64,000 nucleotides of DNA from Candidatus Binataceae bacterium (GTDB lineage: Bacteria > Desulfobacterota > Binatia > Binatales > Binataceae): assembly GCA_050011435.1 (NCBI GenBank), contig JBEKJC010000001.1, positions 85,556-149,555 on the forward strand, read 5' to 3'. The position numbers and the translations under genes are program-made. Shown here one piece after another: positions 1 to 64,000 of this stretch. Under the pieces are notes generated by a model. The model saw only the letters and a program-made list of their open reading frames with translations, did no database searches and was not told where the DNA came from. How positions within the stretch are numbered: position 1 is the stretch's first letter; every line of letters starts with the position of its first letter.

Positions 1-596
1 TAGGGTCCGCGTATAGCCAGTTCGAAACCACGGACGAGCCGGTCGATTTGATCTGAGAATCCTCCGCCGGGGATACGCTTCACGATGAGTTCGATACGAT
101 CCGGGCTGCCCGGTGAACTGGCTATTGAATAGCAGCGCCAATGTCCCGGCTGTCCCGGTGCTTCAACCTCGATATATTGACCCGGATAGAACGTGATTGG
201 AGTAGTCAATTCAAGCTGGAGTCGCCATAACGATTCGTTCAACCGATCGACCGACGCGAGCTTCGCGATGTGATCTTGAGGAGTGATGATAGCGGCGTCG
301 TCCCGATTCGAACTGTCCTGATCGCGGATTACAAGATCGGACAACGCTCGCGCCTGGCATAGCAGCGCCCATCCTTCGTCCTTTTCATTGTCGGTCAGGC
401 AGTAGGGTGAGGTCTTGCCGAAATCGACCTCGCCGTCAATCAAGAAATATTTGCAACTGGAGCAGCGCCCGTTGCGGCATCCGTACTGAAGCAGGATGCG
501 CTGGCGCAGGGCGCAATTGAGGACGGAATCGTCCGCATCGAGAGAAAATTCCCGGCCGCTGGGCTCGAGCCGAGCCTTGAACGTCTTAACGGCCAC
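1..596 (-). CDS. Soluble diiron monooxygenase reductase component (MmoC-like), N-terminal part; the gene runs off the window
   Basis: Own translation of the minus strand from a GTG at 596: VAVKTFKARLEPSGREFSLDADDSVLNCALRQRILLQYGCRNGRCSSCKYFLIDG...LLCQA...RCYSIASSPG. This gives a plant-type 2Fe-2S ferredoxin motif C-x4-C-x2-C...C, then an RxYS FAD-binding motif. Lies 11 bp downstream of the coupling-protein gene. Confidence 0.75.
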   Translation of the reverse strand, partial: MAVKTFKARLEPSGREFSLDADDSVLNCALRQRILLQYGCRNGRCSSCKYFLIDGEVDFGKTSPYCLTDNEKDEGWALLCQARALSDLVIRDQDSSNRDDAAIITPQDHIAKLASVDRLNESLWRLQLELTTPITFYPGQYIEVEAPGQPGHWRCYSIASSPGSPDRIELIVKRIPGGGFSDQIDRLVRGFELAIRGP

Positions 597-607
597 GTGG
601 CTGCGAC

Positions 608-937
608 TCAGATGGTTGACGGTTCGAGTTCCAGCATCTGAGAGGTGATTCGAAACACGTTCTCTTCGATGTCCACCCGACCGACATAAGTCGTCATTAT
701 GGTCAGCCACTGACCGAGATCGATCTCGCGTCCCAATTCTTCTCCGACGCGCGCGAGATCGACGACGAGTTCATCCTGCGCGCCGATTTGCCAAAACGTA
801 CCGTGGTCCTCGATCTTCGCGTCCGGCTGATCGCGGCGAATCACGCTGATCGTCGCATCCGCCTCGTCACCTTTCATGAGCACTACGAGGACGGATCGGC
901 CTTTGGCCTTGGGATCTTGAGCGCCCATCGAATTCAC
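608..937 (-). CDS. Monooxygenase coupling/effector protein (MmoB-like)
   Basis: 109 aa ORF. Size and position between the beta subunit and the reductase fit an SDIMO regulatory protein. Overlaps the beta gene by 4 nt. Confidence 0.65.
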   Translation of the reverse strand: MNSMGAQDPKAKGRSVLVVLMKGDEADATISVIRRDQPDAKIEDHGTFWQIGAQDELVVDLARVGEELGREIDLGQWLTIMTTYVGRVDIEENVFRITSQMLELEPSTI

Positions 938-1965
938 CCATTACCATTACGGCCAATGCCGAGGTCGTCCAAAATTTTCGCTTGCGTGCCGCATGCGACG
1001 GCAAGGTCTTCATCGATCGACCGGGAGCGGGAAGGCACGCGATTATAGACGGGGGCGAAGGCTATGGCCGCGGCGCTCGCCAGTGGAGTCCAACGCTCAA
1101 TCCAACTCCGAATGACCATTCGATTATTCTCGGCCGCGGGCAGGTCCGGCGCCGTCGTCATCCGCACCAGTTCCTCCGTCCAGGCCTGATTGCGCCGCCG
1201 ATCGCGCTCGGTTGTGAGTATGATCATCGGTGTAGTCGGGTCGCCATGAGCCGGCCCGTGATGGCGGATCAGGCGGCTGACTCCAACCTCGGTCGCGATC
1301 GGATCGATAACCAGATTTACGGCGAAAGCGATCTCGGCCCAGTCATCGGTCGCCATCAGCGTTTCAACCAACCGGCGCAGCGGCTGGTAAACCGGATCGC
1401 CGAGCCAATGATCCTTGCTCGCATGATCCTTGAAACCTTCGACCCGCGCTTCGAGTTCCATCAGGTAGAGCACGGTCGATTGCGCGTGCCTGATGCGATC
1501 GACGGCCTCGAAACAAAGCGCGTTACCGAGCGTATCGGAAAGTGCTTCGCGTTGCGCACGTGAAAAGGCGCGGAAAAGCCCATACTCGAAGAATGACCAT
1601 ACCCGGTAGTGGATGCCGATGATTTCGTTGAGCCACACCGGATGGAACTCACTCAAGATGCCCGCGATGCCGGCGTCTTCGACGTTCCGTTCGATCGATC
1701 GCTCCTGCTCGGCCTGCAGCTTCACGTAGTAACGCTGCCACAGCCCGGATGGGTCGCGGAAATCAAACCAGTGCGGGTGCTGCAGGCGGGTCGATTCGGG
1801 GCGCCAGGCTGCGCGCCCCTCGGCGGACAGCAGGTACCAGCCCTGACGATCGAAAACGTTGGGGTCGGGCTGCGTATAGCAACTGACCGCCTCATATTCG
1901 GAAAGCCGGCGCTTGCGCGGCTTTATATAGTTAAAATCGCGGGGGGTCTGAGCAATCTCATTCAT
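934..1965 (-). CDS. Soluble diiron monooxygenase hydroxylase beta subunit (MmoY-like)
   Basis: 343 aa ORF directly downstream of the alpha subunit; the alpha stop and beta start overlap by 1 nt. The size and aromatic-rich helical composition are typical of the SDIMO beta subunit. Confidence 0.7.
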   Translation of the reverse strand: MNEIAQTPRDFNYIKPRKRRLSEYEAVSCYTQPDPNVFDRQGWYLLSAEGRAAWRPESTRLQHPHWFDFRDPSGLWQRYYVKLQAEQERSIERNVEDAGIAGILSEFHPVWLNEIIGIHYRVWSFFEYGLFRAFSRAQREALSDTLGNALCFEAVDRIRHAQSTVLYLMELEARVEGFKDHASKDHWLGDPVYQPLRRLVETLMATDDWAEIAFAVNLVIDPIATEVGVSRLIRHHGPAHGDPTTPMIILTTERDRRRNQAWTEELVRMTTAPDLPAAENNRMVIRSWIERWTPLASAAAIAFAPVYNRVPSRSRSIDEDLAVACGTQAKILDDLGIGRNGNG

Positions 1966-3470
1966 TACTGATTCCTCAACGGATCGCGAATCTCATAACG
2001 CGCGGCTCGGATGTCATCGATCGTCCACATCCGCTCCTCGTTGAGCCACGGTTGCGCGATCAGGGTCTTGCCGTCGGCTCTGAGTAATCCGTTTTCGACG
2101 ATGAAATCCGCGAGGTCGTAGCCGTCGAACAGTTCGTAAAAGGAGGTATAGCCGAGATACCTCTGCGGCTCCTGATCGAAGAACAATTCACAGGAGGCCG
2201 AGCAAAACGCATGGCGCTTTCCGGCGAACTCTTTAATCCGGCAGGTTGAGATGTCGATGCGCGGGAATACGCACGGCATCTGGCACACCCGGCAGAGCGG
2301 CGGCAGGTTCGCGAACAAGGAAAGCGACAACTCACCATTGCGCGGATCGCATCGGCGCTGGTATTCGTCCCAGAACTTTCCGTAATAGCCATGCCAGCCG
2401 GGATATTTGCGCTCGAACCAGTCCATATCCTTGGCCGTCATCGGATCGAACCGCCAGAACTGGAGCGGCCAGGCGCCAAATGCGACCATCGCAGCGGTAT
2501 GACCCAGCCACGGAACACGTTCGCGCGCCGCCGCATAACCGCTCGGAACCTTGAGCCCGAACGGCGCCAGGCGTTCGATATACGAACCGATCCAATCCAC
2601 ATCGATCCATTCCCGCCATTTCTCGTGGTAACAGGTGGTGCGGTTGGTTTGAAAATAATCCCAGACCGCCGCAACGAATGGATCGATGAAGGCGTGCTGG
2701 CGCCAGAAGGCGCGGTCGAAATCAAGCTGGAGTGCGGGCAGATTGTCGGGATTCGAAACCACTGCGGCCAGTGTCGAATAGCCATTAGCCATGTGCCGCG
2801 ACTCGTCGGACTGAATACTCAGAAAAACCGAGGGAGTTACCTGGTCGCCATTTGAAGCGGCGATTTCGGTCAGCGCGACGAAGATCGGATTGGTATATGC
2901 AGTCTCGGCGACGACTTGCAGGTTGAGGGCGCCTTCAATCGGATCGCCCATGAAAAAGGCTTCGAAGGCGGCGCGGCCGGCGCGATTGAACAGATTGGTG
3001 CCGCGCAGCTTGAAGCCCTGCGCGAAGCCTTCCGGGTCGGCGGCGTGTTTGGCGAAGTAGCGCGCCAGGTAAGCTTCCTGATGGGTGTGCCGCACCTCGT
3101 CGAGCATTTGCGCCAGATAACCCTGGCGGAGTTCCGCATTGGCGATAGTTTCGATGAGCTGCCCAGTGGATTTCATCGCGGCATACTCACCGAAATTGAG
3201 GATCGGCAGCACCGCCTTCATGATTTCCATCCAGCGAGGCTCAGCCCTGGACGAAGCCTGTCCGCGTGCGAGCGCGTCCTCCATCGAGCCGTACTGGCGA
3301 TTATCCTTTTCCTCTTCCATCGATAAGTAATCGCGCACGAGGTGACGGAACGGATCTTTGGTCTTGGCGGGTATCTTATATTTCGTCGGGTACCAATTGG
3401 GCTTTTCAACGTAGGAGGGTTCCCAGTCAAAATCTTTCACTCGGTTGTGAGCTTCGGTCAGGTTTCGCAT
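1965..3470 (-). CDS. Soluble diiron monooxygenase hydroxylase alpha subunit (sMMO MmoX-like)
   Basis: Diiron ligand motifs LDEVRHTHQ and SIQSDESRHMANGY are present. There is long collinear similarity to MmoX: NGYLAQ.LDE.RHTHQ, FLSI..DE.RHMANGY, DGKTLIAQP and W(T)(I/L)DDI near the C-terminus. Start reassigned to the internal ATG at 3470, beginning MRNLTEAHNRVKDFDW, because that N-terminus aligns with the MmoX N-terminus. The 31-codon upstream extension is probably untranslated; a GGGGA ribosome-binding site lies 9 nt before 3470. Confidence 0.9.
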   Translation of the reverse strand: MRNLTEAHNRVKDFDWEPSYVEKPNWYPTKYKIPAKTKDPFRHLVRDYLSMEEEKDNRQYGSMEDALARGQASSRAEPRWMEIMKAVLPILNFGEYAAMKSTGQLIETIANAELRQGYLAQMLDEVRHTHQEAYLARYFAKHAADPEGFAQGFKLRGTNLFNRAGRAAFEAFFMGDPIEGALNLQVVAETAYTNPIFVALTEIAASNGDQVTPSVFLSIQSDESRHMANGYSTLAAVVSNPDNLPALQLDFDRAFWRQHAFIDPFVAAVWDYFQTNRTTCYHEKWREWIDVDWIGSYIERLAPFGLKVPSGYAAARERVPWLGHTAAMVAFGAWPLQFWRFDPMTAKDMDWFERKYPGWHGYYGKFWDEYQRRCDPRNGELSLSLFANLPPLCRVCQMPCVFPRIDISTCRIKEFAGKRHAFCSASCELFFDQEPQRYLGYTSFYELFDGYDLADFIVENGLLRADGKTLIAQPWLNEERMWTIDDIRAARYEIRDPLRNQ

Positions 3471-3648
3471 TGCGTTTTTCCCCGAGTTCGATGATTTAAT
3501 TCGTAAGACGAGCCACGGTGTAGCTCCAGATGAGCATATCGGCAAAGGCTGTCGCGATGTCAATCGAGGCCGCCTCGTGGGCAGGCCTCGGCAATGAAAC
3601 GTTGTTTGCCGGACCAGTCTGGCGCTTCGAGCAGAATTGCACGGCTGA

Positions 3649-4527
3649 CTAATCGGCGTGCGGCATCCCCCAGTTCCATCCGTCGTAGCCGGGCGCGTAG
3701 TCGATATTGCTCTGCGACGGATTGCGATTTACCAGCGGCCGCAGATAGATCGGATGTTTCATGCTGCGCACTTCGTGCTCGATTGTGTACAACACCTTGC
3801 CGGTCTCGGGGTCGACCAGGTCCTTGAAGCGGTATTGATGCTGGTCGCTCTCTTCGAAAATCAGGCCGCGCTTCAGCAACTTGCGATACGGACCGGAAAA
3901 GTCCGCAACATAGACCTGGACGTGATGGCCATCGTAGGGCGGCAGCGGACGATCGGTCTCGCGGAACAGCAGGTGCTGTCCGACGCCGACCGACACGCGG
4001 GCGTGCCGTCCTCGATCGTCTTCAACGACCTCCGCGGGCGTCGCGATGATCTCCCGATAGAAGCGGACGATGCCATCGGCGGTTCCGGCGGGTACGTCGA
4101 ACTCCACGTAGGGAATTCCCAGCGTGATCGGGCCGAAGCGTTGGCTCGGCTCGTAGCAGCGGATGCGGTTGCCCCAGGGGCAGGTCGTGTCGACAAAGCC
4201 CTCGTGCTCCTCGAAGGCGAAGCGGGTGTCTCCGAGATACTTGCGCACCTTGGTCAGGCGCCGCACGAGCGCTTCCCGATCCGGCATCACGACGCCGACG
4301 TGGCCGCGCAGCACCTGCGCCTTGTTGCCCGGGAGGTGGAACTGACAGCGGCCCACGTTGATCCACATGTTCTGGGTGCCGGTCATCAGGAAGGGATCGC
4401 GCGTCAAGCCGAGGCCGGTGACGTAGAACACTGTCGCGACCTGCTGATCGGGGACCGTGACGTTGACATGCTCGAGCGCGACGACATTGCCGAGATCCTC
4501 GGCAGCGCGGTCGAATTTGCTTTCCAT
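3649..4527 (-). CDS. VOC (glyoxalase/extradiol dioxygenase-like) family protein
   Basis: 292 aa with a two-module beta-alpha-beta-beta-beta-like composition (HVNVTVPD...). Assignment is tentative. Confidence 0.45.
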   Translation of the reverse strand: MESKFDRAAEDLGNVVALEHVNVTVPDQQVATVFYVTGLGLTRDPFLMTGTQNMWINVGRCQFHLPGNKAQVLRGHVGVVMPDREALVRRLTKVRKYLGDTRFAFEEHEGFVDTTCPWGNRIRCYEPSQRFGPITLGIPYVEFDVPAGTADGIVRFYREIIATPAEVVEDDRGRHARVSVGVGQHLLFRETDRPLPPYDGHHVQVYVADFSGPYRKLLKRGLIFEESDQHQYRFKDLVDPETGKVLYTIEHEVRSMKHPIYLRPLVNRNPSQSNIDYAPGYDGWNWGMPHAD

Positions 4528-4651
4528 AAGCGCCTTCCAATCCGGTTTATTTCAGTTGGTAAAATTGTACCGAGTGAGTATGCGATCGTCCGGGCCGAAA
4601 ACTCAGAAGCAACCCGCTGCATGTCCAGCGCACGAACCCGCCGGATTCGAA

Positions 4652-5869
4652 CTAATCAGATTCGGCGGCGATCATCCCAGGCTCGTGCAAGGCCAGGCTT
4701 ACGGCGCAACCCAACACGGGCACCAACGACAGCAAAAACATCGTCATACCCAGTCCATAATGATCGGCGATCGAACCAAACAGCGGCATCATCAGTCCAC
4801 CAATCGTCATTGAAAGGCCAAGCGTCACGCCGGCGGCCAGTCCCACTCGATTCGGCAGATATTCCTGAGCCATAACTACCACTACGCTGGTGGCGGCCGC
4901 CAGCGCGATACCTACGGGGACGAGGAGAATGCCGGCGGCCGTCAAGCCGTGAACACTCAGGAACGTGAGCATTAGCGGCGCCAGCGCTCCAAGCGATACT
5001 ACGATAACGATTTTGCGTCCGTAACGATCGGCCAGCCGCCCGCCGATTAACGTACCCACGGTCACCGCGACCAACAGCGTAGTTAGAGCGAGACCGCCGC
5101 CGGTCCTGGTTCCACCCAGGACGTGGGACCAGTAGAGCGGGATGAAGGTATTGAGTCCGAAGAAAACCATCGAGCGGAGCACCACCACGACCGTCAGCAG
5201 AATGAAATCGTTCCACTGTTCCGCACTATCAATCTGAGCGTGCGCGCGGGCTCCCACCAACAGGGAAGCATGTGCGGCAGCGAGGCGGGGTAACTGGTGG
5301 GTTAGCGCGACTGCCATAATCAAAACCGGCAGAGCGAGCACAATCGCGCCGCGAACACCGAAGGCAATCACGATTGGCGTGATCAGCAGCGGGCCAAGCG
5401 CAAACCCAGCCATCCCGCCGACCGTAAAGAGACTCATCGTGGTCGCTTGTCGCGAGCCGCTCAAATATCTGACGCGGCGCGCGGCCTCCGGATGAAACGC
5501 GGAGATACCCAGCCCGCTCAGCGCGATCGCCGCGAAGATCAGGCCATAGCTCGGCGCCATTCCCGCGAGCGCGACGCCAATGCCGGCGAAACTCAGACCC
5601 ACCGGAATCAGCCACGGCGATGGGCGCCGGTCGGCGAGCAGACCGAACAGCGGTTGGACCACAGACGAAGAAAGCGTCTGCGCCAGGATCAAACCCGCGG
5701 CCGCGGCGTAGGTGAGGTGATTGGCCGCGATGAAAAACGGCAGCATCGCAGGTACGACGCCTTGATTGAGATCGTCGGTCAGATGCGCGGCGGAAAGCAG
5801 GGCGATCGATTTGTAGTCGATTAGTTCGGCTTGCGGGGAATCAACCGAGATCTGTGCGAGTGCTCTCAT
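4652..5869 (-). CDS. MFS transporter
   Basis: 405 aa with about 12 hydrophobic segments and G-rich loop motifs typical of the major facilitator superfamily. Confidence 0.7.
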   Translation of the reverse strand: MRALAQISVDSPQAELIDYKSIALLSAAHLTDDLNQGVVPAMLPFFIAANHLTYAAAAGLILAQTLSSSVVQPLFGLLADRRPSPWLIPVGLSFAGIGVALAGMAPSYGLIFAAIALSGLGISAFHPEAARRVRYLSGSRQATTMSLFTVGGMAGFALGPLLITPIVIAFGVRGAIVLALPVLIMAVALTHQLPRLAAAHASLLVGARAHAQIDSAEQWNDFILLTVVVVLRSMVFFGLNTFIPLYWSHVLGGTRTGGGLALTTLLVAVTVGTLIGGRLADRYGRKIVIVVSLGALAPLMLTFLSVHGLTAAGILLVPVGIALAAATSVVVVMAQEYLPNRVGLAAGVTLGLSMTIGGLMMPLFGSIADHYGLGMTMFLLSLVPVLGCAVSLALHEPGMIAAESD

Positions 5870-5942
5870 AAGACGCTTCCCTCGAAAGAGCAGACTCTAA
5901 TGCGGCAGGCGCGGCGCGGTCTACAGCGGAAAGTGAAATCGG

Positions 5943-7682
5943 CTATGCGGAATCCACGAGGATAACGACTGAGTCGGGCGGCAACTCGATCGCGGCAGAA
6001 TCGATCGCGATGCCGGCGTCGGACGTCATCGCAATACGGCGCGGCGCGCTCGACGCGAGCGGAATCGATTGCGTCGCCGATGCGAGATTGCAGGCGACCG
6101 TCACCCGTCCGCGCGCGATCGTCAGCCAGCGCGCGTCCTCGTCGAACGCGACGTTTACCAGGTCCATGCGGCCATCGCGCAATTCCGGCATCTGCCCGCG
6201 CAAGCGAATGAGATCGCGATGCCATGCGAAGATCGCGCGGTGCGGCTCGCGCTCGAGTTCGGTCCATTCGAGCTTCGACCGCATAAAGGTCTCGCGCGCC
6301 TGCGGGTCGGGAATTTTAGCGGGATCCCAGCCGAAAGCCGCGAATTCGCGCTTGCGCCCCTCGCTGACCGCGCGCGCCAGTTCCGGCTCTTGATGTCCGG
6401 TGAAATAGAGAAACGGCGTCGACGCCGCCCATTCCTCGCCGTGAAAAAGCATCGGCACAAACGGCGAAGTGAGTATCAGCGCGGCGGCAATCTTGAGTCG
6501 CCCGGCGTTCATCAGATGCGCGCTGCGGTCGCCCGTCGCGCGATTGCCAACCTGGTCGTGGGTCTGCGCGTAGCCGAGGAACTTGTGTCCCGATAGACCG
6601 GTCGGCGCGCGCCCATGCCGCCGGCCGCGAAATGTCGAGTAGCGGCCATCGTAAACCCACGCCCGCCGCAGCGCCTTGGCGAGATCGGCGAGCGATCCGA
6701 AGTCCGCGTAATAGCCAGTGCGCTCGCCGGTCAGAACGGTGTGCAGCGCGTGATGGAAATCGTCGCTCCACTGCGCGTTGATGCCGTAGCCGCCGAGGTC
6801 GGTCGGTCTTACTATTCTGGGATCGTTCAGATCGCTTTCCGCGATCAAAACGAGTTGCCGCCCGAGTTCCCGCCCGAGGCTGCCGACTTCGTCCGCGAGC
6901 TGTTCGAGGATGTGGGTCGCCGAGGTGTCAACCATCGCATGCACCGCGTCGAGGCGCACTCCGTCGCAATGATAATCGCGCATCCACATGAGAGCGTTGT
7001 CGCAGAACAGCCGCCGCACTTCGTCGCTGCCGCGATCGTCGAAGTTGATGGCGTCGCCCCACGGCGTCGCGTAGCGATGAGTCAGGTACGGACCGAAGCG
7101 CGGTAAATAATTTCCCGACGGGCCGAGGTGGTTGTAAACCACGTCGATCAGCACCGCGAGGCCGCGCGCGTGGCACCCATCGACCAGCCGTTTCAAACCG
7201 TCCGGACCGCCATACCCGCGATGCGGCGCAAAGATCTCGACGGCATCGTAGCCCCATCCGCGATCGCCCGAGAATTCGGCCACCGGCATCAACTGAACGT
7301 GCGTCACGCCAAGGTCGGTCAGATGGGCGAGTCGCTCGATCGCGGCATCGAAAGTCCCGGCGGTCGTGAAGGTGCCGACGTGAAGTTCGTAGATGATTGC
7401 CGATTCGAGCGCGGGTGAGTTCCAGTTCGCGTCGGTCCAATTGAAGGCCGCATGATCGACGATGCGCGAACGGCCGTGTACGCCGTATGGCTGCGACTGC
7501 GATCGCGGATCCGGTAGCGGAGGGTCCGCGCCGTCAGCCACAAAAGCGTAATCCGCGCCGGGCGTCGCGCGCGCAGTCGCGATCGTCCACCAGCCGTTGT
7601 CGGCGCGCGTCATCGCGATGCGATCGCCGGCAATCTCGAGTTGAACAGCGCGCGCTGCCGGCGCCCACACGCGCAGAATCAT
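5943..7682 (-). CDS. treZ: Malto-oligosyltrehalose trehalohydrolase
   Basis: 579 aa GH13 enzyme with LMPVAEF, GYD and GVRLDAVHA catalytic-region motifs. Overlaps treY by 4 nt. Confidence 0.85.
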   Translation of the reverse strand: MILRVWAPAARAVQLEIAGDRIAMTRADNGWWTIATARATPGADYAFVADGADPPLPDPRSQSQPYGVHGRSRIVDHAAFNWTDANWNSPALESAIIYELHVGTFTTAGTFDAAIERLAHLTDLGVTHVQLMPVAEFSGDRGWGYDAVEIFAPHRGYGGPDGLKRLVDGCHARGLAVLIDVVYNHLGPSGNYLPRFGPYLTHRYATPWGDAINFDDRGSDEVRRLFCDNALMWMRDYHCDGVRLDAVHAMVDTSATHILEQLADEVGSLGRELGRQLVLIAESDLNDPRIVRPTDLGGYGINAQWSDDFHHALHTVLTGERTGYYADFGSLADLAKALRRAWVYDGRYSTFRGRRHGRAPTGLSGHKFLGYAQTHDQVGNRATGDRSAHLMNAGRLKIAAALILTSPFVPMLFHGEEWAASTPFLYFTGHQEPELARAVSEGRKREFAAFGWDPAKIPDPQARETFMRSKLEWTELEREPHRAIFAWHRDLIRLRGQMPELRDGRMDLVNVAFDEDARWLTIARGRVTVACNLASATQSIPLASSAPRRIAMTSDAGIAIDSAAIELPPDSVVILVDSA

Positions 7683-10360
7683 GCAGCACGCTCTTCGCGC
7701 GAAAGCAGGCAGACCGGAAATCGTGCGAGCAGGTTTGCCAGGAGCGTCTCACCGCCGTCGACGGCGTCGCCGGTCAATTCGTTGTGCCAGCGCCCGCGCG
7801 GCAGGGCAATCGCGGTCTCGGCCCAATCGCCGCCGAGCGTCAGCGGCAAGCGCGGAGCGATCGCGATCGCGCCATCGCCACGGCTGAACGCGATCGCGTG
7901 AGCGGCGCGGGTGCCGCGCGCGCGCAGCGGTTTGTAGTCGCCCTCGCGGCCGAAGAGTTGCGGCCGCCGCTGCCGCAAAGCGAGCGCCTGCCGCAGGAGC
8001 CAGAGCTTCGGCAGCCCTTCGTCGGCGCGCGCGATCACCTGCTCGACGGTCGCACAGCGAATTTCCGCGAGCAGGCGGCGCCGCAACGCGTAATCGACCG
8101 GCCGCCGATTGTCGGGATCGACCAGCGTAATGCTCCAGAGTTCGCCGCCTTGGTAAAAATCGGGGACGCCGGGCGCCGTCAGCTTGATCAGCGTCTGCGC
8201 GAGCGCGTTAACCCGTCCCGGCCAGACCAGCGGTGCCACGAACGCCGTCAGATCCGCCATGAATTCCCCATTGTCGAGTGCGCCTTCGATGAATCCCGCG
8301 AGCGATCGTTCGTATTCCTCATCGGGCGCGGTCCACGAGGTATGCAGCTTCGCTTCCCGCGCCGCCTTGCGCATGTAGTCCAGAATTCGATCGCGTTCGA
8401 TCGGCCACGCTCCGGCGAGAGTCTGGTAAAAGAGATACTCGAGGTTGCGATCGGAAAGTCCGCCGCGCCACCACGGCCGATTCATTTCGGACCATCCGCG
8501 CACCGCCGCGATCCAGCGATCCGGAATTTCCGACAGCAGGCTCATTCGCGCGCGCAGGTCGTCGCTGCGCTTGGTGTCGTGCGTGGAGGTCGTCAGCATG
8601 CGCCGCGGCCAGCGTGCTTGTGCGTTTTCGCATTCGCGATGAAACTGAACGGCCGCAACACCGAAGCGTGCCGGATCGCCGCCGACTTCGTTGAGCGCGG
8701 CGAAGCGGTTGAAGCAGTAAAAGGCGGTGTCCTCGATCGCCTTCGCCATCACCGGACCGGTGAGCTGCTGAAAGCGCATCGCGAGTTCCACCTCGAGCGG
8801 ACCGCGATGGTGCAACAGCAGAAGCTCGCGCAGGAAATCGAACAGGCGCTGATCGATATCGGGGCGATCGGCTTTGGCCCCTTCAATCGCCGCATCGATA
8901 TGGCGTTGATCGTCGGGGTGTATCGCTGCGTCCTCGGCTGCGCCCGCAGCATCGCCGGCTTCGCGCAGGTAGGTGCGATAGACCGGCAAGTGCGCGACGG
9001 CCGCGCATAGCGCTTCGTGCAATTCGTGGCGCGTGTAGTCGCGATGGCGCGGATGAAGCTCGCAGACTTCCACAAAAAGCGCGGTCAGGCGATTGAGGTC
9101 GCTGCCCAAGATTTCGCGCATCACGAAATCTTTCTTGGCCAGGGCGATGCGGGCGAAGTCAGCCGGTTCACCGGTGAACTCGGTGTAAAAGCGCGTGAGC
9201 GGCCGCTCTCCCGCCGGATCGATCAGCAGCCCCCCGACGCTATTCATGAAGTCGTAGCCCGTGCTCCCGGCGATCGGCCAGGACTCGCGCAGCGACTCTC
9301 CAGGTTCGAGAATTTTCTCGACCACTACCCACGCCGCCGGCTGTGCCTGATGCAGCCGCCGCAGGTACTGCTCGGGATCGCGCAGCCCGTCTATATGATC
9401 GACGCGGACGCCGTCCAGCGTGCCGTCCACCAGCCATCGCAGCACCAGGAAATGGGTGTCGGCAAAGACGTGCTCGTCTTCCATGCGCAGGCCGACGAGC
9501 GTGTTGATATCGAAGAATCTCCGATAGCCCAGATCGTGCGCGGCCGCACGCCAGTATGCGAGCCGGTAATTTTGCCGTTCGAGCAGGAGGTGCAGGGCGT
9601 CGCGTCGCTGATTGATCTCCTCGATGACCGCGTCGATCGCGGGACCGACTTCGCGATGCTCGCGGATCAGCCGCGTCAGGAAGGTACGCAGCACATCCTT
9701 GTCCCGATGGCGTCGGCGAGCCGTCTCCAGGCCGGTCGCGGTCGGCAATGGCAAACGCCCGAACGCGTCGGCGAGGAACGCCAGCTCGTCGGAACCGCAA
9801 CGCTCGGCGGCGGCGGACAAAATCGTGTCCAGGGATCGTGGAGCGACCGGGAACCGATGTTCATGATAGCGAAAGGTGAGCGCGGCGCCGTCGCGCTCGA
9901 GCACGATCTCGCCGGATTCCAGCACGACGCCGTATTGGTCGCCGAGCATCGGGATCAGCACCGAGTTGCGCAGCCGCTTTTCCGGCGTCTCCCAGTCGAC
10001 GTCGAAGTACGACGCATAGTTACTGGCCGGCCCGTTCTCGAGTACGTCCCACCACCAGGGATTATACGGGCTGACGATCGCCATGTGATTCGGCACCAGG
10101 TCGAGCACCTGCCCTAACCCGTGTTCGCGCAGTGCCGAATGCATCCGCGCATGTCCCGCCGCACCGCCCAGATCTTCGTTGATGCGGCGATGATCGACGA
10201 CGTCGTAGCCGTGGGTGCTGCCCGGAGTGGCCTGCAGATACGGTGAGCAGTAGAGATGGCTGATGCCGAGTTCGGCGAAGTATTCGGCCAGATTCGCCGC
10301 GTCATCGAAGGTGAAGCCGGAATGCAGTTGGACGCGATAGGTAGCGCGCGGTTCGACCAT
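7679..10360 (-). CDS. treY: Malto-oligosyltrehalose synthase
   Basis: 893 aa. N-terminus reads TYRVQLHSGFTFDDA...GISHLYCSPY; the GVRVDHIDGL motif is present. Confidence 0.85.
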   Translation of the reverse strand: MVEPRATYRVQLHSGFTFDDAANLAEYFAELGISHLYCSPYLQATPGSTHGYDVVDHRRINEDLGGAAGHARMHSALREHGLGQVLDLVPNHMAIVSPYNPWWWDVLENGPASNYASYFDVDWETPEKRLRNSVLIPMLGDQYGVVLESGEIVLERDGAALTFRYHEHRFPVAPRSLDTILSAAAERCGSDELAFLADAFGRLPLPTATGLETARRRHRDKDVLRTFLTRLIREHREVGPAIDAVIEEINQRRDALHLLLERQNYRLAYWRAAAHDLGYRRFFDINTLVGLRMEDEHVFADTHFLVLRWLVDGTLDGVRVDHIDGLRDPEQYLRRLHQAQPAAWVVVEKILEPGESLRESWPIAGSTGYDFMNSVGGLLIDPAGERPLTRFYTEFTGEPADFARIALAKKDFVMREILGSDLNRLTALFVEVCELHPRHRDYTRHELHEALCAAVAHLPVYRTYLREAGDAAGAAEDAAIHPDDQRHIDAAIEGAKADRPDIDQRLFDFLRELLLLHHRGPLEVELAMRFQQLTGPVMAKAIEDTAFYCFNRFAALNEVGGDPARFGVAAVQFHRECENAQARWPRRMLTTSTHDTKRSDDLRARMSLLSEIPDRWIAAVRGWSEMNRPWWRGGLSDRNLEYLFYQTLAGAWPIERDRILDYMRKAAREAKLHTSWTAPDEEYERSLAGFIEGALDNGEFMADLTAFVAPLVWPGRVNALAQTLIKLTAPGVPDFYQGGELWSITLVDPDNRRPVDYALRRRLLAEIRCATVEQVIARADEGLPKLWLLRQALALRQRRPQLFGREGDYKPLRARGTRAAHAIAFSRGDGAIAIAPRLPLTLGGDWAETAIALPRGRWHNELTGDAVDGGETLLANLLARFPVCLLSREERAA

Positions 10361-10378
10361 CTGAAGGCCCAGCGTATT

Positions 10379-12595
10379 TCAGAATTGCGGGACTTCCAAC
10401 CAGATTATCGCTAGCGGCGGAAGTATCAGCGACAATGAAAACTCGAGGCCGTGATGGGCGGTATGCTCGGCCATCACCGCGCCGGCATTGCCGACATTGC
10501 CGCCGCCATAGCTATTGGAATCGGTATTGAGAATCTCGCGATAAAGTCCGGCGGCCGGAACCCCCACGCGATATCCATTACGCACTACCGGCGAGAAATT
10601 GCAGACGCAGATTATCCGGCGGCCGCGCTGCGGCGCGATGCGCATAAACGCGACCACATTGTCGTCCACATTGTCGGCGTCGATAAAGCGAAACCCGCTC
10701 GGGTCGCCATCCGCTTCCCATAGCGCCGGCTCTTCCCGATAGATGCGGTTCAAGTCGCGCATCAGCGCCTGCAGTCCGCGATGGTCGTCGTATTCAAGCA
10801 GGTTCCAGTCCAGGCTCTCGTCGTGGTCCCACTCGCGCCATTGGCCGAATTCGCCGCCCATGAAGATCATCTTCTTTCCCGGACGCGCCCACATATAGCC
10901 ATAGAGCGCGCGCAGATTGGCGAACTGCTGCCCGCGATCGCCCGGCATCTTCGAGAGCAGCGATCCTTTCCGATGCACGACCTCGTCATGCGACAGCGGC
11001 AGGATGAAGTGCTCGCTCCAGGCGTATAGAAAACCGAACGTCACGTCGCGATGGTGATAGCGGCGGTATATCGGATCCTTCGAAAAATACTCGAGCGTGT
11101 CGTGCATCCAGCCCATGTCCCATTTGAAGCCGAAGCCCAGGCCGCCCAGGTAGATCGGACGGCTGACCGCGGGCCATGCGGTCGATTCTTCGGCGATCAT
11201 CATGATTCCCGGATTGCGCGCATATGCCGCGGTGTTGAGCGCCTTGATGAAATCGACCGCCTCGATATTTTCGCGACCGCCATACTGATTCGGAATCCAT
11301 TCGCCCTCGTTGCGCCCGTAATCGAGGTAGAGCATCGAGGCCACCGCGTCCACGCGCAGTCCGTCCGCATGATATTCGCCAAGCCACCACAGCGCGCTGG
11401 CGACCAGGAAGTTGCGCACTTCATCGCGGCCATAGTTGAAAATGTAGGTATCCCACTCGGGATGATGGCCTTTGCGCGCGTCCAGATGTTCATACAGCGC
11501 GGTGCCGTCGAAGCGGCCGAGCGCAAACGCATCGGTCGGGAAATGCGCCGGTACCCAATCCAGGATCACGCCGATTCCGCGCCGGTGCAGATAGTCAATC
11601 AGATAGCGAAAATCGTCGGGACTGCCGTAGCGCGCGGTCGGCGCAAAATAGCCAGTCACCTGGTAACCCCACGAACCGGTAAACGGATGCTCCATCACGG
11701 GCATCAACTGGACATCCGTGAAGCCCATCTCGGTGACGTAGTCGGCCAGCATCGGCGCCAATTCGCGATAGGTAAGCGTTCGGTTTTGCTCTTCGGGCAC
11801 TCGCCGCCACGACCCCAGATGCACCTCGTAAATCGATAGCGGCGATCGCGCCGCATCGCGCCGCCCCCGCGCCTCCATCCACTCGCCGTCGCCGAAAACA
11901 AAGTCCGATTGATATGTCACCGAAGCGGTCGCCGGTGGCGCCTCCGCCGCCGCCGCAAAAGGATCGGCCTTCAGCAGCAGGTCGCCGTCCCGCGTCCGGA
12001 TCTCAAACTTGTAACGCGCGCCGACTCCAATTCCCGGTATAAACAGCTCCCAGATTCCCGACGGACCGAGCGATCGCATCAAGTGGATGCGCCCGTCCCA
12101 ACCGTTGAAATCGCCCACCACGCTGACGCCGCGCGCGTTTGGAGCCCAGACCGCAAAGGCGAAGCCCGCGGCATCGTCGATCTCACGCGCGTGTGCCCCG
12201 AGTTTTTCGTAAATCCGTTCGTGCCGCCCTTCGTTCCACAAATGCAGGTCGAGGCTCCCGATCGTCGGCAAAAACGCGTAAGGGTCGCGAAACGTCACGA
12301 TCTCGCTGTCTGAGTAATGCACGCGCAGTTGATACGGGAAGACTTCGGCGCGATCCTTGATTAGCACTTCGAACAGGCCGCGCGGATCGATGCGCGCCAT
12401 GCGCCACGAATGTGCATCGCCGGCGATTACCGAGACCTGCTTTGCATCCGGCCGAAACGCCCGAATCGTGACACCTTCCGCGCCTGGATGCGCCCCGAGA
12501 ATCGAATGGGGATCCTGATGGCGCAGCGTGATCAGCCGTTCCAACTCCGCGGTCGCAATGCCGCCGCGATTCACCTCGGTGCCGGACTCCTTCAC
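10379..12595 (-). CDS. glgB: 1,4-alpha-glucan branching enzyme
   Basis: 738 aa. N-terminal CBM48 region followed by a GH13 core with DWVPAHF and GLRVDAV motifs. Confidence 0.9.
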
Positions 12596-12982
12596 TGCCC
12601 CTCCTCGCCCTCCATGAATTCCACTTCGACCAGCGCTGGTTGCGCGCCTCCGCTCTTCTCACCCAATGGTATTATATCCGTGATGCGCGCGCTGCGGACC
12701 TTGTCGGCATAATCCCGCAGCCGTCGACATTGCCGCAGGCAAAGCTTGGATTGCGCCATCGTTGCGTTAAACTCCCGCTCAAGAGATTTAGCAGGGTGTC
12801 AAGCAACCGTGAAAATGCCAATTTCGGCGACGCGCTATCCCACCTCGCCCCCGAACTGATGCGCCGCCCTATGAGGATATTCGACAATCCAGTGATGCTG
12901 CTCTATTGCCCACCCGAAGGCGTGCGTCAGATTAAAGGCTCGCGCATGATCGCAATCGCCCTCCGAATGTGCCCGTACCCCG

Positions 12983-14410
12983 ATGGCCACGCGCGGTAAC
13001 CCTCGCCTCGTTCCGGCCGGGGCCTCGTCCGCGGCCTTCGAGATCGCGGGCGACGAGGTCGCCATCGGCAGTGCGCCCGGCAACGATCTCGTCGTTGGCG
13101 ATCCCACCGTATCGCGCCGTCACGCGACCATCGCACGCCACCATAATCGCGTGCGGCTGACCGACCTCGGCGCGACCAACGGAACTTACGTCAACGGCAG
13201 CCGCATATCGAAACCGGTTGACCTCAAGGACGGCGATGAGCTTCGCTTCGGCGCCGCGATCTTTCGCTTTGCCGCGAGCGCCCCCGCGCGGCGTTCGGGT
13301 CCGCGCGCCATCCCCGCAATCGTCGCGCTCGTGCTCATTTTCGCCGCCGGCTTTGCGGTTACCCTGCATATGGTTAATTTCAACCGCCTCCAGCAGGCCG
13401 CCGAAATCTCGCCCCCGCCATCTAGCTCGACCAACGGAATTTCGCCGCGCGTTGCAGGCTCATCCGCCGCCGGCCCCGCTGCCGGTGCGACCGCTCGACC
13501 CGAGGCTCCCGCTATACCTCCACTGCCCGCGCCGACTGCATCGCCCGTTACCGCCGTCCACGATTCTATCCCCCTCGCGGATCGCCTGTGGCTCGACCCG
13601 CTAAATCGGTATCGCCAAAGCGCAGGCGTCCCTCCGGTGACCGCTAATTCGAACCTCAGTCGCGGCGATTATCTGCACTCGCGCTATATCGTAAAGAACT
13701 TCGGCGCGCGTCTCGCCGCCCGTGAGAACCTCGGTCCCGAGATGCACTTCGAAGATTCGTCAAAACCCTGGTACAGCGTCGCGGGAGCGGCTGCGGGCCG
13801 CGCCGGCGATGTCGACGAGATGTGGAATCCGCGTGGCACCGCGTCGCCCTCATGGGCGCTCGACAATTGGATGCAGTCGCCCTTCCATCGGCTACCCATC
13901 CTCAATCCGCATCTGCACAGCGTCGGCTATAGCTACTATTGCGAGGGCGCAATGTGTATCGCCGCGCTCAATCTCAACAGCGACGTCGACCCCATATTGT
14001 CCGCGCCGGCGCCTTTCGCGACGCCGATCGAGTACCCGCCCAACGGCGCCTCGATTGAGATGAATTCGTTCGATGGAGAATGGCCCGATCCTCTCGCGAG
14101 TTGCTCCGGCTACTCACTACCGGCCGGATACCCAATTACTCTTCAGCTCGGTTCGATGGTTAATCCCGGCTTCACCAGTGTCTCTTTCAAGCGTACGGCG
14201 CCCGCGTCCGCCACGCTCGAAGCCTGCGCGTTCGACGGCAATTCCTATCGCAATCCGGATCCGGGAACACAGAAGATGATCCGCTATCAACTGATCAACT
14301 TCGGCGCGATCGTCATCATGCCGCGCGCTCCGCTCACGCGCGGTACCTACTCGGTGTCGATAGTCGCCGGGGGCCGCGACTACTCATGGTCCTTTGCCGT
14401 CGAACATTGA
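12983..14410 (+). CDS. FHA domain-containing membrane protein with a C-terminal extracytoplasmic domain (possibly CAP/SCP-like)
   Basis: N-terminal FHA signature: VVGDPTVSRRHATIARHHNRVRLTDLGATNGTYVNG...DGDELRFG. One transmembrane segment, AIPAIVALVLIFAAGFAV, a Pro/Ser/Ala-rich linker, then a roughly 250 aa Cys-containing domain. Confidence 0.65.
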   Translation: MATRGNPRLVPAGASSAAFEIAGDEVAIGSAPGNDLVVGDPTVSRRHATIARHHNRVRLTDLGATNGTYVNGSRISKPVDLKDGDELRFGAAIFRFAASAPARRSGPRAIPAIVALVLIFAAGFAVTLHMVNFNRLQQAAEISPPPSSSTNGISPRVAGSSAAGPAAGATARPEAPAIPPLPAPTASPVTAVHDSIPLADRLWLDPLNRYRQSAGVPPVTANSNLSRGDYLHSRYIVKNFGARLAARENLGPEMHFEDSSKPWYSVAGAAAGRAGDVDEMWNPRGTASPSWALDNWMQSPFHRLPILNPHLHSVGYSYYCEGAMCIAALNLNSDVDPILSAPAPFATPIEYPPNGASIEMNSFDGEWPDPLASCSGYSLPAGYPITLQLGSMVNPGFTSVSFKRTAPASATLEACAFDGNSYRNPDPGTQKMIRYQLINFGAIVIMPRAPLTRGTYSVSIVAGGRDYSWSFAVEH

Positions 14411-14450
14411 CCATATTGATCATAGCCTCATCCCAAGCAGGCGCAGTGTC

Positions 14451-16115
14451 CTACTCACTTGCGCCCTTCGCATTGCGCTCGAATACGCAGTTAATCAGCG
14501 CCTGGGCTTCATGCTGAATCACCCGCAAATGCTCGATGTCCCGAAAACTCTCCGCGTAAATCTTGTAAACCTCTTCGGTCCCCGATGGCCGCGCGGCGAA
14601 CCACCCGCTCTTGGTCACAACCTTGAGTCCGCCAATCGCCGCTCCGTTGCCGGGTGCGGTAGTCAACTTCGCGATAATTTTCTCTCCCGCGAGTTCATCA
14701 GCCTCCACCTGTTCGGGCGCCAACTTCGCGAGGATCGCTTTCTGCCGTGGAGTCGCCGGCGCATCGATACGTTCATATACCGGCGTGCCAAACTCGCGCA
14801 TCAGCGCGGTGTATAGTTCCCCCGGGTCGCTGCCCGTTTTCGCGGTCATCTCCGCGGCCAGCAGCCCCAGGATGATTCCGTCCTTATCGGTCGTCCACAC
14901 GCTGCCGTCCATCCGCAGGAACGATGCGCCCGCGCTTTCTTCGCCGCCAAAGCCTAGCGAACCATCGCTCAGTCCATCGACGAACCACTTGAAGCCCACC
15001 GGCACCTCGACCAATCGCCGTCCCAGCTTTGCCGTCACGCGATCGATCATGCTGCTGCTGACGACGGTCTTGCCCACTGCCGCGTCTCTCGGCCAGCTTT
15101 TACGGTTCTCGAACAAATATGCTATCGCTACTGCCAAATAGTGATTTGGATTGAGCAATCCCGCCGTGCGAGTGACTATTCCGTGCCGGTCGTTGTCGGT
15201 GTCGTTGGCAAACGCTACGTCGAAGCGATCGCGCATGCTCACAAGTCCGGCCATCGCGTAGGGAGAAGAACAATCCATCCGAATCTTGCCGTCCCAATCG
15301 ACGCGCATGAAGCGAAAGGTCGGGTCCACGCTGTCGTTCACCACCGTCGCGGCGATCCCGTAACGATCGATGATCGGACCCCAGTAATGCACCCCCGCCC
15401 CGCCCAGCGGATCCACGCCGATTCTCACGCCCGCACTGCGAATCGCCTCCATATCGACGACCTTGCCCAAATCGGCGACGTAATTATCAATGAAGTCGTA
15501 TCGATGAGTCGTCGGCGCAGCGAGCGCCCTGGTCATTGGCACTCGCGGTACGCCCAACAGGTCCGCGGCCATAAGTATATTGGCCTGCTCCTCGATCCAT
15601 TTTGTGGCCTTGCTATCGGCGGGTCCGCCGTGCGGGGGGTTGTATTTCAAACCGCCGTCGGCCGGTGGATTGTGTGACGGCGTTATCACGATGCCGTCGG
15701 CTAGTTTCGATTTTCGACCGCGATTGTACGTGAGGATTGCGTGCGACACCGCCGGCGTCGGCGTATAACCGCGATTCCGATCGATCATGACCTCGACACG
15801 GTTCCCGGCCAGAACCTCCATCGCGCTGGCAAACGCCGGCTCGGAAAGCGCGTGCGTATCGATGCCGAGAAACAGCGGCCCATCGATACCCTGGCTCTTG
15901 CGATAGATGCAGATCGCCTGCGTGATGGCGATGATGTGGTATTCGTTGAAGGCGCTGTCGAAGGCGCAGCCGCGATGGCCCGAGGTGCCGAACGCCACTC
16001 GCTGTGCTGCGATCGACGCGTCCGGCCGCTCGCTGTAATATGCGGTTATCAGGCGCGGCACGTTCACCAGCGTTTTCGGATCGGCGAGCTTGCCCGCAAG
16101 TGGACTGATATTCAT
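14451..16115 (-). CDS. pgm: Phosphoglucomutase, alpha-D-glucose phosphate-specific
   Basis: 554 aa. GTSGHRG active-site loop and TPSHNP metal-binding-loop context. Confidence 0.9.
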
Positions 16116-16163
16116 AAGTGAAACCTGTTCGCGTCGATATCGTGTCGATATCGTATTCCGGTT

Positions 16164-18563
16164 CTAGTACGGCCACCGCCAATTGGTGATCTCGGGCCGA
16201 TCGATTCCATTCTCCTGCGCGTATTCGAGATGCCCGCAAATCTCGTCCTTGAGCCATTCCTTTATGTGCGCTCCCGACGATTGCAGCTTCGGTACGCGGT
16301 CGATTACATCGATTGCCAGGTTGAAGCGATCGGCCTGATTATTAATCGCCAATTGTAGCGGTGTATTGATGTTGCCTTTTTCCTTGTAGCCCCGCACGTG
16401 CATGTTGTCGTGATTGCTGTGCCGATACGCGAGTTTGTGTATCAGCCACGGATATCCGTGAAAATTAAAGATTACCGGTTTATCAACTGTGAATAGGCTG
16501 TCGAAGTCGCGCTCGGAAAGACCGTGCGGATGCTCGCTCTGCGGCGCCAGCCTGAAAAGATCGACCACGTTGACGAAGCGAATCCGCAAGGCCGGAAATT
16601 TATCGCGCAGGATCGCCGTCGCCGCCAACGCTTCGATTGTCGCCACGTCCCCCGCCGATGCCATTACTACATCGGTCTCGCCGTTCTGATCCGTTGACGC
16701 CCAGTCCCACAGCCCGATCCCCTTCGTGCAATGTTTGACGGCTTCTTCCATCGTCAGGTACTGCGGATGCGGTTGTTTGTCGGCCACGATCACGTTGACG
16801 TAGTTGACGCTGCGCAAGCAATGGTCACCGACGCTCAATAGGCAGTTCGCGTCCGGCGGCAGATAGATGCGCGTCACCGCCGGGCTCTTGTTGGTGACTA
16901 CGTCGATGAAGCCCGGATCCTGATGCGTGAAGCCGTTATGATCCTGCCGCCACACCGTCGAGCTGATGAGTATGTTGAGCGATGATATCGGCGCTCGCCA
17001 CGGCACCGACGTGATGCTCTTCTCGATCCATTTTGCGTGCTGATTTACCATTGAGTCGATGATGTGCGCGAACGCTTCGTAGGTGTTCAGCAGGCCGTGC
17101 CGTCCGGTCAGCAAATAGCCCTCCAGCCAACCCTCCAGCGTATGCTCGCTGAGCATCTCCATCACGCGCCCGTCGGGCGCGAGTTCGCTGCCGTCGCTGT
17201 CCTCGGGCTTGTATTCGGCGAGCCAGGTCTTCTTGCTTGCTTCGTAAATCGCGTCGAGTTTGTTGGAGGCGGTCTCGTCCGGCCCGAAGACCCGGAAGTT
17301 GTCCATGTTCTTGCGCATTACGTCGCGCAGGAATTGCCCGAATACATAAGTATTCGGCGCTTCCGAATGGCCGGGGCGCGTGACCTTCACCGCATAATCG
17401 CGAAACCGCGGCAGCTTGAGCGGTTTGCGCACCAGCCCACCGTTGGCGCGCGGATTCGCGCTGATGCGGCGATCGCCGGCCGGCGCCATTTCCCGCAGTT
17501 CAGGCATCGGCGCCCCGCGCTCGTCGAATAGCTCTTCCGGACCATAACTGCGCATCCACGTCTCGACCATTTTCAGATGAGCCGGGTTAGTCACAGGATC
17601 CGTTATCGGCACCTGATGCGCGCGCCAGAAGCCTTCCAGCCGCTTGCCGTCGATCTCCTTCGGACACGTCCAGCCCTTCGGCGTGCGCATCACGATCATC
17701 GGCCATCGCGGACGGCTCGCGCCCGCCGCACCGCCTTTGCGCGCATTTCCCTGGATCTCGCGAATCTCCAGGATGCAGCGCTCCAGCGTCCCGGCCATCA
17801 TCTGATGCACCGCCCGCGGTTCGTCACCCTCCACAACGTAGGATTTATAGCCATATCCGGAGAGCAGGCTGTCCAGCTCCTCGGGCGCGATACGCGCCAG
17901 GATTGCAGGATTCGCGATTTTGTAGCCGTTCAGATGAAGAATCGGCAGCACCGCACCGTCGCGCACCGGATTGAGAAATTTGTTCGAGTGCCACGATGTC
18001 GCCAGCGGACCGGTTTCCGCTTCGCCGTCGCCAATCACCGCCACTGCGATCAGTGCGGGATTGTCAAAGACCGCGCCGTACGCGTGCGACAAGCTATAGC
18101 CGAGTTCTCCCCCCTCGTGGATCGAGCCCGGAGTTTCGGGCGTGCAATGGCTGCCGATGCCTCCCGGAAATGAGAAAAGCTTGAAGAACTGCCGCATCCC
18201 CTCGGCGTCGAGACTGCGGTCCGGATAGACTTCCGAATACACGCCCTCGAGATAACTGTTCGCGAGCGTCGCCGGCGCACCGTGGCCGGGCCCCGACAGA
18301 TAGAGCACGTCCAGATCGTAATTCTTGATGAGGCGGTTTAGATGTACCCAGACTAGCGACTGGCCGGGGTCGGATCCCCAGTGGCCGAGTAAGCGATTCT
18401 TGATGTGCTCGGGCTTCAGCGGCTCGCGCAACAGCGGATTGTCCTGCAGATAGAGCATCCCTGCGCTGAGGTAATTGCAGGCGCGCCAGTAGGCGTTGAG
18501 CCTGCGCAATTCGTCCGCGCTCAACGCCGCTTGCGGCGTTTGCCTGCCCATGTTCGATGCCAT
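16164..18563 (-). CDS. xfp: Xylulose-5-phosphate/fructose-6-phosphate phosphoketolase
   Basis: 799 aa. [23 protein letters not shown] and the TPP-binding region are characteristic of the XFP family. Confidence 0.9.
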
Positions 18564-18923
18564 CTGGCTTCTCCTCGATTTTCCGTTCGCTCATTCGTGC
18601 CGTCGCGATCGGTTGCGGCTCCGTGAAAGCGCAGCGGCGCGTCGCCGTCCCTCGAATGCTGACGCGGCCCGATGATCTAGGCAAGCTTGAATTCCCGCGC
18701 GCCGCGAACGCACAAGCACAATTCATGTTCCCGAAATGTGACTATTGCGGCACGACACCCCGCCTCGGCAGTTCCCCTCGCGGCCGGCCCCGCGCGACGA
18801 ATCGTAGCGCATCGGCGACAACGGCCGTTAGCCGATCCGGTGCGACGCGCCGATCGCAGTGCCCGCCGCGGCCTGCCGGCCTGCCGTTATGCATCGACAA
18901 ATGCCGGACCGCTTATCCGTGCG

Positions 18924-19826
18924 TTACTGTTGCTGGCCGCCGGGAGATCCGCCGGAGGTGCCACCGTTGTCGGTGAATTCGACGCGAAGATCGACCGTCA
19001 TCAGCGCCTCGCCGCCGCCGTTGCGGTACACCCCCCGCAATGGCGGGACGTCGGCGTAGTCGCGTCCGATCGCAACTACGATATGGCGTCCATCTGTAGC
19101 GCATCGATGCGTCGGATCGTAGCCGCACCAGCCGAGGCCGGGTAGCCACGCCTCCAGCCACGCGTGACTCGCCTGTGCCGTCACGTCCAATCCGCTGCTC
19201 GCCGCCAGCGGCGCAAGATAGCCCGAAACGTAGCGCGCCGGGACTCCCGCCAGGCGCAAAATTCCGATAGTGAGATGGGCGAAATCCTGGCATACGCCGC
19301 CGCCGCTATTGAGTATGTCGTTCAGACTCGAATGGACATGCGTCGACCTGGTTTCATATTCAAATTGGTCGCGTACATACTCCACCATCCGCATCACGTA
19401 GCTTCCGATGTCTTCCTGTTCCTGCGGACGCGCCATCCAGAAAAATTTTCGCAGCCGTTCGCTGAACGGTATAAACTCACTTGGACTGAGATACTCACAA
19501 TAGACATTGTTGCGGACCGCGTCGCCGCGCAAAAATTCGGCCAAAGTGACGCCGGTTGTCGCAGGTGTCGCGGGCGGCTCCACTTCGACGATCGATTTTG
19601 CGACAATCTCCAGCTTGCGATGCGGTACGCTCACCGAGATCGAATGTGCTCGATTGCCGAAGAAATCGCTGTATTCCACCGTCGACGCCGGCTCATTGAC
19701 GCTCAAATCGAAGGCCAGGCAGCGCTGGCCGTCGCGATCCCACGGGCGCATGCGCAACTCGTTCTGCGAGTCGGAGGCCGGCTCCGCATACTCGAACCGC
19801 GTCGTATGGATTATACGGTAGCGCAT
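18924..19826 (-). CDS. Transglutaminase-like family protein (Bact_transglu_N plus transglutaminase core)
   Basis: Start moved to the internal ATG that begins MRYRIIHTTRFEYAEPASDSQNELRMRP, the typical N-terminus of this family. The core contains a CQDFAHL-like Cys motif. Confidence 0.75.
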   Translation of the reverse strand: MRYRIIHTTRFEYAEPASDSQNELRMRPWDRDGQRCLAFDLSVNEPASTVEYSDFFGNRAHSISVSVPHRKLEIVAKSIVEVEPPATPATTGVTLAEFLRGDAVRNNVYCEYLSPSEFIPFSERLRKFFWMARPQEQEDIGSYVMRMVEYVRDQFEYETRSTHVHSSLNDILNSGGGVCQDFAHLTIGILRLAGVPARYVSGYLAPLAASSGLDVTAQASHAWLEAWLPGLGWCGYDPTHRCATDGRHIVVAIGRDYADVPPLRGVYRNGGGEALMTVDLRVEFTDNGGTSGGSPGGQQQ

Positions 19827-19836
19827 CCGGGCCGCC

Positions 19837-20778
19837 TCAGCCAAGCGCCATATACTCGCCGTATAGCGAATCCGAGATGTTCGAACATTCCTGCTCCACC
19901 TTGAGCAGAAATTCGTGCAGCCCCTCGCTAATCGCCTGGCTGGCGCTACTGGTACGCAGCAGCGCGAGCAGGCTGTCCGAGACCAGTTGATGGGATATAT
20001 GAGAGGCGCCCTGCGCGGCCACGCGTTCCACCGCCGCCGCCAGCCGCTCCGCACTGAAGCGCGCCGACCGCGGAAAGTTCGGATCGAACAGCAGGATCTC
20101 CACTACCCGATCGACGCGAATCGAATAGCCATAAAGTTTCCGAAATGCTTCCAGCGCCGACGCGCTGCGCAATACTGCCGCCCATTGACGCCCGTCCGAC
20201 GGTCCGCCGATATCCTCTAGTTGCGGAAGCAAATAGTGGTACTTCACATCGAGCAGCCGCGCGACGTTGTCCGCCCGCTCCAGCATCGTCCCGATCTCAA
20301 GGAAATCGTACGAAAGATCCCGCGGCATCGTGCTGCGGATAATTCCCGTAATCGAGTAAAAGTGATTGCGCAGATCCGTGAAGAAAGTCGAAAACCCCTC
20401 GCTCGCGAGCAATCCCGGCGACCAGTTCCGCGAGTCCAGGTATAGCTCGTTCATCTGCAGCCACATCTCCGACGAGATGCTATTGCGCAGCGCGCTCAAA
20501 TTCGTCCGCGCCGCTTCGATACAACTGCGAATCGACGACGAGTTCTCGCGATCGAACGTGAAAAAATCGACCACCGACGCCTCGTCCGCATGCGCATAGC
20601 GCTGCGCGAACAGCTCGCGCTCGCCGGTTATCCCGAGCAGCGGCTCCCACGGATCGGCCGCGCGCGGCGGCACCTCGAGATTCAAATTGTAATTGACGTC
20701 AACCAGCCGCGCCCGCCATTGCGCCCGCTCCAGATAGCGCGCCGCCCAATATAAGTGATCTGCGATGCGCCGCAGCAC
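19837..20778 (-). CDS. Alpha-E domain protein (DUF403)
   Basis: 313 aa, N-terminus ADHLYWAARYLERAQ, helical. Lies between the circularly permuted ATP-grasp and transglutaminase genes. Confidence 0.7.
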   Translation of the reverse strand: MLRRIADHLYWAARYLERAQWRARLVDVNYNLNLEVPPRAADPWEPLLGITGERELFAQRYAHADEASVVDFFTFDRENSSSIRSCIEAARTNLSALRNSISSEMWLQMNELYLDSRNWSPGLLASEGFSTFFTDLRNHFYSITGIIRSTMPRDLSYDFLEIGTMLERADNVARLLDVKYHYLLPQLEDIGGPSDGRQWAAVLRSASALEAFRKLYGYSIRVDRVVEILLFDPNFPRSARFSAERLAAAVERVAAQGASHISHQLVSDSLLALLRTSSASQAISEGLHEFLLKVEQECSNISDSLYGEYMALG

Positions 20779-22253
20779 TAGTTTTCGAGCACCCAGGTGT
20801 CCTTGCTGCCCCCGCCTTGCGAGGAATTGACGATGAGCGATCCTTCGCGCAGCGCCACCCGCGTCAGTCCGCCCGGCAGCACCCGCGGCCTCGCTCCCAG
20901 CAGCACGAACGGCCTCAGATCGACATGGCGCGGTACCAGGCTCGCATCGCTACTCCCGGCCAGCGTCGGATGCACCGAAAGTTGAACCACCGGCTGCGCG
21001 ATGAACCCCGCCGGGTCGTGCTCGATTCGCGCGCGCGTCTCGGCCAGCTCCTGCCCGCTCGCCTTGGGTCCAATCACCACCCCGTAACCGCCCGAGGCGC
21101 CGGTCGGCTTGATCACGTAGCGTTCGAGGTCGCGCAGCACGTGCTCGCGCACTTCCGGGTCGCGCAGCAAGTGCGTCTCGACGATCGGTATTAGCGGCGC
21201 CTCATTGAGGTAGTATTTGATCATCCGCGGCGTGTACGCGAAGACCGCCTTGTCATCCGCGATCCCGGTGCCGATCGCATTCGCGACCGCGACATTACCC
21301 GCACGCAGCACCCCCGTCAGCCCCGGCACTCCCAGCAGCGAATCGGGCCGAAACACCACCGGATCGAGAAAGTCATCGTCAACCCGCCGGTACAGCACGT
21401 CGATTTGCCGCAGGCCGTAAACCGTCTTCATGAATAACTTGTGATCGACGCAGACCAGGTCTCGCCCCTCGACCAGATCCACTCCCATCTGCTGCGAAAG
21501 AAAGACGTGCTCGAAGAACGCCGAATTGAACGGCCCCGGCGTCAGCACCGCCACCGTCGGATCCGATGAACTCGCCGGCGAGAGTTCCCGCAATGACGCC
21601 AGCAGATCCGCCGGGTACCGCTCGACGCTGCGCACCTTCAGCGCGCGTATCAACTCGGGCATCAGCCGCGTCATGATCACGCGGTTCTCAATTACGTAGG
21701 AGACGCCCGACGGCGTCCGCACATTGTCCTCGAGCACGTAGAAGCGCCCGTCCGATCCGCGCACCAGGTCGATTCCCGCGACCGTCACGAACGCCTGATG
21801 AGGCACCTTGATTCCCACCGCCGCGTGGCGAAATTGTCCCGACCCCACTATCAGGTCGCGCGGCACCACCCCGTCTTTGAGAATCGCGCCTTCGCCGTAA
21901 ATGTCCGCCATGAAGGCGTTGAGCGCGCGCACCCGCTGGATCAACCCCGCCTCGATTCCCGCCCACACCTCTGCCTTGATAATTCGCGGTACCGGGTCGA
22001 ACGGGAAGATCCGCTCGCTGCCGTCCTCGTTGCCGTAGACGTTGAAGGTGACGCCCATGCGCAAAAACATTTCGTGCGCCCGCTCGCCCAGCTCGGTCAG
22101 CCGCCGCGCGTCCATCGACAACAGGTAATTCACCACGCGCGCGCATTCGGGCCGCGGACGGCCGTCGAGTTCGAACATTTCGTTCATCGGCAGAGTTGTC
22201 TCTACCGATGCCTTCAATTCCGGCATCTGATTGCTCAAGAGCTGTGCATCCAT
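20778..22253 (-). CDS. Circularly permuted type-2 ATP-grasp protein (DUF404/DUF407)
   Basis: About 490 aa from the internal start MDAQLLSNQ...; the family is conserved next to alpha-E and transglutaminase genes. Overlaps the alpha-E start by 1 nt. Confidence 0.75.
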   Translation of the reverse strand: MDAQLLSNQMPELKASVETTLPMNEMFELDGRPRPECARVVNYLLSMDARRLTELGERAHEMFLRMGVTFNVYGNEDGSERIFPFDPVPRIIKAEVWAGIEAGLIQRVRALNAFMADIYGEGAILKDGVVPRDLIVGSGQFRHAAVGIKVPHQAFVTVAGIDLVRGSDGRFYVLEDNVRTPSGVSYVIENRVIMTRLMPELIRALKVRSVERYPADLLASLRELSPASSSDPTVAVLTPGPFNSAFFEHVFLSQQMGVDLVEGRDLVCVDHKLFMKTVYGLRQIDVLYRRVDDDFLDPVVFRPDSLLGVPGLTGVLRAGNVAVANAIGTGIADDKAVFAYTPRMIKYYLNEAPLIPIVETHLLRDPEVREHVLRDLERYVIKPTGASGGYGVVIGPKASGQELAETRARIEHDPAGFIAQPVVQLSVHPTLAGSSDASLVPRHVDLRPFVLLGARPRVLPGGLTRVALREGSLIVNSSQGGGSKDTWVLEN

Positions 22254-22609
22254 GACCTTGCGTCCATCCGCGCGGCGGCAAAATGCCGCTATCCACGCTA
22301 CTGTGCGATCACGACAGCAAGTCGTGTGCCCCGCTCTATCCACGCTTCCGTGATTTCAGTGTCGCCGTGAAGCGCGTCGCATACCCGGGCGCCCGGGCAG
22401 CGATTCCGTTGGCGGGCATACATTTGCGCGACTTACGCTCCCGCGGGCAGGCCGTATTGCCCCGCTGCGGACGTGGCCCTGAGCGGCCCGTCCGCCTTCG
22501 CCGCTAAATCCGCGCCGAACTTTTACGCGCGGTCGAGCGCGGTCCGATTGTGCTTTGAGGAAGTGAGGCTGGAGACGAGCGGGTCGGTTCCATACAACCC
22601 GCGCATCCG

Positions 22610-23053
22610 TCAGAGCTCGATCCAGAACGTGTCTTTAATCCCGTTCGCGTACGAGATGCGCTTGGGTTTCACCCGCACCATGCGCAGCGTGTCGTTGCTG
22701 AAAAACGGCGCCTCGAACGGGTTCTTCTTGAGAAACGCCGCCTTCATCTTTTCCCATTCCGAGGTGTCGCGCGGGACTTCGATCGCCTCGCCCTGCACCG
22801 ACGCCCGCGCAATCTCGAACGTCGCCACCTTGCCGACGTCGCGCGTGTCCACCAGCACCGTCACCTTGGGATGTTTGGTCAGGTTCTCAAACTTCTCGGA
22901 ACTGAAGCGCATGATAAACAGCAAGTCGAGGTCCGCGGTCTCGGCGAACGCCTGCATGGTGCCGGTCGGCCACTGGTCGCCCTGCGTGATCAGTACCGCT
23001 ACCTGCTCCTGGCCGAACAGTTTCAACAATTTTTCTTTCTGCTCAGCGTTCAC
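22610..23053 (-). CDS. Pyridoxamine 5'-phosphate oxidase-like FMN-binding protein (general stress protein 26 family)
   Basis: 147 aa with split-barrel composition; slightly lower GC than its neighbours. Confidence 0.55.
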   Translation of the reverse strand: MNAEQKEKLLKLFGQEQVAVLITQGDQWPTGTMQAFAETADLDLLFIMRFSSEKFENLTKHPKVTVLVDTRDVGKVATFEIARASVQGEAIEVPRDTSEWEKMKAAFLKKNPFEAPFFSNDTLRMVRVKPKRISYANGIKDTFWIEL

Positions 23054-23153
23054 GGTTCCTCCTGCTCTGCGCTTCCCGTTATCAGCGGCGTAATCCTAAA
23101 ACGCCCGCCTCGCCGAGTCCATCCGATCCCCCTACGCCCTTTTGGAAGAGGTC

Positions 23154-23355
23154 GTTGAGGAGCGCGAAACTATAGCTTTTTCGGAAACTGAAACCTCACG
23201 AGGCTACAGACTTCCCATCTGCTTGAAGAGAGGACCGTTCTGCACACGATGCCGCCATTCCCGCAGGACTTAGCCGGCTTCCCGAGCATCGCGAGCAGTC
23301 CGAAAAGTCAGGTCAAGACTGTTGGGCTGCTCGTCAATCATGATGGTTTCACAAT
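23154..23355 (+). repeat. Composite interspersed repeat: module A GTTGAGGARCGCAAAAC(T)ATAGTTTT, degenerate hairpin, module B, and module C CGAGCAGTCCGAAAAGTCAGGTCAAGACTGTTGGGCTGCTCG
   Basis: Direct comparison with the other copies listed below. Confidence 0.8.
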
Positions 23356-23367
23356 TTCTTTTCGCCC

Positions 23368-23607
23368 CTACTTTTCGATCCGCAATCGCCAGACTCCATC
23401 CGCTTCCTCGATCCGCATGATTGCGTAACCCTCGGCCTCGGCCGCGCGCGGGATATCGCGGGCTCCGCGCGGGTCATCGATAGTCAGTTCGATCGTCTCG
23501 CCGCGGCTCATCGCTTCGAGCCGGACCTTCGCGTGCGCCCAGTTCAGTGGGCATTTGAGGCCGCGCAAGTCGAGCCGAATGATGCCGTCAGCGTCCATCC
23601 CCGTCAT
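23368..23607 (-). CDS. TusA-like sulfurtransferase
   Basis: 79 aa with the LDLRGLKCPLN motif; the conserved CPxP cysteine is present. Confidence 0.7.
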   Translation of the reverse strand: MTGMDADGIIRLDLRGLKCPLNWAHAKVRLEAMSRGETIELTIDDPRGARDIPRAAEAEGYAIMRIEEADGVWRLRIEK

Positions 23608-23619
23608 TATACCGCATAC

Positions 23620-23781
23620 CGCTCGCGATGCCTGGGAAGTCGGCTAAGTCCTGCGGCAACCGAGTAACGCAAGCCACCAACGATTATGAGATTTTTACAG
23701 GGCGTAGCCCGCATCTTTACCAACGGGAAGTCTGAAACCTCGATGAGGTTTCAGTGAAGCTAATGTTTTGCGCTCCTCAAC
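23620..23781 (-). repeat. Composite repeat in reverse orientation, with core hairpin GAAACCTCGATGAGGTTTC
   Basis: Reverse complement matches modules B, hairpin and A. Together with the 23154 copy it flanks the TusA gene in inverted orientation. Confidence 0.8.
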
Positions 23782-23855
23782 AACTTCTTTCAGGCGCGAG
23801 GGCGCTTTTGACGGCGCGCGCACGCCCGGTATATCTTTTAAGCGAGGTCGCCGCC

Positions 23856-24479
23856 ATGCCGTTTAAGATCACGATGTATTCCGATTTCATTTGCCCCTTC
23901 TGTTACATCGGCTTTGAAGTTTTTCGCAAGCTCAAGCCGGAATTCGATCTCGAACTCGACTGGCGCGGCTTCCAGATACATCCGGAATGGCCGGCGGAGG
24001 GTATGCCCGCGGCCCAGTGGCGCAACGGGATGGACGCGGACACGCGCCGTGCGATTTGGGAACGCATCAAAGCGATGGCGGTGGCGGCCGGCTTCGAAAT
24101 GAAGGCGCCCGAGACCCTGACCAATTCGCGGCTCGCACTCGAGGCCGCCGAGTTTGCCAAAGAGGCGGGTGCCGGCGAGGCCTTCGAGGAGCGCGTCTAT
24201 CGCGCGTATTTCTACGAGGGGCGCAATATCGGCAGCCAGGCGGTGCTCGCCGATCTCGCCGCCGACGTTGGCCTTTCGCGCGACGACCTCAATCTGGCGC
24301 TCGAGTCGAATCGCTATTCGCTGCGCCTCAAGAACAACTCGCTGATCGCCCACCGCAACGGCGTCAGCGGGGTGCCGACGTTTTTCATCGGCGACTATCC
24401 GTTGGTCGGAGCGCAGAGCGAGGACGTCATGCGCCAGGTGCTCCAGCGCGTGAGCCAGCGCCTTGCGGCGGCCAAATAG
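23856..24479 (+). CDS. DsbA/FrnE-like thioredoxin-fold oxidoreductase
   Basis: Starts MPFKITMYSDFICPFCYIG; CPFC active site. The upstream part of the listed ORF lies inside a repeat element, so the start is set at 23856. Confidence 0.7.
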   Translation: MPFKITMYSDFICPFCYIGFEVFRKLKPEFDLELDWRGFQIHPEWPAEGMPAAQWRNGMDADTRRAIWERIKAMAVAAGFEMKAPETLTNSRLALEAAEFAKEAGAGEAFEERVYRAYFYEGRNIGSQAVLADLAADVGLSRDDLNLALESNRYSLRLKNNSLIAHRNGVSGVPTFFIGDYPLVGAQSEDVMRQVLQRVSQRLAAAK

Positions 24480-24527
24480 CGAGCGCCAATCGTGGACCCT
24501 TACCGCAAGATTTGGCGGATTACCCGG

Positions 24528-24649
24528 GCGATGCGAGCATCGATCAATGATGGAGTTTTCACAGGGCGCAGCCCGCATCTTATAACGGGAAGTCTGAAAC
24601 CTCGTGAGGTTTCAGTTTCCGAAAACCATAAGTTTTGAGTTCCTCAACC
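24528..24649 (-). repeat. Composite repeat (modules A, hairpin, B, and the CAATCATGATGG module), reverse orientation
   Basis: CAGGGCGCAGCCCGCATCTTATAACGGGAAGTCTGAAACCTCGTGAGGTTTCAG...GAGTTCCTCAAC. Confidence 0.8.
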
Positions 24650-24677
24650 ACCTCTCCCGCAGCAAGTCCGGGGTAAG

Positions 24678-25475
24678 ATGATGATTCTCGATAGCTTCAA
24701 GCTCGACGGCAAGCTCGTGCTGATCACCGGCGCCGGACGCGGACTTGGCCGTGCGATGGCCGTGCGCTTTGCCAACTGCGGCGCCGATATCGTTGCCGCC
24801 GCGCGCACCGTCGCCCAACTCGACGAGACCGCGGCGCTGGTCCGCAATATCGGCCGCAAATGCCTCGTCGTGCCGACCGACGTCGGCAAGTCCGACCAAT
24901 GCAATGCGATGGTCGCGGCGGCGATCAAGGAGTTCGGCCGGGTTGACGTGATGGTCAATAACGCCGGCATCGGCGAGGATTCCTTCGGCAAGCCGATCGA
25001 GCAGATCACCGACGACGAATGGCATCGCGGCATCGACGTCAACCTCTCGAGCCAGTTCTATTGCGCGCGCGCCGTCATTCCGCATATGGTCGCGGCCAAA
25101 CGCGGCAAGATTATCAACGTCGCCTCCGGCTATGGCCTGCGTGGCGGTAAACATAACTATATGTATGCCTGCTCGAAGGGCGCGGTGCTCCAGCTCACGC
25201 GCTCGCTCGCGCTGACCTATGCCGACAACAACATCCAGACCAACTGCATCGTGCCCGGCATTTTTCCGCACAACGAGGCCATGATGAGGTTCTTCAAGGG
25301 CGGCAAGTTCATCCCGATCGGACGCCCCGGCCAGGACGAGGACGTCGGCCCGCTCGCGATCTTCCTCGCCTCCGACGCCTCCAATCATGTCAACGGCGAA
25401 CTCATCATAATCGACGGCGGCGGCTTGGCCGGCGGCGTCGTCCCAACCGGTGTCGCCCCCGGCAACCCCACGTAA
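24678..25475 (+). CDS. SDR-family oxidoreductase
   Basis: LVLITGAGRGLG Rossmann motif and YxxxK region. Confidence 0.8.
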   Translation: MMILDSFKLDGKLVLITGAGRGLGRAMAVRFANCGADIVAAARTVAQLDETAALVRNIGRKCLVVPTDVGKSDQCNAMVAAAIKEFGRVDVMVNNAGIGEDSFGKPIEQITDDEWHRGIDVNLSSQFYCARAVIPHMVAAKRGKIINVASGYGLRGGKHNYMYACSKGAVLQLTRSLALTYADNNIQTNCIVPGIFPHNEAMMRFFKGGKFIPIGRPGQDEDVGPLAIFLASDASNHVNGELIIIDGGGLAGGVVPTGVAPGNPT

Positions 25476-25616
25476 CTGATCGGTGCACTAATATGGTGAG
25501 TCTCGAATTCGATAAAAAATTCTCAGCCGGTCATCATCCTTTGGCTCCTTCCGTCATCCTCATGTACCGTCATCTTGGACGGCGGCCACCCTCGTCCGAC
25601 CGTCCCTGCCGACAAT

Positions 25617-25741
25617 CGAGCAACGCGAGCAGTCCGAAAAATCAGGTCAAGAGTGTTGGGCTGCTCGTGGCCCACCGTCGGCCTGGAATGCCGTGAAACC
25701 TCGTGAGGTTTCAGTGAAGCTAATGTTTTGCGTTCCTCAAC
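25617..25741. repeat. Composite repeat (module C, module E GGCCCACCGTCGGCCTGGAATGCCGTG, hairpin, reversed module A)
   Basis: Sequence identity to copies at 23282, 38610 and 41913. Confidence 0.8.
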
Positions 25742-25752
25742 CACTAAATTAC

Positions 25753-25797
25753 GCGCGCAGGACCGCGCGAGATCCTTCACTTCGTTCAGGATGACAC
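25753..25797 (-). repeat. Second repeat family: GTCATCCTGAACGAAGTGAAGGAYCTCGCGCGGTCCT (copy 1)
   Basis: Reverse complement matches 30551..30590 almost exactly. Confidence 0.7.
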
Positions 25798-25810
25798 CGG
25801 TGCTGAACGA

Positions 25811-26632
25811 ATGCGGCCTGCGGCAAGGATAGCAATGGCAGACACGAAGACGCTCCCCGAAGGACTCAAGGTTTTTGCGCTCAACGGCAAGGTCGCGCTG
25901 GTAATTGGCGCAGAGCATGCGCTCGGCCGCGTCGCCGCGCTCACGCTCGCCGAGGCCGGGGCCAAGGTGATGATCGCGTCGCAGGACGCCGGTACCGAGG
26001 AGGCGCTCAAGGAAGTCGCCAAGGCCATCGAAGCCACCGGCTCCAAGGCCTTGATCCGGGTCCAGCGCGCGGCCTTGCGCGCCGATTTGAGCGCCGCGGT
26101 TGACTTGGCCGTGACCAAACTCGGCGGCCTCGACATCCTCGTCACCGCACTCGATGAGCCATTTTACGGGCCGGCCGAATCCGCCGATGATTCCGTCTTC
26201 GACCGCGTCTTCGAGAATAACTTCAAGACCGCCTGGATGGCGTTTCAGGAGGCCGGCCGCGTGATGCTCCAGCGCGGCGGTGGCGTCATCGTTAACATCA
26301 ATTCGGTGCTGGCCGAGCGTGGCGTCCCCAACGCGACGCTCTACTGCGCGGCCAAGGGCGCCGTGCGCAATCTGGTCCGGGCGCTTGCGCTCGAATGGGC
26401 GCGGCGCGGCATCCGGCTCAACCTGCTCGAATGCGGATGGACGGGGGAGGAGGGCAGTATCGCGCTCGAGCCGGGCGACTTCAGCGAGAAGCTGATCAAG
26501 TACCTGCCCTATCGTCGTTTGCTCAAGCCCGAGGAAATCGCCGGCGCGCTGCTCTACCTGGTGTCACCTGCGGCCGGCTTCGTCACCGGCGAATCGATCG
26601 CGGTTGACGGCGGCCTCCTCTGCCGCGTCTAA
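25811..26632 (+). CDS. SDR-family oxidoreductase (divergent)
   Basis: VALVIGAEHALG glycine-rich motif and SDR-like length. Confidence 0.65.
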   Translation: MRPAARIAMADTKTLPEGLKVFALNGKVALVIGAEHALGRVAALTLAEAGAKVMIASQDAGTEEALKEVAKAIEATGSKALIRVQRAALRADLSAAVDLAVTKLGGLDILVTALDEPFYGPAESADDSVFDRVFENNFKTAWMAFQEAGRVMLQRGGGVIVNINSVLAERGVPNATLYCAAKGAVRNLVRALALEWARRGIRLNLLECGWTGEEGSIALEPGDFSEKLIKYLPYRRLLKPEEIAGALLYLVSPAAGFVTGESIAVDGGLLCRV

Positions 26633-26729
26633 CCGCGGTGGCGTCCCGCAAATACCCTTACACAGCCCAAGCGGTCCGGGGTTTTCGATCAGCCCGATGA
26701 AGTCGAGGTATCTTCGTTGCAGCTCCAGG

Positions 26730-26834
26730 GCGCGCCAAGGTGATCGGCTGGACCTGCTCGCGACGCTCATCGATGCCTACGAGCGCAAGCACTTTCCGAT
26801 TGACCCGCCGTTATTATTTCAGGACCGCAGTTAG
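26730..26834 (+). pseudogene. Remnant of a HigA-family antitoxin N-terminal segment
   Basis: ...QGDRLDLLATLIDAYERKHFPIDPP matches the conserved N-terminal helix of HigA-type antitoxins (EGDxLDVLxTLVEAYExKHxPI). There is no HTH domain and no toxin partner. Confidence 0.3.
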
Positions 26835-27179
26835 CATCAACGCGCTTTCCTCGAGCGCCTCGACCGCGTGCGGCGCCTCGCGATCGATCACGGCGACCAT
26901 GCCCGCATTCAGAGTCGCGCCGTTGAGGCGGATCGCTCCCGTTACCACCGTCAGCGCGACCGTGCCGCGCGCACGATGCTCCTTCAGCGCCGCGCCCGGC
27001 TTGAGCACCAATAGCGTGACGCTGAGCTCAGAATTCTTGGCCAGAGATTCCGCCGCGCGATCGCCTGCGGCCCATTGCGGTCCGCGTTTGAGGCGTGCGA
27101 TTTCGTCGGCGATTTTCAGGCTCGCGATACCGTCCACGGGATGACCCGCGGTCCATTCCGATTTCGTCGCATCAGTCAT
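26814..27179 (-). CDS. Cupin domain protein
   Basis: 121 aa with small beta-barrel composition; weak assignment. Confidence 0.4.
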   Translation of the reverse strand: MTDATKSEWTAGHPVDGIASLKIADEIARLKRGPQWAAGDRAAESLAKNSELSVTLLVLKPGAALKEHRARGTVALTVVTGAIRLNGATLNAGMVAVIDREAPHAVEALEESALMLTAVLK

Positions 27180-27227
27180 AACTCACACCTCGAACGATCT
27201 CTCGATTTGAGTGTATGCGCGGATGGC

Positions 27228-27998
27228 TTACTCGGCGAGCGGCGAGGCCAGCGTCAGCCCGCCATCCACCATGATAATCTGTGCGGTGACGTAGCGCGCC
27301 TCGGGCGTGCACAGCAGCGCGACCACCGACGCGACTTCATCGAGTTCCGGCAGGCGTTTGAGCGCCGTCCGTTCAGCCGTGACTTTCATCGCGCGCTCGA
27401 AGTCGTCGCCGAAGTAAATCCGCGAGGAGTCGCTGTCGATCATCCCGAAGTTGACGCCGTTGACCGTGATCCCGCGCGGGCCGAGTTCGAATGCGAAGTC
27501 GCGCACCATCGCTTCCATCGCGGCTTTCGCCGCGCCCAGCACGCCGTGTCCAGGCAGATAGCGCATCGAATCGATTCCGGAAATCATCAGGATACGCCCG
27601 CCGTCGCCCATGAAATTGCTCGCCTCCTGCACCGCCGCCACGAAGCCGCCCACGCTCAGGTTAAACGTGCGGGTCAGGTGATGCGGCTTGACCGCGAGCA
27701 GCGGTTTGAAGGCGGTGGCAGCCGCGTTGACGACCAGGATATCGATCCGCCCGAGTTGCCGGCCGGCACTTTCGACGAGCCCGCGCACCTGCGCGTCATC
27801 TTCCATATCGGCCTTGAGCAGGATCGAGCGCGGCGCGAGTTCGCGCACCTCCGCCAGCGTGCGCAGTGCGCTTTCCTCGTCGCGCCGATAGTTGAGCGCG
27901 ATCGTCGCCCCGCCCCGCGCGAGCGTCATCGCGATCGCGCGTCCCAGCCCGCGCGTGCCGCCGGTGATCAGCGCAACCTTGTCTTTGAAATCGAGCAT
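27228..27998 (-). CDS. SDR-family oxidoreductase (3-oxoacyl-ACP reductase-like)
   Basis: VALITGGTRGLGRAIA motif. Confidence 0.8.
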   Translation of the reverse strand: MLDFKDKVALITGGTRGLGRAIAMTLARGGATIALNYRRDEESALRTLAEVRELAPRSILLKADMEDDAQVRGLVESAGRQLGRIDILVVNAAATAFKPLLAVKPHHLTRTFNLSVGGFVAAVQEASNFMGDGGRILMISGIDSMRYLPGHGVLGAAKAAMEAMVRDFAFELGPRGITVNGVNFGMIDSDSSRIYFGDDFERAMKVTAERTALKRLPELDEVASVVALLCTPEARYVTAQIIMVDGGLTLASPLAE

Positions 27999-28123
27999 CC
28001 GACGAAGTTACCCGGTTGATCGATGGCTTGCCACAACTTGACGGTCACGGAGCGCGTCGTGTTTTCACCCATCGTTCACCTATGCAGAAGAGCTTTGCGT
28101 GACTGCGCCGGACGCCCGCTTCG

Positions 28124-28171
28124 TCACCCTGAGCAGTCCGAAAAATCGGGTCCAGACGGTTGGGCTGCTCG
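28124..28171 (+). repeat. Solo module C copy
   Basis: GAGCAGTCCGAAAAATCGGGTCCAGACGGTTGGGCTGCTCG. Confidence 0.6.
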
Positions 28172-28281
28172 AAGCGAACGGGTCCCGGTGTTGGCTACTC
28201 CTACCCGCACCGATTGCTCCACGGCCGGTTTCCGGTCATCATTCCCCGTCGAATCCGGTCGCACGCTCAAGGGGTGGATTG

Positions 28282-28630
28282 CATGGCAGTTCTGGACGAA
28301 AGCGCTTTTCAGTCTCGCATCGGCAAGGGCACCAAGGTCTCGGGCAAGCTCAACTTCAAATCGCCCGCCAAGATCGAGGGCGAGGCCGAGGGCGAGATCA
28401 CCGGCGACGATATCTTGATCGCGCAGGGCGCTATAGTGACTGCGCGGATCGCCGCAACGCGCATCACGATCGCGGGCTCGGTCAGCGGCGAGTTGATCGC
28501 GCGCGAGCGCATTGAAGTGCTCGCGACGGCCCATCTGCGTTGCACCATCAGCACGCCGAGCCTGGTGCTGAACGAAGGCGCGGTGTTCGACGGCGATTGC
28601 AAGATGCCGCGCGAGAAAGCGGCCGCCTGA
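28282..28630 (+). CDS. Bactofilin family cytoskeletal protein
   Basis: From the internal ATG: MAVLDESAFQSRIGKGTKVSGKLNF...IEGEAEGEITGDDILIAQGAIVTARI...GSVSGELIARERIEV, a beta-helical repeat pattern. The upstream part of the listed ORF is repeat-derived. Confidence 0.65.
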
Positions 28631-28725
28631 CGCGGCATTCCACGCCTGCGAACCGGCCGCGAGCGGCATTCCATGCCGCCGGTGGATCACGCTCGCGTTG
28701 CTCGATCACACTTTGCGCCGGAGGT

Positions 28726-29325
28726 TCAGGGTTTGGGCGCGACGAAATCGACCAGCACCTTATCGACGCCCCAACTGTCGCGCTGACGGATAATTCGCCC
28801 GGCGCTGTCGAGTTCGATCTCATCCGCATCGCCCATCCGCGCCTCCCAGGCCCAGCGCAGGCCGGCCTCGTCGCGGCGCCGGCAATTCTGTTTGAGCGCG
28901 GCGGCAACCAGAGTGTTCGGATCGATGATCGCGACCCTGCCGGTCCATCGCACCTGCCCGCGCGCGCGAACATGAGCGAGGATCAACGCGCGGAACAGCA
29001 CGAGGTCGGCGTCGATTTCGCGAAAGCGCCCGAGTTTCACCACGACCTCGTTGTGGCTGGCGACGGCGCTGACGCTGCCGCGCAAGGTTTCGCCGGCCGC
29101 CTCGTAAACGGCGCTGCGCTTGAATAGACCGCGGTTGTAGCGGACGCTCACGCGCTTGACGGTTTCATCGGCGTCGAGCAGCGCCTCGACCTCATGCACA
29201 TTGGCGCCATCGATGGTGCGGCGCGAACCGGTGATAGCGCCGGGGGCGTAGCGTTCTTCCTCGACCGCAAGTAGCGCGCCGTCGCGCCGAATCTCATAAC
29301 GATAGTCGCCGGGCGCGATCAGCAT
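28726..29325 (-). CDS. Hypothetical protein
   Basis: ORF with coding-like composition. Probable start is an internal Met (MLIAPGDYRYEIRRDG); there is no recognisable domain. Confidence 0.3.
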   Translation of the reverse strand: MLIAPGDYRYEIRRDGALLAVEEERYAPGAITGSRRTIDGANVHEVEALLDADETVKRVSVRYNRGLFKRSAVYEAAGETLRGSVSAVASHNEVVVKLGRFREIDADLVLFRALILAHVRARGQVRWTGRVAIIDPNTLVAAALKQNCRRRDEAGLRWAWEARMGDADEIELDSAGRIIRQRDSWGVDKVLVDFVAPKP

Positions 29326-30026
29326 CGCGATCGCTCTCCCGCGCGGTCGTGCCGTGCAGGATACTGCCGGCCAGCGTGATGGCGCGGCACGGTTGCGGGA
29401 AACCTCGCTGTGGCGGCGTCGCGATACCGATCGAAACCGAGATGTTGCGAACTCATATAATGCCCGCGAATCAAGCGTGATCCGTCGAATTTCATAGCGC
29501 AACTCCTGTGGCGAGGGTTTTTTCGCCGACCGGTCTCGCGCGTTCTGCGGCGTCATGCTGGCGCGTTCGGCCTGGACGCGCAATCGCGGCAGTAGCCGTC
29601 CACCATTAGTTCGAGAGACTAAGGCGGCAAATGCGTAAATAATCGGTAGGCAGCCTCGCGAGATAATTGGAAACACTTCAGAATTTGACCTTTAAAAGCG
29701 ATTAAAGATAAAGTAAGATGATACCGAAGCAGATTCTAATCCGTGACGGTTGATACCATAGGTGCTGGCGTGAATAAGTTCGCCGTTCATAGCGTCATAA
29801 GGAGCAGCCGTTCCTGCGGGCAGTTCCAGTTCTGTCACCGGCCCTCCGAGCCGCTAGTGGAGCGGGTGGTTGGTTGGGTCCTAAGCGTGACGATTAGGGC
29901 TTAGAAGCTTGAAGTTGGCTTCGTGACGCGGGCGGGAGCCTTGAAGGGGGTTTCAAACGTGAGCTGGCGTTTAATTAGTTGAATGGATGGCCAATCTTAG
30001 GAAATTTCAAAAGGAACCGAACCGAT

Positions 30027-30233
30027 ATGCTGGCAGACGCCAAGGTTTTGACCGTGAGCGAACTCTCCGATTACCTGCGGGTTCATCGCTCGACGATTTA
30101 TCGCCTCTTGAAAAAGGGGCAACTGCCGGGGTTCAAGATCGGCAGCGACTGGCGCTTCAATGTTGAGGCAATCGATGAGTGGCGGCTGCACCAGGGTGCT
30201 ACTGCGCTCGAGGAATTGCGCAACGCCAACTGA
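30027..30233 (+). CDS. Excisionase-family helix-turn-helix DNA-binding protein
   Basis: Begins MLADAKVLTVSELSDYLRVHRSTIYRLLKKGQLPGFKIGSDWRF; a paralog lies at 53466..53717. Confidence 0.7.
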   Translation: MLADAKVLTVSELSDYLRVHRSTIYRLLKKGQLPGFKIGSDWRFNVEAIDEWRLHQGATALEELRNAN

Positions 30234-30312
30234 GACTGCGCCACATCATTGAAGGCCATCCGCCGCGGCGGTCGCGAGTCGCCGCATGGGTGCGCCGCGG
30301 ACGATAAGATTA

Positions 30313-30452
30313 TTAAGAACGCAAAACTGTTATTTTCACTGAAACCTCGCGAGGTTTCAGACTTCCCGTTTGTAAGATGCGGGCTGCGCCGTCATGATCG
30401 ACGAGCAGCCCCACAGTCTTGACCTGACTTTTCGGACTGCTCGCGACGCTCG
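30313..30452 (+). repeat. Composite repeat (A, perfect hairpin GAAACCTCGCGAGGTTTC, B, C)
   Basis: Full-length exemplar of the family. Confidence 0.85.
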
Positions 30453-30550
30453 GATCGGCGGCCAAGTCACTGGCGAGCGAAGGCCCCGGTCTCGTAGACC
30501 CTAGTTATAGGTCGGCTTACAAACGTCCCCCACCCGCACGCACCATCACG

Positions 30551-30618
30551 GTCATCCTGAACGAAGTGAAGGACCTCGCGCGGTCCTCCGCGCGTCATCC
30601 ACTGTGTTCAGGATGACA
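30551..30618 (+). repeat. Second repeat family copy 2, itself an imperfect inverted repeat (GTCATCCTGAACGAAGTG ... CACTGTGTTCAGGATGAC)
   Basis: Matches 25753..25797 and is self-complementary. Confidence 0.7.
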
Positions 30619-30629
30619 GAGGAGCCACG

Positions 30630-33215
30630 TTATTCGGCGAGGAGGCGGCGGCGGACGAAGACTTCGGCGAGCAGCAGGAAAATCGCGAGCGGCGCCAAGA
30701 TGGAATCGATCGAGCGGTAATCGGTCACGGCCGCGCCCGCGGGATGAGTCATGCGTGCGATGCTGGCGTCGAATTGGCCGCCGGTCTGCGTCGCGATTTG
30801 CCTGAGCAATGACAGATTGGGCGGCTGGATGCGGAGTTCGGCGCTATTGGCGGATTCCGATCCGGTGACTGCGATGTCACGCCGCAGCAAGACCCGTTCG
30901 GTATCGCCGGCTTTGAACATCAGGGTGACGACGTACTTGCCGCGGGGCATCGGCGCAGTTTCGCCGCGATAGAGCGTCGCGCCCGTCTGCGTCATCGCAA
31001 CATCCACGGCATGGCGCGGTCCGCTGATGCGGGCGAAGAGATTGCTGACCGGCATCGCGTCGGCCTTGTCGGCGTCGATGGTCAAGGCGCCGTCGGGGGC
31101 GTTGGCGACGCGCAAGGAGAACGGGCCGGAGTCGCCGGCGCGCGCCACCCAGTTGACCAGTTGCGACCAGAATTCGGCGTAGCGGTTCCATCTGATCCAC
31201 GCGAGCGAGCCGATCGAGTCGGGATCTGCGACGAAGACGGCGCTGCGTCCGAGTTCGTATTGCCATGTGGTCAGCAGGGGCGAAGTCCGCGTAGGGCTGC
31301 GAATGACGAGGGGAACCTCGGCGCCGTCCTTGGTGTGGGTGTCGGCAAAGAAGTCGATGGGTGGGATCTCGGCGGGCCGGATGCCGTTGAGGATGGAGCT
31401 GGGTGCCGCCAGATCGACGTGAGTGCGATTGCGGCGCTTGAAGTTCTGGGCCTCGTGGGTGAGATGCACGAGCAGTTGCGGCAGGCGCTTGATATCTTCG
31501 ACGCGGTAAAAAATCCCGCCGGAGTTATGGGCGAAGTCCTGCAACAGTCGCAGGTTCTCAAGGTCGGGACCGATGCGGATGGTCGAGACGGGTATATTGG
31601 TCCGCGCATAATCGGCCATCAATTGGTCGTGATCGTGGTATTGGCGATTGGTATCGCCGTCGGTAAGCAGGATCACTTCGCGGACCGGAAGCCCGGTCGC
31701 CAGGATTTCGCGCTGGGCGATTTCGAGCGCTTCCTTGAAGTCAGTGCCGCCGCCGGGCGCGAGGCGTGAGACGCGGCTGAGCAACTCGTCGCGGTCCTCG
31801 CCGAGCGGCCGCAGATGGCCCAGCACATAAGGCTCGGAGTCGAAGGCGATGACGCCGGCGTAGTCGGTATCGTCGAGCTGGTTGAGCAGCGCGATGGCGG
31901 CTTCCTTGGCGTAATGGATGCGTTCGCCGTCGCGCACTGCCGGGAAGCGCGAGTTGTAGCTCATCGAGTTGGATCGATCGATTAGCAGATAGACCGCGAT
32001 GGGTTCGCGCGAGGGTGGCGGGGGTTGCGGCTGGAACTCGATGGGTAGAGTTTTTTCGAGCGCGCCGCCATGAAATTTGGAATCGCGCAGGGTGTCGCCG
32101 GTGACGATCAGACCGCCGCCGTAATCGGCGACGTAGCGATTGAGAGCGGACTGGACTTCGGGGGCGAGCGCGTCGGCGGTGACGTTGGCGATGATGACGG
32201 CCTGATAACCGAGGTAATCGGCGGCGCGCGGCGAGAGCCCGTGCGGGCCGGCGTTGGCGACGTCGAAATTGCGCAGTTCGAGCGCTTTGACGAGGCTCTC
32301 CGGCGGCGAATTCGCAATTAGCAGGACGTGCGGGGGCGGCGCGACTGAAACGGCCGCCACCGCGCTGCCGTTGACCAGTGCGAGATCGGGTGCGACCTCG
32401 ATCGCGGCTTTTAGAATGTAGGCGCCGGGCCGATCGATTTCGTAAGGCAGCTCGAAGCGATTGATCCCGGGCCGGAGCTGGACCTGCCGGCCGCCGAGCG
32501 CACCGCCTTCGCCATAGAGGCGGATGTGCGCGTCGACGGGATAGCTGGCCTCGCTCGCAATATCAAGATGGAGGGCGAAGCTGGTCTGGGCGTGCACGGT
32601 TGACGGCGCGTCGAAGCCGGTGAGCGCGATGCGGGCGACGGCTGACGGTGGGGGCGCGGTGGTGAAGACACGGACGCCGGCCTCGGACAGGGCGGGCAAT
32701 TCGTCGGTCGCGCGGTTGGTGGTTTCAACGCCGTCGCTCAGCAGGACGAGGCGTTTCTCGTCGATCGGCGGGAAGACGCCGGCGGCGGTGATCAGAGCGC
32801 CGGCGATATCGGTCGCGCCAGTGTCGGCGCCCGCGGCGGATAAGGTGAGCAGGCGCGGATCGCTCAGCGGGGCGAGCAGTTGGGCGTCGCGGCCGAAGCC
32901 GATGACGGCCAGGCGATCGCGTGGGTCCATCGCGCGACGGATCGCCGCGATCCGTTGGAGCATCCATCGGCGCTGGTCGGGGGCGATCGACTGCGATTGA
33001 TCCATCGCAACGACCACGGTCATGCGATGTGCCGCGGCCTTGAACGGCAGGCGCGCACCCGCGAGCATCAGGATGAGCGCGGCGAAGACGCCGATGCGGA
33101 GCACGGCGGAGAGAGCGCCCGCGAGCGGACGTCCCGCGCGAATCGCGAGGACGCCGGGAACGGCGACGATCGGCGCGAGCGCGAGCAGCCACAGGAGCAG
33201 CGGCCGTTCAAACAT
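30630..33215 (-). CDS. Large membrane-anchored VWA-domain protein (BatB-like)
   Basis: 861 aa. N-terminal transmembrane segments, two VWA-like regions (DxSxS-type VVVAMDQSQSI and LLIDRSNSMS), and a C-terminal transmembrane segment. Confidence 0.7.
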   Translation of the reverse strand: MFERPLLLWLLALAPIVAVPGVLAIRAGRPLAGALSAVLRIGVFAALILMLAGARLPFKAAAHRMTVVVAMDQSQSIAPDQRRWMLQRIAAIRRAMDPRDRLAVIGFGRDAQLLAPLSDPRLLTLSAAGADTGATDIAGALITAAGVFPPIDEKRLVLLSDGVETTNRATDELPALSEAGVRVFTTAPPPSAVARIALTGFDAPSTVHAQTSFALHLDIASEASYPVDAHIRLYGEGGALGGRQVQLRPGINRFELPYEIDRPGAYILKAAIEVAPDLALVNGSAVAAVSVAPPPHVLLIANSPPESLVKALELRNFDVANAGPHGLSPRAADYLGYQAVIIANVTADALAPEVQSALNRYVADYGGGLIVTGDTLRDSKFHGGALEKTLPIEFQPQPPPPSREPIAVYLLIDRSNSMSYNSRFPAVRDGERIHYAKEAAIALLNQLDDTDYAGVIAFDSEPYVLGHLRPLGEDRDELLSRVSRLAPGGGTDFKEALEIAQREILATGLPVREVILLTDGDTNRQYHDHDQLMADYARTNIPVSTIRIGPDLENLRLLQDFAHNSGGIFYRVEDIKRLPQLLVHLTHEAQNFKRRNRTHVDLAAPSSILNGIRPAEIPPIDFFADTHTKDGAEVPLVIRSPTRTSPLLTTWQYELGRSAVFVADPDSIGSLAWIRWNRYAEFWSQLVNWVARAGDSGPFSLRVANAPDGALTIDADKADAMPVSNLFARISGPRHAVDVAMTQTGATLYRGETAPMPRGKYVVTLMFKAGDTERVLLRRDIAVTGSESANSAELRIQPPNLSLLRQIATQTGGQFDASIARMTHPAGAAVTDYRSIDSILAPLAIFLLLAEVFVRRRLLAE

Positions 33216-35076
33216 GGGACGCCCTCCAGCGTATCGCGCGCTGGGTCAACATGATCGATTCGCCGAGCAAGGCGAGCAGGGCGAGGATCACCAACGGGAT
33301 AGCGATCGGGCGCACGCTGAGGCGCGACGGGCCTGCCGCGGCGATGGGCGACGGCGACGATGAAGTCGCGGAGGCGCTGGGCGGCGCGGATAAGTCGGAT
33401 TCGCCGGCGTCGTAATAGTTCGCATAGACAGCGACGGCGGGGACGTTACTGGTTACCAGGTAGCGCCCGGTCTGGAGCGTGCGAAAGCGGACGCGGCCCC
33501 ATTGGTCGGGCACGAGAGACCGCATCGTGCCGTCGGGCGCGGTGAGCCGGGCGTGCGCCCCCGCGGCGACGGTGACAAACGAGCCGGTCGGCTCGATGAG
33601 GACGTCGCGCGGGGCGACCAGCCGGCGCAGCAGGTCGATCGCGAGCACCAGCGCGTCCATGCGATCGGGATCGAGCAACAGATGGTCGCGCACGTCGAAG
33701 GCCAGCACGCCGACGAGAGCGTCGCCGTCGAAGCCGAAGGCGGCGAGCGGGAAACTCTCATGTTCGCCGACGCTGACGCCGCGCGCGATCGGTTCCATCC
33801 AGGGGGGCGGGGCCAGCACCCGCGCCGGCCCGAGCATGACGGGCGCGCTCAAGGTGCCAGCGTCGGCGCGCTCCTGCAGCTCGGCGAGCGCGACCGAGCG
33901 GGTGACGGGCACCAGTTGCGGACGCTTGGAGCCGTCGAGCGGCGGCTCGGGAAAAATCAGCAATCGGGAATCGGCGTTGACGCCTTGATCGGGGCTGTCA
34001 TGAATAATGGCGAGATCGAAGTGTTGGGAACGCTTGAATGAATCAGGGTCGGCGGCGGTCACGAGAAAATTTGGATTAATCGCGAGCACGATGCGGGCGA
34101 GGTCGTCGCGCACCGCCGCGTCGCGCGACAGCACCAGCGCATGCGCATGCGCGATGCTCGGGGCGAGGGCCCAGCGCTGATTGTCGGCGGCGAGGGCGTC
34201 GGGCGTGGCGATGCGCGCATTGACGAGGCCGCCGGCGGCCAGCGGGCCGAAGGGCACCACGATTTCGGCGCGCGGCTCGGCGATGAGCATCGAATGGAAG
34301 ACCTCGCGGCCGGCGGCTTCGATCACCAGATCGCAGTACTGCGGGCGATTGGAGAAGTTGCGCACGACGCAACGGCCGACGGTCGAGCGGGGCACGCCGG
34401 CGTCGAGCGAGACAATGGCGAGATTGGGCGCGGGTGTGCCGACCTGATGGAAATTGAGGCGGCCGGCGAGGCCGGCATCGTCGATCGCGGCGGCGGGTGG
34501 CGGACGGTCGGCGAAGAGATCGATTTGGTCGGCGGCACGCGCACGCATCAGGGCGGCGCGCAGGGCCGCGGGCCGCGCGGCAACGGCGGCGGGCGTTAGC
34601 GCAGCCAGAGCATCGCGCGCTTCTTGCGGGCCCGAACCGGCGGCGCGGAAGGTCTCGGCTTCGAGCGCATAGCCGGAGACGGTGAAGCGATCGCCTGCGG
34701 GAGCGTTGGCGATAATTTGCGCGGCGGCGTGGCGAGCTTCGTCGAGGCGCGAGCTTCCATGATCGCCGGTGGTGGCGCCCATCGCGGCGCCCAAATCGAA
34801 CACGAGGGCATGGCGATGATTGGTCCCGGCGGGTTGATTGACGCGGACATAGAGGCCCGCGACCGCCAGCGTAATCGCACCGAGCGCCAATGCCTCGAGC
34901 CAGAAGAGTCGATCGACGCGCAGCAGCCGGCTCTTGGCGACGGGCGCCGGAACTTCCTCGAAGAGCATCAGGCTGGACACCTCGAGGGTCGGGCGAGAGC
35001 GCGCGCGCAGGTAGATCGCGAGGAGAGCAGCGAGGCTCAGCGCATAGAGCAGATTCAATGGATTGAGCAGGCCCAC
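33208..35076 (-). CDS. BatA-like protein (aerotolerance regulator N-terminal domain plus VWA)
   Basis: N-terminus LNPLNLLYALSLAALLAIYL, then a VWA-like region VFDLGAAMG. Confidence 0.6.
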   Translation of the reverse strand: MGLLNPLNLLYALSLAALLAIYLRARSRPTLEVSSLMLFEEVPAPVAKSRLLRVDRLFWLEALALGAITLAVAGLYVRVNQPAGTNHRHALVFDLGAAMGATTGDHGSSRLDEARHAAAQIIANAPAGDRFTVSGYALEAETFRAAGSGPQEARDALAALTPAAVAARPAALRAALMRARAADQIDLFADRPPPAAAIDDAGLAGRLNFHQVGTPAPNLAIVSLDAGVPRSTVGRCVVRNFSNRPQYCDLVIEAAGREVFHSMLIAEPRAEIVVPFGPLAAGGLVNARIATPDALAADNQRWALAPSIAHAHALVLSRDAAVRDDLARIVLAINPNFLVTAADPDSFKRSQHFDLAIIHDSPDQGVNADSRLLIFPEPPLDGSKRPQLVPVTRSVALAELQERADAGTLSAPVMLGPARVLAPPPWMEPIARGVSVGEHESFPLAAFGFDGDALVGVLAFDVRDHLLLDPDRMDALVLAIDLLRRLVAPRDVLIEPTGSFVTVAAGAHARLTAPDGTMRSLVPDQWGRVRFRTLQTGRYLVTSNVPAVAVYANYYDAGESDLSAPPSASATSSSPSPIAAAGPSRLSVRPIAIPLVILALLALLGESIMLTQRAIRWRASHV

Positions 35077-35078
35077 GG

Positions 35079-35984
35079 TCAGGCAATCACTCCGAGGCGC
35101 GGGAACTCGCGCGCCATGATTTCGTCGAGGTGCGAGGCGCCGAAGGCGGGCGCATACATGATGCCGCGGCGGGAGCAGAAGGCGCTCAGGCGCGCGGTGT
35201 GATCGGCGACGCGGCGGCGGCAGGCTTCGGCGGCGGCGGGGCCGAAGACGACGTCGCGCAGTTCGCCGCTCTCACAATCGCGTACGCGGTAATTGCCGGG
35301 CGGATAGTTGCCGGTGGACTCGCGATCGCCCATCACGTTCAGCACCTTGACTTCGTGGCGGGCGCCGAGGAGGCGGTCGAGTGCCTCTTCATAATCGCCG
35401 GGGCTGACCAGGAAATCCGAAATCACAATGACCATTCCGGGCGGGCGCCGCTCATGGAGCAGATCGCCGACGGCCGCGGAGATGCGGGTCGCGCCGCCGG
35501 ATTTAAGCGCATTGACGAAGGGGCGAAACTCGACATAGGTCTCGCGGCGGCGGCGAAACGGCGTGGTCTCGAGGCGCGATCCGCCGTGGCGTCCCGCAAA
35601 CGCGACGAGGCGGACGGGATCGTTCTCGTTCATGCCGATGAAGGCGAGGCCGGCGCCGAGGGTGAGCGCGAGACCGAGCTTGTCGTCGTCGGCCGGCACT
35701 GCCATCGAAGCGCTGGCATCGACCATGATGGTGATTTCGAGCTGGCGTTCGGCGCGAAAGGTGCGGATGGTCAGGTCGTCCAGGCGCGCGAAGGCGTTCC
35801 AATCGAGGAAGCGGAGGTCGTCGCCGGGGGAATACTCGCGGAAGTTTTCGGGCTCGATGCCGCCGCCCTGGTGGCGTCCGATGATGCGCTGGCCGGCGCG
35901 ATGCGTGCGAGCGCGCCGAGTGCCGAGCATCAGACCGTCGAGCTGGTGGAGAAATTCGGGCTCGAATGCGCGCGCCTCGAGCAT
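35079..35984 (-). CDS. DUF58 domain protein (VWA-like)
   Basis: EYSPGDDLRFLDWNAFARLD motif, characteristic of DUF58 partners of MoxR. Confidence 0.75.
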   Translation of the reverse strand: MLEARAFEPEFLHQLDGLMLGTRRARTHRAGQRIIGRHQGGGIEPENFREYSPGDDLRFLDWNAFARLDDLTIRTFRAERQLEITIMVDASASMAVPADDDKLGLALTLGAGLAFIGMNENDPVRLVAFAGRHGGSRLETTPFRRRRETYVEFRPFVNALKSGGATRISAAVGDLLHERRPPGMVIVISDFLVSPGDYEEALDRLLGARHEVKVLNVMGDRESTGNYPPGNYRVRDCESGELRDVVFGPAAAEACRRRVADHTARLSAFCSRRGIMYAPAFGASHLDEIMAREFPRLGVIA

Positions 35985-35998
35985 CGCTGGTGTTTCCC

Positions 35999-37047
<1,049 letters not shown>

Positions 37048-37051
<4 letters not shown>

Positions 37052-38307
37052 CGTTCAAAGACCCGCTTGATGGTGGTGCGGTCGGCGGCGGGCACCGCGG
37101 CGCGCGCCAGGGGCTGATCGGGGTACTGGTTGGAATTGAGCGGCACGCGGATGCGCGGTGGCACGTAAGTCGGGCTGCCGGCCGAGGTGGATTCATTCGA
37201 GGGCTCGGCTTCGATCGCAATTTTGAAACTGTCGCTGCCGAGCGGCCGCGCGCTCGCCGGTCCATAGAGGCTGGCGGGATCGCTGCCCGCTCCATGCATC
37301 AAGCCGCCACCCGAATTCGGATCGCCGGTGTTTGGGGTCTCAGGCCCGGCCTGCGGCTGATCGGAGCCGGCGCCCGGAGTCGAATTTTTTGCGGCCAGTT
37401 CGTCGGCCTGCTGCGGCGGAATCGAGGTCATCGGCGGCGAAATGGGCGCCGCGCCCGGCTGCGACGTCCCAGCCGCGCCGTTGTGTGAATTGTCGGCGAG
37501 ACCGTTACCGTCGCCGGAGTTGCCGTTTACGCTGGGATTGGCGTTGTCGTTGCGCGGCTTACCGGGCTGGCCGGGATTGCGATCGGTCAAGCGCATCCGG
37601 GTCGGATTGCGGGCGTGATCGAGGCCGTTGAGCTTGTCCTGAAAGGCGTCGGCGAAACTGCGCGCCTTATCAAGGAGCTTTGAGAGGCCGGGGCGATTGC
37701 GATCGGCGTTTTCCGCTGCTGCCAGCTTGTCGGCGAGCTTCCTGAGGGTTTCTGGATCGGCGTAGATTTCGGCGTTGGGCCGCAGGGCCGGGTCGGCCGG
37801 GCGAATATCGAGATTTCGGATGTCGGCGGTGATCTGGCCAGGGCCGCCGGGACCGAGCCGGGCGGGGCCGCGCCGTGGAGCATTACTAAAGCGCGCGGCG
37901 GGAACTGCCAGCGCCGCCAACAAGATCGATGCGATCAATGGATAGAGCGCGCGCGAGAGCCATCGCGGGGCGACCCGCGCGGGCTCGAACTCCTCGCGCC
38001 GGCCGTAGGTATCCTCGACCAGGTAGGCCCACAGCGGCGAGCGCTTCGGAGTTGCGGCGAGGGCGAGCACGGTTGTCAGCCGGCCCTTCATCTGCGAGCG
38101 GGTGTCGGCGATGGCGGCGGCCCGCGCCGGACTGGTGCGCATCGCGCGGACGAGCATGGTCTCGCGGATTATTCCGACAATCGCGGCCAGCAGCAGGAAG
38201 ATCGCGACGCCGAGGAAGGTCAGAGGTCCAAGGCTCGCGGCGGCGAAGAAGGTCAGAGCGACAGCACCGATCAAGATTGCGATGCCGGCGAAGAGCCAGC
38301 GTTGCAT
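37048..38307 (-). CDS. Membrane protein with a low-complexity Pro/Gly/Asn-rich C-terminal region (first gene of the MoxR operon)
   Basis: About 4 transmembrane segments, then a long disordered region; start set at the internal ATG (MQRWLFAGIAILIG). Confidence 0.4.
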
Positions 38308-38571
38308 CGCGAGGAAATTCAGACGCGACCGCACGCCCTTGATCTGAAATAAGATCAGCCAGAGTTTCTGTTCGTCTCGGCGAGTTTCAGACACGGGGTG
38401 TCTCAGCCGGGCCCGATTGCGGCGGCGGCGCTGGTCAATTGACAATAGTTAAGCCGTATTCCGTGCGCAATGTATAAATTCGCGGCCGCTTCGGCACAGT
38501 CCAGTCTCATCCACGATGCGATCTACGCATGGCGGGTTTGGATTGGGTTTGCCGCGGGGCGTAATCCAGCG

Positions 38572-38701
38572 GTTGAGGAGCGCAGAGCTTTTGGTTTCCT
38601 TCTGAAACCTCAACGAGGTTTCACGGCATTCCATGCCGACGGTGGGCCACGAGCAGCCCAACAGTCTTGACCTGACTTTTCGGACTGCTCGCGATGCTCG
38701 G
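38572..38701 (+). repeat. Composite repeat (A-like, hairpin GAAACCTCAACGAGGTTTC, module E, module C)
   Basis: Sequence identity to other copies. Confidence 0.8.
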
Positions 38702-38794
38702 TAAGTAGCGAAATCGGGCCGGAACTGTCGTCGTCCATCGGCTCCTTTCCGCACGTCTCGGCGGCCCACTTGAGCATCGGGAGCGTCTAACCAT

Positions 38795-38850
38795 AATGGG
38801 AAGTTTGAAATCTCGTGAGGTTTCAATGAAGTTAAAGTTTTGCGCTCCTA
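38795..38850 (-). repeat. Repeat (B-like, hairpin GAAATCTCGTGAGGTTTC, reversed module A)
   Basis: GGGAAGTTTGAAATCTCGTGAGGTTTCAATGAAGTTAAAGTTTTGCGCTCC. Confidence 0.7.
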
Positions 38851-38857
38851 TACGACT

Positions 38858-39744
38858 CTATTTTATTCCCGCGTCGTCGAGGACGCCGAGGGCAAGCGCC
38901 GACCAGTCCATCTGATCGCGCCCGTGCGCAAGGCCGGCGAGGAGACGGTCGCGCACGACTGCCGCAACCGGCATCGGCACACGCGCGTCGCCGGCGGTTT
39001 TCAACACCAGCTCAACGTCTTTGAGACCGAGCGCGAGGGCGAAGCCGGCAGGGGTATGACGTTTCGCCGCAACCATCTCGCCGTAGCGCTGGTAAACCGG
39101 GCAGGCGAAGAGGGTCTTGCCGAGCATCTCGGCGACTTGCACGCGGTCAACGCCGTTGCGCTCGGCCATGGCGAATGCTTCGGCCATCGATTCGAGCGCC
39201 GCCGCGATCAGAAAGTTGCCGGTGAGCTTGGCGACGTTGGCTGCACCCGCATCTTCGCCGTAATCGAAAATCGCGCGCCCGACCGCATCGAGCAGCGGAC
39301 GCACGCGCTCCTTGGCGGCGGCCGGCCCCGAGGTGCAGACCACGAGCTGGCGGGCGGCCGCATTGTCGGGGCGCCCGAAGACCGGCGCCGCTACATAGAT
39401 GCTGCCGTAATCGGCGTGACAGGCGGCCATCCGGCGCGAAGTCGCGGGGGCGATGGTACTCATCGAGACGTGAATCCCGCTTGGCCCGAGCCGAGCCGCG
39501 ATGCCGTTGGCGCCGGTGACGACGCTTTCGACGGCGGCATCGTCGGCCAGCATCGTCATAACGATGCCGCCCGGTATGGCCGCATCGCCGGCGCTCGATG
39601 CGCGCGTGGCGCCCTTGGCGAGGAGCGGTGCGGCCTTCGACGCGGTGCGGTTATGCACGCGCAATTTGATTCCGGCGGCGGCGACGTTCGTCGCCATCGG
39701 CAACCCCATCGCGCCCAATCCGATAAATCCGGCTTCTGTAATCA
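38858..39744 (-). CDS. NAD(P)-dependent oxidoreductase, 3-hydroxyisobutyrate dehydrogenase family
   Basis: From the internal start: MITEAGFIGLGAMGLPMATN Rossmann motif. Confidence 0.75.
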
Positions 39745-39768
39745 TCGCGAACTCCTTTCGATATGCGG

Positions 39769-40524
39769 CTAGCGCGAACGGGTGACGCCGATGCGCGGGC
39801 ACATCGTCGTCAACGGACAGCGCGAGCACCACGGTGACGTCGGGTGGCAGATGGTCTGCCCGAACGCGACCAGCAGGCTGTTGTACTCGATCCAATAGCG
39901 CCGCGGGAGGACCCGGCGCAAAGCGGTCTCGGTCAGGTTCGCGTTTTTGGTCGCGACCAGGCCCCAGCGGTTGGAGATCCGATGGACGTGGGTGTCCACG
40001 CAGATGCCGGGCTTGCGAAACGATTCGGTGACGACGAGGTTGGCGGTCTTGCGGCCGACGCCCTTGAGCGTCACGAGCTGATCGATGTCGTCGGGGACGC
40101 GACCGTCGAAGCGGTCGATCAGGTCGCGGCAGATTTCGCGAATCCCGCGTGCCTTGGTGCGATAGAAGCCGACCGGGTAGATGAGCTCCTCGATTTCGCG
40201 CGGGTCCATCGCAAGCATCGCGACCGGCGTGCGCGCCCGCGCGAATAATCGCGGCGCCGCAACGGCAGTGGTTTTATCGTTGGTGCGCAGGCTCAGGATA
40301 CATCCGATGAGGGTGAGGAACGGGTCATGTTTTTCGGCGGCCATCAGGGTGAGCACGGGGGCATTCCAGCCGCGCGCCTCGCGCCGCAGGATCGTCAGTG
40401 CCCGTCCGATGGAAGCGCTCGTGAGGGGGCCGGGCGGGTCGGCATGCGTAAGCGGGCCGGGCTTTCGGGCGCGGCGCTTGCTGCGCGCTTCGTCGCGAAC
40501 GTCTGTATTTGCCGATTGCACCAT
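39769..40524 (-). CDS. nth: Endonuclease III
   Basis: HhH-GPD LVTLKGVGRKTANLV and C-terminal 4Fe-4S cluster C-x6-C-x2-C-x5-C (CHPTSPWCSRCPLTTMC). The true start may be internal. Confidence 0.85.
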   Translation of the reverse strand: MVQSANTDVRDEARSKRRARKPGPLTHADPPGPLTSASIGRALTILRREARGWNAPVLTLMAAEKHDPFLTLIGCILSLRTNDKTTAVAAPRLFARARTPVAMLAMDPREIEELIYPVGFYRTKARGIREICRDLIDRFDGRVPDDIDQLVTLKGVGRKTANLVVTESFRKPGICVDTHVHRISNRWGLVATKNANLTETALRRVLPRRYWIEYNSLLVAFGQTICHPTSPWCSRCPLTTMCPRIGVTRSR

Positions 40525-40688
40525 TAAGAGTTACGGGCATGTTTAGCGCGATGGTGCGGGCGATAGAAACGGCGAATTCACAGGCCACGCAATATCGCCG
40601 CGACAACTGCGCGATCATTTGACGATCGGATAGCGATGGGAGCAGATTACCGGCCAAGACTCCGGCCTTGACGCGCGAGGTTAACGAC

Positions 40689-41666
40689 ATGGATCTCGGC
40701 AAAGACCTGCTGCTCGACATGTATCGCTCGATGACGCGGATTCGGTTGTTTGAAACCAAGGTCCGCGATCTGGCCACGGCCAACGAAATCCCGGGCTTCG
40801 TCCACGTCTCGATCGGCGAGGAGGCGAGCGCCACCGGAGTGTGCGCGGCGCTGCGCAAGACCGATCGCATCACCTCGACTCATCGCGGTCATAGTCATTT
40901 GATCGCGAAGGGGGGACGGCTCGACCGCATGATGGCGGAACTGTTCGGCAAGCGCACCGGCTACTGCAAGGGTAAGGGTGGCTCGATGCATATCGTCGAT
41001 TTCTCACTCGGCATCCTCGGCGCCAACGGGATCGTCGGCGCGGGTCTGCCGATCGCGACCGGATCGGCGCTGGCCGCCGTGATCGCGGGCACCGAAGACG
41101 TGACGGCCTGCTTCTTCGGCGACGGCGCGTCCAACGAAGGGACCTTCCACGAATCGCTCAACTTGGCGGCGGTGTGGAAACTGCCGGTGGTCTTCGTCTG
41201 CGAGAACAACGGCTTCGGCGAGTTCACGCCGATGCAGACTGTCACCTCGGTCAAGGATATCGCGGTGCGCGCGAAGGCCTACGACATCCCCGGCCATATC
41301 GTCGATGGCAACGACGTGCTCGAAGTCTATCGCTACGCCAGCGAGGCGATCGCACGCGCCCGCGCCGGCGAAGGGCCGACGCTGCTCGAATGCAAGACCT
41401 ATCGCTGGGAGGGTCACGTGGTCGGCGAGCAGGCCTTTCTCGGCACGGGGTCATATCGCTCCGAGCAGGAGGTCAACGAATGGAAGGCGCGATGCCCGCT
41501 GATTCGCTTTGACAAGTTCGCGGCCGAGTCGGGCAAGATCAGCGTTGCCGACCTGCAGAGGATCAAAAAAGAGACCGAGGCCGAACTCGAAGAGGCGGTC
41601 AAGTTCGCGCGGGAAAGTCCGCTGCCCGACGCGTCGGAAGTCACCGAGGACGTGTTCACGGATTAG
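40689..41666 (+). CDS. 2-oxo-acid dehydrogenase E1 component alpha subunit, TPP-dependent
   Basis: TPP-binding GDGA..EG and HRGHSH-type motifs; next is the E1 beta gene. Confidence 0.85.
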   Translation: MDLGKDLLLDMYRSMTRIRLFETKVRDLATANEIPGFVHVSIGEEASATGVCAALRKTDRITSTHRGHSHLIAKGGRLDRMMAELFGKRTGYCKGKGGSMHIVDFSLGILGANGIVGAGLPIATGSALAAVIAGTEDVTACFFGDGASNEGTFHESLNLAAVWKLPVVFVCENNGFGEFTPMQTVTSVKDIAVRAKAYDIPGHIVDGNDVLEVYRYASEAIARARAGEGPTLLECKTYRWEGHVVGEQAFLGTGSYRSEQEVNEWKARCPLIRFDKFAAESGKISVADLQRIKKETEAELEEAVKFARESPLPDASEVTEDVFTD

Positions 41667-41690
41667 AGTGAGACAGTGACGGGTCCAATT

Positions 41691-41779
41691 GTTGAGGAGT
41701 CCGAAACTATAGTTTTAGGAAACTGAAACCTCACTGAGGTTTCAGACTTCCCCCCTGTAAAGATGCGGGCTTCGCCCTG
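41691..41779 (+). repeat. Repeat (A, hairpin GAAACCTCACTGAGGTTTC, B) in the spacer between E1 alpha and E1 beta
   Basis: GTTGAGGAGTCCGAAACTATAGTTTTAGGAAACTGAAACCTCACTGAGGTTTCAGACTTCCCCCCTGTAAAGATGCGGGCTTCGCCCTG. Confidence 0.85.
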
Positions 41780-41912
41780 GAACAACCTCATCACGGGTAA
41801 AAGCACGCGATGCTCGGGTAAGCGGCCGTGTCGGGCGGGAACGGAGAGAGCGAATGAATGCGGAGACCTTCGCGGTCTTCTCGCAAGCAGAAAGAGCTGG
41901 GGCGTCGCGCGA

Positions 41913-41997
41913 TCGAGCAACGCGAGCGTGGCCCACCGGCGGCATGGAATGCCGTGAAACCTGATGAGGTTTCAGAAAACTATAAGTTTTGAGTGTT
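41913..41997 (-). repeat. Repeat (module E, hairpin GAAACCTGATGAGGTTTC, reversed module A) in the spacer between E1 alpha and E1 beta
   Basis: Sequence identity to the 25617 copy. Confidence 0.8.
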
Positions 41998-42032
41998 TCA
42001 GCCAATTGGTCAATCTATTCGAGGTTTGAACG

Positions 42033-43004
42033 ATGGCGGTCACGACATATATCCAGGCGATCAACCAGGCGCTGGCCGAAGAGATGGAGCGCGACCCGCT
42101 CACCTTCGTGATGGGCGAGGACGTCGTGCTGAGCGCGTTTGGCGCGACCAAGGGGCTGATCGACAAGTTCGGGTCCAAGCGAGTGCGCAATACGCCGATC
42201 GCGGAAGCTGGTTTCGTCGGCGCGGCGGTGGGCGCGGCGATGGCGGGGACGCGGCCGATCTGCGAGGTCGAGTTCGCGAGCTTTTTCTATTGCGCGTTCG
42301 ACCAGGTGTGCAATCAGGCGGCGAAGTTGCGCTACATGTCGGGCGGGCAGGCGCGGATGCCGATCACGTTTCGCTGCGTGTACGGCGCGATGGGTGGCGC
42401 CGCCGCGCAACATTCGGAGACGGTTTATGCGCAGTTCCTCAGCGTGGCGGGACTCAAGCTGGTGGTGCCCTCGAATCCCTCCGACATGAAGGGACTGCTG
42501 AAGAGCGCGATCCGCGACGATAATCCGGCGATCGTTTTCGAACACGGCGCACTCGGGGGCCATCGCGAGGAGATTCCGGCGGGCGAACACCTGGTGCCGC
42601 TCGGCAAGGCCGCGATCAAGCGAGTCGGGGAGCACGTGACGGTCGTCGCGATCGGCGCGATGGTCCCGCGTGCGATGAAGGTCGCCGACCGCCTCGCCAA
42701 GGAGAATATCAGCGTCGAAGTGGTCGATCCGCGCACGCTGATTCCGCTCGACGAAGACGCGATTCTGTCGTCGGTCGAAAAGACCAATCGCGCGGTGGTC
42801 TTCGACGAGGGACATCTGCGCGGCGGAGCGGCCACCGATATCGCGGCGCTGATCGGTGAGAAAGGGTTCGACTTCCTCGACGGCCCGGTCAGGCGTGTGA
42901 CGACGCTCGACGTGCCGATCCCGTTCAGCCCGCCGCTCGAGAAGGCCGCGCTTGCCAATGAAGCGCGCCTCGAAGCTGCGATTCGCGAACTGGTCGGGCG
43001 CTGA
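42033..43004 (+). CDS. 2-oxo-acid dehydrogenase E1 component beta subunit
   Basis: 323 aa transketolase-like pyrimidine-binding and C-terminal domains. Confidence 0.85.
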   Translation: MAVTTYIQAINQALAEEMERDPLTFVMGEDVVLSAFGATKGLIDKFGSKRVRNTPIAEAGFVGAAVGAAMAGTRPICEVEFASFFYCAFDQVCNQAAKLRYMSGGQARMPITFRCVYGAMGGAAAQHSETVYAQFLSVAGLKLVVPSNPSDMKGLLKSAIRDDNPAIVFEHGALGGHREEIPAGEHLVPLGKAAIKRVGEHVTVVAIGAMVPRAMKVADRLAKENISVEVVDPRTLIPLDEDAILSSVEKTNRAVVFDEGHLRGGAATDIAALIGEKGFDFLDGPVRRVTTLDVPIPFSPPLEKAALANEARLEAAIRELVGR

Positions 43005-43025
43005 TCTCACTGCGGTGCGCGAGTG

Positions 43026-43109
43026 GTCGAGGAACGCAAAACCTATATTTTCTCTGAAACCTCATAAGGTCTTAGAGTTCCCCTCTTGTAAGATGCGGGC
43101 TTCGCCCTG
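43026..43109 (+). repeat. Repeat (A, degenerate hairpin, B) in the spacer between E1 beta and E2
   Basis: GTCGAGGAACGCAAAACCTATATTTTCTCTGAAACCTCATAAGGTCTTAGAGTTCCCCTCTTGTAAGATGCGGGCTTCGCCCTG. Confidence 0.8.
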
Positions 43110-43120
43110 TCGCTACTGAG

Positions 43121-44368
43121 ATGTCGATTGAACTGACGATGCCCAAGTTCGGGCTGACGATGCATGAGGGCACGCTTCAGCGCTTCTTCAAGGCGCCGGG
43201 CGAAGCGGTCGCGGCGGGAGAGCCGCTCTACGAAGTCGAAACCGAAAAGGTGCTGTACGTGGTCGAGGCGCCGGCGTCGGGCACGCTCGCGGCGTGGTTT
43301 CACGGTGAGGGCACAATCGTCGAATGCGGGCGTGCGGTCGCGATAATCGCGGAGGCAGGGGAAGATGCAGTCGCGCTGGCGGCGGGGACTCCCGCAGGTG
43401 CGGGCGCGGCGGCGCGGAGCGCCGCCGCGCCTTCTGCGCCGTCCGCGCCAGCCGCCGGCGCAGCGGCGGCTGGCGCGGATGGGGATGGGGCTCACGGCGC
43501 GGCGTCCGCAGGACGCCGCGCCGTGAGCCCGGTCGCGCGCAAGCTCGCCGCGCAGCTCAGGGTGGATCTCGATCGCGTCAACGGCACAGGTCCGGGCGGA
43601 CGGGTGACGCGCGAGGATGTCGAGCGCGCCGCCAAGGGCGGCGGCGCTCAGGCAGCCGCCGCGGCGGGGAGGCCCACGGGCGCTCCGGCCAGCGGTGCGA
43701 AGCCGCAGCTTCGCACCGTGCCGATGCGCGGGATGCGCCGCACGATTGCGGCGCGGATGCAGCAGAGTCTGCGCGAGACCGCTCAACTCACGATCACCAC
43801 CGAGGCCGACGTAACCGCCGCCACCGAGCTGCGCGCGCGCCTGACGCGCGAGTTCGATTTCACCTATACTGACCTGCTCATCCACGCGGTCGCGCGGGCG
43901 CTGTTGCGCCATCCGCGGATGAATTCGCGGCTTTCGGAGGAGGCGATTCTGCTGCTGAACGAGGTGAACATCGGGATCGCGGTGGCGCTCGAAGAGGGAC
44001 TTATCGTCCCTGTCGTAGCGGGCGCCGATCGGAAATCGCTTCGGGAGATTGCGGGCGCAACCAAGGACCTGGGGGAGCGTGCGCGAGCGGGTCAACTCAA
44101 GCTCGAGGATGTGAGCGGCGGAACGTTCTCGATCACGAATCTCGGTAACTTCGGGGTGGACGCGTTCACGCCGATTCTCAATGCCGGCGAGACCGGCATC
44201 CTCGGCGTCGGGCGCATCGTTGAGAAGCCGGTGGTTCATCGCGGCGAGATCGCGCGGCGCTCGATGCTCACGCTGAGCCTGACCTTCGATCACCGGGTGA
44301 TCGACGGCGCTCCCGCGGCGAATTTCCTCCAGACCGTAATCGATATATTCAATTACGGAGACCGCTGA
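43121..44368 (+). CDS. Dihydrolipoamide acyltransferase E2 component
   Basis: Lipoyl domain ETEKV, Ala/Pro linker, E3-binding domain, and catalytic DHRVIDGA motif. Confidence 0.85.
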   Translation: MSIELTMPKFGLTMHEGTLQRFFKAPGEAVAAGEPLYEVETEKVLYVVEAPASGTLAAWFHGEGTIVECGRAVAIIAEAGEDAVALAAGTPAGAGAAARSAAAPSAPSAPAAGAAAAGADGDGAHGAASAGRRAVSPVARKLAAQLRVDLDRVNGTGPGGRVTREDVERAAKGGGAQAAAAAGRPTGAPASGAKPQLRTVPMRGMRRTIAARMQQSLRETAQLTITTEADVTAATELRARLTREFDFTYTDLLIHAVARALLRHPRMNSRLSEEAILLLNEVNIGIAVALEEGLIVPVVAGADRKSLREIAGATKDLGERARAGQLKLEDVSGGTFSITNLGNFGVDAFTPILNAGETGILGVGRIVEKPVVHRGEIARRSMLTLSLTFDHRVIDGAPAANFLQTVIDIFNYGDR

Positions 44369-44413
44369 ACGCCCGGCGCGAATCGCGACTCAATCCGGTT
44401 TGATGCAGCACAG

Positions 44414-45883
44414 ATGAAACGCAAATCTATCGCAAAGCTGCGCGCTGCAATGGGCCTCGCAGCTTGTTCGGTGATCGCAATCGCAATCGCGTTCATCCCC
44501 GGCGTGGGAGCACAGGCCCGCGAGCACGAGGAACCCGGCTTGATCGAAAAGGCGCCACCGCCGAAGCCGATCAATTACGACAAACTCACGCAGGAAGCGG
44601 TCGCGCTGCTGCAGCATTACGTGCGCATCAATACAACGAACCCGCCTGGCAGCGAACTCGACGCGGCCAAACTGCTCAAGGAGAAATTCCTGGCCGACGG
44701 TATACCGGCAACGGTATGGGAGCCGGCGCCGGGCCGCGGAATCGTGGCCGCGCGACTGCGTGGGATCGGACGTCATAACAAGGCGCTGGTGCTGCTAAGC
44801 CACATGGACGTGGTTCCTGCCAATCCCAAGGAATGGCAGGTGCCACCGTTTTCCGCGCAAATCCGTGACGGCGAAATCTGGGGCCGGGGGACGCTCGACG
44901 ACAAGGGCCCCGGGGTGATCGAGTTGATGGCGATGCTCGCATTGAAGCGCGCCGGCGTCCTGCTCGACCGCGATGTAATTTTTCTCGCGACCGGTGACGA
45001 AGAGGAGGGCGGCAAGATCGGGGCGGCCTGGATGGTCGAGCACGAGGCCGGCATCTTCGGCGATGCGCACTATTTGCTAAATGAGGGCGGCGGGATAATG
45101 AGCCGCCCGAACGGGCGCAAGTATTACGCGGTCTCGCTCAGCGAGAAGACTCCGTTATGGCTGCGGCTCACGGCCACCGGCGAGGCTGGGCACGCCGCGG
45201 TGCCCCCCGCCAAGACGGCGGTGACGCGGCTGGTCGCGGCGCTCGATCGATTGGCGGCGTATGGCGCTCCGATTCGCGTGGTCAATCCGGTGCGCGATTA
45301 CTTTCGCGCGATCGCGCAACTCGACGGCGGTCCGCCCGAGTTCGCGAATCTCGCTACCGCCCTGCGCGACGATGACTTCGCGAACAAATTCGTCGCCGTG
45401 CCGCGCCAGAACGCCCTGGTGCGCGATACCTTTACGCCGACTGTACTGACCGGCAGTCAAAAGACCAATATCATTCCGGCGAGCGCGTCCGCTGAAATCG
45501 ATTCGCGCTTGCTGCCGGGCGACAATCCGCAACAGGTCATCGCGAATCTGCGCAAGGTGATCGCCGACGACGGCATCAAGATCGACGTCATGCTGAATTT
45601 TTCCGCGCAGTCGTCACCGCGAAAATCCGAGTTGATGACCGCTATCGGCAAGCTCGCCGCCGCCGAAAATACCGTCGTCGTGCCGATGATGATCGCGGGC
45701 TTTACCGATAGCCATTACTTCCGCCAGGCGGGCCTCGACGCGTACGGCTTCATTCCGATCGAGGCTTCGACGGCCGAGGCGCGCGGCGTTCACGGCCTCA
45801 ACGAGCGCATCGGGGTGAAGGAACTCGGGGCTGGCGTGCGCCGCATGATCGACTTGCTGAAATTGATGGGCACGCGCGAATAG
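44414..45883 (+). CDS. M20-family metallopeptidase (secreted)
   Basis: Signal peptide; LSHMDVVPA...GRGTLDDKG...GDEEEGG metal-binding motifs. Confidence 0.75.
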   Translation: MKRKSIAKLRAAMGLAACSVIAIAIAFIPGVGAQAREHEEPGLIEKAPPPKPINYDKLTQEAVALLQHYVRINTTNPPGSELDAAKLLKEKFLADGIPATVWEPAPGRGIVAARLRGIGRHNKALVLLSHMDVVPANPKEWQVPPFSAQIRDGEIWGRGTLDDKGPGVIELMAMLALKRAGVLLDRDVIFLATGDEEEGGKIGAAWMVEHEAGIFGDAHYLLNEGGGIMSRPNGRKYYAVSLSEKTPLWLRLTATGEAGHAAVPPAKTAVTRLVAALDRLAAYGAPIRVVNPVRDYFRAIAQLDGGPPEFANLATALRDDDFANKFVAVPRQNALVRDTFTPTVLTGSQKTNIIPASASAEIDSRLLPGDNPQQVIANLRKVIADDGIKIDVMLNFSAQSSPRKSELMTAIGKLAAAENTVVVPMMIAGFTDSHYFRQAGLDAYGFIPIEASTAEARGVHGLNERIGVKELGAGVRRMIDLLKLMGTRE

Positions 45884-45906
45884 AATCCAGCCAGGGAGTA
45901 TTCATT

Positions 45907-47088
45907 ATGATACGTGCCGGCACTGGCTATTCGACCGCGGCCAATCCGCGCAACGCCGCGCTCGAGGCGACGGCCGCCGCGCTCAAGCAGGCACGTTTGC
46001 GCAGTGCGGATTGTGCGATGGTTTTCGCCAGCACCGCCTATGGCGGCGCGTATCCGATGATCGTGCGCAGCGTGGCGGAGGCCGCCGGTACGCGCGAAAT
46101 CGCCGGCTGCGGCAGTATCGGCGCGATCGCGGGCGGTCGCGAATTCGAATCGGGGCCGTCGCTCGCAGTGCTGGTCCTCGGCGGCGGCACGATCGCGGGG
46201 ACGCGGCTGTTCGTGCCGCAATTGCGCGGGCGCTCGCGCGAAGTCGCAGAGGAGATTGTTGCCGCGGTGCGTCCGCAGCTCGGCGCAAACAACCTGCTCT
46301 GTCTCTTTCCCGACACCTACAACCTCGATCCCGAGCCGCTGATCGCGACGCTGGCGCGCGAGCTGCCCGGCGTCACAGTAGTCGGCGGCGGGGCGACCGA
46401 GGACGGCTCGGTCGGCGAGACCTTTCAATTCTGCGGCGACGTGGTCAGCACCAACGCGGTGTCCGGGATGCTGCTCGCGGGCGAATTCGCGATCAACCTC
46501 GGCGGCGCCAATGCGTGTGCGCCGCTCGGCCCGACCCATCGCGTGACCGCGGTGCGCGACAACATCATCCTTGAACTCGACGGCCGCCGCGCCTGGGACG
46601 TTTTCGCCGAGGCCGCCGGTCAGCTTGCCGGCGATCTGGCGCGGGCGCTCGCGTTTGTGTTTATCGGGATACCGCTGACGCCCGGCGCCGAGCGAATCGA
46701 TCGGGGCAATTTCTATGTCCGCAATATCTCGGGCGCGAGCCCCGAGCATGGCGCGATCGCGGTCGCTCATCGCCCCAAGCTTGGCGACAAGATCGGCTTC
46801 GTCCTGCGCGACGGCGAGCGTTCACGCGTCGAATTGAAGGCGACGCTCGCGGCGATGGGCGACCGGAATGCGCGACCGCCGGCGTTCGGCCTCTATTTCG
46901 ATTGCGTCTCGCGCGGCAACGGTCTTTATGGCATGCCCGATCACGATTCGGCCTACATCGGTCAGTACTTCGGCCAACTTCCGCTCGCCGGCTTCTTCAC
47001 CGGTTTCGAGATCGGCCCGATGGGCGATCGCACCGGCCTGTTGCAGTACTGCGGCGTGCTCGCGCTGATTTCCGACCCGCCGGATTGA
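45907..47088 (+). CDS. FIST-domain sensory protein
   Basis: 393 aa; N- and C-terminal FIST-like modules, with C-terminal GFFTGFEIGP. Confidence 0.55.
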   Translation: MIRAGTGYSTAANPRNAALEATAAALKQARLRSADCAMVFASTAYGGAYPMIVRSVAEAAGTREIAGCGSIGAIAGGREFESGPSLAVLVLGGGTIAGTRLFVPQLRGRSREVAEEIVAAVRPQLGANNLLCLFPDTYNLDPEPLIATLARELPGVTVVGGGATEDGSVGETFQFCGDVVSTNAVSGMLLAGEFAINLGGANACAPLGPTHRVTAVRDNIILELDGRRAWDVFAEAAGQLAGDLARALAFVFIGIPLTPGAERIDRGNFYVRNISGASPEHGAIAVAHRPKLGDKIGFVLRDGERSRVELKATLAAMGDRNARPPAFGLYFDCVSRGNGLYGMPDHDSAYIGQYFGQLPLAGFFTGFEIGPMGDRTGLLQYCGVLALISDPPD

Positions 47089-47094
47089 GCCGCG

Positions 47095-47475
47095 ATGGAC
47101 GCCGATCTGCGCGACGACCCGCGCGTTTACATGGCCGCCGAACGAACCTACCTTGCGTGGATCCGCACCGGCCTCGCGATGATAGGGTTCGGCTTCGTGG
47201 TCGCACGGTTTGGCCTTTTTCTCCGCGAATTTTCCGAGCACGGGGGCGGCGGCAAGTTCACTTCCACGGGGTTTTCACTCGCGGTCGGCGTCGGGCTGGT
47301 CGTCGTCGGGGTCTTCGTGAATATCGCCGCGACAGTCAATCACGTTCGCCTGACCAGGCAATTGAGCAGCGGTGAGTATCAACCCGGGGGCCCATCGCTC
47401 CTGGGCGCAGCGGCCTCAGTTCTGCTCGCGCTGGTCGGCATCGCGATGGCTATCTACCTGATGGTCGCCGGGTGA
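47095..47475 (+). CDS. DUF202 (YidH-like) membrane protein
   Basis: ERTYLAWIRTGLA motif followed by transmembrane helices. Confidence 0.65.
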   Translation: MDADLRDDPRVYMAAERTYLAWIRTGLAMIGFGFVVARFGLFLREFSEHGGGGKFTSTGFSLAVGVGLVVVGVFVNIAATVNHVRLTRQLSSGEYQPGGPSLLGAAASVLLALVGIAMAIYLMVAG

Positions 47476-47500
47476 TACCGATGCGGAACGCGACCGAGCT

Positions 47501-48295
47501 TCACATCTTGCGGCAGACAATCGCGGCGATGCGCTGGATGAAATTCACGGCACCGTCGCGCACGAACGCCTGCATCCCGGACAGATCCTCACGCAGGTCC
47601 GCCGCGAGCATCTGACGCACCTCTTTAGCACGATCAGCCGGAGTCTGCGCGCTGGCGAGCCAGCCTTCGAGATCGGTGGTCAGACGGTCCGAATGGACGC
47701 TTTCGACTTCGAGCCCGGCCCGCCCCATCATCGCAATCAGTTCGCTCAGGGCGAGCGCCCGCGTATGCGAGGTATCGCGCAGTTGCTCGATGCGATTGCA
47801 GCGGGCCGCCCGCGCGCGATTCTCGTTGGCGTAGAGATCCTGGACGGCGACCGTACCGCCGTTGCGGCAGACGCGGCACATCTGCGCGAGGATCGCCTCG
47901 GGATGCAGGAAGTGATGGAACGCGAAGCGGCAGACGACCAGGTCGAACTCGCCATCGCCGTACGTTAGATTATCGGCCTCGCCGACCTCGAAGCGGACGT
48001 TGGCGAGTCCGCGCTCGCGGCTGGTGCGCTGGGCGATCGCAATCGGCGCCGCGGTCAGGTCGAGGCCGACGACTTCGCGGCAGCGTTGCGCCAACGCCAT
48101 CGCGACGTAGCCGGGTCCGGTCGCGATCTCCAGGGCGCGGTCGTCAGGCCCCGGATCGATGGCGTTTACAAGTCGAGCCAACCGTTCGGCGTCGGTGATT
48201 ACGGCCGCACTGGCGTAAGCCTGCGCCTGGCGCGTGAACTCTTCGCGCACGGTGGCCTTATGGTCGTTGGTTTCGGCAGCCGCCTGTGAAGCCAT
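47501..48295 (-). CDS. Class I SAM-dependent methyltransferase
   Basis: Motif I ALEIATGPG and downstream motifs. Confidence 0.7.
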   Translation of the reverse strand: MASQAAAETNDHKATVREEFTRQAQAYASAAVITDAERLARLVNAIDPGPDDRALEIATGPGYVAMALAQRCREVVGLDLTAAPIAIAQRTSRERGLANVRFEVGEADNLTYGDGEFDLVVCRFAFHHFLHPEAILAQMCRVCRNGGTVAVQDLYANENRARAARCNRIEQLRDTSHTRALALSELIAMMGRAGLEVESVHSDRLTTDLEGWLASAQTPADRAKEVRQMLAADLREDLSGMQAFVRDGAVNFIQRIAAIVCRKM

Positions 48296-48516
48296 GGGCG
48301 TGGTCTCCGGTCTGTGAGCATCAGTTGTTATGCCCCTGCATTATCGCCTTGCATCATCATCTTGGCGCAGGCTCGCCAGCCGCATCAAGTACAGCGTTCG
48401 CCTGGGCGGCGCGCGCTTGCAGCGTCGGGACCGATAATGGTAGCTCAGATCAATCTAAAAATTGCGCAATTTCGAGCCGGATCGATCAATCCATCCGGGC
48501 CACGGAGGATGAGAAA

Positions 48517-49647
48517 TTGGACTTCGGTTTTTCAGAAGAGCAAGAGATGTTGCGGGATTCGGCCAAGCGGTTTCTCGCCGACAATTGTTCGACCAAATTC
48601 GTCCGCCAGATGATGGCGCATGACACCGCGCACGACGCCGCATTCTGGGACAAGCTGGTCGGCCTCGGCTGGCCGGGGCTGTTCGTGCCCGAGGAATTCG
48701 GCGGACAGGGGGGTACATTCCTGGACCTGACGGTAATCGCGGAGGAGGCCGGCAAGGCGCTCGTTCCGGGGCCGCTGTTTACCGCGGTCGCGCTTGGCGT
48801 TCCGGTTTTTCTCGAAGGCGGATCCGACGCGCAGAAAAAGGAATTCCTCACCAAAATCGCCGCGGGCAAGTTTATCGCGACGGTCGCCGTGGCCGAAGCG
48901 GCAGGCCGCTGGGATGCGGGCGGTATCGCACTGCAGGCGACCAAAAAAGGCTCCGGCTATACCCTCACGGGTGAAAAGTTTTTCGTCCCCGACGCGCACG
49001 TGGCCGACGCGATCGTCGTCGCGGCGCGTACCGGCGAGGGCTCCGGCGAGGACGGCATCACGCTGCTCTGCATTCCCGCCAACGAAAAGGGCGTCACGGT
49101 GACGCAGCTCAAGACCGTCGATATGACGCGCCGGATGTGCCACGTGAAGTTTGACAACGTCGCCGCCAGCGAAGTTATCGGCAAGGCAGGCGCCGGGTGG
49201 CCGGTGCTGCGGCGCACGCTCGAAGTCGCGACGGCAGTGCTGTCAACCGAGATGGTGGGGACCGCGCAGAAGGCGCTGGACATCGCGGTCGAGTACGCCA
49301 AGACGCGCGTTCAGTTCGGCAAGCCGATCGGTTCGTTCCAGGCGGTCAAACACAAGTGCGTCGATATGATGGTCTCGGTCGAGAATGCGCGGTCGCTGAC
49401 GTACTACGCCTGCTGGACGGTTGACGAACGCGTGGACGAATCGGTGACGGCGGTTCCGATGGCGAAAGCGTACGCCTCCGACATGGCGAAGAACGTGACC
49501 TCGGAGGCGATCCAGGTTCACGGCGGTATCGGCTTCACGTGGGAGCACGATATGCATTTGTACCATCGGCGCGCGCTCGCGGGCGAAGCGAATCTCGGCA
49601 ACGCGCCGGTCCATCGGGAGGTCGTCGCGCGCAACCTGCTCGGCTAA
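48517..49647 (+). CDS. Acyl-CoA dehydrogenase
   Basis: Start reassigned to TTG at 48517, preceded by GGAGG (MDFGFSEEQEMLRDSAKRF). ACAD middle and C-terminal domains are present. Confidence 0.8.
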   Translation: MDFGFSEEQEMLRDSAKRFLADNCSTKFVRQMMAHDTAHDAAFWDKLVGLGWPGLFVPEEFGGQGGTFLDLTVIAEEAGKALVPGPLFTAVALGVPVFLEGGSDAQKKEFLTKIAAGKFIATVAVAEAAGRWDAGGIALQATKKGSGYTLTGEKFFVPDAHVADAIVVAARTGEGSGEDGITLLCIPANEKGVTVTQLKTVDMTRRMCHVKFDNVAASEVIGKAGAGWPVLRRTLEVATAVLSTEMVGTAQKALDIAVEYAKTRVQFGKPIGSFQAVKHKCVDMMVSVENARSLTYYACWTVDERVDESVTAVPMAKAYASDMAKNVTSEAIQVHGGIGFTWEHDMHLYHRRALAGEANLGNAPVHREVVARNLLG

Positions 49648-49673
49648 CGCGCAACGGAAAGGGGAAGTTCTCA

Positions 49674-49740
49674 AGGAACGCGGGACATTGGGCTTTTAAG
49701 GAAACTGAAACCTCAGTGAGGTTTCAGACTTCCCATCGGG
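49674..49740 (+). repeat. Repeat (degenerate A, hairpin GAAACCTCAGTGAGGTTTC, B-like) abutting a terminator palindrome
   Basis: AAGGAAACTGAAACCTCAGTGAGGTTTCAGACTTCCCATCGGG. Confidence 0.75.
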
Positions 49741-49743
49741 ATT

Positions 49744-49779
49744 GACGCTCGCGTTTTTCTATTGAAAAACGCGAGCGTC
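49744..49779. terminator. Bidirectional intrinsic terminator between the convergent ACAD and SDR genes
   Basis: Perfect 16-bp inverted repeat GACGCTCGCGTTTTTC-TATT-GAAAAACGCGAGCGTC, with an A/T run built into the stem and an A-rich tract following. Confidence 0.6.
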
Positions 49780-49794
49780 AATCACTGAAAAAAA

Positions 49795-50559
49795 TTATTG
49801 CGCCATGAAACCGCCATCTACCGGCATCGGCAAGCCGTGCACATACGATGCGCGATCGGAGCACAGCCAGGCCACTGCCTCACCGATTTCCGAGGGTTCG
49901 CCGAGGCGCTTGAGCGGTTCCGCGCGCGCCATTTTTTCTTCGTTGCCGGGCTTCGCGTCGAGCAGCCTGCCGAGCATCGGCGTGCGAATGGGTCCGGGGC
50001 AGACCGCGTTGACGCGAATCTTGTGGCGGCCGTACTCGAGCGCGGCGGCCTTGGTGAGTCCCGCGACGCCGTGCTTGGCCGCGACATAAGCCGGCATTCC
50101 GCTGACCCCGATCAAGCCCGCGTCCGATGACGTATTGACGATCGCGCCGCCGTGGCCCTGCTTGAGCATCTGATCGATTTCCGCCTTCATGCAGAGCCAT
50201 ACGCCGGTGAGGTTGATCGACATCACGCGCGCCCAATTCTCTTCGGTGCATTGGTGGGTAAGTGCGCTCTTGCCGTCGATACCGGCATTGTTGAAGGCGC
50301 AATCGAGCCGCCCGTAGCTTGCGACGGCCTTGGCCACCATTGCTTCGACGTCGGCCCATTTCGAGACGTCCACCTTGACGAAGATGGCGGTGCCACCCGC
50401 ATCCTTGACCATTTTAACGGTCTGGTTGCCGCCATCCTCCTGCACGTCGCCGAGCAGCAGTTTGGCGCCCTCGCGCGCGAAAATTTGCGCGGTGGCGCGC
50501 CCGATCCCCGAGGCTGCTCCGGTGATGATCGCTACTTTGCCGTCAAGTATTCCTGCCAT
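49795..50559 (-). CDS. SDR-family oxidoreductase
   Basis: KVAIITGAASGIG motif. Confidence 0.8.
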   Translation of the reverse strand: MAGILDGKVAIITGAASGIGRATAQIFAREGAKLLLGDVQEDGGNQTVKMVKDAGGTAIFVKVDVSKWADVEAMVAKAVASYGRLDCAFNNAGIDGKSALTHQCTEENWARVMSINLTGVWLCMKAEIDQMLKQGHGGAIVNTSSDAGLIGVSGMPAYVAAKHGVAGLTKAAALEYGRHKIRVNAVCPGPIRTPMLGRLLDAKPGNEEKMARAEPLKRLGEPSEIGEAVAWLCSDRASYVHGLPMPVDGGFMAQ

Positions 50560-50998
50560 TCTGTATAAGACCTCCGTTTATTGATGCCGCGAGCGCTGTC
50601 ACCGATATGGGCGAGCGCGCTTTGCGCCGACGCCATTCAGTACATAGGCGATAATAGCAGGACCCGACAAGGAGAAGGCCCGACCAGGGGGAGAACATCT
50701 GAAGGAATTGAGCCGACAAGAAACGGACGCAGGAAGGGATAAACCGGCATCAAACGGTCAGTGCACTTCGCACAGAATGACAACGTGTCTGAGCCGAGTC
50801 AGGTGAAGGACGCGATCCGAGCCATTGAAGATAACCGCGTCGCAGGGGTCACCTTAAGTAGGCTCCCGACGACGCGGTCCCCCTCTTTCAGAGCATCCGC
50901 GCGCGTGGCGTCAACCCGATTGTCTCTCCCCGCAAGCCCTTCCCGGAAGAGCCTTTGGCAGCGACATATACGACCGGCGCGCCGGTCGCGCGGAGGGG

Positions 50999-51301
50999 TC
51001 AGCCCAGTCCGAGAAACTTCATTACGGACAAGTAATCGCTGCGAGTGGCGACTGCTGCGTCCATCACCTGCGAGAACATTTCGGCCTCACCGGCGACCAC
51101 CGGCTGGTCCTTCATCGAGTCGAAAAAAAGCGGATCGTCCGGGCCGGGGTCGCGGCCAAACCGGTTGCGGAATATCTGGTAGCGCACACGCGCGATTTTG
51201 AGCATCGCCATGCCGATGTCTTCGCCGTAGCGCGAGCCGACGCGCCGGCAACTTCCCATTGAGCGCACCGGTCGCCGTGCCTGGAACTGCTTCATACGCA
51301 T
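50999..51301 (-). CDS. Small hypothetical protein downstream of the sigma-54 activator
   Basis: About 100 aa ORF with coding-like composition, preceded by a candidate sigma-54 promoter. Confidence 0.3.
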   Translation of the reverse strand: MRMKQFQARRPVRSMGSCRRVGSRYGEDIGMAMLKIARVRYQIFRNRFGRDPGPDDPLFFDSMKDQPVVAGEAEMFSQVMDAAVATRSDYLSVMKFLGLG

Positions 51302-51335
51302 AACCACTCCCCCGCTGATGACGGAGACTGATGGA

Positions 51336-51350
51336 GCAATTGCGGTGCCG
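51336..51350 (-). promoter_or_regulatory. Candidate sigma-54 promoter (-24 GGCAC, -12 TTGC) for the small ORF at 50999..51301
   Basis: Minus-strand sequence CGGCACCGCAATTGCT fits GG-N10-GC with exact sigma-54 spacing. It lies about 25 to 30 nt upstream of the ORF start, in an AT-rich spacer just downstream of the activator gene. Confidence 0.4.
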
Positions 51351-51480
51351 GTCGCAATTGTGGTTATGCGACAAAGCTAAGTATCTAATTTTATTGAATA
51401 AATGGAAAATTGAACAAATGACAAGAAATGGACATCGAAGGCTGCTGCCAAGTTCGATTGGCACTCGGTGCCAAGTCTGC

Positions 51481-53091
51481 TTAGCGCAGACGATAGGTCT
51501 TCATTTTTTCCTGCAGGGCCGGGCGCGAGATTCCGAGTGCCTGTGCCGCCCGCGATACGTTCAACCCATGGCGCCGCAGGACGTCGGCAATATATTTTGC
51601 TTCGAACTCGGCGCGCGCCTCGCGCAATGGTCGTGGTGAACTCACCGCCGCCCCGGCCTCGGCCGTGGCGGGCGCCAAACGCGTCACTGCTGCCGTTCGC
51701 GTCATCCCGGGGCGCTCGGGTGCGCCCCGCAGATTTGCCGACAGATGACTGGGCCCGATGGTGTCGCCGTCTTGGGCCAGGGCCACGGCCCGCTCGATTT
51801 CATTGCGCAACTGGCGGACGTTTCCCGGCCAGTCGAACTTCGCCAGCAGGTCAATCGCGGCCGGTTCGATTCCAGCAATACGTTTGCGATGACGCTCGGC
51901 GGCGCCCGCGATAAAGCGGCTTGCCATCAATTCGATATCGTCGCGCCGATCGCGCAGCGGGGGTATGCGAATCGGAAAAGCCGAGAGCCGATAGTACAAG
52001 TCTTCGCGAAAGGTGCCTTTCTCGACCTCCTGCTTCAAGTCGCGATTGGTCGCCGAGAGAATGCGCACGTCGACCTTGACCGGGAAAGTGTCACCCACCG
52101 GGATGACCTCTTCCTGTTCGAGCACGCGCAGCAACTTGGCCTGCATCCGCGCCGGCATCTCGGCGACCTCGTCGAGGAAGACCACGCCGCCCGCGGCCGC
52201 CCGGAAGACGCCCGGACTGTCGCGGACCGCGCCGGTAAACGAACCGCGGCGATGTCCGAACAGTTCGCTCTCGAGCAGGGCCTCAGGCAAGGCCGCGCAA
52301 TTCACTGCGACGAACGGCCCCTCGCTGCGGGCACTGACGCGATGAATTCCGCGCGCCACCAATTCCTTGCCGGTTCCGGTCTCGCCTTCGATCAAGACGG
52401 TAATGAAGGACGCCGAGGCGCTCTCCATCAGACGGAAGACATCCTCCATTTCGAGTCCGCTGCCGACGATTTCGGTGAAGCGGTTATTGAGGGCAAGGTC
52501 GCGGCGCAACACGCCGACCTGAGTGAGGAGGGTGGCCTCGGAATTGCGCAACTGTTCGTAGAGGCGCGCATTTTCGATCGCGATGGTGACGCTGCCGGAG
52601 ACCGCCTCGATCAGCGCGAGATCGTCGGCGTCGAAGGCGGTGCCACCGCGCCGGTTGAGCACTTCGAGCACGCCGATGACGCCGTGGCCGGAGGTCAGCG
52701 GGACCGCGATGATATTGCGGGTGATGGCGCCGGTTGCGGCGTCGACGTTGCGGTAAAGGCGCGGATCGCGTTGCGCGTCGGCGACGATAATTGCTTTGCC
52801 GCTTTTCAGCGCCGCGCCCGCGATTCCGCTTTCAGCGGGCACCCGCAGTTGCGCCAGGACGCCCGCGACCGCGGCGTTCTCGTCGGACACGTAAGGGAAA
52901 TAGAATTCGTTGCGATCGCGATCGAGCAGCAGGATCGAGGCGCCTTCGGCGTTGAGGGCCTCGCGGCACTTCGCGATTACGAAGGGCACCAGCTCCGCGA
53001 GGTCGGTTTTCGCGACGAAGGCGCAACCGAGCTCATAGAGCAGTTTGAAACGTTCGCCATCGGTCGAATCCGTCATCTTCGCGGTCAACAT
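51481..53091 (-). CDS. Sigma-54-dependent transcriptional activator with N-terminal GAF domain
   Basis: GAF region; AAA+ sigma-54 interaction domain (GETGTGKE, GAFTGA-like ESELFGH, RRGSFTGA); C-terminal Fis-type HTH. Confidence 0.85.
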   Translation of the reverse strand: MLTAKMTDSTDGERFKLLYELGCAFVAKTDLAELVPFVIAKCREALNAEGASILLLDRDRNEFYFPYVSDENAAVAGVLAQLRVPAESGIAGAALKSGKAIIVADAQRDPRLYRNVDAATGAITRNIIAVPLTSGHGVIGVLEVLNRRGGTAFDADDLALIEAVSGSVTIAIENARLYEQLRNSEATLLTQVGVLRRDLALNNRFTEIVGSGLEMEDVFRLMESASASFITVLIEGETGTGKELVARGIHRVSARSEGPFVAVNCAALPEALLESELFGHRRGSFTGAVRDSPGVFRAAAGGVVFLDEVAEMPARMQAKLLRVLEQEEVIPVGDTFPVKVDVRILSATNRDLKQEVEKGTFREDLYYRLSAFPIRIPPLRDRRDDIELMASRFIAGAAERHRKRIAGIEPAAIDLLAKFDWPGNVRQLRNEIERAVALAQDGDTIGPSHLSANLRGAPERPGMTRTAAVTRLAPATAEAGAAVSSPRPLREARAEFEAKYIADVLRRHGLNVSRAAQALGISRPALQEKMKTYRLR

Positions 53092-53465
53092 CTATTGCAC
53101 GTCTGCGATGCCGCAATCGTGTTCAGGCCGGTCCCGATAGTCATCTGGCGTTGAGTGACGCCGTTAGCACTATCACGGGATCGTTTGGGCCGGATACACC
53201 AATTACTGCGGGCCGGAATCACCACCGAGCGCATTGGACCATGCGATTTCGCAGCATGCAACCGAAGAAGCGCGCCGCGTCAGTATGGACTGGATAAGGC
53301 GATAATAGGGCGAGGATGCGCTTGGTGATTCTGCGCACCAACTGTCGCGAATAATTCGAACGGGCGGTCGGAGACACTGATTCGCCGCCGGCCAGAAATG
53401 ACCGAATGGCCTACCTGAGGCGGAATGCACCCTGAGCGCAGCGCACGGTTGCCGAGGCGAGACTG

Positions 53466-53717
53466 CTAGCTCGAGCGCCGATGCCGCCGCCGGGCGCTGA
53501 CCGACTCCTGCTCTTCCTCGGAGCGCCAGCGGTCGATCATATCGATGCTGAAACGCCATTCCGAACCCACACGAAAGCCCGGTAGCTGCTTGGCACGCAG
53601 CAGGCGGTATACGGTGGTCGGATGTACGCGCAGGTACTCCGAGAGCTCGCGAACCGTCAAAACCTTTGGCGGCGTGGGGGCTACGCCAGATTTCTTCTTC
53701 GAACGTTTGTCTTCCAC
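53466..53717 (-). CDS. Excisionase-family helix-turn-helix DNA-binding protein (paralog)
   Basis: KVLTVRELSEYLRVHPTTVYRLLRAKQLPGFRVGSEWRF; highly similar to the protein at 30027..30233. Confidence 0.65.
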   Translation of the reverse strand: MEDKRSKKKSGVAPTPPKVLTVRELSEYLRVHPTTVYRLLRAKQLPGFRVGSEWRFSIDMIDRWRSEEEQESVSARRRHRRSS

Positions 53718-53996
53718 GAGCTCACTTTAGACCATTTTGGTTGCTAAATACCAGCCCCACGATACTCGTGCTACGCATAGCCGCCAAAAAATCGTTGCAT
53801 GGAGGCTCGGCCGAATCGCCGGTTTTCACCCGGCGCTCCGGCGTTGCAATTTCGTGCTATGCAATCCGCGCCGCCGTTCTTCGCTACGTATCGTTACATT
53901 TTATGACAAAGAGACGAAGCTCATGCGAACGTGAGTAGGCGCTTGCAGGTGTTCGAGGATTTTCTTGAGCGATCCGAGGTTCGGCCGGGAGTCTAA

Positions 53997-54073
53997 TGGT
54001 TGCGGGGAGAGGATTTGAACCTCTGACCTCCGGGTTATGAGCCCGGCGAGCTACCAGACTGCTCCACCCCGCC
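53997..54073 (-). tRNA. tRNA-Met, initiator-type (fMet), CAT anticodon
   Basis: Reverse complement reads GGCGGGGTGGAGCAGTCTGGTAGCTCGCCGGGCTCATAACCCGGAGGTCAGAGGTTCAAATCCTCTCCCCGCAACCA. It forms a cloverleaf, has a 1:72 mismatch, three consecutive G-C pairs in the anticodon stem (GGG/CCC), and an encoded CCA. Confidence 0.85.
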
Positions 54074-54282
54074 CGCGAATACTAACGGCCACATGGCGGG
54101 CGGGTCAATACGATACCGCAAATGGGATGCTGCACGCTGCCAATGGGATCGACCAAGATCAACTCGCAGAGCGATTTTTGGTCGCCAAGATCTTCATCGA
54201 GGTCTGCGCCAGGGTCTTGGCGACAATCTTAACGACCGCGACGGCCTCTCGAAGACGGCGTGCGAATTCGCCGAGCAGGCGG

Positions 54283-54462
54283 CTAGTCGGCGAGGACGCG
54301 GAGGTTGCAATCGCGATGGAGCTTGCCGAACTCGATCACTTCGAGCTCGATCGGGGTCGGATTCGGTTTGGGCTCGCTCAACATAAGATGGCGCGCGGTG
54401 GCGGGGTCCATGCCGTCGGCCTCGACGGAGAGATTATGGGAGTCGCAGAGAATAAAGGCCAT
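54283..54462 (-). CDS. Possible small ORF (59 aa) in an otherwise empty 480-bp gap
   Basis: Own translation: MAFILCDSHNLSVEADGMDPATARHLMLSEPKPNPTPIELEVIEFGKLHRDCNLRVLAD. No recognised family. Confidence 0.25.
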   Translation of the reverse strand: MAFILCDSHNLSVEADGMDPATARHLMLSEPKPNPTPIELEVIEFGKLHRDCNLRVLAD

Positions 54463-54602
54463 TGATGAAACTCCTTGAAGCCCCTCAAGCTACACGAAGC
54501 ACCGACGCCTGTCAGCCTCGGTGGGCCTCGATGCATTAACCGGCGCGCAAGCTTTTGTGCTACTCCAAATTTCAAATCTTCAAACAGGAGCGCGTATTTG
54601 CC

Positions 54603-55763
54603 ATGAGCCTTAAGAATCAGGCTGCGGCGATCGGAATCGCCGAACTCAAGCCTTGGAAGGAACCGCCGCCCGACTTAACGCCGTTGAGCCTGATGGCGCG
54701 CCTGACCGCCGAGGCGATCGCCGATGCCGGCCTCGCCAAGAGCGACATCGACGGCTTCCTGGTCGGGATGCCGACGGCGGACCCCGGCTTTATCTATCCG
54801 GCCAGCGCCGCCGAGGTCCTCGGGATTAATCCGCGGATGCTCAATGTGGTCGATATCGGCGGGGCGAGTCCGGCCGGGATGATCTGGCGCGCCGCCGCGG
54901 CGATCCAGGCGGGCATGTGTTCGGCCGTGCTCTGCATCGTTGCGGATCTGAATCGCGTCGGCGATCAGAGAGTGCCGGTAATTTCAGTGCAGCGCGAGTT
55001 CGAAGCGCCCTACGGGAACATCGGGGCCAACTGCGGCTATGCGATGATCGCGAATCGCCACATGTACGAATACGGCACGACTCCTCAGCAGATGGCGAAG
55101 GTGGCGGTCGATCAGCGCAAGAACGCGCTCAAGAATCCGCTCGCCGCGTTCGGGGACAAGCCGCTGACGATCGACGACGTGCTCAATTCGCGGATGATCG
55201 TCGACCCGCTGCACCTGTTCGAGATCGTAAGTCCGTGCAGCGGCGGATCGGCGGTTATAATCGCGTCGCCCGAAGTCGCCAAACGGGCGAAGAATCCTCC
55301 AGTGTGGCTGCTTGGCGCGGGCGAATACTCCAATCATTCGTCGATCACCTACGCGCCGTCGCTGACCGAGTCGCCGATCAAGCCCGCCGCCGACACCGCG
55401 TTCAAGATGGCCGGGGTCGAGCGCAAGAACATCGATCTGGTCTGCCCTTACGATTGCTACACGATCACGGTGCTGGTCACGCTGGAGGACGCGGGCTTTT
55501 GCAAGAAAGGGCAGGGCGGACCCTTCGCCGCCGAGCACGACCTCTCATACGCGGGCGATTTTCCCTGCAATACGCACGGCGGCCAGCTTTCGTTCGGGCA
55601 GCCCGGCCTGGGCGGCGGTATGAGCCACGTGGTCGAGGGCATCCGCCAGTTGATGGGCCGCGGCGAAGGCCGTCAGGTGAAGGACGCCGCGCTGGCCTAC
55701 GTCAACGGCAACGGCGGCATCATGAGCGAACAAGTCAGTCTGATCCTGGAGCGCCGGTCATGA
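54603..55763 (+). CDS. SCP2-type thiolase family protein
   Basis: Thiolase-like N- and C-terminal halves with a catalytic Cys region; followed by a DUF35 partner. Confidence 0.75.
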   Translation: MSLKNQAAAIGIAELKPWKEPPPDLTPLSLMARLTAEAIADAGLAKSDIDGFLVGMPTADPGFIYPASAAEVLGINPRMLNVVDIGGASPAGMIWRAAAAIQAGMCSAVLCIVADLNRVGDQRVPVISVQREFEAPYGNIGANCGYAMIANRHMYEYGTTPQQMAKVAVDQRKNALKNPLAAFGDKPLTIDDVLNSRMIVDPLHLFEIVSPCSGGSAVIIASPEVAKRAKNPPVWLLGAGEYSNHSSITYAPSLTESPIKPAADTAFKMAGVERKNIDLVCPYDCYTITVLVTLEDAGFCKKGQGGPFAAEHDLSYAGDFPCNTHGGQLSFGQPGLGGGMSHVVEGIRQLMGRGEGRQVKDAALAYVNGNGGIMSEQVSLILERRS

Positions 55764-56161
55764 GCGATTACATCAAGCCACTACCGAAGCCGTCGCCGAC
55801 CAGCCGTCCCTATTGGGAGGCGGCGCGGCGCCATGAATTGCAGCTTCAGCATTGCGGCGCCTGCAACAAGTACATCTACTATCCGCGTCCGCGATGTCCC
55901 AACTGCATGTCCGACAATCTGAAGTGGGAGCGCGTGAGCGGGCGCGGCAAGCTCTACAGCTATACCATCGTGCGCCGCGCCTCGACGCGTTCGTTTGCCG
56001 ACGGGCCATACGTGCTGGCGATCGTCGAGCTCGACGAGGGGCCGCGCCTGACGACGAATCTGATCGCGCCGCAGGATCAGTTGAAGATCGGAATGCCGGT
56101 GGCCGTATATTTCGACGACGTCACGCCGGAACATACGCTGGTGAAATTCAAGCCGGCCTGA
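55760..56161 (+). CDS. Zn-ribbon/OB-fold protein (DUF35), thiolase partner
   Basis: CGAC...CPNC zinc ribbon followed by an OB-fold; its start overlaps the thiolase stop. Confidence 0.7.
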   Translation: MSDYIKPLPKPSPTSRPYWEAARRHELQLQHCGACNKYIYYPRPRCPNCMSDNLKWERVSGRGKLYSYTIVRRASTRSFADGPYVLAIVELDEGPRLTTNLIAPQDQLKIGMPVAVYFDDVTPEHTLVKFKPA

Positions 56162-56220
56162 TAGGTGAGGGGCCGCACCCTTGCCGTGCGGCTCCTCCTA
56201 TAACTACCGCCCAGGCCGGA

Positions 56221-56514
56221 TCAGCCAATCGGCAGCTTGGTCAGAATCGTCAGAACCTCGTCCTCGACGATATCGTGGATGCGCGGGCCCCATTTCTGGA
56301 AGTCGGGATCAGTTAGCAGCGCGGTGACCGCGTTGGCGTCCGGCACTTCCCACCAATCGACGACCGTGTTGAGACGGCCGACGAGGCCCCCGTAACTGCC
56401 GAGCAGCTTCCAGCCGTGCTTCTTGTTGATGAACGGAGCGATCTCGTTGATCAGCGAAATGAAATCCGGAAGCTTACCTGGGTGCAGTTTGATCGACGCC
56501 TGCAAATACATCAT
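56221..56514 (-). CDS. NIPSNAP-like small alpha/beta-barrel protein
   Basis: 97 aa; composition and length only; weak assignment. Confidence 0.4.
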   Translation of the reverse strand: MMYLQASIKLHPGKLPDFISLINEIAPFINKKHGWKLLGSYGGLVGRLNTVVDWWEVPDANAVTALLTDPDFQKWGPRIHDIVEDEVLTILTKLPIG

Positions 56515-56589
56515 GAGCGTGGTCTCCTTTTATACGGCTCGACTAACGCCGCGGGAACGCAAAGTCAAGGAGCCGACCTTTAGCCGCGA

Positions 56590-57288
56590 TTATGCGAGCA
56601 GGACCGCGACGATGCCGGTGAGGAAGACGCCGTCGAAGGTGCCCGCGCCGCCGATCGATGCGACCGGCGCGCCGAGACTGCCGAGCTTGTCGAGATTCAT
56701 GAGGTCGGCGCCAATCAGCGTGCCGAGTACGCCGCTGACATACGCGACTGCGTCCACGTGCGTTCCGCCGCCCAGCAGCCCGGTGAGCCCAACGGCGACC
56801 AGCGCGGCGACCACTGGCGGGATGAACATCGGCGTTGCGATGCCCAGTCCGGGCACTGGCCGCGCGCAGCGATTCACCACCAGCGCGACGATTGCCACGC
56901 CGATCGCCGCCGGCAGAATCGCGGCGGGCTGTTTCAGCAGTGCGTATAACGAAATCAACACCGGCACCAGCGCACCGCCGACATTGATCGCGAGCGTGGT
57001 GGTCGCGCCCGCATAGCGCATCGGCAGCCGATAGCGCATACCGAAGCTGTCGACGATCTCCTGCGGATACGGCCGCCCGCTCGCGATCTTCGTCAATGGG
57101 ATATTTATGTAGCTGCCGATCAGGCTCGCGAACAGCGCCAGAAACGCCATCTCCGGCGGCAGCCCGACCATGAGGAAGGCGTGTTTGATCACGCCGATTT
57201 CGAGCAGCACGAACAGGAACGCGAGAATCAGGAAGAAGATTATCGCGTAGAGGATTAGAAAGGGGGCGAAAAACATCGCATGTCTCAT
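56590..57288 (-). CDS. Polytopic membrane protein (DUF1614-like)
   Basis: About 6 transmembrane helices; start at an internal Met. Confidence 0.45.
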   Translation of the reverse strand: MRHAMFFAPFLILYAIIFFLILAFLFVLLEIGVIKHAFLMVGLPPEMAFLALFASLIGSYINIPLTKIASGRPYPQEIVDSFGMRYRLPMRYAGATTTLAINVGGALVPVLISLYALLKQPAAILPAAIGVAIVALVVNRCARPVPGLGIATPMFIPPVVAALVAVGLTGLLGGGTHVDAVAYVSGVLGTLIGADLMNLDKLGSLGAPVASIGGAGTFDGVFLTGIVAVLLA

Positions 57289-57350
57289 AGCACGGGCAGG
57301 GCACACGCCACGAGCCGGCGAATTTCGCAGGCGGTCGGTTACGCGGTCGG

Positions 57351-57387
57351 AAAAAAAAGACGAGAGGGGGCGGCGGTCCCTCTCGTC
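57351..57387 (-). terminator. Intrinsic terminator on the minus strand
   Basis: GACGAGAGGG-GGCGGCGGT-CCCTCTCGTC: a 10-bp GC-rich stem, which on the minus strand is followed by T8. Confidence 0.55.
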
Positions 57388-57506
57388 GCTATGCCAACGA
57401 CAGTCGCAACGAGGCTGTGCTAATCAGCCTTTGCCGCGGCCGTGATGATCGTGCGCTATTGTTCCGGCTGTACGAGCAAGTAAGATTGCGCCGGGACCAA
57501 AGAAAC

Positions 57507-58070
57507 ATGAATGCCACCGACCGTATCGAATTGCTCCGGCTGCTCGCCCGCGAATCATATTTCGAGCGCGAACTGACTCTGGCCTCGGGCCGCGCCTCGA
57601 ATTTTTACATCGACTGCAAACGCACGCTCTATCTGCCGCGCGGCGCTCATCTGGCGGGCGCACTGATGCTCGAACTGGTGATGGCCGAGGGCATCGGGCA
57701 GATCGGCGGGATGGCGGCGGGCGCGTTGCCGGTTACCGACGCGATCGTCAACGCGGCCTTCGACCGCGGCTACGACGTGACTGGCTTCTTTGTGCGCAAG
57801 GAGACCAAGGCGCACGGTCTGCAGCAGCAGATCGAGGGCGTGTTCAAGAAAGAGCGCACGACGGCCGTGATCGACGACACGATTACGACCGGCGGCTCGA
57901 GTCTGCAAGCGGTTACGGCGATGCGTGCGGCCGGCGCGACGGTGCGCGTCGCGTTCGCGCTGGTCGAGCGCGGCGAAGGCGCCGCCGACGCATTCGCCCG
58001 CGAAGGCTTGAAGTACGTCTATCTCTACACGGCCGAGGAAATCCGCGCGGCGCGCGCGACCGGCCGATGA
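57507..58070 (+). CDS. pyrE: Orotate phosphoribosyltransferase
   Basis: PRPP-binding motif VIDDTITTGGS; the start is at the internal ATG (MNATDRIELL). Confidence 0.85.
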   Translation: MNATDRIELLRLLARESYFERELTLASGRASNFYIDCKRTLYLPRGAHLAGALMLELVMAEGIGQIGGMAAGALPVTDAIVNAAFDRGYDVTGFFVRKETKAHGLQQQIEGVFKKERTTAVIDDTITTGGSSLQAVTAMRAAGATVRVAFALVERGEGAADAFAREGLKYVYLYTAEEIRAARATGR

Positions 58071-58975
58071 CCGCGATGGACTCCGCTCACGTCCTAAGCG
58101 GACGCTCGCTGCTGACCGCGATCTTCGGCGATCCGGTCGCGCATTCGCTTTCGCCCGCGATGCATAACGCGGCCTATGCCGCGCTCGCGATGGAGCATGC
58201 GTACGCGGCCTTCCATGTGACGCCGGAGCGCCTGCGCGAGGCGATTCGCGCGATCCCCGCGCTCGGCATCCTCGGCGTCAATCTGACCGTGCCGCACAAG
58301 GAGCGGGCCTTGCGGATGATGGCGTATCTGAGCGACGAGGCGCTCCTGCTGCGGGCGGTCAATTGCGTAATCAACCGCAATGGGGAACTGCACGGCGACA
58401 ACACCGACGCGCGCGGCCTCGAGGCCGACCTGCGCGACCATCAGGTGACGATCGAAGGCGGTCTCGCGATCGTAATCGGTGCGGGCGGCGCGGCTTCGTC
58501 CGCAGTGCTCGCGATGTTGCGGCTGGGAGCGGCGCGCATCGTGATTTGCAATCGCACGATCGCGCGCGCGAATCGGCTGGCCCGCGGCTTCGCGCGCTAC
58601 CTGGGTGCGCGGGGCGGCGGACGTCCGCGCCAGACGATCGAGGCGCGCGGGCTGGATACGCTGGTCAACGCGGCTGCGATGAGCGCGGCGGCGATCGTAA
58701 TCAACGCGACGCCGATGGGGCTCAAGACCGGTGGCTTCGCGCCGCTCAGCTATGCCGCCACGCCGACCGCTTGCGTCTTTTACGACGTGATTTACGCGCA
58801 CGAGGCGACGCCATTTATCGCCCCGGCAATTGCGGTCGGACGGCGCGCGATCGACGGCGCCGGGATGCTGCTGAATCAGGGGGAACTCGCGTTCGAACTC
58901 TTCAACGGGGTTGCGCCGCCGGCGGGTGTGATGCGCACCGCGCTGATGTCGGCGCTCGGCCGCCGGGAGGGATAA
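58067..58975 (+). CDS. aroE: Shikimate dehydrogenase
   Basis: GDPVAHSLSPAMHN and NTD motifs; GAGGA NADP-binding site. Confidence 0.8.
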   Translation: MTAMDSAHVLSGRSLLTAIFGDPVAHSLSPAMHNAAYAALAMEHAYAAFHVTPERLREAIRAIPALGILGVNLTVPHKERALRMMAYLSDEALLLRAVNCVINRNGELHGDNTDARGLEADLRDHQVTIEGGLAIVIGAGGAASSAVLAMLRLGAARIVICNRTIARANRLARGFARYLGARGGGRPRQTIEARGLDTLVNAAAMSAAAIVINATPMGLKTGGFAPLSYAATPTACVFYDVIYAHEATPFIAPAIAVGRRAIDGAGMLLNQGELAFELFNGVAPPAGVMRTALMSALGRREG

Positions 58976-58984
58976 TGTGGAGAG

Positions 58985-59108
58985 TTGTTGAGGAACGCAA
59001 ACCTTGCGCGAGCGCGTTTCCGCCTGACTTGGCCACCGACCGAGCATCGCGAGCGTCAATCATGATGGTTTCAAACTTCCCATCTGTTAAAGATGCGGGC
59101 TTCGCCCT
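58985..59108 (+). repeat. Repeat (A, partial C, CAATCATGATGG module, B)
   Basis: GTTGAGGAACGCAAACC...CGAGCATCGCGAGCGTCAATCATGATGGTTTCAAACTTCCCATCTGTTAAAGATGCGGGCTTCGCCCTG. Confidence 0.8.
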
Positions 59109-59223
59109 GTGGAAAATCGAGTGATGGAGCAGCTACATCGTCTTCGTAAGAAGACGCCCGCTTGCGCGCTCGCGCAAGGTCTCCTGGACGCGATCCGCAA
59201 GACCCACTTAATTAGTTCACTGT

Positions 59224-59279
59224 GGGAAGTTTGAAACCTTTCAAAGGTTTCAAGAAACTAAGATTTTGCACTCCTCAAC
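59224..59279 (-). repeat. Repeat (variant hairpin GAAACCTTTCAAAGGTTTC, reversed module A)
   Basis: GGGAAGTTTGAAACCTTTCAAAGGTTTCAAGAAACTAAGATTTTGCACTCCTCAAC. Confidence 0.7.
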
Positions 59280-59315
59280 AACTGGATAACGCGCGGAGGG
59301 CCTTGAGGCTGCGGT

Positions 59316-60446
59316 TTAACCGAACATCTCTTTGAGCTTGTCGACGAAACCTTTCGACATCGGATGGTGGGTGTCTTCGCCCGAGACCTTTGCGAATTCC
59401 TCGAGCAGTTCGCGCTGGCGCGCGGTCAGGCGCCGCGGCGTTTCCACCACCACGCGGACCAACTGGTCGCCGCGTCCGTAGCCGTGCAGATCGACGAAGC
59501 CCTTGCCCTTGAGCCGGATAACTTTGCCCGACTGGGTTCCAGGCGGAACCTTCAACTTGATCTTGCCTTCGAGCGTCGGGACCTCGATTTCAGCGCCCAG
59601 CGTGGCTTGCGGGAAACTGACGGGAACCTCGATCACGACGTCGTTATCCTGACGGACGAAGAGCGCGTGTTCCTTGACGTGGACGACGACATAAAGGTCG
59701 CCGCTGGGGCCGCCGCCGAAGCCGGCCTCGCCTTCGTTGCGCAGTTTGAGGCGCGAGCCGTTATCGACGCCCGGCGGAATTCGCACCGAGAGCGAGACCG
59801 CCTTGCGTACGCGGCCCTGGCCCTGGCACTTGGGGCACGGGTCGGCGATGATCATGCCCTCCCCGCGGCATTGCCCGCAGGTGGTCGAAATCGAGAAGAA
59901 GCCCTGCTGCGATCGCACCTGTCCGGTGCCACGGCAATTGGGGCAGGTGCGCGCCCCTTCGCCACCGCCGCGGGCCCGGCTGCCGTTGCACGATTCGCAC
60001 AGCGTCAGGCGCTGGAACTTGACGATTTTCTCGGTCCCGCTCGCGGCCTCCTCGAATTCAACTTCGAGGTCGTAGCGCAGGTCGTCGCCGCGCCGGCTGC
60101 GCGAGCGCGAACGGCCGCGGCCGGTGCCGAAGAAATCGCCGAAGATGTCGGAGAAGACTTCCTCGAAGCCCTGGGTGAAATCGAAGCCGCCAAAGCCACC
60201 GGCGCCCGCGCCTTGAAACGCCGCGTGCCCGAACCGGTCGTACTGAGCGCGCTTTTCCGGGTCCGAGAGGACCTGGTAGGCCTCAGCGAGCTCTTTGAAT
60301 TTTTCCTCGGCTTGTTTGTCGCCAGGATTACGGTCGGGATGAAACTGGATGGCGAAACGGCGGTACGCCTTTTTGAGGTCGTCTTCGTTGGCGCCGCGCG
60401 CGACGCCGAGAACTTCGTAATAGTCGCGCTTTTTATCGGAGGGCAT
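59316..60446 (-). CDS. dnaJ: Chaperone DnaJ
   Basis: J domain with HPD, G/F-rich region, and four CxxCxGxG repeats. Confidence 0.9.
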
Positions 60447-60523
60447 CGCGGAGCAATCTTAATCCACTTCCACTGGAGAAGTAAGGGTCAGACAAAATAA
60501 GCCTCATGGGCTGAAAATCACAC

Positions 60524-60558
60524 GCGACGCCCTCATCCCACGAGGGTAAGGGCGTCGC
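60524..60558 (-). promoter_or_regulatory. Stem-loop in the dnaK-dnaJ spacer (possible partial terminator or attenuator)
   Basis: GCGACGCCCT-loop-AGGGCGTCGC, an 11-bp stem followed on the minus strand by GUGUGAUUUUC. Confidence 0.4.
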
Positions 60559-60604
60559 GGCGAATTATTGATAGCGGCTGGACTTCAGGGCCAAGCGCCG
60601 CGGC

Positions 60605-62536
60605 CTATTTCACTTCCTTGAAGTCGGCGTCGACTACGTCTTCCTTGGGAGTTTCGCCGCCCGGTCCGGTCGCGCCGCCGTGGCCGTCGCTGGGACCGCC
60701 CGCCGCCCCAGCCGCGTCGCCGCCCGCTTGGCGGGTCTTGCTGTACATCGCCTCGGCCAGCTTATGCGAGGCAGTCGAGAGCGCCTCCGCCGCGCGATCG
60801 AGCTCTTCGGGCTCTTTGCCTTCGAGCTTGCTCTTGGCCGTCGCCAGCGCGTCTTCGACGCCTTTGCGCGACGCTTCGTCGAGCTGCGCCCCGTGCTCCC
60901 CGAGGGTCTTTTCGGTGGTATAGATGAGGTTGTCGAGCTTGTTGCGCGATTCCGCCAACGCACGCCGCTGCTTGTCGTCAGCCGCATGCTGCTCGGCCTC
61001 GTTCACCATCCGCTTGATCTCTTCCTCGTTGAGTCCCGAGGACGCCGTGATCCGAATCGACTGCTCCTTGTTAGTGCCAAGGTCCTTGGCGTGGACGTTG
61101 ACGATACCGTTGGCGTCGATATCGAAAGTCACTTCGATTTGCGGCAGGCCGCGCGGCGCCGAGGGAATTCCGATCAGGTCGAACTGCCCGAGCAGCTTGT
61201 TGTCGGCGGCCATCTCGCGCTCGCCCTGAAAGACGCGAATCGTCACGGCTGTCTGATTGTCCTGCGCGGTCGAGAAGACCTGGCTCTTGCGCGTCGGGAT
61301 CGTGGTGTTTTTGTCGATGAGCTTGGTGAACACGCCGCCGAGGGTCTCGATTCCTAGCGACAGCGGAGTCACGTCGAGCAGCAGGACATCCTTGACCTCG
61401 CCCTTGAGCACGCCGGCCTGAATCGCGGCGCCGATGGCGACCACCTCGTCAGGATTGACGCCCTTGTGACCTTCGCGGCCGAAGAGTTTCTTCACCCGCT
61501 CCTGCACCGCCGGCATGCGCGTCATGCCGCCCACCAACACCACTTCGTTGATGTCGCTGGTGCGCAGACCCGCATCCTTGAGCGCGGTCAAGCAGGGCGC
61601 GTCGAGCCGTTCCAGCAGGTCGGAGCAAAGCGCTTCGAGCTTGGCCCGCGTGAGCTTCATGTTGAGATGCTTGGGGCCTGACTGGTCCGCCGTGATAAAC
61701 GGCAGATTGATGTCGGTCTCCATCACGGTCGAGAGCTCGCACTTGGCCTTTTCGCCGGCTTCCTTGAGCCGCTGCAGGGCCATCCGATCCTTGCGGAGAT
61801 CGATAGCCTGGTCCTTTTTGAACTCGTCGGCGAGATAGTCGATGATGCGCTGGTCAAAGTCTTCGCCGCCGAGGAAGGTGTCGCCGTTGGTCGCCTTGAC
61901 CTCGAAAACGCCTTCACCAAGCTCCAGAATCGAGATGTCGAAGGTGCCCCCGCCGAGGTCGAAGACCGCGATCTTCTCGTCCTTCTTCTTGTCCAGACCG
62001 TAGGCCAGCGACGCCGCGGTGGGCTCATTGATGATGCGCAGGACGTTCAGCCCCGCGATGCGTCCCGCGTCCTTGGTCGCCTGGCGCTGGCTGTCGTTGA
62101 AGTAGGCCGGGACCGTGATCACCGCTTCGGTGACCTTTTCGCCAAGATAATCCTCAGCCGTCTGCTTCATCTTTTGCAGAACGAAGGCGGAAATTTCAGC
62201 CGGGCTATAACGCTTGTCGCGGATTTCGACCCAGGCCGCCCCGTCGTCATTCTTGAGCACCTTGTAGGGCAGAACCTTGAGCGCCTTTTGCACTTCCGGG
62301 TCTTCGAAGCGACGCCCCATCAAGCGTTTGATTGCGAAAATCGTGTTGGTCGGGTTGGTAATCGACTGGCGCTTGGCGATCTGCCCCACCAGCCGCTCGT
62401 TCGAATCGGTAAAGGCTACGACCGAAGGCGTGGTGCGTGCGCCCTCCGAGTTGGCGATCACCACCGGATCGCCACCCTCCATGATAGCTACGCAACTGTT
62501 GGTCGTACCCAGGTCGATTCCAATTACTTTGGCCAT
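60605..62536 (-). CDS. dnaK: Chaperone DnaK (Hsp70)
   Basis: [21 protein letters not shown] and other Hsp70 signatures. Confidence 0.95.
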
Positions 62537-62574
62537 TTTTAAGCAAACCTCTCAGACAGATCGATAATCACGTT

Positions 62575-63210
62575 TCAGCCGTTTTCAAGGCCGCCGTCGC
62601 CCGAATTGTTGCCAGGCTTCGGTCCGCCACGGCTGTTAGCCACGGCTACGCGCGCTGGACGCAGCGTGCGATCGCCGATCAGATAGCCGCGATGGAATTC
62701 GCTGACCACGGTGTTCGGCGGATGCTCCGCGCTGTGCACCTGATCGACCGCCTCATGCAGTTGCGGGTCGAATTGCTGGCCCACCGCGCTGACCTGCGTG
62801 ACGCCGTGGGAGCGCAGAAAGTCGAGCAGCGACCGCAGCACCATCTCGACCCCTGCGACGATCGGCTGATCCGCGCCACCCCCGGCGCGCGCGGCCTCGA
62901 CCGCACGCTCGAGGTTGTCGATGTTCGGTAGCAGGTCGCGCAGAAAATTCTCTCGCTGGACGCGGACACTTTCCTCGCTCTGCAGGCGGATCCGTTTGCG
63001 GGCGTTTTCCGCGTCCGCCAGAACGCGCAGGTATTTGTCCTTCAGCTCGGTCAGTTCCTTGTCTTTATCGGCTAGCTGCTGCTGCAAACGATCGACCTCT
63101 GAGCTTCCGGCAGCCTCGGGATCCTGCGGATTTTCGGCCCCCGAAGCATCGGCAAGGTCGGGCGAGACGGCATCTTTATTATCGTTATCCACTTCAGACC
63201 GCTTGTGCAT
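62575..63210 (-). CDS. grpE: Nucleotide exchange factor GrpE
   Basis: RVLADAENARKR...FHRGY motifs. Confidence 0.85.
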   Translation of the reverse strand: MHKRSEVDNDNKDAVSPDLADASGAENPQDPEAAGSSEVDRLQQQLADKDKELTELKDKYLRVLADAENARKRIRLQSEESVRVQRENFLRDLLPNIDNLERAVEAARAGGGADQPIVAGVEMVLRSLLDFLRSHGVTQVSAVGQQFDPQLHEAVDQVHSAEHPPNTVVSEFHRGYLIGDRTLRPARVAVANSRGGPKPGNNSGDGGLENG

Positions 63211-63340
63211 CCTTCGAAAATTTCACCTGCCTGAAACCTAAGCACGATACCGCGTTGCGCCAAGTGCGGCATCGTGAATTCTCGCAAATAAATCGCTGGT
63301 AGTGGCGATAGACGGCTGACGCGGAGTCGCGCGGCCCCGA

Positions 63341-64000
63341 CTAATGTTCCAGGACGCGGGAGAGGGCGCGAGCGGTATAGCTCACCAACGGGATAACGCG
63401 GTCGTAGTCCATCCGGACCGGGCCGACCACCGCAAGGCTGCCGAGCGTCATCGAGCCACTCGCGTAGGCCGCCGCGACCACGCTGAAGCCGGCCAGGCGC
63501 GCGTCGAAATTCTCCGAGCCGATCGAGATCATCGGGCCGGGATGGCTCAGGCTCTGTTCGAGCAACTCGAGCAGGGCGGTGCGGTCCTCGAGCGCGCGGA
63601 GCAATTCGCGCAGGCGATTGGGATTGGCGAACTCGGGCTGGTCGAGCGCCTTGCTGCTGCCGTCAACATAAACCTCGGTCGGCGCGGTACCGCGCGCGAT
63701 CGTCCCGCCGAGAATCAGAGCGGTATGCATGAAGCGATCGTAATTCGCGCGATCCTCCTTGAGCCGCTCCTCGATCCACATACGCGCCTGCTCGAGCGTG
63801 CGGCCGCGCAGCGATTCGTTGAGATAGCCCGCCATCCGATCGAGCTCGGCCTGGCTGTGATCGGCGTCGGTCTGAACGAAGCGGTTTTGCACCCCGCCCG
63901 CAACCGCGACGAAAACCGCCAGCACCTCGCGCTCGCGCAGACGCACGAACTGCACGCGTTCCAGTACGACGGCTTCGAGGCGCGGCGCCATCACGAGCGC
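63341..64000 (-). CDS. hrcA: Heat-inducible repressor HrcA, C-terminal part; N-terminus lies beyond the window
   Basis: Position upstream of grpE-dnaK-dnaJ and HrcA-like C-terminal sequence. Confidence 0.75.
   Translation of the reverse strand, partial: ALVMAPRLEAVVLERVQFVRLREREVLAVFVAVAGGVQNRFVQTDADHSQAELDRMAGYLNESLRGRTLEQARMWIEERLKEDRANYDRFMHTALILGGTIARGTAPTEVYVDGSSKALDQPEFANPNRLRELLRALEDRTALLELLEQSLSHPGPMISIGSENFDARLAGFSVVAAAYASGSMTLGSLAVVGPVRMDYDRVIPLVSYTARALSRVLEH

Follow-up and report, generated by a model that had tools for sequence, protein, structure and literature searches.

The operons of group 6 soluble diiron monooxygenases (SDIMOs) are defined by the gene order alpha-beta-coupling protein-reductase (PMC11825192), and NBB4, PH-06 and ELW1 have annotated group 6 loci arranged in this way. 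Three group 6 systems serve here as the nearest known counterparts: PrmABCD of Mycobacterium dioxanotrophicus PH-06, which supports growth on 1,4-dioxane and THF (PMC11825192); SmoABCD of Rhodococcus aetherivorans BCP1, which genetic work has tied to growth on butane, pentane, hexane and partly propane, and also to chloroform/trichloroethane degradation (PMC11057499); and the enzyme encoded on plasmid pMYCCH.01 of Mycolicibacterium chubuense NBB4. Substrates listed for the group in a 2025 SDIMO review are propane, n-butane, 1,4-dioxane and THF, and its group 6 subgroup B already includes sequences from Candidatus Binataceae (Yang et al. 2025, PMC11825192). In the group 3 Smo enzymes (SmoXYB1C1Z of M. 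chubuense NBB4 and its homologue in Rhodococcus sp. ZPP) the first four genes are ordered alike, with a gamma subunit gene following the reductase, while the classical sMMO of Methylococcus capsulatus Bath and Methylosinus trichosporium OB3b is encoded as MmoXYBZDC. Group 4 EtnABCD (Nocardioides JS614, NBB4) also has four components and no gamma, in the order beta-coupling protein-alpha-reductase and with EtnE adjoining.

The stretch of DNA analyzed here, a 64-kb window from the uncultured Candidatus Binataceae, carries an intact, chromosomal four-gene SDIMO (alpha, beta, coupling protein, reductase) at its left end. All four genes are encoded on the minus strand; the operon therefore reads from right to left and exits the window at its left edge. 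An SDIMO operon with these components had been proposed in an earlier note on this DNA, and the Pfam and structure matches, which are far beyond chance, bear this out. The locus is likely to encode a complete, functional three-component SDIMO of group 6 (propane-1-monooxygenase/SmoABCD/PrmABCD type) in a self-contained cassette. The host belongs to an uncultured lineage, in line with the unusual lineage suggested in the earlier note, and group 6 SDIMOs from it are already in the literature; since both the enzyme class and its occurrence in Binataceae have been reported before, the operon is real but fairly ordinary. Its features are:

1..596, minus strand: NADH:acceptor reductase, cut by the window edge; GTG start at 596, N-terminal 198 of 340 aa
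608..928 (ATG, 106 aa) or 608..937 (GTG, 109 aa), minus strand: coupling/effector protein, MmoB/DmpM family (Pfam MmoB_DmpM, 7e-19)
934..1965, minus strand: hydroxylase beta, 343 aa (Pfam Phenol_Hydrox, 5e-55)
1965..3470, minus strand: hydroxylase alpha, 501 aa from the ATG at 3470, with a carboxylate-bridged diiron site (Pfam Phenol_Hydrox, 2e-51)
2190..2294, minus strand: C-terminal Cys4 motif of alpha, YHS-like (C393, C396, C423, C427; weak Pfam YHS match)
2793..3188, minus strand: codons of the six diiron ligands and neighboring pocket residues (by alignment to MmoX numbering)
3471..3574, minus strand: upstream leader of the cassette, with promoter-like TTGACA (3563-3558), TATGCT 19 nt downstream, and a GGGG putative ribosome-binding site before the ATG

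The longest alpha ORF reaches a TTG at 3563, the endpoint originally given for the operon; translation almost certainly begins at the ATG at 3470, because homologues are 501-503 aa long and public gene calls agree, the exact protein being present on public contigs and called there as 501 aa. Among solved structures MmoX is the best template, aligned over residues 23-523 and thus near full length (E = 1e-117 to 7e-117), as had been suggested from the sequence. The catalytic architecture is shared with sMMO: both E...EXXH motifs noted previously are present, and closer alignment to MmoX finds none of the six diiron ligands missing (E95, E125, H128, E189, E223 and H226, numbered from the ATG), with T193 and N194 as the equivalents of T213 and N214 in MmoX numbering. 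Around the site, Glu replaces MmoX Cys151 and Thr-Ala-Tyr replaces Ala-Cys-Phe at 210-212, both common to groups 6 and 4, and Phe replaces Ile217, common to group 6; the compared group 6 enzymes have this same set of ligands and substitutions. The Smo alpha likewise has the ligands of this site, in an sMMO-related fold. Unlike the mycobacterial enzymes, the Binataceae alpha has Leu rather than Val at pocket position 110 (MmoX numbering) and Ala rather than Val or Cys at 188. The Cys4 motif is probably a structural metal site: its four cysteines are invariant in 24 relatives, and in the alignment it is complete in group 6, group 4 and Smo-like sequences, group 5 ThmA and DmpN; MmoX of Bath, the M. 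tundrae alpha (group 5) and XamoA (toluene/alkene type) lack it.

The group 6 assignment is based on identity, phylogeny and gene order. Alpha is 61% identical to characterized group 6 proteins, including PrmA of PH-06 and the NBB4 group 6 alpha, compared with 47-48% for group 4, 43-45% for SmoX-type proteins (45% for NBB4 SmoX), 38.5% for MmoX and 36-39% for group 5. The original reading of alpha as group 3, or MmoX-type, is thus not upheld, the values of 38.5-45% being below the group 3 cut-off of 50% (Yang et al. 2025, PMC11825192). The phylogenetic placement proposed as a check was carried out with bootstrapped neighbor-joining trees, which are distance-based rather than maximum-likelihood, and likewise gives group 6: alpha clusters with the PH-06, NBB4 and ELW1 clade, with groups 3, 4 and 5 outside, in 90.5% of 200 replicates in one analysis and in 94/100 in another. 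It is this larger clade that is well supported; the node uniting the Binataceae/Chloroflexi clade directly with the mycobacterial clade has 55% support. Grouping with aromatic or phenol hydroxylases is not seen, XamoA and DmpN being outgroups at 24-25% identity, and the alkane/alkene framing of the earlier note stands, in that both identity and trees put the locus in the sMMO-related alkane/alkene branch. The gene order had been likened to smoXYB1C; the Smo order was quoted correctly for NBB4 and Rhodococcus ZPP, where gamma comes last, but the operon here matches group 6, without gamma or ferredoxin. In a wider survey the alpha-beta-coupling protein-reductase order was found in 36 species-level genomes, none of them with a gamma gene.

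The other components are consistent with this. The alpha stop and the beta ATG share 1 nt (junction TAATG), and beta is 41-43% identical to group 6 (43% to the compared systems), 33-34% to group 4, 30-31% to SmoY and 29-31% to groups 3 and 5. For the coupling protein, where public gene calls use the ATG at 928, group 6 ranks first (33-35%; 33% to the compared systems), with SmoB at 26-28%. Their lengths (343 and 106 aa) are in keeping with group 6, where the ranges are 349-363 and 89-111 aa, and the Smo subunits are much longer (SmoY 399-408 aa, SmoB 144-175 aa). The reductase fragment comprises a [2Fe-2S] ferredoxin domain of the plant type and the beginning of an FAD domain, with the corresponding motifs CX4CX2C...C and RxYS in its translation; it matches MmoC (1e-27) and BenC (6e-28) in NCBIfam, and by identity Smo is clearly last, while groups 4, 5 and 6 are not separated (32-39%). 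The whole 340-aa reductase is found at 12875-13897 on public contig L096, one of three (L096-L098) that are 100% identical to window positions 1-13470 and reach about 8 kb beyond the left edge.

Past the edge, these contigs carry the complete reductase, then a CoA-transferase, then unrelated convergent genes. It had been thought that a gamma subunit, MmoD, GroEL or MmoR might lie there, and extension to the left was suggested to look for them and for an alcohol dehydrogenase; nothing of the kind is present in the roughly 8 kb covered. Nor does the 64-kb window or its left extension contain the GroEL-like chaperonin, NDMA-dependent alcohol dehydrogenase, aldehyde dehydrogenase or GAF/LuxR (response-regulator) pair that accompany actinobacterial group 6 operons, and these accessory genes are likewise missing from all non-actinobacterial relatives examined. 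The locus further differs from the compared group 6 systems in its host, which is not an actinomycete (Actinomycetota), and in being chromosomal rather than plasmid-borne; it differs from sMMO in having no MmoZ, MmoD, MmoG, MmoR or nearby methylotrophy genes. The surroundings are non-methylotrophic, as noted earlier, with trehalose, glycogen, phosphoketolase, branched-chain oxo-acid dehydrogenase and DnaK/J/GrpE genes. Of the two immediate neighbors named previously, the MFS transporter (4652-5869) is confirmed by Pfam, and the VOC-family label is weakly supported for the 292-aa protein at 3649-4527 (Pfam Glyoxalase, E = 0.027; some homologues labeled VOC family or glyoxalase-like).

One alternative is that the enzyme belongs to group 3 (Smo- or sMMO-like, alpha2-beta2-gamma2) and that genes for gamma, MmoD, a chaperonin or a regulator lie just past the left edge. 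In its favor are the shared order of the first four Smo genes and the MmoX structural match, although no group 4-6 entry was among the structures matched. For gene content this reading is refuted by the left-flank contigs, and no SmoZ-like sequence was found even at E<=10 in the window, L096 or six close relatives; group 3 also forms a separate clade with 100% support, which the window joins in 0/200 and 1/100 replicates, and the identities, the shorter beta and coupling protein, Glu in place of Cys/Val151 and Thr-Ala-Tyr in place of Ala-Cys-Phe all argue against it, making it very improbable. Less credible still is a group 5 propane-2-monooxygenase, the label (prmABC) given to SDIMOs of some Binatota genomes in a 2021 genomic survey (Murphy et al. 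2021, PMC8262859): it is contradicted by gene order (alpha-reductase-beta-coupling protein in group 5) and by the trees, in which group 5 lies farther away than any other alkane/alkene group, and alpha identity falls below the 40% cut-off of the 2025 review (PMC11825192).

Two further possibilities concern function. The enzyme might be a physiological, group 4-like alkene monooxygenase, epoxidizing ethene, propene or isoprene for growth: EtnC is from the second-closest group, Glu151 and Thr-Ala-Tyr occur there as well, and relatives with 51-58% alpha identity (L063-L068, L075), which come from uncultured bacteria and include a Binatia MAG, have the beta-coupling protein-alpha-reductase order. 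This is nevertheless unlikely, given the group 6 order of the operon, the separate clade of group 4 (joined by the window in 0/100 bootstraps) and the absence of an EtnE-like epoxyalkane:CoM transferase from the 64-kb window. Alternatively, a group 6-type enzyme could have a cyclic ether, ketone or other small soil metabolite as its natural substrate, in which case the product of the same-strand, butyryl-CoA:acetate-CoA-transferase-like gene 137 nt downstream, whose best NCBIfam match is TIGR03948 (4e-62), would act on a C4 acid, for instance 4-hydroxybutyrate or butyrate. Growth of PH-06 on cyclic ethers and the lack of nearby alcohol/aldehyde dehydrogenase genes are in keeping with this. With 210 bits, however, the CoA-transferase is far short of the equivalog cut-off of 675 bits, and it accompanies the cassette only in the Binataceae host lineage and the syntenic relative L019, not at 80-plus other loci, and we regard this idea, too, as a small chance.

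For the preferred group 6 alkane monooxygenase, we infer quaternary structure, electron path, substrate and regiochemistry from homologous systems. The reductase would accept two electrons from NAD(P)H via FAD and its [2Fe-2S] cluster and pass them to the diiron center in alpha of an (alpha-beta)2 hydroxylase without gamma; the MmoB/DmpM-type effector would dock on the hydroxylase and gate O2 activation and substrate access, and one oxygen atom would go into a small hydrophobic substrate. By analogy, its physiological role would most likely be to hydroxylate short-chain n-alkanes (about C2-C6) at their terminal carbon, and it is also likely to co-oxidize alkenes, chlorinated alkanes and cyclic ethers; the transfer of substrates is weak, because no characterized enzyme exceeds about 61% identity to alpha.

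Purifying selection on the genes is strong: in comparisons with three relatives, alpha has a dN/dS of 0.04, and beta and reductase have values of 0.10-0.14. The leader may serve as promoter and ribosome-binding site, judging from its sequence; no sigma-70 site was called in it by a consensus scanner, and no sigma-54 -24/-12 motif was seen by eye. Relatives whose flanks differ from those of the window (L024, L016) resemble it as far as window position 3574 and no further, and the block TTGACA...GATATGCT is common to the window, L019, L024 and L016.

The left edge of the window is occupied by the genes of a soluble diiron monooxygenase (SDIMO), all on the minus strand, with a neighbor outside the operon lying upstream of them:

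1965-3470, minus strand: alpha hydroxylase subunit, 501 aa from the ATG at 3470 (Pfam Phenol_Hydrox, PF02332, 2e-51)
2190-2294, minus strand: CxxC...Cx3C motif (C393/C396/C423/C427) within the YHS-like region at the C-terminus of alpha
934-1965, minus strand: beta hydroxylase subunit, 343 aa (Pfam Phenol_Hydrox, 5e-55)
608-928 or 608-937, minus strand: coupling/effector protein, 106 or 109 aa (Pfam MmoB/DmpM, 7e-19)
596 to the left edge (1), minus strand: reductase with a GTG start, 198 codons before it is cut by the edge
3649-4527, minus strand: 292-aa protein upstream of alpha (Pfam Glyoxalase, E=0.027 only)

The SDIMO operon proposed in the earlier note is thus confirmed, by Pfam and structure matches for the four genes and by a full set of metal ligands, with its strand, alpha start and reductase truncation corrected. 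The longest alpha ORF found by ORF listing and translation opens at a TTG at 3563. The beta ATG shares one base with the alpha TAA, and the coupling protein and reductase are separated by 11 nt. In the reductase fragment the motifs CX4CX2C...C and RxYS are seen, and its NCBIfam hits are the reductase models MmoC and BenC; the complete Fer2-FAD-NAD protein (340 aa) is present on L096, a public contig identical to the window and extending past its left edge. A separate beta subunit, an MmoB/DmpM effector and a Fer2-FAD-NAD reductase, the component set of the SDIMO superfamily, are therefore all present. No NCBIfam family was returned for alpha, and the NCBIfam matches of beta, coupling protein and reductase all fall far under their equivalog cut-offs. 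Among solved structures, MmoX matches alpha over its whole length (E=7e-117). The E...EXXH motif of the four-helix-bundle diiron site occurs twice, and all six diiron ligands, whose completeness the earlier note had left to closer alignment, are in place: E95, E125, H128, E189, E223 and H226, corresponding to MmoX E114, E144, H147, E209, E243 and H246. The conserved Thr and Asn are also kept in the alignment. Purifying selection is strong, dN/dS being 0.04 in alpha and 0.10-0.14 in both beta and the reductase.

On identity, tree position and gene order, the operon is classed as SDIMO group 6 (propane-1-monooxygenase, SmoABCD, PrmABCD-PH06), not as group 3/Smo. Reference operons came from annotated plasmids: group 6 was represented by NBB4 pMYCCH.01, M. 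dioxanotrophicus PH-06 and Mycobacterium ELW1, group 3 by MmoX Bath, NBB4 SmoXYB1C1Z and the Rhodococcus ZPP homologue, group 4 by EtnABCD of JS614 and NBB4, and group 5 by the Methylocella tundrae Prm-like enzyme and Rhodococcus ruber Thm, with XamoA and DmpN as outgroups. Alpha is 59-61% identical to group 6, 46.6-48.3% to group 4, 43-45% to the Smo type of group 3 (Rhodococcus ZPP 43.3%, NBB4 SmoX 45.3%), 38.5% to MmoX Bath, also of group 3, and 36-39% to group 5. Beta and the coupling protein rank the groups in the same way; the 198-aa reductase fragment places Smo last and leaves groups 4, 5 and 6 unseparated. In distance-based neighbor-joining (NJ) bootstrap trees, the window alpha falls with characterized group 6 enzymes, groups 3, 4 and 5 lying outside; the frequency is 90.5% over 200 replicates for the 29-taxon tree and 94 out of 100 for the 68-taxon tree. 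Group 3 makes up a clade of its own, supported at 100%. The order alpha, beta, coupling protein, reductase, by which group 6 is defined (PMC11825192), runs from window position 3470 down to 1 and on into the L096 extension, and is also that of the annotated NBB4, PH-06 and ELW1 loci. Subunit lengths agree: beta at 343 aa and the effector at 106 aa fit group 6, the Smo counterparts being 399-408 and 144-175 aa.

Each of the other groups is contradicted by identity and by gene content or order. Published alpha identity cut-offs are 50% for groups 3 and 4 and 40% for group 5 (Yang et al. 2025, PMC11825192), and the window alpha falls short of all three. Group 3 (sMMO, BMO, Smo) was the reading of the earlier note, which called the operon sMMO-like and Smo-type and proposed placing alpha in an SDIMO phylogeny; the reading is borne out as to an alkane/alkene-branch SDIMO in an uncultured lineage, and the group 3 assignment is overturned by identity (38.5-45.3% vs. 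the 50% cut-off), the NJ trees and gene content, there being no gamma gene after the reductase on the identical contigs. Nor is there a small ORF that could be MmoD/orfY between coupling protein and reductase, or after the reductase, in the window and the identical contigs. Group 4 alkene monooxygenases come second in alpha identity and share several pocket residues with the window; their order should be beta, coupling protein, alpha, reductase, and the window operon is alpha-first. Group 5 (propane-2-monooxygenase, THF monooxygenase, MimABCD) should have the order alpha, reductase, beta, coupling protein, which is not that of the window operon. The grouping with aromatic or phenol hydroxylases against which the earlier note had wanted alpha checked is not seen: identity to these enzymes is 24-25%, and phenol and toluene hydroxylase structures match alpha more weakly (1e-39 to 1e-33) than does MmoX.

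The alpha pocket, in MmoX numbering, also sets the window enzyme apart from group 3: Cys151 of MmoX (Val in the Smo type) is replaced by Glu and Ala-Cys-Phe at 210-212 by Thr-Ala-Tyr, both as in groups 6 and 4, and Ile217 by Phe, as in group 6. Unlike the mycobacterial group 6 enzymes, the window alpha has Leu at pocket position 110 and Ala at 188. The four cysteines of the C-terminal motif are invariant in 24 relatives and probably form a structural zinc site. In the alignment they are kept in groups 4 and 6, the Smo type, group 5 ThmA and DmpN, and are absent from MmoX Bath, the group 5 M. tundrae alpha and the toluene/alkene-type XamoA.

A further suggestion of the earlier note, that gamma, MmoD or GroEL might lie beyond the left edge, is refuted by longer contigs. 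The exact 501-aa alpha protein was found in 47 index blocks of public metagenome assemblies, from which 23 contigs were read. Three of these, L096 (ENA ERZ27249924 k141_107575, 130,757 bp), L097 and L098, are 100% identical to window 1-13470, with zero mismatches, and in L096 the right end of the window is found as well, so that they represent the same genomic segment. They reach about 8 kb further left, where the full reductase is followed after 137 nt by one more gene on the same strand:

L096 14035-15378 (also L019 11047-12387), same strand as the reductase: acetyl-CoA hydrolase/transferase-family gene, 447 aa (NCBIfam)

The genes beyond it are convergent and unrelated (small ORFs, DUF2231, LysM, FtsJ/S4 methyltransferase, exonuclease VII). 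The ~8-kb extension contains neither a gamma subunit nor MmoD, and no chaperonin, regulator or alcohol dehydrogenase either. A tblastn search with two SmoZ proteins (E<=10) gave nothing better than E=0.5 in the window, the extension and six close relatives, and blastx at 1e-8 detected no gamma homologue in 79 related loci. Small ORFs after the reductase in two close relatives, L024 and L016, appear to be spurious or insertion-sequence remnants. A 64-kb search identified no GroEL, NDMA-type or Fe-type alcohol dehydrogenase, aldehyde dehydrogenase, EtnE or GAF/response-regulator gene as an SDIMO accessory. The accessory genes of actinobacterial operons (groEL-like, NDMA-ADH, aldehyde dehydrogenase, hisK/luxR-type) are likewise absent from the window, the left extension and the non-actinobacterial relatives. 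Since these genes are described as only partially conserved beside the group 6 operon even in Mycobacterium (PMC11057499), they are not a defining feature of the group. The best NCBIfam match of the CoA-transferase is butyryl-CoA:acetate CoA-transferase (4e-62, 210 bits vs. a 675-bit cut-off), and it could activate a C3/C4 acid product. As a conserved partner of the operon it was rejected: among the relatives it recurs in syntenic L019 alone.

The 79 related loci came from a survey in which one genome per species was scanned and loci were typed by blastx against reference subunits. The complete alpha-beta-coupling-reductase order is present in 36 of them, in metagenome-assembled genomes (MAGs) labelled delta proteobacterium, Gammaproteobacteria, Myxococcota, Chloroflexota and Spirochaetales, and in Actinomycetota isolates and MAGs; “delta proteobacterium” is a legacy label, and several loci bearing it are near-identical to the Binataceae window. 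The Dormibacterota loci retrieved are alpha-only. Only in Actinomycetota do complete operons have genes for GroEL, NDMA-dependent alcohol dehydrogenase, aldehyde dehydrogenase and GAF/response-regulator proteins at their flanks. Three close relatives, L019, L024 and L016 (alpha 94-96% identical), were aligned over the operon region, at 1-3574 in the window and at about 6900-10900 in the three contigs. Similarity between L019 and either L024 or L016 sets in ~100 nt before the alpha ATG and ends at or just past the reductase stop; that between L024 and L016 runs ~200 nt further, with flanks different from those of L019. Confinement of the similarity to the four genes and a short leader, with differing flanks, points to a self-contained, relocatable cassette. 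L019 itself shares ~11 kb of synteny with the window, a stretch that takes in TreZ, the 292-aa gene and the CoA-transferase. Beside the cassette in L016, an ORF at 11451-11867 (minus strand) resembles, by eye only, a transposase/integrase N-terminus, and fragments of this sequence are also present in L024.

Two further sets of loci were encountered. In six Chloroflexota and Dormibacterota MAG loci (L027, L037, L042, L043, L050, L060), alpha is 62-68% identical to that of the window, and beta, coupling protein and reductase were absent from the flanks, which cover up to 7 kb on each side or a shorter stretch at contig ends; a response regulator and a GAF protein lie near alpha in L037, L042, L043 and L060, and an NDMA-type alcohol dehydrogenase in L050. 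These may be split operons, or the arrangement may be a less usual one. In six others, from proteobacterial and Binatia MAGs with some dubious labels (L063, L064, L065, L068, L075, L076), alpha is 51-58% identical and the order is beta-coupling-alpha-reductase (group 4/7 type); the trees place them outside the group 6 clade and, weakly, beside group 4. Gene order and sequence grouping appear to diverge in this set.

By homology with structurally and genetically characterized SDIMOs, NAD(P)H would reduce the FAD of the reductase, from which electrons would pass by way of its [2Fe-2S] center to the diiron center of alpha. The MmoB/DmpM effector would bind the (alpha-beta)2 hydroxylase and control O2 activation and substrate entry, and a single oxygen atom would be inserted into the substrate. 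Known physiological substrates of group 6 are propane, n-butane, C5-C6 alkanes, 1,4-dioxane and THF, with terminal hydroxylation, and chlorinated alkanes are co-oxidized (PMC11825192; PMC11057499); for propane, butane and further short-chain alkanes, hydroxylation at the terminal carbon is established in actinobacterial members only. By analogy, the most likely role of the operon would be short-chain n-alkane hydroxylation, as judged from enzymes just 61% identical and differing at pocket positions 110 and 188. Another idea, to which we give little credence, is that the Binataceae/Chloroflexota/Dormibacterota/proteobacterial branch of group 6 is functionally distinct from the actinobacterial one: a compact, chaperonin-independent, mobile cassette that would scavenge trace ethane, propane or butane, conceivably methane, or a substrate new to SDIMOs, in abundant uncultured soil bacteria. 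If this were true, Binataceae would be soluble-monooxygenase-dependent gas oxidizers, and an SDIMO needing no dedicated GroEL for its expression would be on offer.

The lineage of this locus is already flagged for group 6 in the literature: group 6 subgroup B includes Candidatus Binataceae and Chloroflexi sequences, all called uncharacterized (Yang, Kertesz and Coleman 2025, PMC11825192). Group 6 has also been described as limited to Mycobacterium and Rhodococcus (Ferrari et al. 2024, PMC11057499). For Binatota, “prmABC, propane-2-monooxygenase” has been reported, together with an absence of sMMO (Murphy et al. 2021, PMC8262859); the propane-2-monooxygenase (group 5) label does not fit the window operon. 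In the annotated records L008 (Rhodococcus ZPP) and L095 (NBB4 pMYCCH.01), the Smo operon reads alpha, beta, coupling, reductase, gamma, a small discrepancy with the text of the 2025 review, which gives alpha, beta, coupling, gamma, reductase (PMC11825192).

The locus leaves the understanding of how SDIMOs work unchanged, and part of its value is the correction of a tempting mislabel: what looks, without tools, like an sMMO-like group 3 operon is a standard group 6 one. Its interest is modest, lying in the lack of an adjacent chaperonin or downstream dehydrogenases, in its cassette behavior, and in a metagenome abundance of this enzyme type above the review's 44 sequences. Group 6 contains the least studied of the alkane-oxidizing SDIMOs, and the window together with at least 36 species-level genomes shows its wide distribution among uncultured Binatia, Gammaproteobacteria, Myxococcota, Chloroflexota and Dormibacterota (the last alpha-only), extending the picture that the review drew from those 44. 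Recovery of the exact alpha across many metagenome samples, including contigs of 36-131 kb from JGI 3300017925, JGI 3300043536 and ENA ERZ27249924, shows that the carrier population is common. In practical terms, a group 6 cassette with no chaperonin beside it is a reasonable choice for expression in a heterologous host and for screens aimed at biocatalysis or bioremediation.

Upstream of the cassette, a scan called no consensus sigma-70 promoter, and no sigma-54 -24/-12 motif was matched by eye. All that is present is a TTGACA/TATGCT pair spaced by 19 nt, common to the close relatives, whose overall similarity weakens its weight. Directly upstream of the promoter-like TTGACA is a GC-rich hairpin (3565-3590, minus strand; arms CGAGGCCTGCC and GGCGGCCTCG) whose stem of ~10 bp has one bulge and whose loop is 5 nt, without a T-run after it and not conserved in the relatives. 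The 292-aa protein lies outside the conserved cassette. It has no PDB relative by sequence and belongs to a very large family, barely detected by Pfam, with 8000 or more relatives, among them many Binataceae proteins at ~70% identity; its VOC label rests on source annotations of homologues, some given as VOC family or catechol-2,3-dioxygenase-like.

The host assignment is supported by DnaK, which is 85-89% identical to proteins named by NCBI as Candidatus Binataceae bacterium; eight of the nine taxon-named matches carry this name, the ninth having the legacy label Deltaproteobacteria. The best named alpha relative is also Candidatus Binataceae (87%). The rest of the window consists of ordinary chromosomal genes, with no methylotrophy or dedicated alkane-pathway genes in the window, and includes:

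5943-12595 and 14451-18563, minus strand: trehalose/glycogen set TreZ, TreY and GlgB, then phosphoglucomutase and phosphoketolase
30630-37051, minus strand: MoxR AAA+ ATPase, DUF58, BatA-like and large VWA-domain cluster of the Bat/aerotolerance type
51481-53091, minus strand, and 54555-56161, plus strand: sigma-54-dependent activator with an N-terminal GAF domain; thiolase-like and ChsH2-type (zinc-ribbon/OB-fold) genes nearby

Also present are an MFS transporter, a transglutaminase/ATP-grasp set, several short-chain dehydrogenases, 3-hydroxyisobutyrate dehydrogenase, branched-chain 2-oxoacid dehydrogenase E1/E2, acyl-CoA dehydrogenase, shikimate dehydrogenase, DnaJ and GrpE. The sigma-54 GAF activator is 48 kb from the SDIMO, with no link evident. 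The genes adjoining the monooxygenase region are those for carbohydrate storage (TreZ, TreY, GlgB).

Follow-up and report, generated by a model that had tools for sequence, protein, structure and literature searches.

The question raised by this locus is which reaction is carried out by three adjacent genes of Candidatus Binataceae bacterium, an organism of peat origin, that code for a circularly permuted ATP-grasp ligase, an alpha-E protein and a transglutaminase-like enzyme. The module to which they belong is among the most widespread bacterial operons without known chemistry, with thousands of alpha-E clusters and with members in Mycobacterium tuberculosis, Pseudomonas, Acinetobacter and rhizobia. 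A preliminary description of the DNA had called it widely conserved but uncharacterised, and both parts of this statement hold: the alpha-E family comprises 5,256 cluster representatives at E<=1e-3, and its function is still unreported in the literature (PMC6376114, PMC5666114, 10.64898/2026.04.15.718621). If solved, the chemistry of the module would also clarify the role of Anbu, a proposed ancestral proteasome subunit. Comparative analysis of the window, the whole stretch of 64,000 nucleotides, yields three testable handles on the problem: a conserved predicted sigma-54 promoter, fusions of the alpha-E protein and a Gln-rich tail on the transglutaminase.

Gene layout and neighbourhood of the triad

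Iyer, Abhiman, Burroughs and Aravind reportedly predicted in 2009 a peptide-modification system composed of ATP-grasp, alpha-E and transglutaminase proteins (COG2308/COG2307/COG1305). The triad is this known predicted module, the core of the "Anbu operon". The window contains the CP_ATPgrasp_1/2 domains, an adjacent Alpha-E protein with ER motifs, an adjacent protein with Bact_transglu_N and Transglut_core, and the conserved co-directional order; families, order and tight coupling are the same as in the 2009 module, and predicted active-type ATP-grasp motifs and the Cys-His-Asp residues are present. The genes were found on the minus strand where the preliminary description had placed them (Table 1), and they are transcribed in the order ATP-grasp, alpha-E, transglutaminase. 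The tight junctions reported there were also recovered: the ATP-grasp stop and the alpha-E start share one base (TAGTG), and 10 nt separate the alpha-E stop from the transglutaminase start. Independent gene calls on six metagenome contigs gave the identical three genes and domains.

Table 1. Positions in the window of the triad, its predicted functional elements and its neighbours
Feature	Position	Strand	Remarks
Circularly permuted ATP-grasp ligase	20778-22253	minus	ATG start, 491 aa
Alpha-E protein	19837-20778	minus	GTG start, 313 aa
Transglutaminase-like papain-fold enzyme	18924-19826	minus	ATG start, 300 aa
Predicted Mg/ATP motifs of the ATP-grasp protein	D162 21768-21770; E175-D176-N177 21723-21731; K382 21108-21110	minus	motif level
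Catalytic residues of the transglutaminase	C179 19290-19292; H221 19164-19166; D237 19116-19118	minus	alignment to 3isr and TgpA 6g49
Low-complexity C-terminal tail of the transglutaminase, Gln at end, TDNGGTSGGSPGGQQQ	18927-18974	minus	
Predicted sigma-54 promoter (-24 GG / -12 GC), GGCACACGACTTGC	22317-22330	minus	64 nt upstream of the ATP-grasp ATG
Phosphoketolase	16164-18563		downstream of the triad in transcriptional terms
PNPOx-like gene	22610-23053		upstream of the triad in transcriptional terms

All three genes are kept in 80 of 80 Binataceae loci, though both flanks vary, and they are tightly linked in the same order also in Deinococcus, Ralstonia, Sinorhizobium, Ensifer and Shinella. 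The full Anbu operon requires a fourth gene, coding for the Anbu Ntn-peptidase, whereas the window has neither Anbu nor GAT-2, as had been noted before. Domain searches detected no such domain in the genes flanking the triad, and tblastn with a Ralstonia Anbu query (which matches Pfam Proteasome and recovers the Acinetobacter Anbu) matched neither the window nor any of 80 related loci. Besides, no DUF2126 amidoligase partner was found in the window, and neither intergenic region flanking the triad contains a conserved small ORF that could be a tag or precursor. An Rfam scan of 14-26 kb returned nothing meaningful, and simple terminator and sigma-70 scans stayed at background level. The triad is the minimal, Anbu-less form of the ATP-grasp/alpha-E/transglutaminase module and probably a self-contained operon. 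It is a genuine but ordinary example of a widespread bacterial module, with no new architecture.

Both neighbours named in the preliminary description, phosphoketolase and the PNPOx-like gene, are present, but their upstream and downstream positions had been inverted relative to transcription. A functional tie between the triad and its surroundings (phosphoketolase, phosphoglucomutase, glycogen/trehalose genes, PNPOx/TusA), for instance through modification or regulation of carbon-storage enzymes, would agree with the adjacency seen in the window and its closest relatives and with the induction of P. putida treY, too, by nitrogen limitation; it is nevertheless very improbable. Linkage with phosphoketolase and phosphoglucomutase occurs only at alpha-E identities of at least 77%, and even locus L010 lacks phosphoketolase. 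TusA, PNPOx and DsbA accompany the triad in only a few further loci, and the genes around it are unrelated in the other ~60 loci of Binataceae. Phosphoketolase has a conserved upstream block to itself as well as an unconserved spacer of 360 nt, and the triad has its own predicted promoter. Because the synteny is confined to the closest relatives and phosphoketolase has this block of its own, a functional linkage with phosphoketolase, phosphoglucomutase, PNPOx or TusA was rejected. The synteny data already largely refute such a tie, and the adjacency of phosphoketolase and PNPOx is a local, lineage-specific synteny outside the system.

A role in anti-phage defence or as a toxin-like module is very improbable as well. 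Nothing specific speaks for it, although certain conflict systems do contain transglutaminase-like and ATP-grasp domains. PADLOC gave 0 hits among the five proteins tested, the homologues are nitrogen-regulated, and the locus is chromosomal, vertically conserved across the whole family and placed among housekeeping neighbours.

The ligase, the alpha-E protein and the transglutaminase

The three family assignments made earlier were borne out by Pfam profile searches; none of the three proteins has a family in NCBIfam. The ATP-grasp protein matches CP_ATPgrasp_2 (PF14403, 5e-154) and CP_ATPgrasp_1 (PF04174, 2e-139), in each case along the entire model. Its direct homologue in the PDB is 3n6x (472 residues, E 4.6e-155), a structural-genomics entry (Mfla_0391) whose name, "putative glutathionylspermidine synthase", is annotation only. 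The predicted active-site residues, on whose presence the preliminary description had made its ATP-grasp assignment depend, are retained. D162-x12-E175-x-N177, K382-P383 and GASGGYG, whose assignment is at motif level only, do not vary among stand-alone homologues, and the fused type-2 copies have lost them; likewise, GTGxADDK and NSSQGGG are kept in the window protein and lost in the predicted-inactive fused paralogues. The spacing of D162, E175 and N177 is presumably the D257/E270/N272 pattern of DdlB. With these predicted catalytic motifs in place, the protein is predicted to be an active-type enzyme, and the orthologous ATP-grasp of Y. bercovieri has been found to release phosphate from ATP (PMC6376114).

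The type-2 paralogous system (Rv2566-Rv2567-Rv2569c in M. tuberculosis), seen also in Granulicella (L090), Caballeronia (L100), Burkholderia (L094) and B. cenocepacia (I35_5080-83), shares the domain families and has a small terminal protein with Bact_transglu_N and Transglut_core. However, in that system ATP-grasp and alpha-E form one fused protein, whose ATP-grasp part is predicted to be inactive after the loss of E-x-N, GTGxADDK and the Gly-rich loop, whereas the window has separate genes and a predicted active-type ATP-grasp. The ligase chemistry of type 2 comes from a large transglutaminase-DUF2126 amidoligase protein, which has no equivalent in the window.

A Foldseek search was carried out with an AF2 model of the ATP-grasp protein, which is mediocre (pLDDT 65) and derived from a shallow alignment. 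The best match was 3n6x (2e-39, TM 0.74-0.80), followed by eukaryotic glutathione synthetases, Cp1B (PMC12568646), GspS and YgiC; synapsin, PurK, RimK and Ddl were further matches. Judging from this model, the nearest characterised folds would all be enzymes that join an amine to the carboxylate of a peptide or small acid. Related to this, membership in the glutathionylspermidine synthetase family was considered and rejected at sequence and profile level against the synthetase domain of E. coli GspS: the hhalign comparison is not significant (probability 0.6%), and the similarity is of fold level only (2io7, Foldseek E 3e-6, TM 0.3).

The alpha-E protein matches Pfam Alpha-E (PF04168, 2e-83) over model positions 1-294 of 294 and is all-helical, with 15 helices in its AF2 model (pLDDT 88.8). 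It is an internal tandem duplication (N-half against C-half, hhalign probability 97.3%, E 2e-11) and carries two LER...ARL(V/L)DV motifs (E17-R18 and E167-R168) that are conserved in distant homologues, together with a conserved Arg/Glu set among homologues. No PDB relative was found by sequence or by Foldseek. Natural fusions occur in both directions, ATP-grasp with alpha-E and alpha-E with transglutaminase. Since it is fused to either enzyme in nature, the alpha-E protein is predicted to be a non-catalytic bridging subunit; the fusions pointing to this bridge are counted as new here. They would link the ligase and the transglutaminase through alpha-E, and the three proteins therefore belong together in reconstitution.

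The transglutaminase contains Bact_transglu_N (2e-25) and Transglut_core (3.3e-23) according to Pfam. Its Cys-His-Asp triad, which the preliminary description had proposed to check, is in place: in alignments with 3isr and TgpA 6g49, GVC179QDF, SH221AWLE and GYD237PT coincide with their Cys, His and Asp motifs. The protein terminates in a low-complexity tail whose composition is conserved, and whose sequence and length are not. Gln is the last residue in 72 of the 75 full-length Binataceae orthologues, and the Gln fraction reaches 0.44 in the last 8 residues of these proteins versus 0.035 elsewhere. The Rhizobiaceae orthologues, about 31% identical, end in (QS)n, and the tail-bearing triads of both groups are Anbu-less. 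This tail, conserved in Binataceae and independently in Anbu-less Rhizobiaceae triads, is counted as new here and is a candidate substrate. It was rejected as a universal family trait, being absent from the triads of Deinococcus, Ralstonia and Acinetobacter, from type-2 systems and from stand-alone transglutaminases; the transglutaminases of the Anbu-linked examples examined lack it, whereas that of the window has it.

A predicted sigma-54 promoter and nitrogen limitation

The triad is apparently switched on from a predicted sigma-54 promoter (Table 1). The element fits the consensus TGGCAC-N5-TTGCW, with canonical spacing and in the right position and strand. GGCAC-N5-TTGC has only 2 matches in the window, the second of them just downstream of a sigma-54 activator gene; the organism thus has at least one such gene, located in the window. 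Of 77 Binataceae loci, 73 carry the pattern GGC[AC][CT]N5TTGC[TA] within 150 nt upstream of the triad, whereas 2.8 Mb of background sequence gave 5 matches, an expectation of 0.00027 per 150 nt. Spacer bases and flanks vary, and the flanking sequence is unrelated between clades. The Acinetobacter triad is also preceded by a canonical TGGCAC-N5-TTGCT; the upstream sequences of the Ralstonia and Sinorhizobium triads showed no match. This putative promoter is counted as new here.

Homologues of the module are induced by nitrogen limitation. Experimental dependence on nitrogen and sigma-54 has been reported for homologous clusters, namely PP_2685 and PP_2688 of P. putida, with log2 values of 4.4 and 4.0 (PMC8050072), and I35_5080-83 of B. 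cenocepacia (PMC5491218). The conserved predicted element of the window fits this induction reported in Pseudomonas and Burkholderia. Transcription of the triad would require sigma-54 and an enhancer-binding activator, and it probably answers nitrogen limitation, like the homologous operons of P. putida and B. cenocepacia. The conservation of the predicted promoter therefore makes nitrogen stress the relevant condition for studying the module.

Proposed chemistry and related systems

On balance, the three-gene operon seems to code for a sigma-54/nitrogen-responsive complex in which ATP-dependent amide ligation is coupled to thiol-mediated amide transfer or hydrolysis. The ATP-grasp enzyme would activate a carboxylate as acyl-phosphate and couple it to an amine, generating an amide bond. 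This carboxylate would most likely be a C-terminal or side-chain group of a peptide or protein, by analogy with the closest structural relatives, glutathione synthetase and GspS/YgiC. The Cys-His-Asp enzyme would form a thioester with Gln or a gamma-glutamyl-type amide, which may then be deamidated/hydrolysed or transferred, and the ligase product would be prepared, edited or reversed in this way. In the proposed complex of the three cytoplasmic proteins, the bridge would be the pseudo-dimeric, helical alpha-E protein, whose invariant Arg and Glu may build a substrate-binding scaffold. Against such a complex counts that co-expression and pull-down of the Y. bercovieri proteins gave no stable one (PMC6376114). 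The net role would be an ATP-dependent process in nitrogen stress that modifies peptides or proteins covalently or turns them over. It also counts against this reading that lysates with Rv2411c and Rv2567 were inactive in one assay tried, in which Rv2411c was a negative control only (10.64898/2026.04.15.718621).

A possible, though unlikely, alternative is that the triad acts on small molecules, as a synthetase/amidase couple in the manner of the bifunctional glutathionylspermidine synthetase/amidase (GspSA), and regulates a metabolite pool instead of modifying proteins: the ATP-grasp would make a gamma-glutamyl, peptide or polyamine conjugate and the papain-fold transglutaminase would hydrolyse it. 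GspSA combines a permuted ATP-grasp and a papain-like Cys amidase, in functional analogy to the two enzymes of the triad, and the closest characterised structural relatives of the window ligase (glutathione synthetases, Cp1B, GspS, YgiC) all ligate small molecules or short peptides. The eukaryotic-type glutathione synthetase, GspSA and YgiC have the permuted fold in common with it (Foldseek E 6e-12 to 2e-5) and perform acyl-phosphate chemistry on a peptide C-terminal carboxylate. The lack of a conserved small tag or precursor ORF beside the triad would also suit this couple, and a metabolite present everywhere as substrate would agree with the changing neighbourhood. However, these relatives are 11-16% identical to the window ATP-grasp and lack an alpha-E partner, and GspSA has a CHAP domain as its amidase instead of a transglutaminase core. 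GspSA offers no counterpart to Bact_transglu_N or to the alpha-E protein, which is large (313 aa) and conserved, no sequence-level relation to E. coli GspS exists, the Gln-rich tail suggests a protein-bound Gln as substrate, and the module of many taxa includes the proteasome-type peptidase Anbu (PMC5666114).

The modification of peptides or proteins proposed above has a logic comparable to that of Pup/Dop/PafA, in which Gln-to-Glu deamidation is followed by ATP-dependent carboxylate-amine ligation. The likeness extends to a link with a proteasome-family peptidase in some taxa, to nitrogen-starvation survival and to a disordered tail ending in Gln. On the other hand, PafA has a glutamine-synthetase-like fold whereas the window ligase is an ATP-grasp, and pupylation uses a separate small tag gene whereas the window has none and bears the Gln tail on the enzyme itself, as happens in some lineages only. 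Pupylation-like tagging was rejected, as there is no conserved small flanking ORF and the ligase is not of PafA/Dop type.

Another reading, which is improbable, supposes that Anbu-less triads carry a built-in substrate. The Gln residues of the tail would undergo deamidation or serve as acyl donors at Cys179, and ATP-grasp and alpha-E would afterwards join amino acids or target amines to the carboxylates so formed, as a self-priming, Pup-like or RimK-like tail chemistry in cis, sigma-54-switched under nitrogen stress. This idea is favoured by the use of protein-bound Gln as a transglutaminase substrate and by the GGQ terminus of Pup, as well as by the conservation of the tail composition in nearly all Binataceae orthologues (72/75) and in the distant (~31%) Rhizobiaceae ones and by the absence of Anbu from the triads of both groups. 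Nevertheless, the tail is missing in the other lineages listed above and therefore cannot be the core mechanism; besides, low-complexity Q/S tails can come from repeat slippage. Returning to the cytoplasmic, Cys-dependent partner of the proposed complex, the M. tuberculosis homologue Rv2569c has been reported as a secreted, serine-type, E-64-insensitive protease (PMC11081392), a report that conflicts with such a partner and is hard to reconcile with the transglutaminase fold.

Organisation and genomic context of the three genes

The genes coding for the ATP-grasp, alpha-E and transglutaminase proteins constitute a widespread module, already known but as yet uncharacterised, which is present in this uncultured Binataceae bacterium in its minimal form, devoid of Anbu (the proteasome-family peptidase encoded by the fourth gene of the full operon in other taxa). 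The triad that the preliminary description had placed at window positions 18924-22253 was located at precisely these coordinates, and the three family assignments were upheld by Pfam profiles: CP_ATPgrasp_2 (5e-154) and CP_ATPgrasp_1 (2e-139) in the first product, Alpha-E (2e-83, whole model covered) in the second, and Bact_transglu_N (2e-25) and Transglut_core (3.3e-23) in the third. The tight coupling of the genes was also borne out, as the ATP-grasp TAG stop and the alpha-E start have one base in common and 10 nt separate the alpha-E TGA from the transglutaminase start. The nearest named relatives are Candidatus Binataceae MAGs; besides, the gene for the same ATP-grasp protein recurs on at least 23 metagenome contigs from ENA and JGI samples, where independent gene calls gave the same genes and domains.

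Features of the window discussed in the text
Feature	Position (nt)	Strand	Remark
ATP-grasp gene	20778-22253	minus	ATG start, 491 aa
alpha-E gene	19837-20778	minus	GTG start, 313 aa
Transglutaminase gene	18924-19826	minus	ATG start, 300 aa
Divergent DsbA-like gene	23856-24479		
TusA	23368-23607	minus	first in transcription order
PNPOx-like gene	22610-23053	minus	5' of triad
Phosphoketolase	16164-18563	minus	3' of triad
Phosphoglucomutase	14451-16115	minus	3' of phosphoketolase
FHA+CAP-domain gene	12983-14410	opposite	
glgB	10379-12595	minus	storage cluster
Alpha-amylase-family gene	7679-10360	minus	storage cluster
Alpha-amylase-family gene with DUF3459	5943-7682	minus	storage cluster
Conserved spacer block	~18655-18685	minus	
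Predicted sigma-54 element	22317-22330	minus	
Second sigma-54 match	51336-51349	minus	
GAF-AAA+-HTH sigma-54 activator gene	51481-53091	minus	adjoins second match
102-aa ORF	50999-51307	minus	no Pfam match; 3' of second match
Short-chain dehydrogenase	49795-50559	minus	after 102-aa ORF
MoxR-type AAA ATPase	35999-37051	minus	Bat/MoxR-VWA cluster
DUF58 protein	35079-35984	minus	Bat/MoxR-VWA cluster
BatA/VWA proteins	33208-35076; 30630-33215	minus	Bat/MoxR-VWA cluster

The triad does lie between the phosphoketolase and PNPOx-like genes, but the positions first assigned to them (phosphoketolase upstream, PNPOx-like gene downstream) are valid in plus-strand coordinates only: these are minus-strand genes, so the transcription order is TusA, PNPOx-like gene, triad, a 360-nt spacer, phosphoketolase and phosphoglucomutase. 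In 80 Binataceae loci retrieved with the alpha-E profile the gene order of the triad was unchanged (80/80), which shows strict co-inheritance of the three genes. Only at loci with at least 77% alpha-E identity is the triad followed by phosphoketolase and phosphoglucomutase, and even among these close loci L010 lacks phosphoketolase. TusA, PNPOx and DsbA precede the triad in merely a few further loci, and in the remaining loci (about 60) both flanks are occupied by unrelated genes. The spacer is not conserved apart from one block some 110 nt upstream of the start of phosphoketolase; this block occurs only in loci carrying phosphoketolase and is probably a promoter or operator of that gene. Because the flanks vary and the spacer is otherwise unconserved, the neighbours are local synteny outside the system.

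The spacer block reads CTTGCCT(A/C)GA...GGCCGCGTCAGCATT; it is common to L007-L009 and missing in L010. The TusA, PNPOx-like and DsbA-like genes (22610-24479) remain neighbours 5' of the triad in the nearest relatives and also at the more distant L017, L036 and L038, and not elsewhere. On the 3' side a carbohydrate-storage cluster (5943-18563, minus strand), of which phosphoglucomutase and phosphoketolase are members, is broken by the FHA+CAP-domain gene. In five other loci (L041, L043, L047, L054 and L058) one and the same kind of gene is convergent to the transglutaminase gene, 11-125 nt from its stop.

Neither Anbu nor GAT-2, whose absence had been noted from the outset, nor a DUF2126 amidoligase was found by domain scans of the other genes of the window. 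In agreement with this, tblastn with Ralstonia Anbu, a query that matches Pfam Proteasome and retrieves Acinetobacter Anbu, gave no match in the window or the 80 related loci. At locus L070 a transglutaminase-DUF2126-type protein of 1,103 aa (3862-7173) is encoded directly upstream of an ordinary triad; therefore, the triad and the type-2 system (ATP-grasp fused to alpha-E plus a transglutaminase-DUF2126 amidoligase) coexist in Binataceae.

The two enzymes and the alpha-E subunit

The ATP-grasp protein has a close homologue in PDB 3n6x (E 4.6e-155). ATP-grasp enzymes typically carry acidic/E-x-N Mg-binding and Lys/Gly-loop ATP signatures, and these were sought in an alignment with stand-alone homologues of Deinococcus, Ralstonia, Sinorhizobium and Acinetobacter, the fused type-2 ATP-grasp-alpha-E proteins of Granulicella, Azospirillum and Burkholderia serving as internal control. 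The motifs D162-x12-E175-D-N177, V(I/V)K382-P with the GASGGYG loop, GTGxADDK and NSSQGGGxKDTW are retained by the window protein and by every stand-alone copy aligned, whereas they are lost from the fused copies (VLADR, GSGLIES and VSMQRGG). The motifs were assigned from general features of ATP-grasp enzymes; the predicted active-site residues are present at motif level, and at that level the window protein would belong to the class keeping both signatures; the fused form is consistent with an inactive paralogue beside the transglutaminase-DUF2126 amidoligase. The fused ATP-grasp proteins of the type-2 loci L090 (3413-5956), L091 and L094 lack E-x-N, GTGxADDK and the Gly-loop.

Foldseek searches with an AF2 model of the ATP-grasp protein (pLDDT 65) matched 3n6x (2e-39), glutathione synthetases of the eukaryotic type (6e-12 and weaker), Cp1B (a ligase of the E-64 pathway), and E. 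coli GspSA (3e-6) and YgiC (2e-5). Apart from 3n6x, all of these join an amine to the carboxylate of a peptide or small acid. The profile comparison with E. coli GspS was not significant, so the label of 3n6x, "putative glutathionylspermidine synthase", is not to be taken literally.

The papain-fold Cys-His-Asp triad of the transglutaminase, proposed initially as a check, is intact: C179 (GVCQDF), H221 (SHAWLE) and D237 (GYDPT) line up with the motifs of PDB 3isr and Pseudomonas TgpA (6g49). The protein ends in ...EFTDNGGTSGGSPGGQQQ. Among Binataceae orthologues the approximately 25 residues past the last conserved strand differ in length and sequence, and yet the C-terminal residue is Gln in 72 of the 75 full-length proteins (common endings: QSQQ, QQNQQ, GSQSQ and SQAQ), with a Gln fraction of 0.44 in the last eight residues against 0.035 in the rest. 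Orthologues of Sinorhizobium, Ensifer, Shinella and Pararhizobium (about 31% identical), likewise in Anbu-less triads, have (QS)n ends such as GQSQSQSQS. The tail is missing from the Ralstonia and Acinetobacter triads (both with Anbu), Deinococcus, type-2 systems and stand-alone transglutaminases, and hence it cannot be the core mechanism. The transglutaminase family acts on protein-bound Gln, which makes a disordered tail of this composition suggestive as a substrate; it could, with low probability, be a built-in acyl donor, deamidation substrate or pseudo-substrate, and is a useful lead as a lineage-restricted extra.

The alpha-E protein has no PDB relative by sequence, and its confident AF2 model (15 helices, pLDDT 88.8, pTM 0.88) gave no Foldseek match (best E 0.67). 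It contains a tandem duplication (residues 5-147 and 155-305; hhalign probability 97.3%, E 2e-11), and both halves begin with a long helix bearing LER...ARL(V/L)DV.YH. In 81 representatives (29-54% identity) the near-invariant residues are mostly Arg or Glu: R4, R14, E17, R18, R24, R91, R98, E167, R168, R174, D177, R237 and H288. The better-known fusion with ATP-grasp (847 aa in Granulicella) is complemented by a fusion of alpha-E to Bact_transglu_N and Transglut_core in two public proteins (P0321 and P0353, 632-635 aa). Since alpha-E is naturally fused to either enzyme, it may physically bridge ligase and transglutaminase; these fusions are the best available evidence for such a bridge, and the two-way argument is a useful lead. 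In Yersinia bercovieri, pull-down gave no stable complex (PMC6376114).

Predicted sigma-54 promoter

The sequence GGCACACGACTTGC, located 64 nt 5' of the ATP-grasp ATG, agrees with the sigma-54 consensus TGGCAC-N5-TTGCW at all specified positions except the first T. GGCAC-N5-TTGC occurs only twice in the window. The degenerate element GGC[AC][CT]-N5-TTGC[TA] is found on the sense strand within 150 nt upstream in 73/77 related loci, a count that is not a probability because the loci are phylogenetically related; sequence elsewhere in those loci (2.8 Mb) contains 5 matches, a background of 0.00027 expected per 150 nt. The spacer bases and flanks are wholly unlike between clades, and even the upstream genes differ. 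This is a clear footprint of a dedicated, conserved sigma-54 promoter, predicted here for the first time and a useful lead.

The A. baumannii triad is preceded by a perfect TGGCACTGAAATTGCT; no such element was seen upstream of the Ralstonia and Sinorhizobium triads. The prediction agrees with published expression data on nitrogen limitation: B. cenocepacia I35_5080-83 are among the strongest sigma-54-/NtrC-dependent genes in this condition (PMC5491218), in P. putida the increase on nitrate compared with ammonium is log2 4.4 for PP_2685 (Anbu) and log2 4.0 for PP_2688 (ATP-grasp) (PMC8050072), and Anbu is induced in nitrogen-limited P. putida (PMC5666114).

The second match in the window lies between a sigma-54 activator gene and the 102-aa ORF. 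An intergenic site beside an activator gene is typical of real sigma-54 promoters, and this one looks like a second real promoter beside its own activator.

Proposed mechanism and substrate

The prediction of this module came from comparative genomics (Iyer et al. 2009, cited here through PMC5666114 and PMC6376114). Its description as widely conserved but uncharacterised holds, with 5,256 alpha-E cluster representatives at E<=1e-3 (2,654 at E<=1e-10) and no function established in the literature, where few experiments were found. The Y. bercovieri ATP-grasp frees phosphate from ATP, and neither a complex nor Anbu activity was found there (PMC6376114). M. tuberculosis Rv2411c and Rv2567 made no GABA-trehalose (10.64898/2026.04.15.718621), and Rv2569c has been described as a protease that acts on E-cadherin and is insensitive to E-64 (PMC11081392), which sits awkwardly with its fold.

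It is proposed that the operon would be activated via sigma-54, probably in nitrogen stress, and that its products would form a complex in which the ATP-grasp enzyme converts a carboxylate to its acyl-phosphate and joins it with an amine. The transglutaminase-like thiol enzyme would deamidate, hydrolyse or transfer a Gln or gamma-glutamyl-type amide, thereby preparing, editing or reversing the ligation. A protein or peptide is favoured as substrate because of the Anbu association in other taxa, the large size of the adaptor and the Gln-rich tail; the same features weigh against a metabolite, which would be the less favoured substrate although the nearest characterised folds and the analogy with GspSA point to it. 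No support was found for a defence role of the triad, the five proteins searched having given no PADLOC match.

Elsewhere in the window, a Bat/MoxR-VWA cluster occupies 30630-38445 (minus strand), and two adjoining genes with the Methane/Phenol/Alkene hydroxylase domain (934-3563, minus strand) resemble the subunits of soluble di-iron monooxygenases.

Follow-up and report, generated by a model that had tools for sequence, protein, structure and literature searches.

The closest described systems to the repeats treated here are the REP/REPIN elements, the TIR repeats of TIRYT transposase genes, the BIMEs and RIMEs, and the hairpin MITEs. REP palindromes bear an unpaired tag, GTAG or CGTC, on one side, and the inverted repeats around TIRYT transposase genes are reported to contain the motif GGGGWSAS (PMC3733652). 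In the window, i.e. the whole 64-kb stretch of DNA that was analysed, a family of intergenic hairpin repeats is present which is real, apparently undescribed and of an ordinary kind, and which behaves like selfish repeats of the REP/BIME/MITE type.

Architecture and genomic setting of the repeats

Twelve hairpin-bearing units and several hairpin-less fragments are distributed over 12 intergenic spacers between 23150 and 59289 (Table 1); the window has 30 spacers of 90 nt or longer, 12 of which are occupied. The conserved unit of ~75 nt begins with a purine-rich tail, AGTKGTTGAGGAACGCAAAAC and a T-rich spacer, continues with the hairpin CTGAAACCTC-N2-3-GAGGTTTCAG followed by GACTTCCC or CGGCATTCC, and can be extended by the optional cassettes B, D, E and the 36-nt C. 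In the consensus, the hairpin is flanked by ...TTTC/AAAC on its 5' side and by ACTTCCC or CGGCATTCC on its 3' side. Repeat numbers are far above chance, as the exact hairpin core occurs five times in the window and not once in 100 shuffles, and half-sites with at most one mismatch were counted 19 times against an expected 2.5 +/- 1.4. Using a profile of the A, hairpin and ACTTCCC unit, nhmmer retrieved 12 units, all within 23150-59284. Together with two half-hairpins (23340-23351 and 59063-59073), these amount to the 14 copies that an initial, sequence-only reading of the window had given as a minimum.

Each module named in that reading is indeed multi-copy in the window (A nine, B six, C five, E four and CAATCATGATGGTTTCA two copies), and a further conserved module, D (GACGCTCGCGATGCTCGG), was absent from its list. 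The C cassette is nested at a fixed site within D, and the modules follow each other in the orders A-HP-F-B-D and A-HP-E-C-D as well as in the mirror images. Counts and module orders thus bear out the description as a multi-copy, modular mosaic of intergenic hairpins with BIME-, BOX- or ERIC-like architecture. That it belongs to no named family agrees with the lack of a match in Rfam and in the literature, where neither the core sequence nor repeats of Binatota led to a relevant description. The E and D fragment at 28632-28707 had been missed by the sequence-only reading.

Table 1 Repeat elements of the 64-kb window (all coordinates are positions within the window)
Element	Position	Strand	Composition	Setting and profile support
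c1	23150..23356	+	tail, A, hairpin 23188-23209 (3' arm degenerate), ACTTCCC, reversed D carrying 36-nt C cassette (23297-23332), CAATCATGATGGTTTCA	nhmmer match 23150-23222, E = 8.5e-17
c2	23620..23789	-	A, hairpin 23732-23754, ACTTCCC, B, D/D' fragments	between tusA start and dsbA start; nhmmer E = 1.6e-21
c3	24500..24654	-	A, hairpin 24594-24615, ACTTCCC, B, D	A end 28 nt upstream of SDR start codon 24678; nhmmer E = 1.4e-18
c4	25600..25749	-	A, hairpin 25693-25714, E, C cassette, D	profile match
Solitary C cassette	28130..28172	-	C, 89% identity to cassette	only C copy outside a D module
Hairpin-less fragment	28632..28707	+	partly duplicated E + D	downstream of bactofilin gene
c6	30306..30455	+	degenerate A, hairpin 30339-30360, ACTTCCC, B, C cassette, D	nhmmer E = 1.9e-16
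A-out composite c7 + c8	38568..38861	.	c7, centre, c8	profile matches
c7		+	A, hairpin 38602-38624, E, C cassette 38651-38686, D	
c8		-	D', ACTTCCC, hairpin 38805-38826, A	
A-out composite c9 + c10	41687..42009	.	c9, centre, c10	E1alpha-E1beta operon spacer; profile matches
c9		+	A, hairpin 41723-41745, ACTTCCC, B, D	
c10		-	D', E, hairpin 41954-41975, A	
Solo unit c11	43022..43110	+	A, hairpin 43054-43075 (degenerate 3' arm), (A)GTTCCC, B	between E1beta and E2; nhmmer E = 7.9e-18
c12	49666..49790	+	degenerate A, hairpin 49705-49727, ACTTCCC, compact D-D' palindrome 49741-49784	between convergent genes; nhmmer E = 2.8e-15
A-out composite c13 + c14	58981..59289	.	c13, c14	between convergent aroE-like and dnaJ genes
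c13		+	interrupted A, reversed D, CAATCATGATGGTTTCA half-hairpin, ACTTCCC, B	
c14		-	variant hairpin 59231-59253 TTGAAACCTTTCAAAGGTTTCAA, A	

Within the unit, conservation is uneven. The stem is conserved to ~95%, while the arms are ~70% identical overall; its middle 8 bp are nearly invariant, and stem positions 2-9 are 93-95% conserved even among 41 copies outside the selection by the search pattern. In contrast, the loop varies in length (2 nt in 49 copies, 3 nt in 77). A fixed stem with a free loop length fits recognition of the folded hairpin rather than of a duplex operator with fixed spacing. A suspected AT-rich palindrome in module A did not hold up across copies (mean z = -0.19).

In the window and loci L001-L072, 124 distinct units were collected, of which 118 lie outside called genes in DNA that is 78% coding. 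Their A end faces a stop codon in 37 cases and a start codon in 42, so there is no transcriptional polarity, and the view first taken, that A invariably comes after a stop codon, was dropped once genes had been called by codon usage. Neighbouring pairs less than 600 nt apart (n = 20) are arranged A-out in 19 cases, in tandem in one and never A-in. The A-out pairs form imperfect palindromes of 160-430 bp devoid of ORFs, and the composites c9/c10 and c13/c14 each fold as one long hairpin (-136 kcal/mol, z = -2.6, and -130.5 kcal/mol, z = -3.9, respectively). Within a composite, the arms resemble each other no more (0.70) than do arms of unrelated composites (0.69), so that recent copying of whole palindromes is not demonstrated.

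The repeats also affect annotation, since in Binataceae MAGs they give rise to spurious ORFs and to falsely extended N termini. Two ORFs which had been called spurious (25523-25918 and 38449-38826) are present, cross elements and are without codon-usage support. In line with the suspected false extension of two gene starts, the ORF start of the DsbA-like gene (23754) falls within a hairpin and that of the bactofilin gene (28160) within a C cassette. The real DsbA start is likely the ATG at 23856, giving 207 aa as in relatives.

Gain and loss among relatives

In a genome scan, the family was detected in at least ten MAGs, some of them with contigs of up to 1.4 Mb, and the labels among the matches listed are all Binataceae, Binatus or 'delta proteobacterium'. 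No match to the family came from viral contigs, which puts a viral origin out of favour. An independent contig (L073), 99.7% identical to the window, carries the same elements; with this recurrence and that in the MAGs, an assembly artefact, the one outcome named in the sequence-only reading as refuting it, is excluded.

The same reading had proposed looking for empty spacers in related genomes, and close relatives are in fact element-free at the same sites, with empty orthologous spacers of 6-40 nt. Hence, gain or loss of elements is rapid. In L074, with an E1beta of 98% identity, both E1 operon sites are empty (E1alpha-E1beta ~37-40 nt; E1beta-E2, the c11 site, 11 nt) and no unit is found within 7.5 kb. 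A different composite occupies the same E1 operon site in L077 and L078 (96%), and relatives at or below 92% identity have no unit there. L153-L156 (SDR 88-89% identical) are syntenic over ~9 kb and are devoid of units at the positions of six element loci of the window: the PNPOx-TusA spacer (c1 site) measures 79 nt in L153 and the SDR-SDR spacer (c4 site) 31 nt in L153 and L154, both element-free, and the TusA-DsbA spacer (c2 site) is only 6 nt in four relatives. At one further site, with flanking proteins 96-97% identical, the spacer is filled in L052 and short in L021. Even L073 lacks the C cassette of the c7/c8 composite.

Across species, copies at orthologous sites adjoining truB, ltaE and ribH still share their cores, whereas the remaining spacer DNA cannot be aligned; the flanking proteins are 79-96% identical, and one orthologous pair shows the compensatory change CTC/GAG to CTT/AAG. 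This core retention could equally mean host selection or gene conversion. In terms of genome evolution, the repeats mark sites of fast turnover, lengthen operon spacers (E1alpha-E1beta from ~40 to 366 nt, for example) and coincide with a single-gene inversion. Owing to the turnover and the coincidence with the inversion, they could serve as strain markers for an abundant, uncultured lineage of soil and peat.

A probable mobile palindrome and its alternatives

Four functions had been suggested for the repeats, namely MITEs, protein-binding sites, terminators and small RNAs. A MITE-like, mobile nature is best supported because presence and absence vary among close relatives, and a protein-recognised hairpin is compatible with mobility because the stem is invariant while loop length varies; of the other two suggestions, terminators are not supported and small RNAs are disfavoured. 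The best reading is a mobile but non-autonomous palindromic repeat of REPIN- or TIR-repeat-like type, with a hairpin that a putative trans-acting enzyme recognises. Accounting for all units as copies and decayed halves of one such selfish family, spread through the intergenic DNA of a Binataceae lineage, is a probable though by no means certain interpretation. The full element would be an imperfect palindrome of ~160-430 bp, each arm of which would comprise, from outside in, the purine-rich tail, A, the T-rich spacer, the 10-bp hairpin and ACTTCCC (or E), with optional cassettes B and C further inside and D at the centre. A trans-acting enzyme may recognise the hairpin when it is single-stranded and folded; the likeliest candidate is a tyrosine/HUH transposase of the RAYT/TIRYT type, which would move or copy the element without target duplication. 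Solo units could then have arisen by loss of one arm of the long palindrome, and cassettes would come and go by small indels at fixed sites. Inserted elements would lengthen operon spacers, create spurious ORFs and coincide with rearrangement breakpoints, while any benefit to the host, such as protection of mRNA ends or protein binding, would be secondary.

A search for the mobilising enzyme was carried out within ~1.3 Mb of fragments and revealed no transposase: a regular expression for the HUH and Y motifs returned nothing, tblastn with E. coli RayT gave a best E of 0.08, and no TIRYT gene was seen. ORFs between inverted pairs were rejected as autonomous partners, being housekeeping genes (LD-carboxypeptidase, beta-lactamase-fold protein, Sel1-like protein, TusA), as were multi-copy proteins such as CoA-transferases, acyl-CoA dehydrogenases and similar enzymes. 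The motif GGGGWSAS occurs in 10 of 82 outer tails (12%) compared to 2% in shuffles, mostly at position -11. The negative transposase search, the fuzzy outer ends described below, and the lack of the GTAG/CGTC tag that defines REPs speak against the mobile reading.

A more specific version, regarded as possible but rather doubtful, sees the family as a vertically inherited REPIN-like replicator, mobilised by a putative tyrosine/HUH (TIRYT-like) or other hairpin-recognising enzyme, with an 8-bp stem core fixed across all sampled species-level Binataceae genomes, still active and partly co-opted by the host. The C cassette indel between the 99.7%-identical strains suggests ongoing activity, and the cores retained by truB, ltaE and ribH are the reason for assuming partial co-option.

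Maintenance by the host has been proposed for some REP/BIME elements. Applied to the present family, proteins would bind to the conserved hairpin and A core, or the hairpins would, as RNA, protect mRNA ends or decouple cistrons, and the repeats would be kept by selection and not by ongoing transposition. The retained cores in otherwise unalignable spacers, the compensatory stem change, the excess conservation of the stem over the arms and the location of elements within operons, adjoining stop and start codons, all speak for such a role. However, close strains have no elements at the same sites and nothing in their place, module content at one site varies between relatives, no rule of orientation toward genes exists, and neither a U-tract terminator signature nor a promoter signal was found, a promoter scan having given no enrichment in the elements. 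Host maintenance is moreover compatible with a mobile origin and no full alternative to it; as an explanation it is considered unlikely.

Less probable still are classical MITEs derived from an IS with DDE transposase, in which A would be the terminal inverted repeat and cut-and-paste movement would leave a target duplication. The composites do combine terminal inverted repeats (A cores outward) with a length below ~600 bp and no ORF, and the 19-to-0 excess of A-out over A-in pairs and the polymorphism among close relatives are as such MITEs would have them. The check for target-site duplications proposed with the sequence-only reading, however, came out negative: around composites, direct repeats of 2-9 nt are in excess neither at fixed nor at flexible offsets (best flanking repeat on average 4.1 nt compared to 3.9 +/- 0.3 in controls). 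HUH-type elements likewise make no target-site duplication. The outer ends, furthermore, are fuzzy, with conservation beginning ~5 nt before the A core behind a purine tract of varying length; alignments of filled and empty sites are too diverged for an exact insertion junction, and neither the DNA separating inverted pairs nor the multi-copy proteins of the fetched loci revealed a parent IS that has the same ends.

Structured ncRNA genes or cis-regulatory leaders that are multi-copy by chance are a very improbable explanation. Several small hairpins, a GNRA-like loop in some B copies and the better folding of composite regions than of shuffles would suit them. Nevertheless, RNA functions are disfavoured because units stand in both orientations to the flanking genes, covariation is lacking and stem mismatches show no strand asymmetry (G:T 8, A:C 15). 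The covariance test suggested earlier did not reveal an RNA, as RNAalifold on 36 copies gave two invariant hairpins only and no covarying pair; covariation was minimal overall, with compensatory stem changes confined to terminal pairs. Only tRNA-Met scored at the Rfam gathering threshold, a permissive search (E <= 1-5) over the element regions produced chance-level matches only, and module content differs from copy to copy. Intrinsic terminators or assembly artefacts can hardly be credited at all, for although certain copies come after stop codons or separate convergent genes, there is no T-run or U-tract after the hairpin and no enrichment (none predicted inside elements, counts equal or close to those of shuffles), roughly half of all units point toward gene starts, and the recurrence in independent assemblies already contradicts an artefact.

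Comparison with known repeat systems

With the hairpin MITEs, i.e. Correia in Neisseria, ERIC/IRU in Enterobacteria, and RUP and BOX in Streptococcus, the Binataceae repeats share imperfect palindromes of 100-400 bp without ORF, a location between operon genes, presence differences between strains and co-transcription as long hairpins, the latter being predicted for Binataceae. Sequence similarity to any of these is absent, and the TA duplication and sharp ends of Correia elements are not seen.

With its palindromic units and linker motifs alternating in orientation, the mosaic is of the BIME type, and E. coli BIMEs and rhizobial RIMEs are similarly intergenic, found in operons and variable in order and orientation of their conserved linkers, but this likeness is architectural only, since BIME membership needs sequence relatedness to E. 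coli REP/BIME units. BIME and RIME sequences are apparently unrelated, and the Binataceae modules are longer, with the 36-nt cassette nested at a fixed site.

As short imperfect palindromes (hairpin of 22-23 nt) of high copy number outside genes, the repeats are likewise of REP type. In common with REP/REPIN-RAYT systems of Pseudomonas and Enterobacteria (PMC3116915, PMC3733652), they are extragenic and abundant with short palindromic cores, occur as singlets beside inverted doublets folding into larger hairpins, leave no target duplication and persist within a lineage. Unlike REPs, their hairpin has no GTAG/CGTC tag next to it, their arm (tail, A, hairpin and ACTTCCC) spans ~75 nt instead of 20-40 nt, their doublets reach 160-430 bp, and no RAYT gene was found in the ~1.3 Mb of fragments.

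The TIR repeats flanking TIRYT genes ('TIRtrons') of Acidobacteria and Stenotrophomonas (PMC3733652, section 16) are also long inverted repeats unrelated to REPs, forming moderately abundant, dimer-organised families in soil bacteria, and GGGGWSAS is shared as well, but only by 12% of the Binataceae copies. Those TIRs flank a TIRYT gene; none was seen in the ~1.3 Mb of fragments searched here. If a dedicated transposase is found, replicators of the REPIN/TIRtron type would be extended to the phylum Binatota and would gain a family with an unusually long, modular arm.

Repeat unit and hairpin

The repeat family in the window is real, as the exact palindrome CTGAAACCTC-N2-3-GAGGTTTCAG occurs there five times versus not once in 100 shuffles, and half-sites with at most one mismatch number 19 (expected 2.5 +/- 1.4). 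Based on every locus read and an alignment of 12 copies, a single conserved unit, ~75 nt long, is common to the aligned copies. Starting from its outer end, it comprises a purine-rich tail, module A (AGTKGTTGAGGAAC(G/T)CAAAAC), a T-rich spacer of variable length, the hairpin, and either junction F (GACTTCCC) or module E (CGGCATTCCATGCCG...). A profile search of the window with this unit returned 12 units, all located between 23150 and 59284. Among the 30 spacers measuring 90 nt or more, 12 contain elements. All modules named in the preceding sequence-only reading were recovered as multi-copy sequences in the window, and module D (GACGCTCGCGATGCTCGG, in both orientations), the variant hairpin TTGAAACCTTTCAAAGGTTTCAA and one overlooked element piece (see table) can be added. 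Likewise, the ORFs regarded there as spurious do cross elements and lack codon-usage support, while the proposed copy count beyond the window yielded 124 units in the window plus the fetched loci L001-L072. Across these units, conservation sets in about 5 nt ahead of the A core. Before that point runs a purine tract that differs in length between copies, with A+G reaching 89% at positions -10 and -9.

Across all 126 hairpins, identity at stem positions 2-9 is 98% or higher, and in the 41 copies outside the search-pattern selection these positions are still 93-95% identical and paired. Compensatory changes among the 126 hairpins are confined to the two terminal pairs, with C-G replaced by T-A three times at position 1 and, at position 10, by T-A nine times and by A-T and G-C once each. 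Loops of 2 nt (49 copies) and of 3 nt (77 copies) both occur. This combination of fixed stem sequence and free loop length suggests that the folded hairpin is a putative target of sequence-specific recognition. A purely structural RNA should show covariation, and RNAalifold, applied to 36 A-hairpin-B copies, predicted solely the core hairpin and a GGGC-N3-GCCC hairpin without any covarying pair; a duplex operator would require fixed spacing. Mismatches gave no strand signal either (G:T 8 vs A:C 15).

Species-representative genomes were scanned with the pattern hairpin plus ACTTCCC, giving at least 72 loci in at least 10 MAGs; the labels among the matches listed are all Binataceae, Binatus or the older delta proteobacterium, a taxonomic range to be read as a lower bound. 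Homologues of the window proteins are likewise named Binataceae, and no copy was found in the viral contigs searched.

Coordinates of features in the window and in fetched loci
Feature	Location	Position (strand)	Remark
Overlooked element piece	window	28632-28707	
Composites	window	38568-38861, 41687-42009, 58981-59289	canonical order
C cassette, 36 nt, GAGCAGCCCAACAGTCTTGACCTGACTTTTCGGACT	window	38651-38686, 23297-23332, 25631-25666, 30403-30438, 28135-28170	
Inverted dsbA segment	window	23796-24480	dsbA and ~55 nt upstream
Stretch without called gene, 700 nt, plus HTH_17 ORF after it	window	29326-30233	AT-rich in part read (29660-30026)
HTH_17 ORF, 68 aa	window	30027-30233	excisionase-type; unit c6 next
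Second repeat family	window	25773-25795 (-), 30551-30573 (+), 30595-30617 (-)	
tRNA-Met (CAT)	window	53997-54073 (-)	sole Rfam/ARAGORN match in window
GGGGAGAG	L015, L047, L071 (examples)	~3555, ~6330, ~4095	fits GGGGWSAS; tails, position -11
Tail complement at truB/ltaE-like starts	L016, L004, L034, L049	~1690-1715, ~6618-6700, ~3265-3290, ~300-327	
Duplicated ribH 3' end	L040	1600-1700	adjoins element

Composite architecture and turnover

With genes called by a codon-usage model, 118 of the 124 units lie outside genes, though 78% of that DNA is coding. The flanking genes are ordinary chromosomal ones (PNPOx, TusA, DsbA, SDRs, bactofilin, the E1alpha/E1beta/E2 dehydrogenase operon, acyl-CoA dehydrogenase, AroE, DnaJ). 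The A end points toward a same-strand stop codon in 37 cases and toward a start codon in 42, showing no preferred direction with respect to transcription. In 19 of 20 neighbouring pairs both A modules face outward, and in none inward, the paired units spanning 160-645 nt (mostly 210-430 nt). The canonical element is thus a long imperfect palindrome of the order tail-A-HP-F/E-(B)-(C)-D-centre-D'-...-HP-A-tail (HP, hairpin), which three window composites match, and a single long hairpin was predicted for both composites folded. The two arms of one composite may bear different cassettes, and arm similarity is 0.70 within versus 0.69 between composites. Solo units look like half palindromes.

Using E1beta as query, 80 orthologous E1 operon loci were recovered. 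In the window, the E1alpha-E1beta spacer (366 nt) holds composite c9-c10 and the E1beta-E2 spacer (116 nt) solo unit c11. At 98% E1beta identity, both spacers of L074 are empty (~37-40 and 11 nt) within 7.5 kb free of any unit. L077/L078 (96%) carry a different composite in a first spacer of ~310 nt and an E1beta-E2 spacer of 204 nt, and L076 (96.6%) a degenerate element in ~300 nt and a second spacer of 58 nt; in relatives at 92% identity or below, the spacers are short or contain repeat families of quite another kind. Around the SDR gene the window has six element loci; in four relatives with 88-89% identity, syntenic there over ~9 kb, the spacers measure 6-164 nt and contain no unit. Empty spacers in relatives, a check suggested earlier, were therefore found in both regions. 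A further site is filled in L052 versus short in L021, with flanking proteins 96-97% identical.

Other sites are occupied in several species: truB (L004/L016) and an ltaE-like gene (L034/L049) have an element upstream, and ribH (L037/L040) has one downstream. Here, the element core is conserved, the remaining spacer is unalignable, and one cross-species pair shows a compensatory CTC/GAG to CTT/AAG change; such core conservation could equally reflect host selection or gene conversion. At truB and the ltaE-like gene, the pyrimidine-rich tail complement reaches the start codon, with no visible Shine-Dalgarno sequence. In L040, a 45-nt tandem duplication of the ribH 3' end (CGCACGTTGAAGGAACTCGAATAA...) resembles module A (GTTGA-GGAACTC-AA).

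One C cassette (38651-38686) is precisely missing from the independent contig L073 (99.7% identity over 9 kb), and six of seven copies sit at one site, AC^GCTCGCG, within module D. The difference may come from an active insertion of very small size or from a deletion driven by the palindrome. Of the 28 mismatches between window and L073, six lie within the 286-bp composite c7-c8, as do both indels. Furthermore, the dsbA segment has the opposite orientation to that in four syntenic relatives (L153-L156 and P0003 contig), in which PNPOx, tusA and dsbA share one strand and the tusA-dsbA spacer is 6 nt. The breakpoints adjoin units c2 and c3; as these have the same orientation, simple recombination between inverted copies is no explanation.

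A second, unrelated repeat family (GTCATCCTGAACGAAGTGAAGGAyCTCGCGCGGTCC..., closing on GTTCAGGATGAC) also has variants in many related loci (L020, L028, L079, L084, L088, L090, L093), one L093 copy enclosing the module D motif GAGCATCGCGAGC. In more distant relatives (L081, L082, L084, L094), both E1 spacers are filled by a different repeat (CAGCGATCAGCG... / GCTGAAAGCTGA...), so these spacers seem to serve generally as places where small repeats land or are retained. The stretch without called gene that precedes the HTH_17 ORF may be the remnant of an integrated element.

Function and proposed mobilisation

In the window, only the tRNA reached the Rfam gathering score, and permissive thresholds gave chance-level matches. 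Promoters were not enriched in the elements, nor were terminators, one of the roles considered initially. Target-site duplications, also to be looked for according to that reading, were absent at every fixed or flexible offset tested. No transposase turned up in the DNA between inverted pairs or within the set of multi-copy proteins of the fetched loci, and neither an HUH+Y motif nor a RayT-like sequence in the ~1.3 Mb fetched. Of 82 outer tails, 10 carry GGGGWSAS (2% in shuffles), five of them at position -11 relative to the A core. This motif has been described for the inverted repeats on either side of TIRYT tyrosine-transposase genes (PMC3733652) and gives a weak lead toward TIRYT.

The reading with most support takes the family as a selfish, non-autonomous palindromic repeat mobilised in trans, because the elements are multi-copy, confined to intergenic DNA, A-out palindromic and rapidly gained or lost between close relatives, with invariant stem, free loop length and no target-site duplication. 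The trans-acting enzyme would recognise the folded hairpin on single-stranded DNA and is most likely RAYT/TIRYT-like, by analogy with the tyrosine transposases that recognise REP/REPIN and TIR repeats in this way (PMC3116915, PMC3733652). Solo units would presumably arise by losing one arm, and effects on the host, if any, are equally conjectural. Against mobilisation in trans stand the missing partner gene in the DNA examined, the fuzzy element ends, a similarity between paired arms that does not exceed that of random arms, and the cores conserved at orthologous sites.

Relation to known repeat families

Literature searches for the core sequence or Binatota repeats returned nothing relevant, and this is the first interspersed palindromic mosaic repeat family that could be found for Binatota, of use in annotating an uncultured lineage and typing its strains. 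It behaves like REP/REPIN, BIME and hairpin MITEs, the likeness to E. coli REP/BIME units being one of architecture. However, it lacks the GTAG/CGTC tag, a defining feature of REP, and the target-site duplication, a defining feature of classical MITEs. The most fitting classification is a new family within a known kind, the interspersed intergenic palindromic mosaic repeats.
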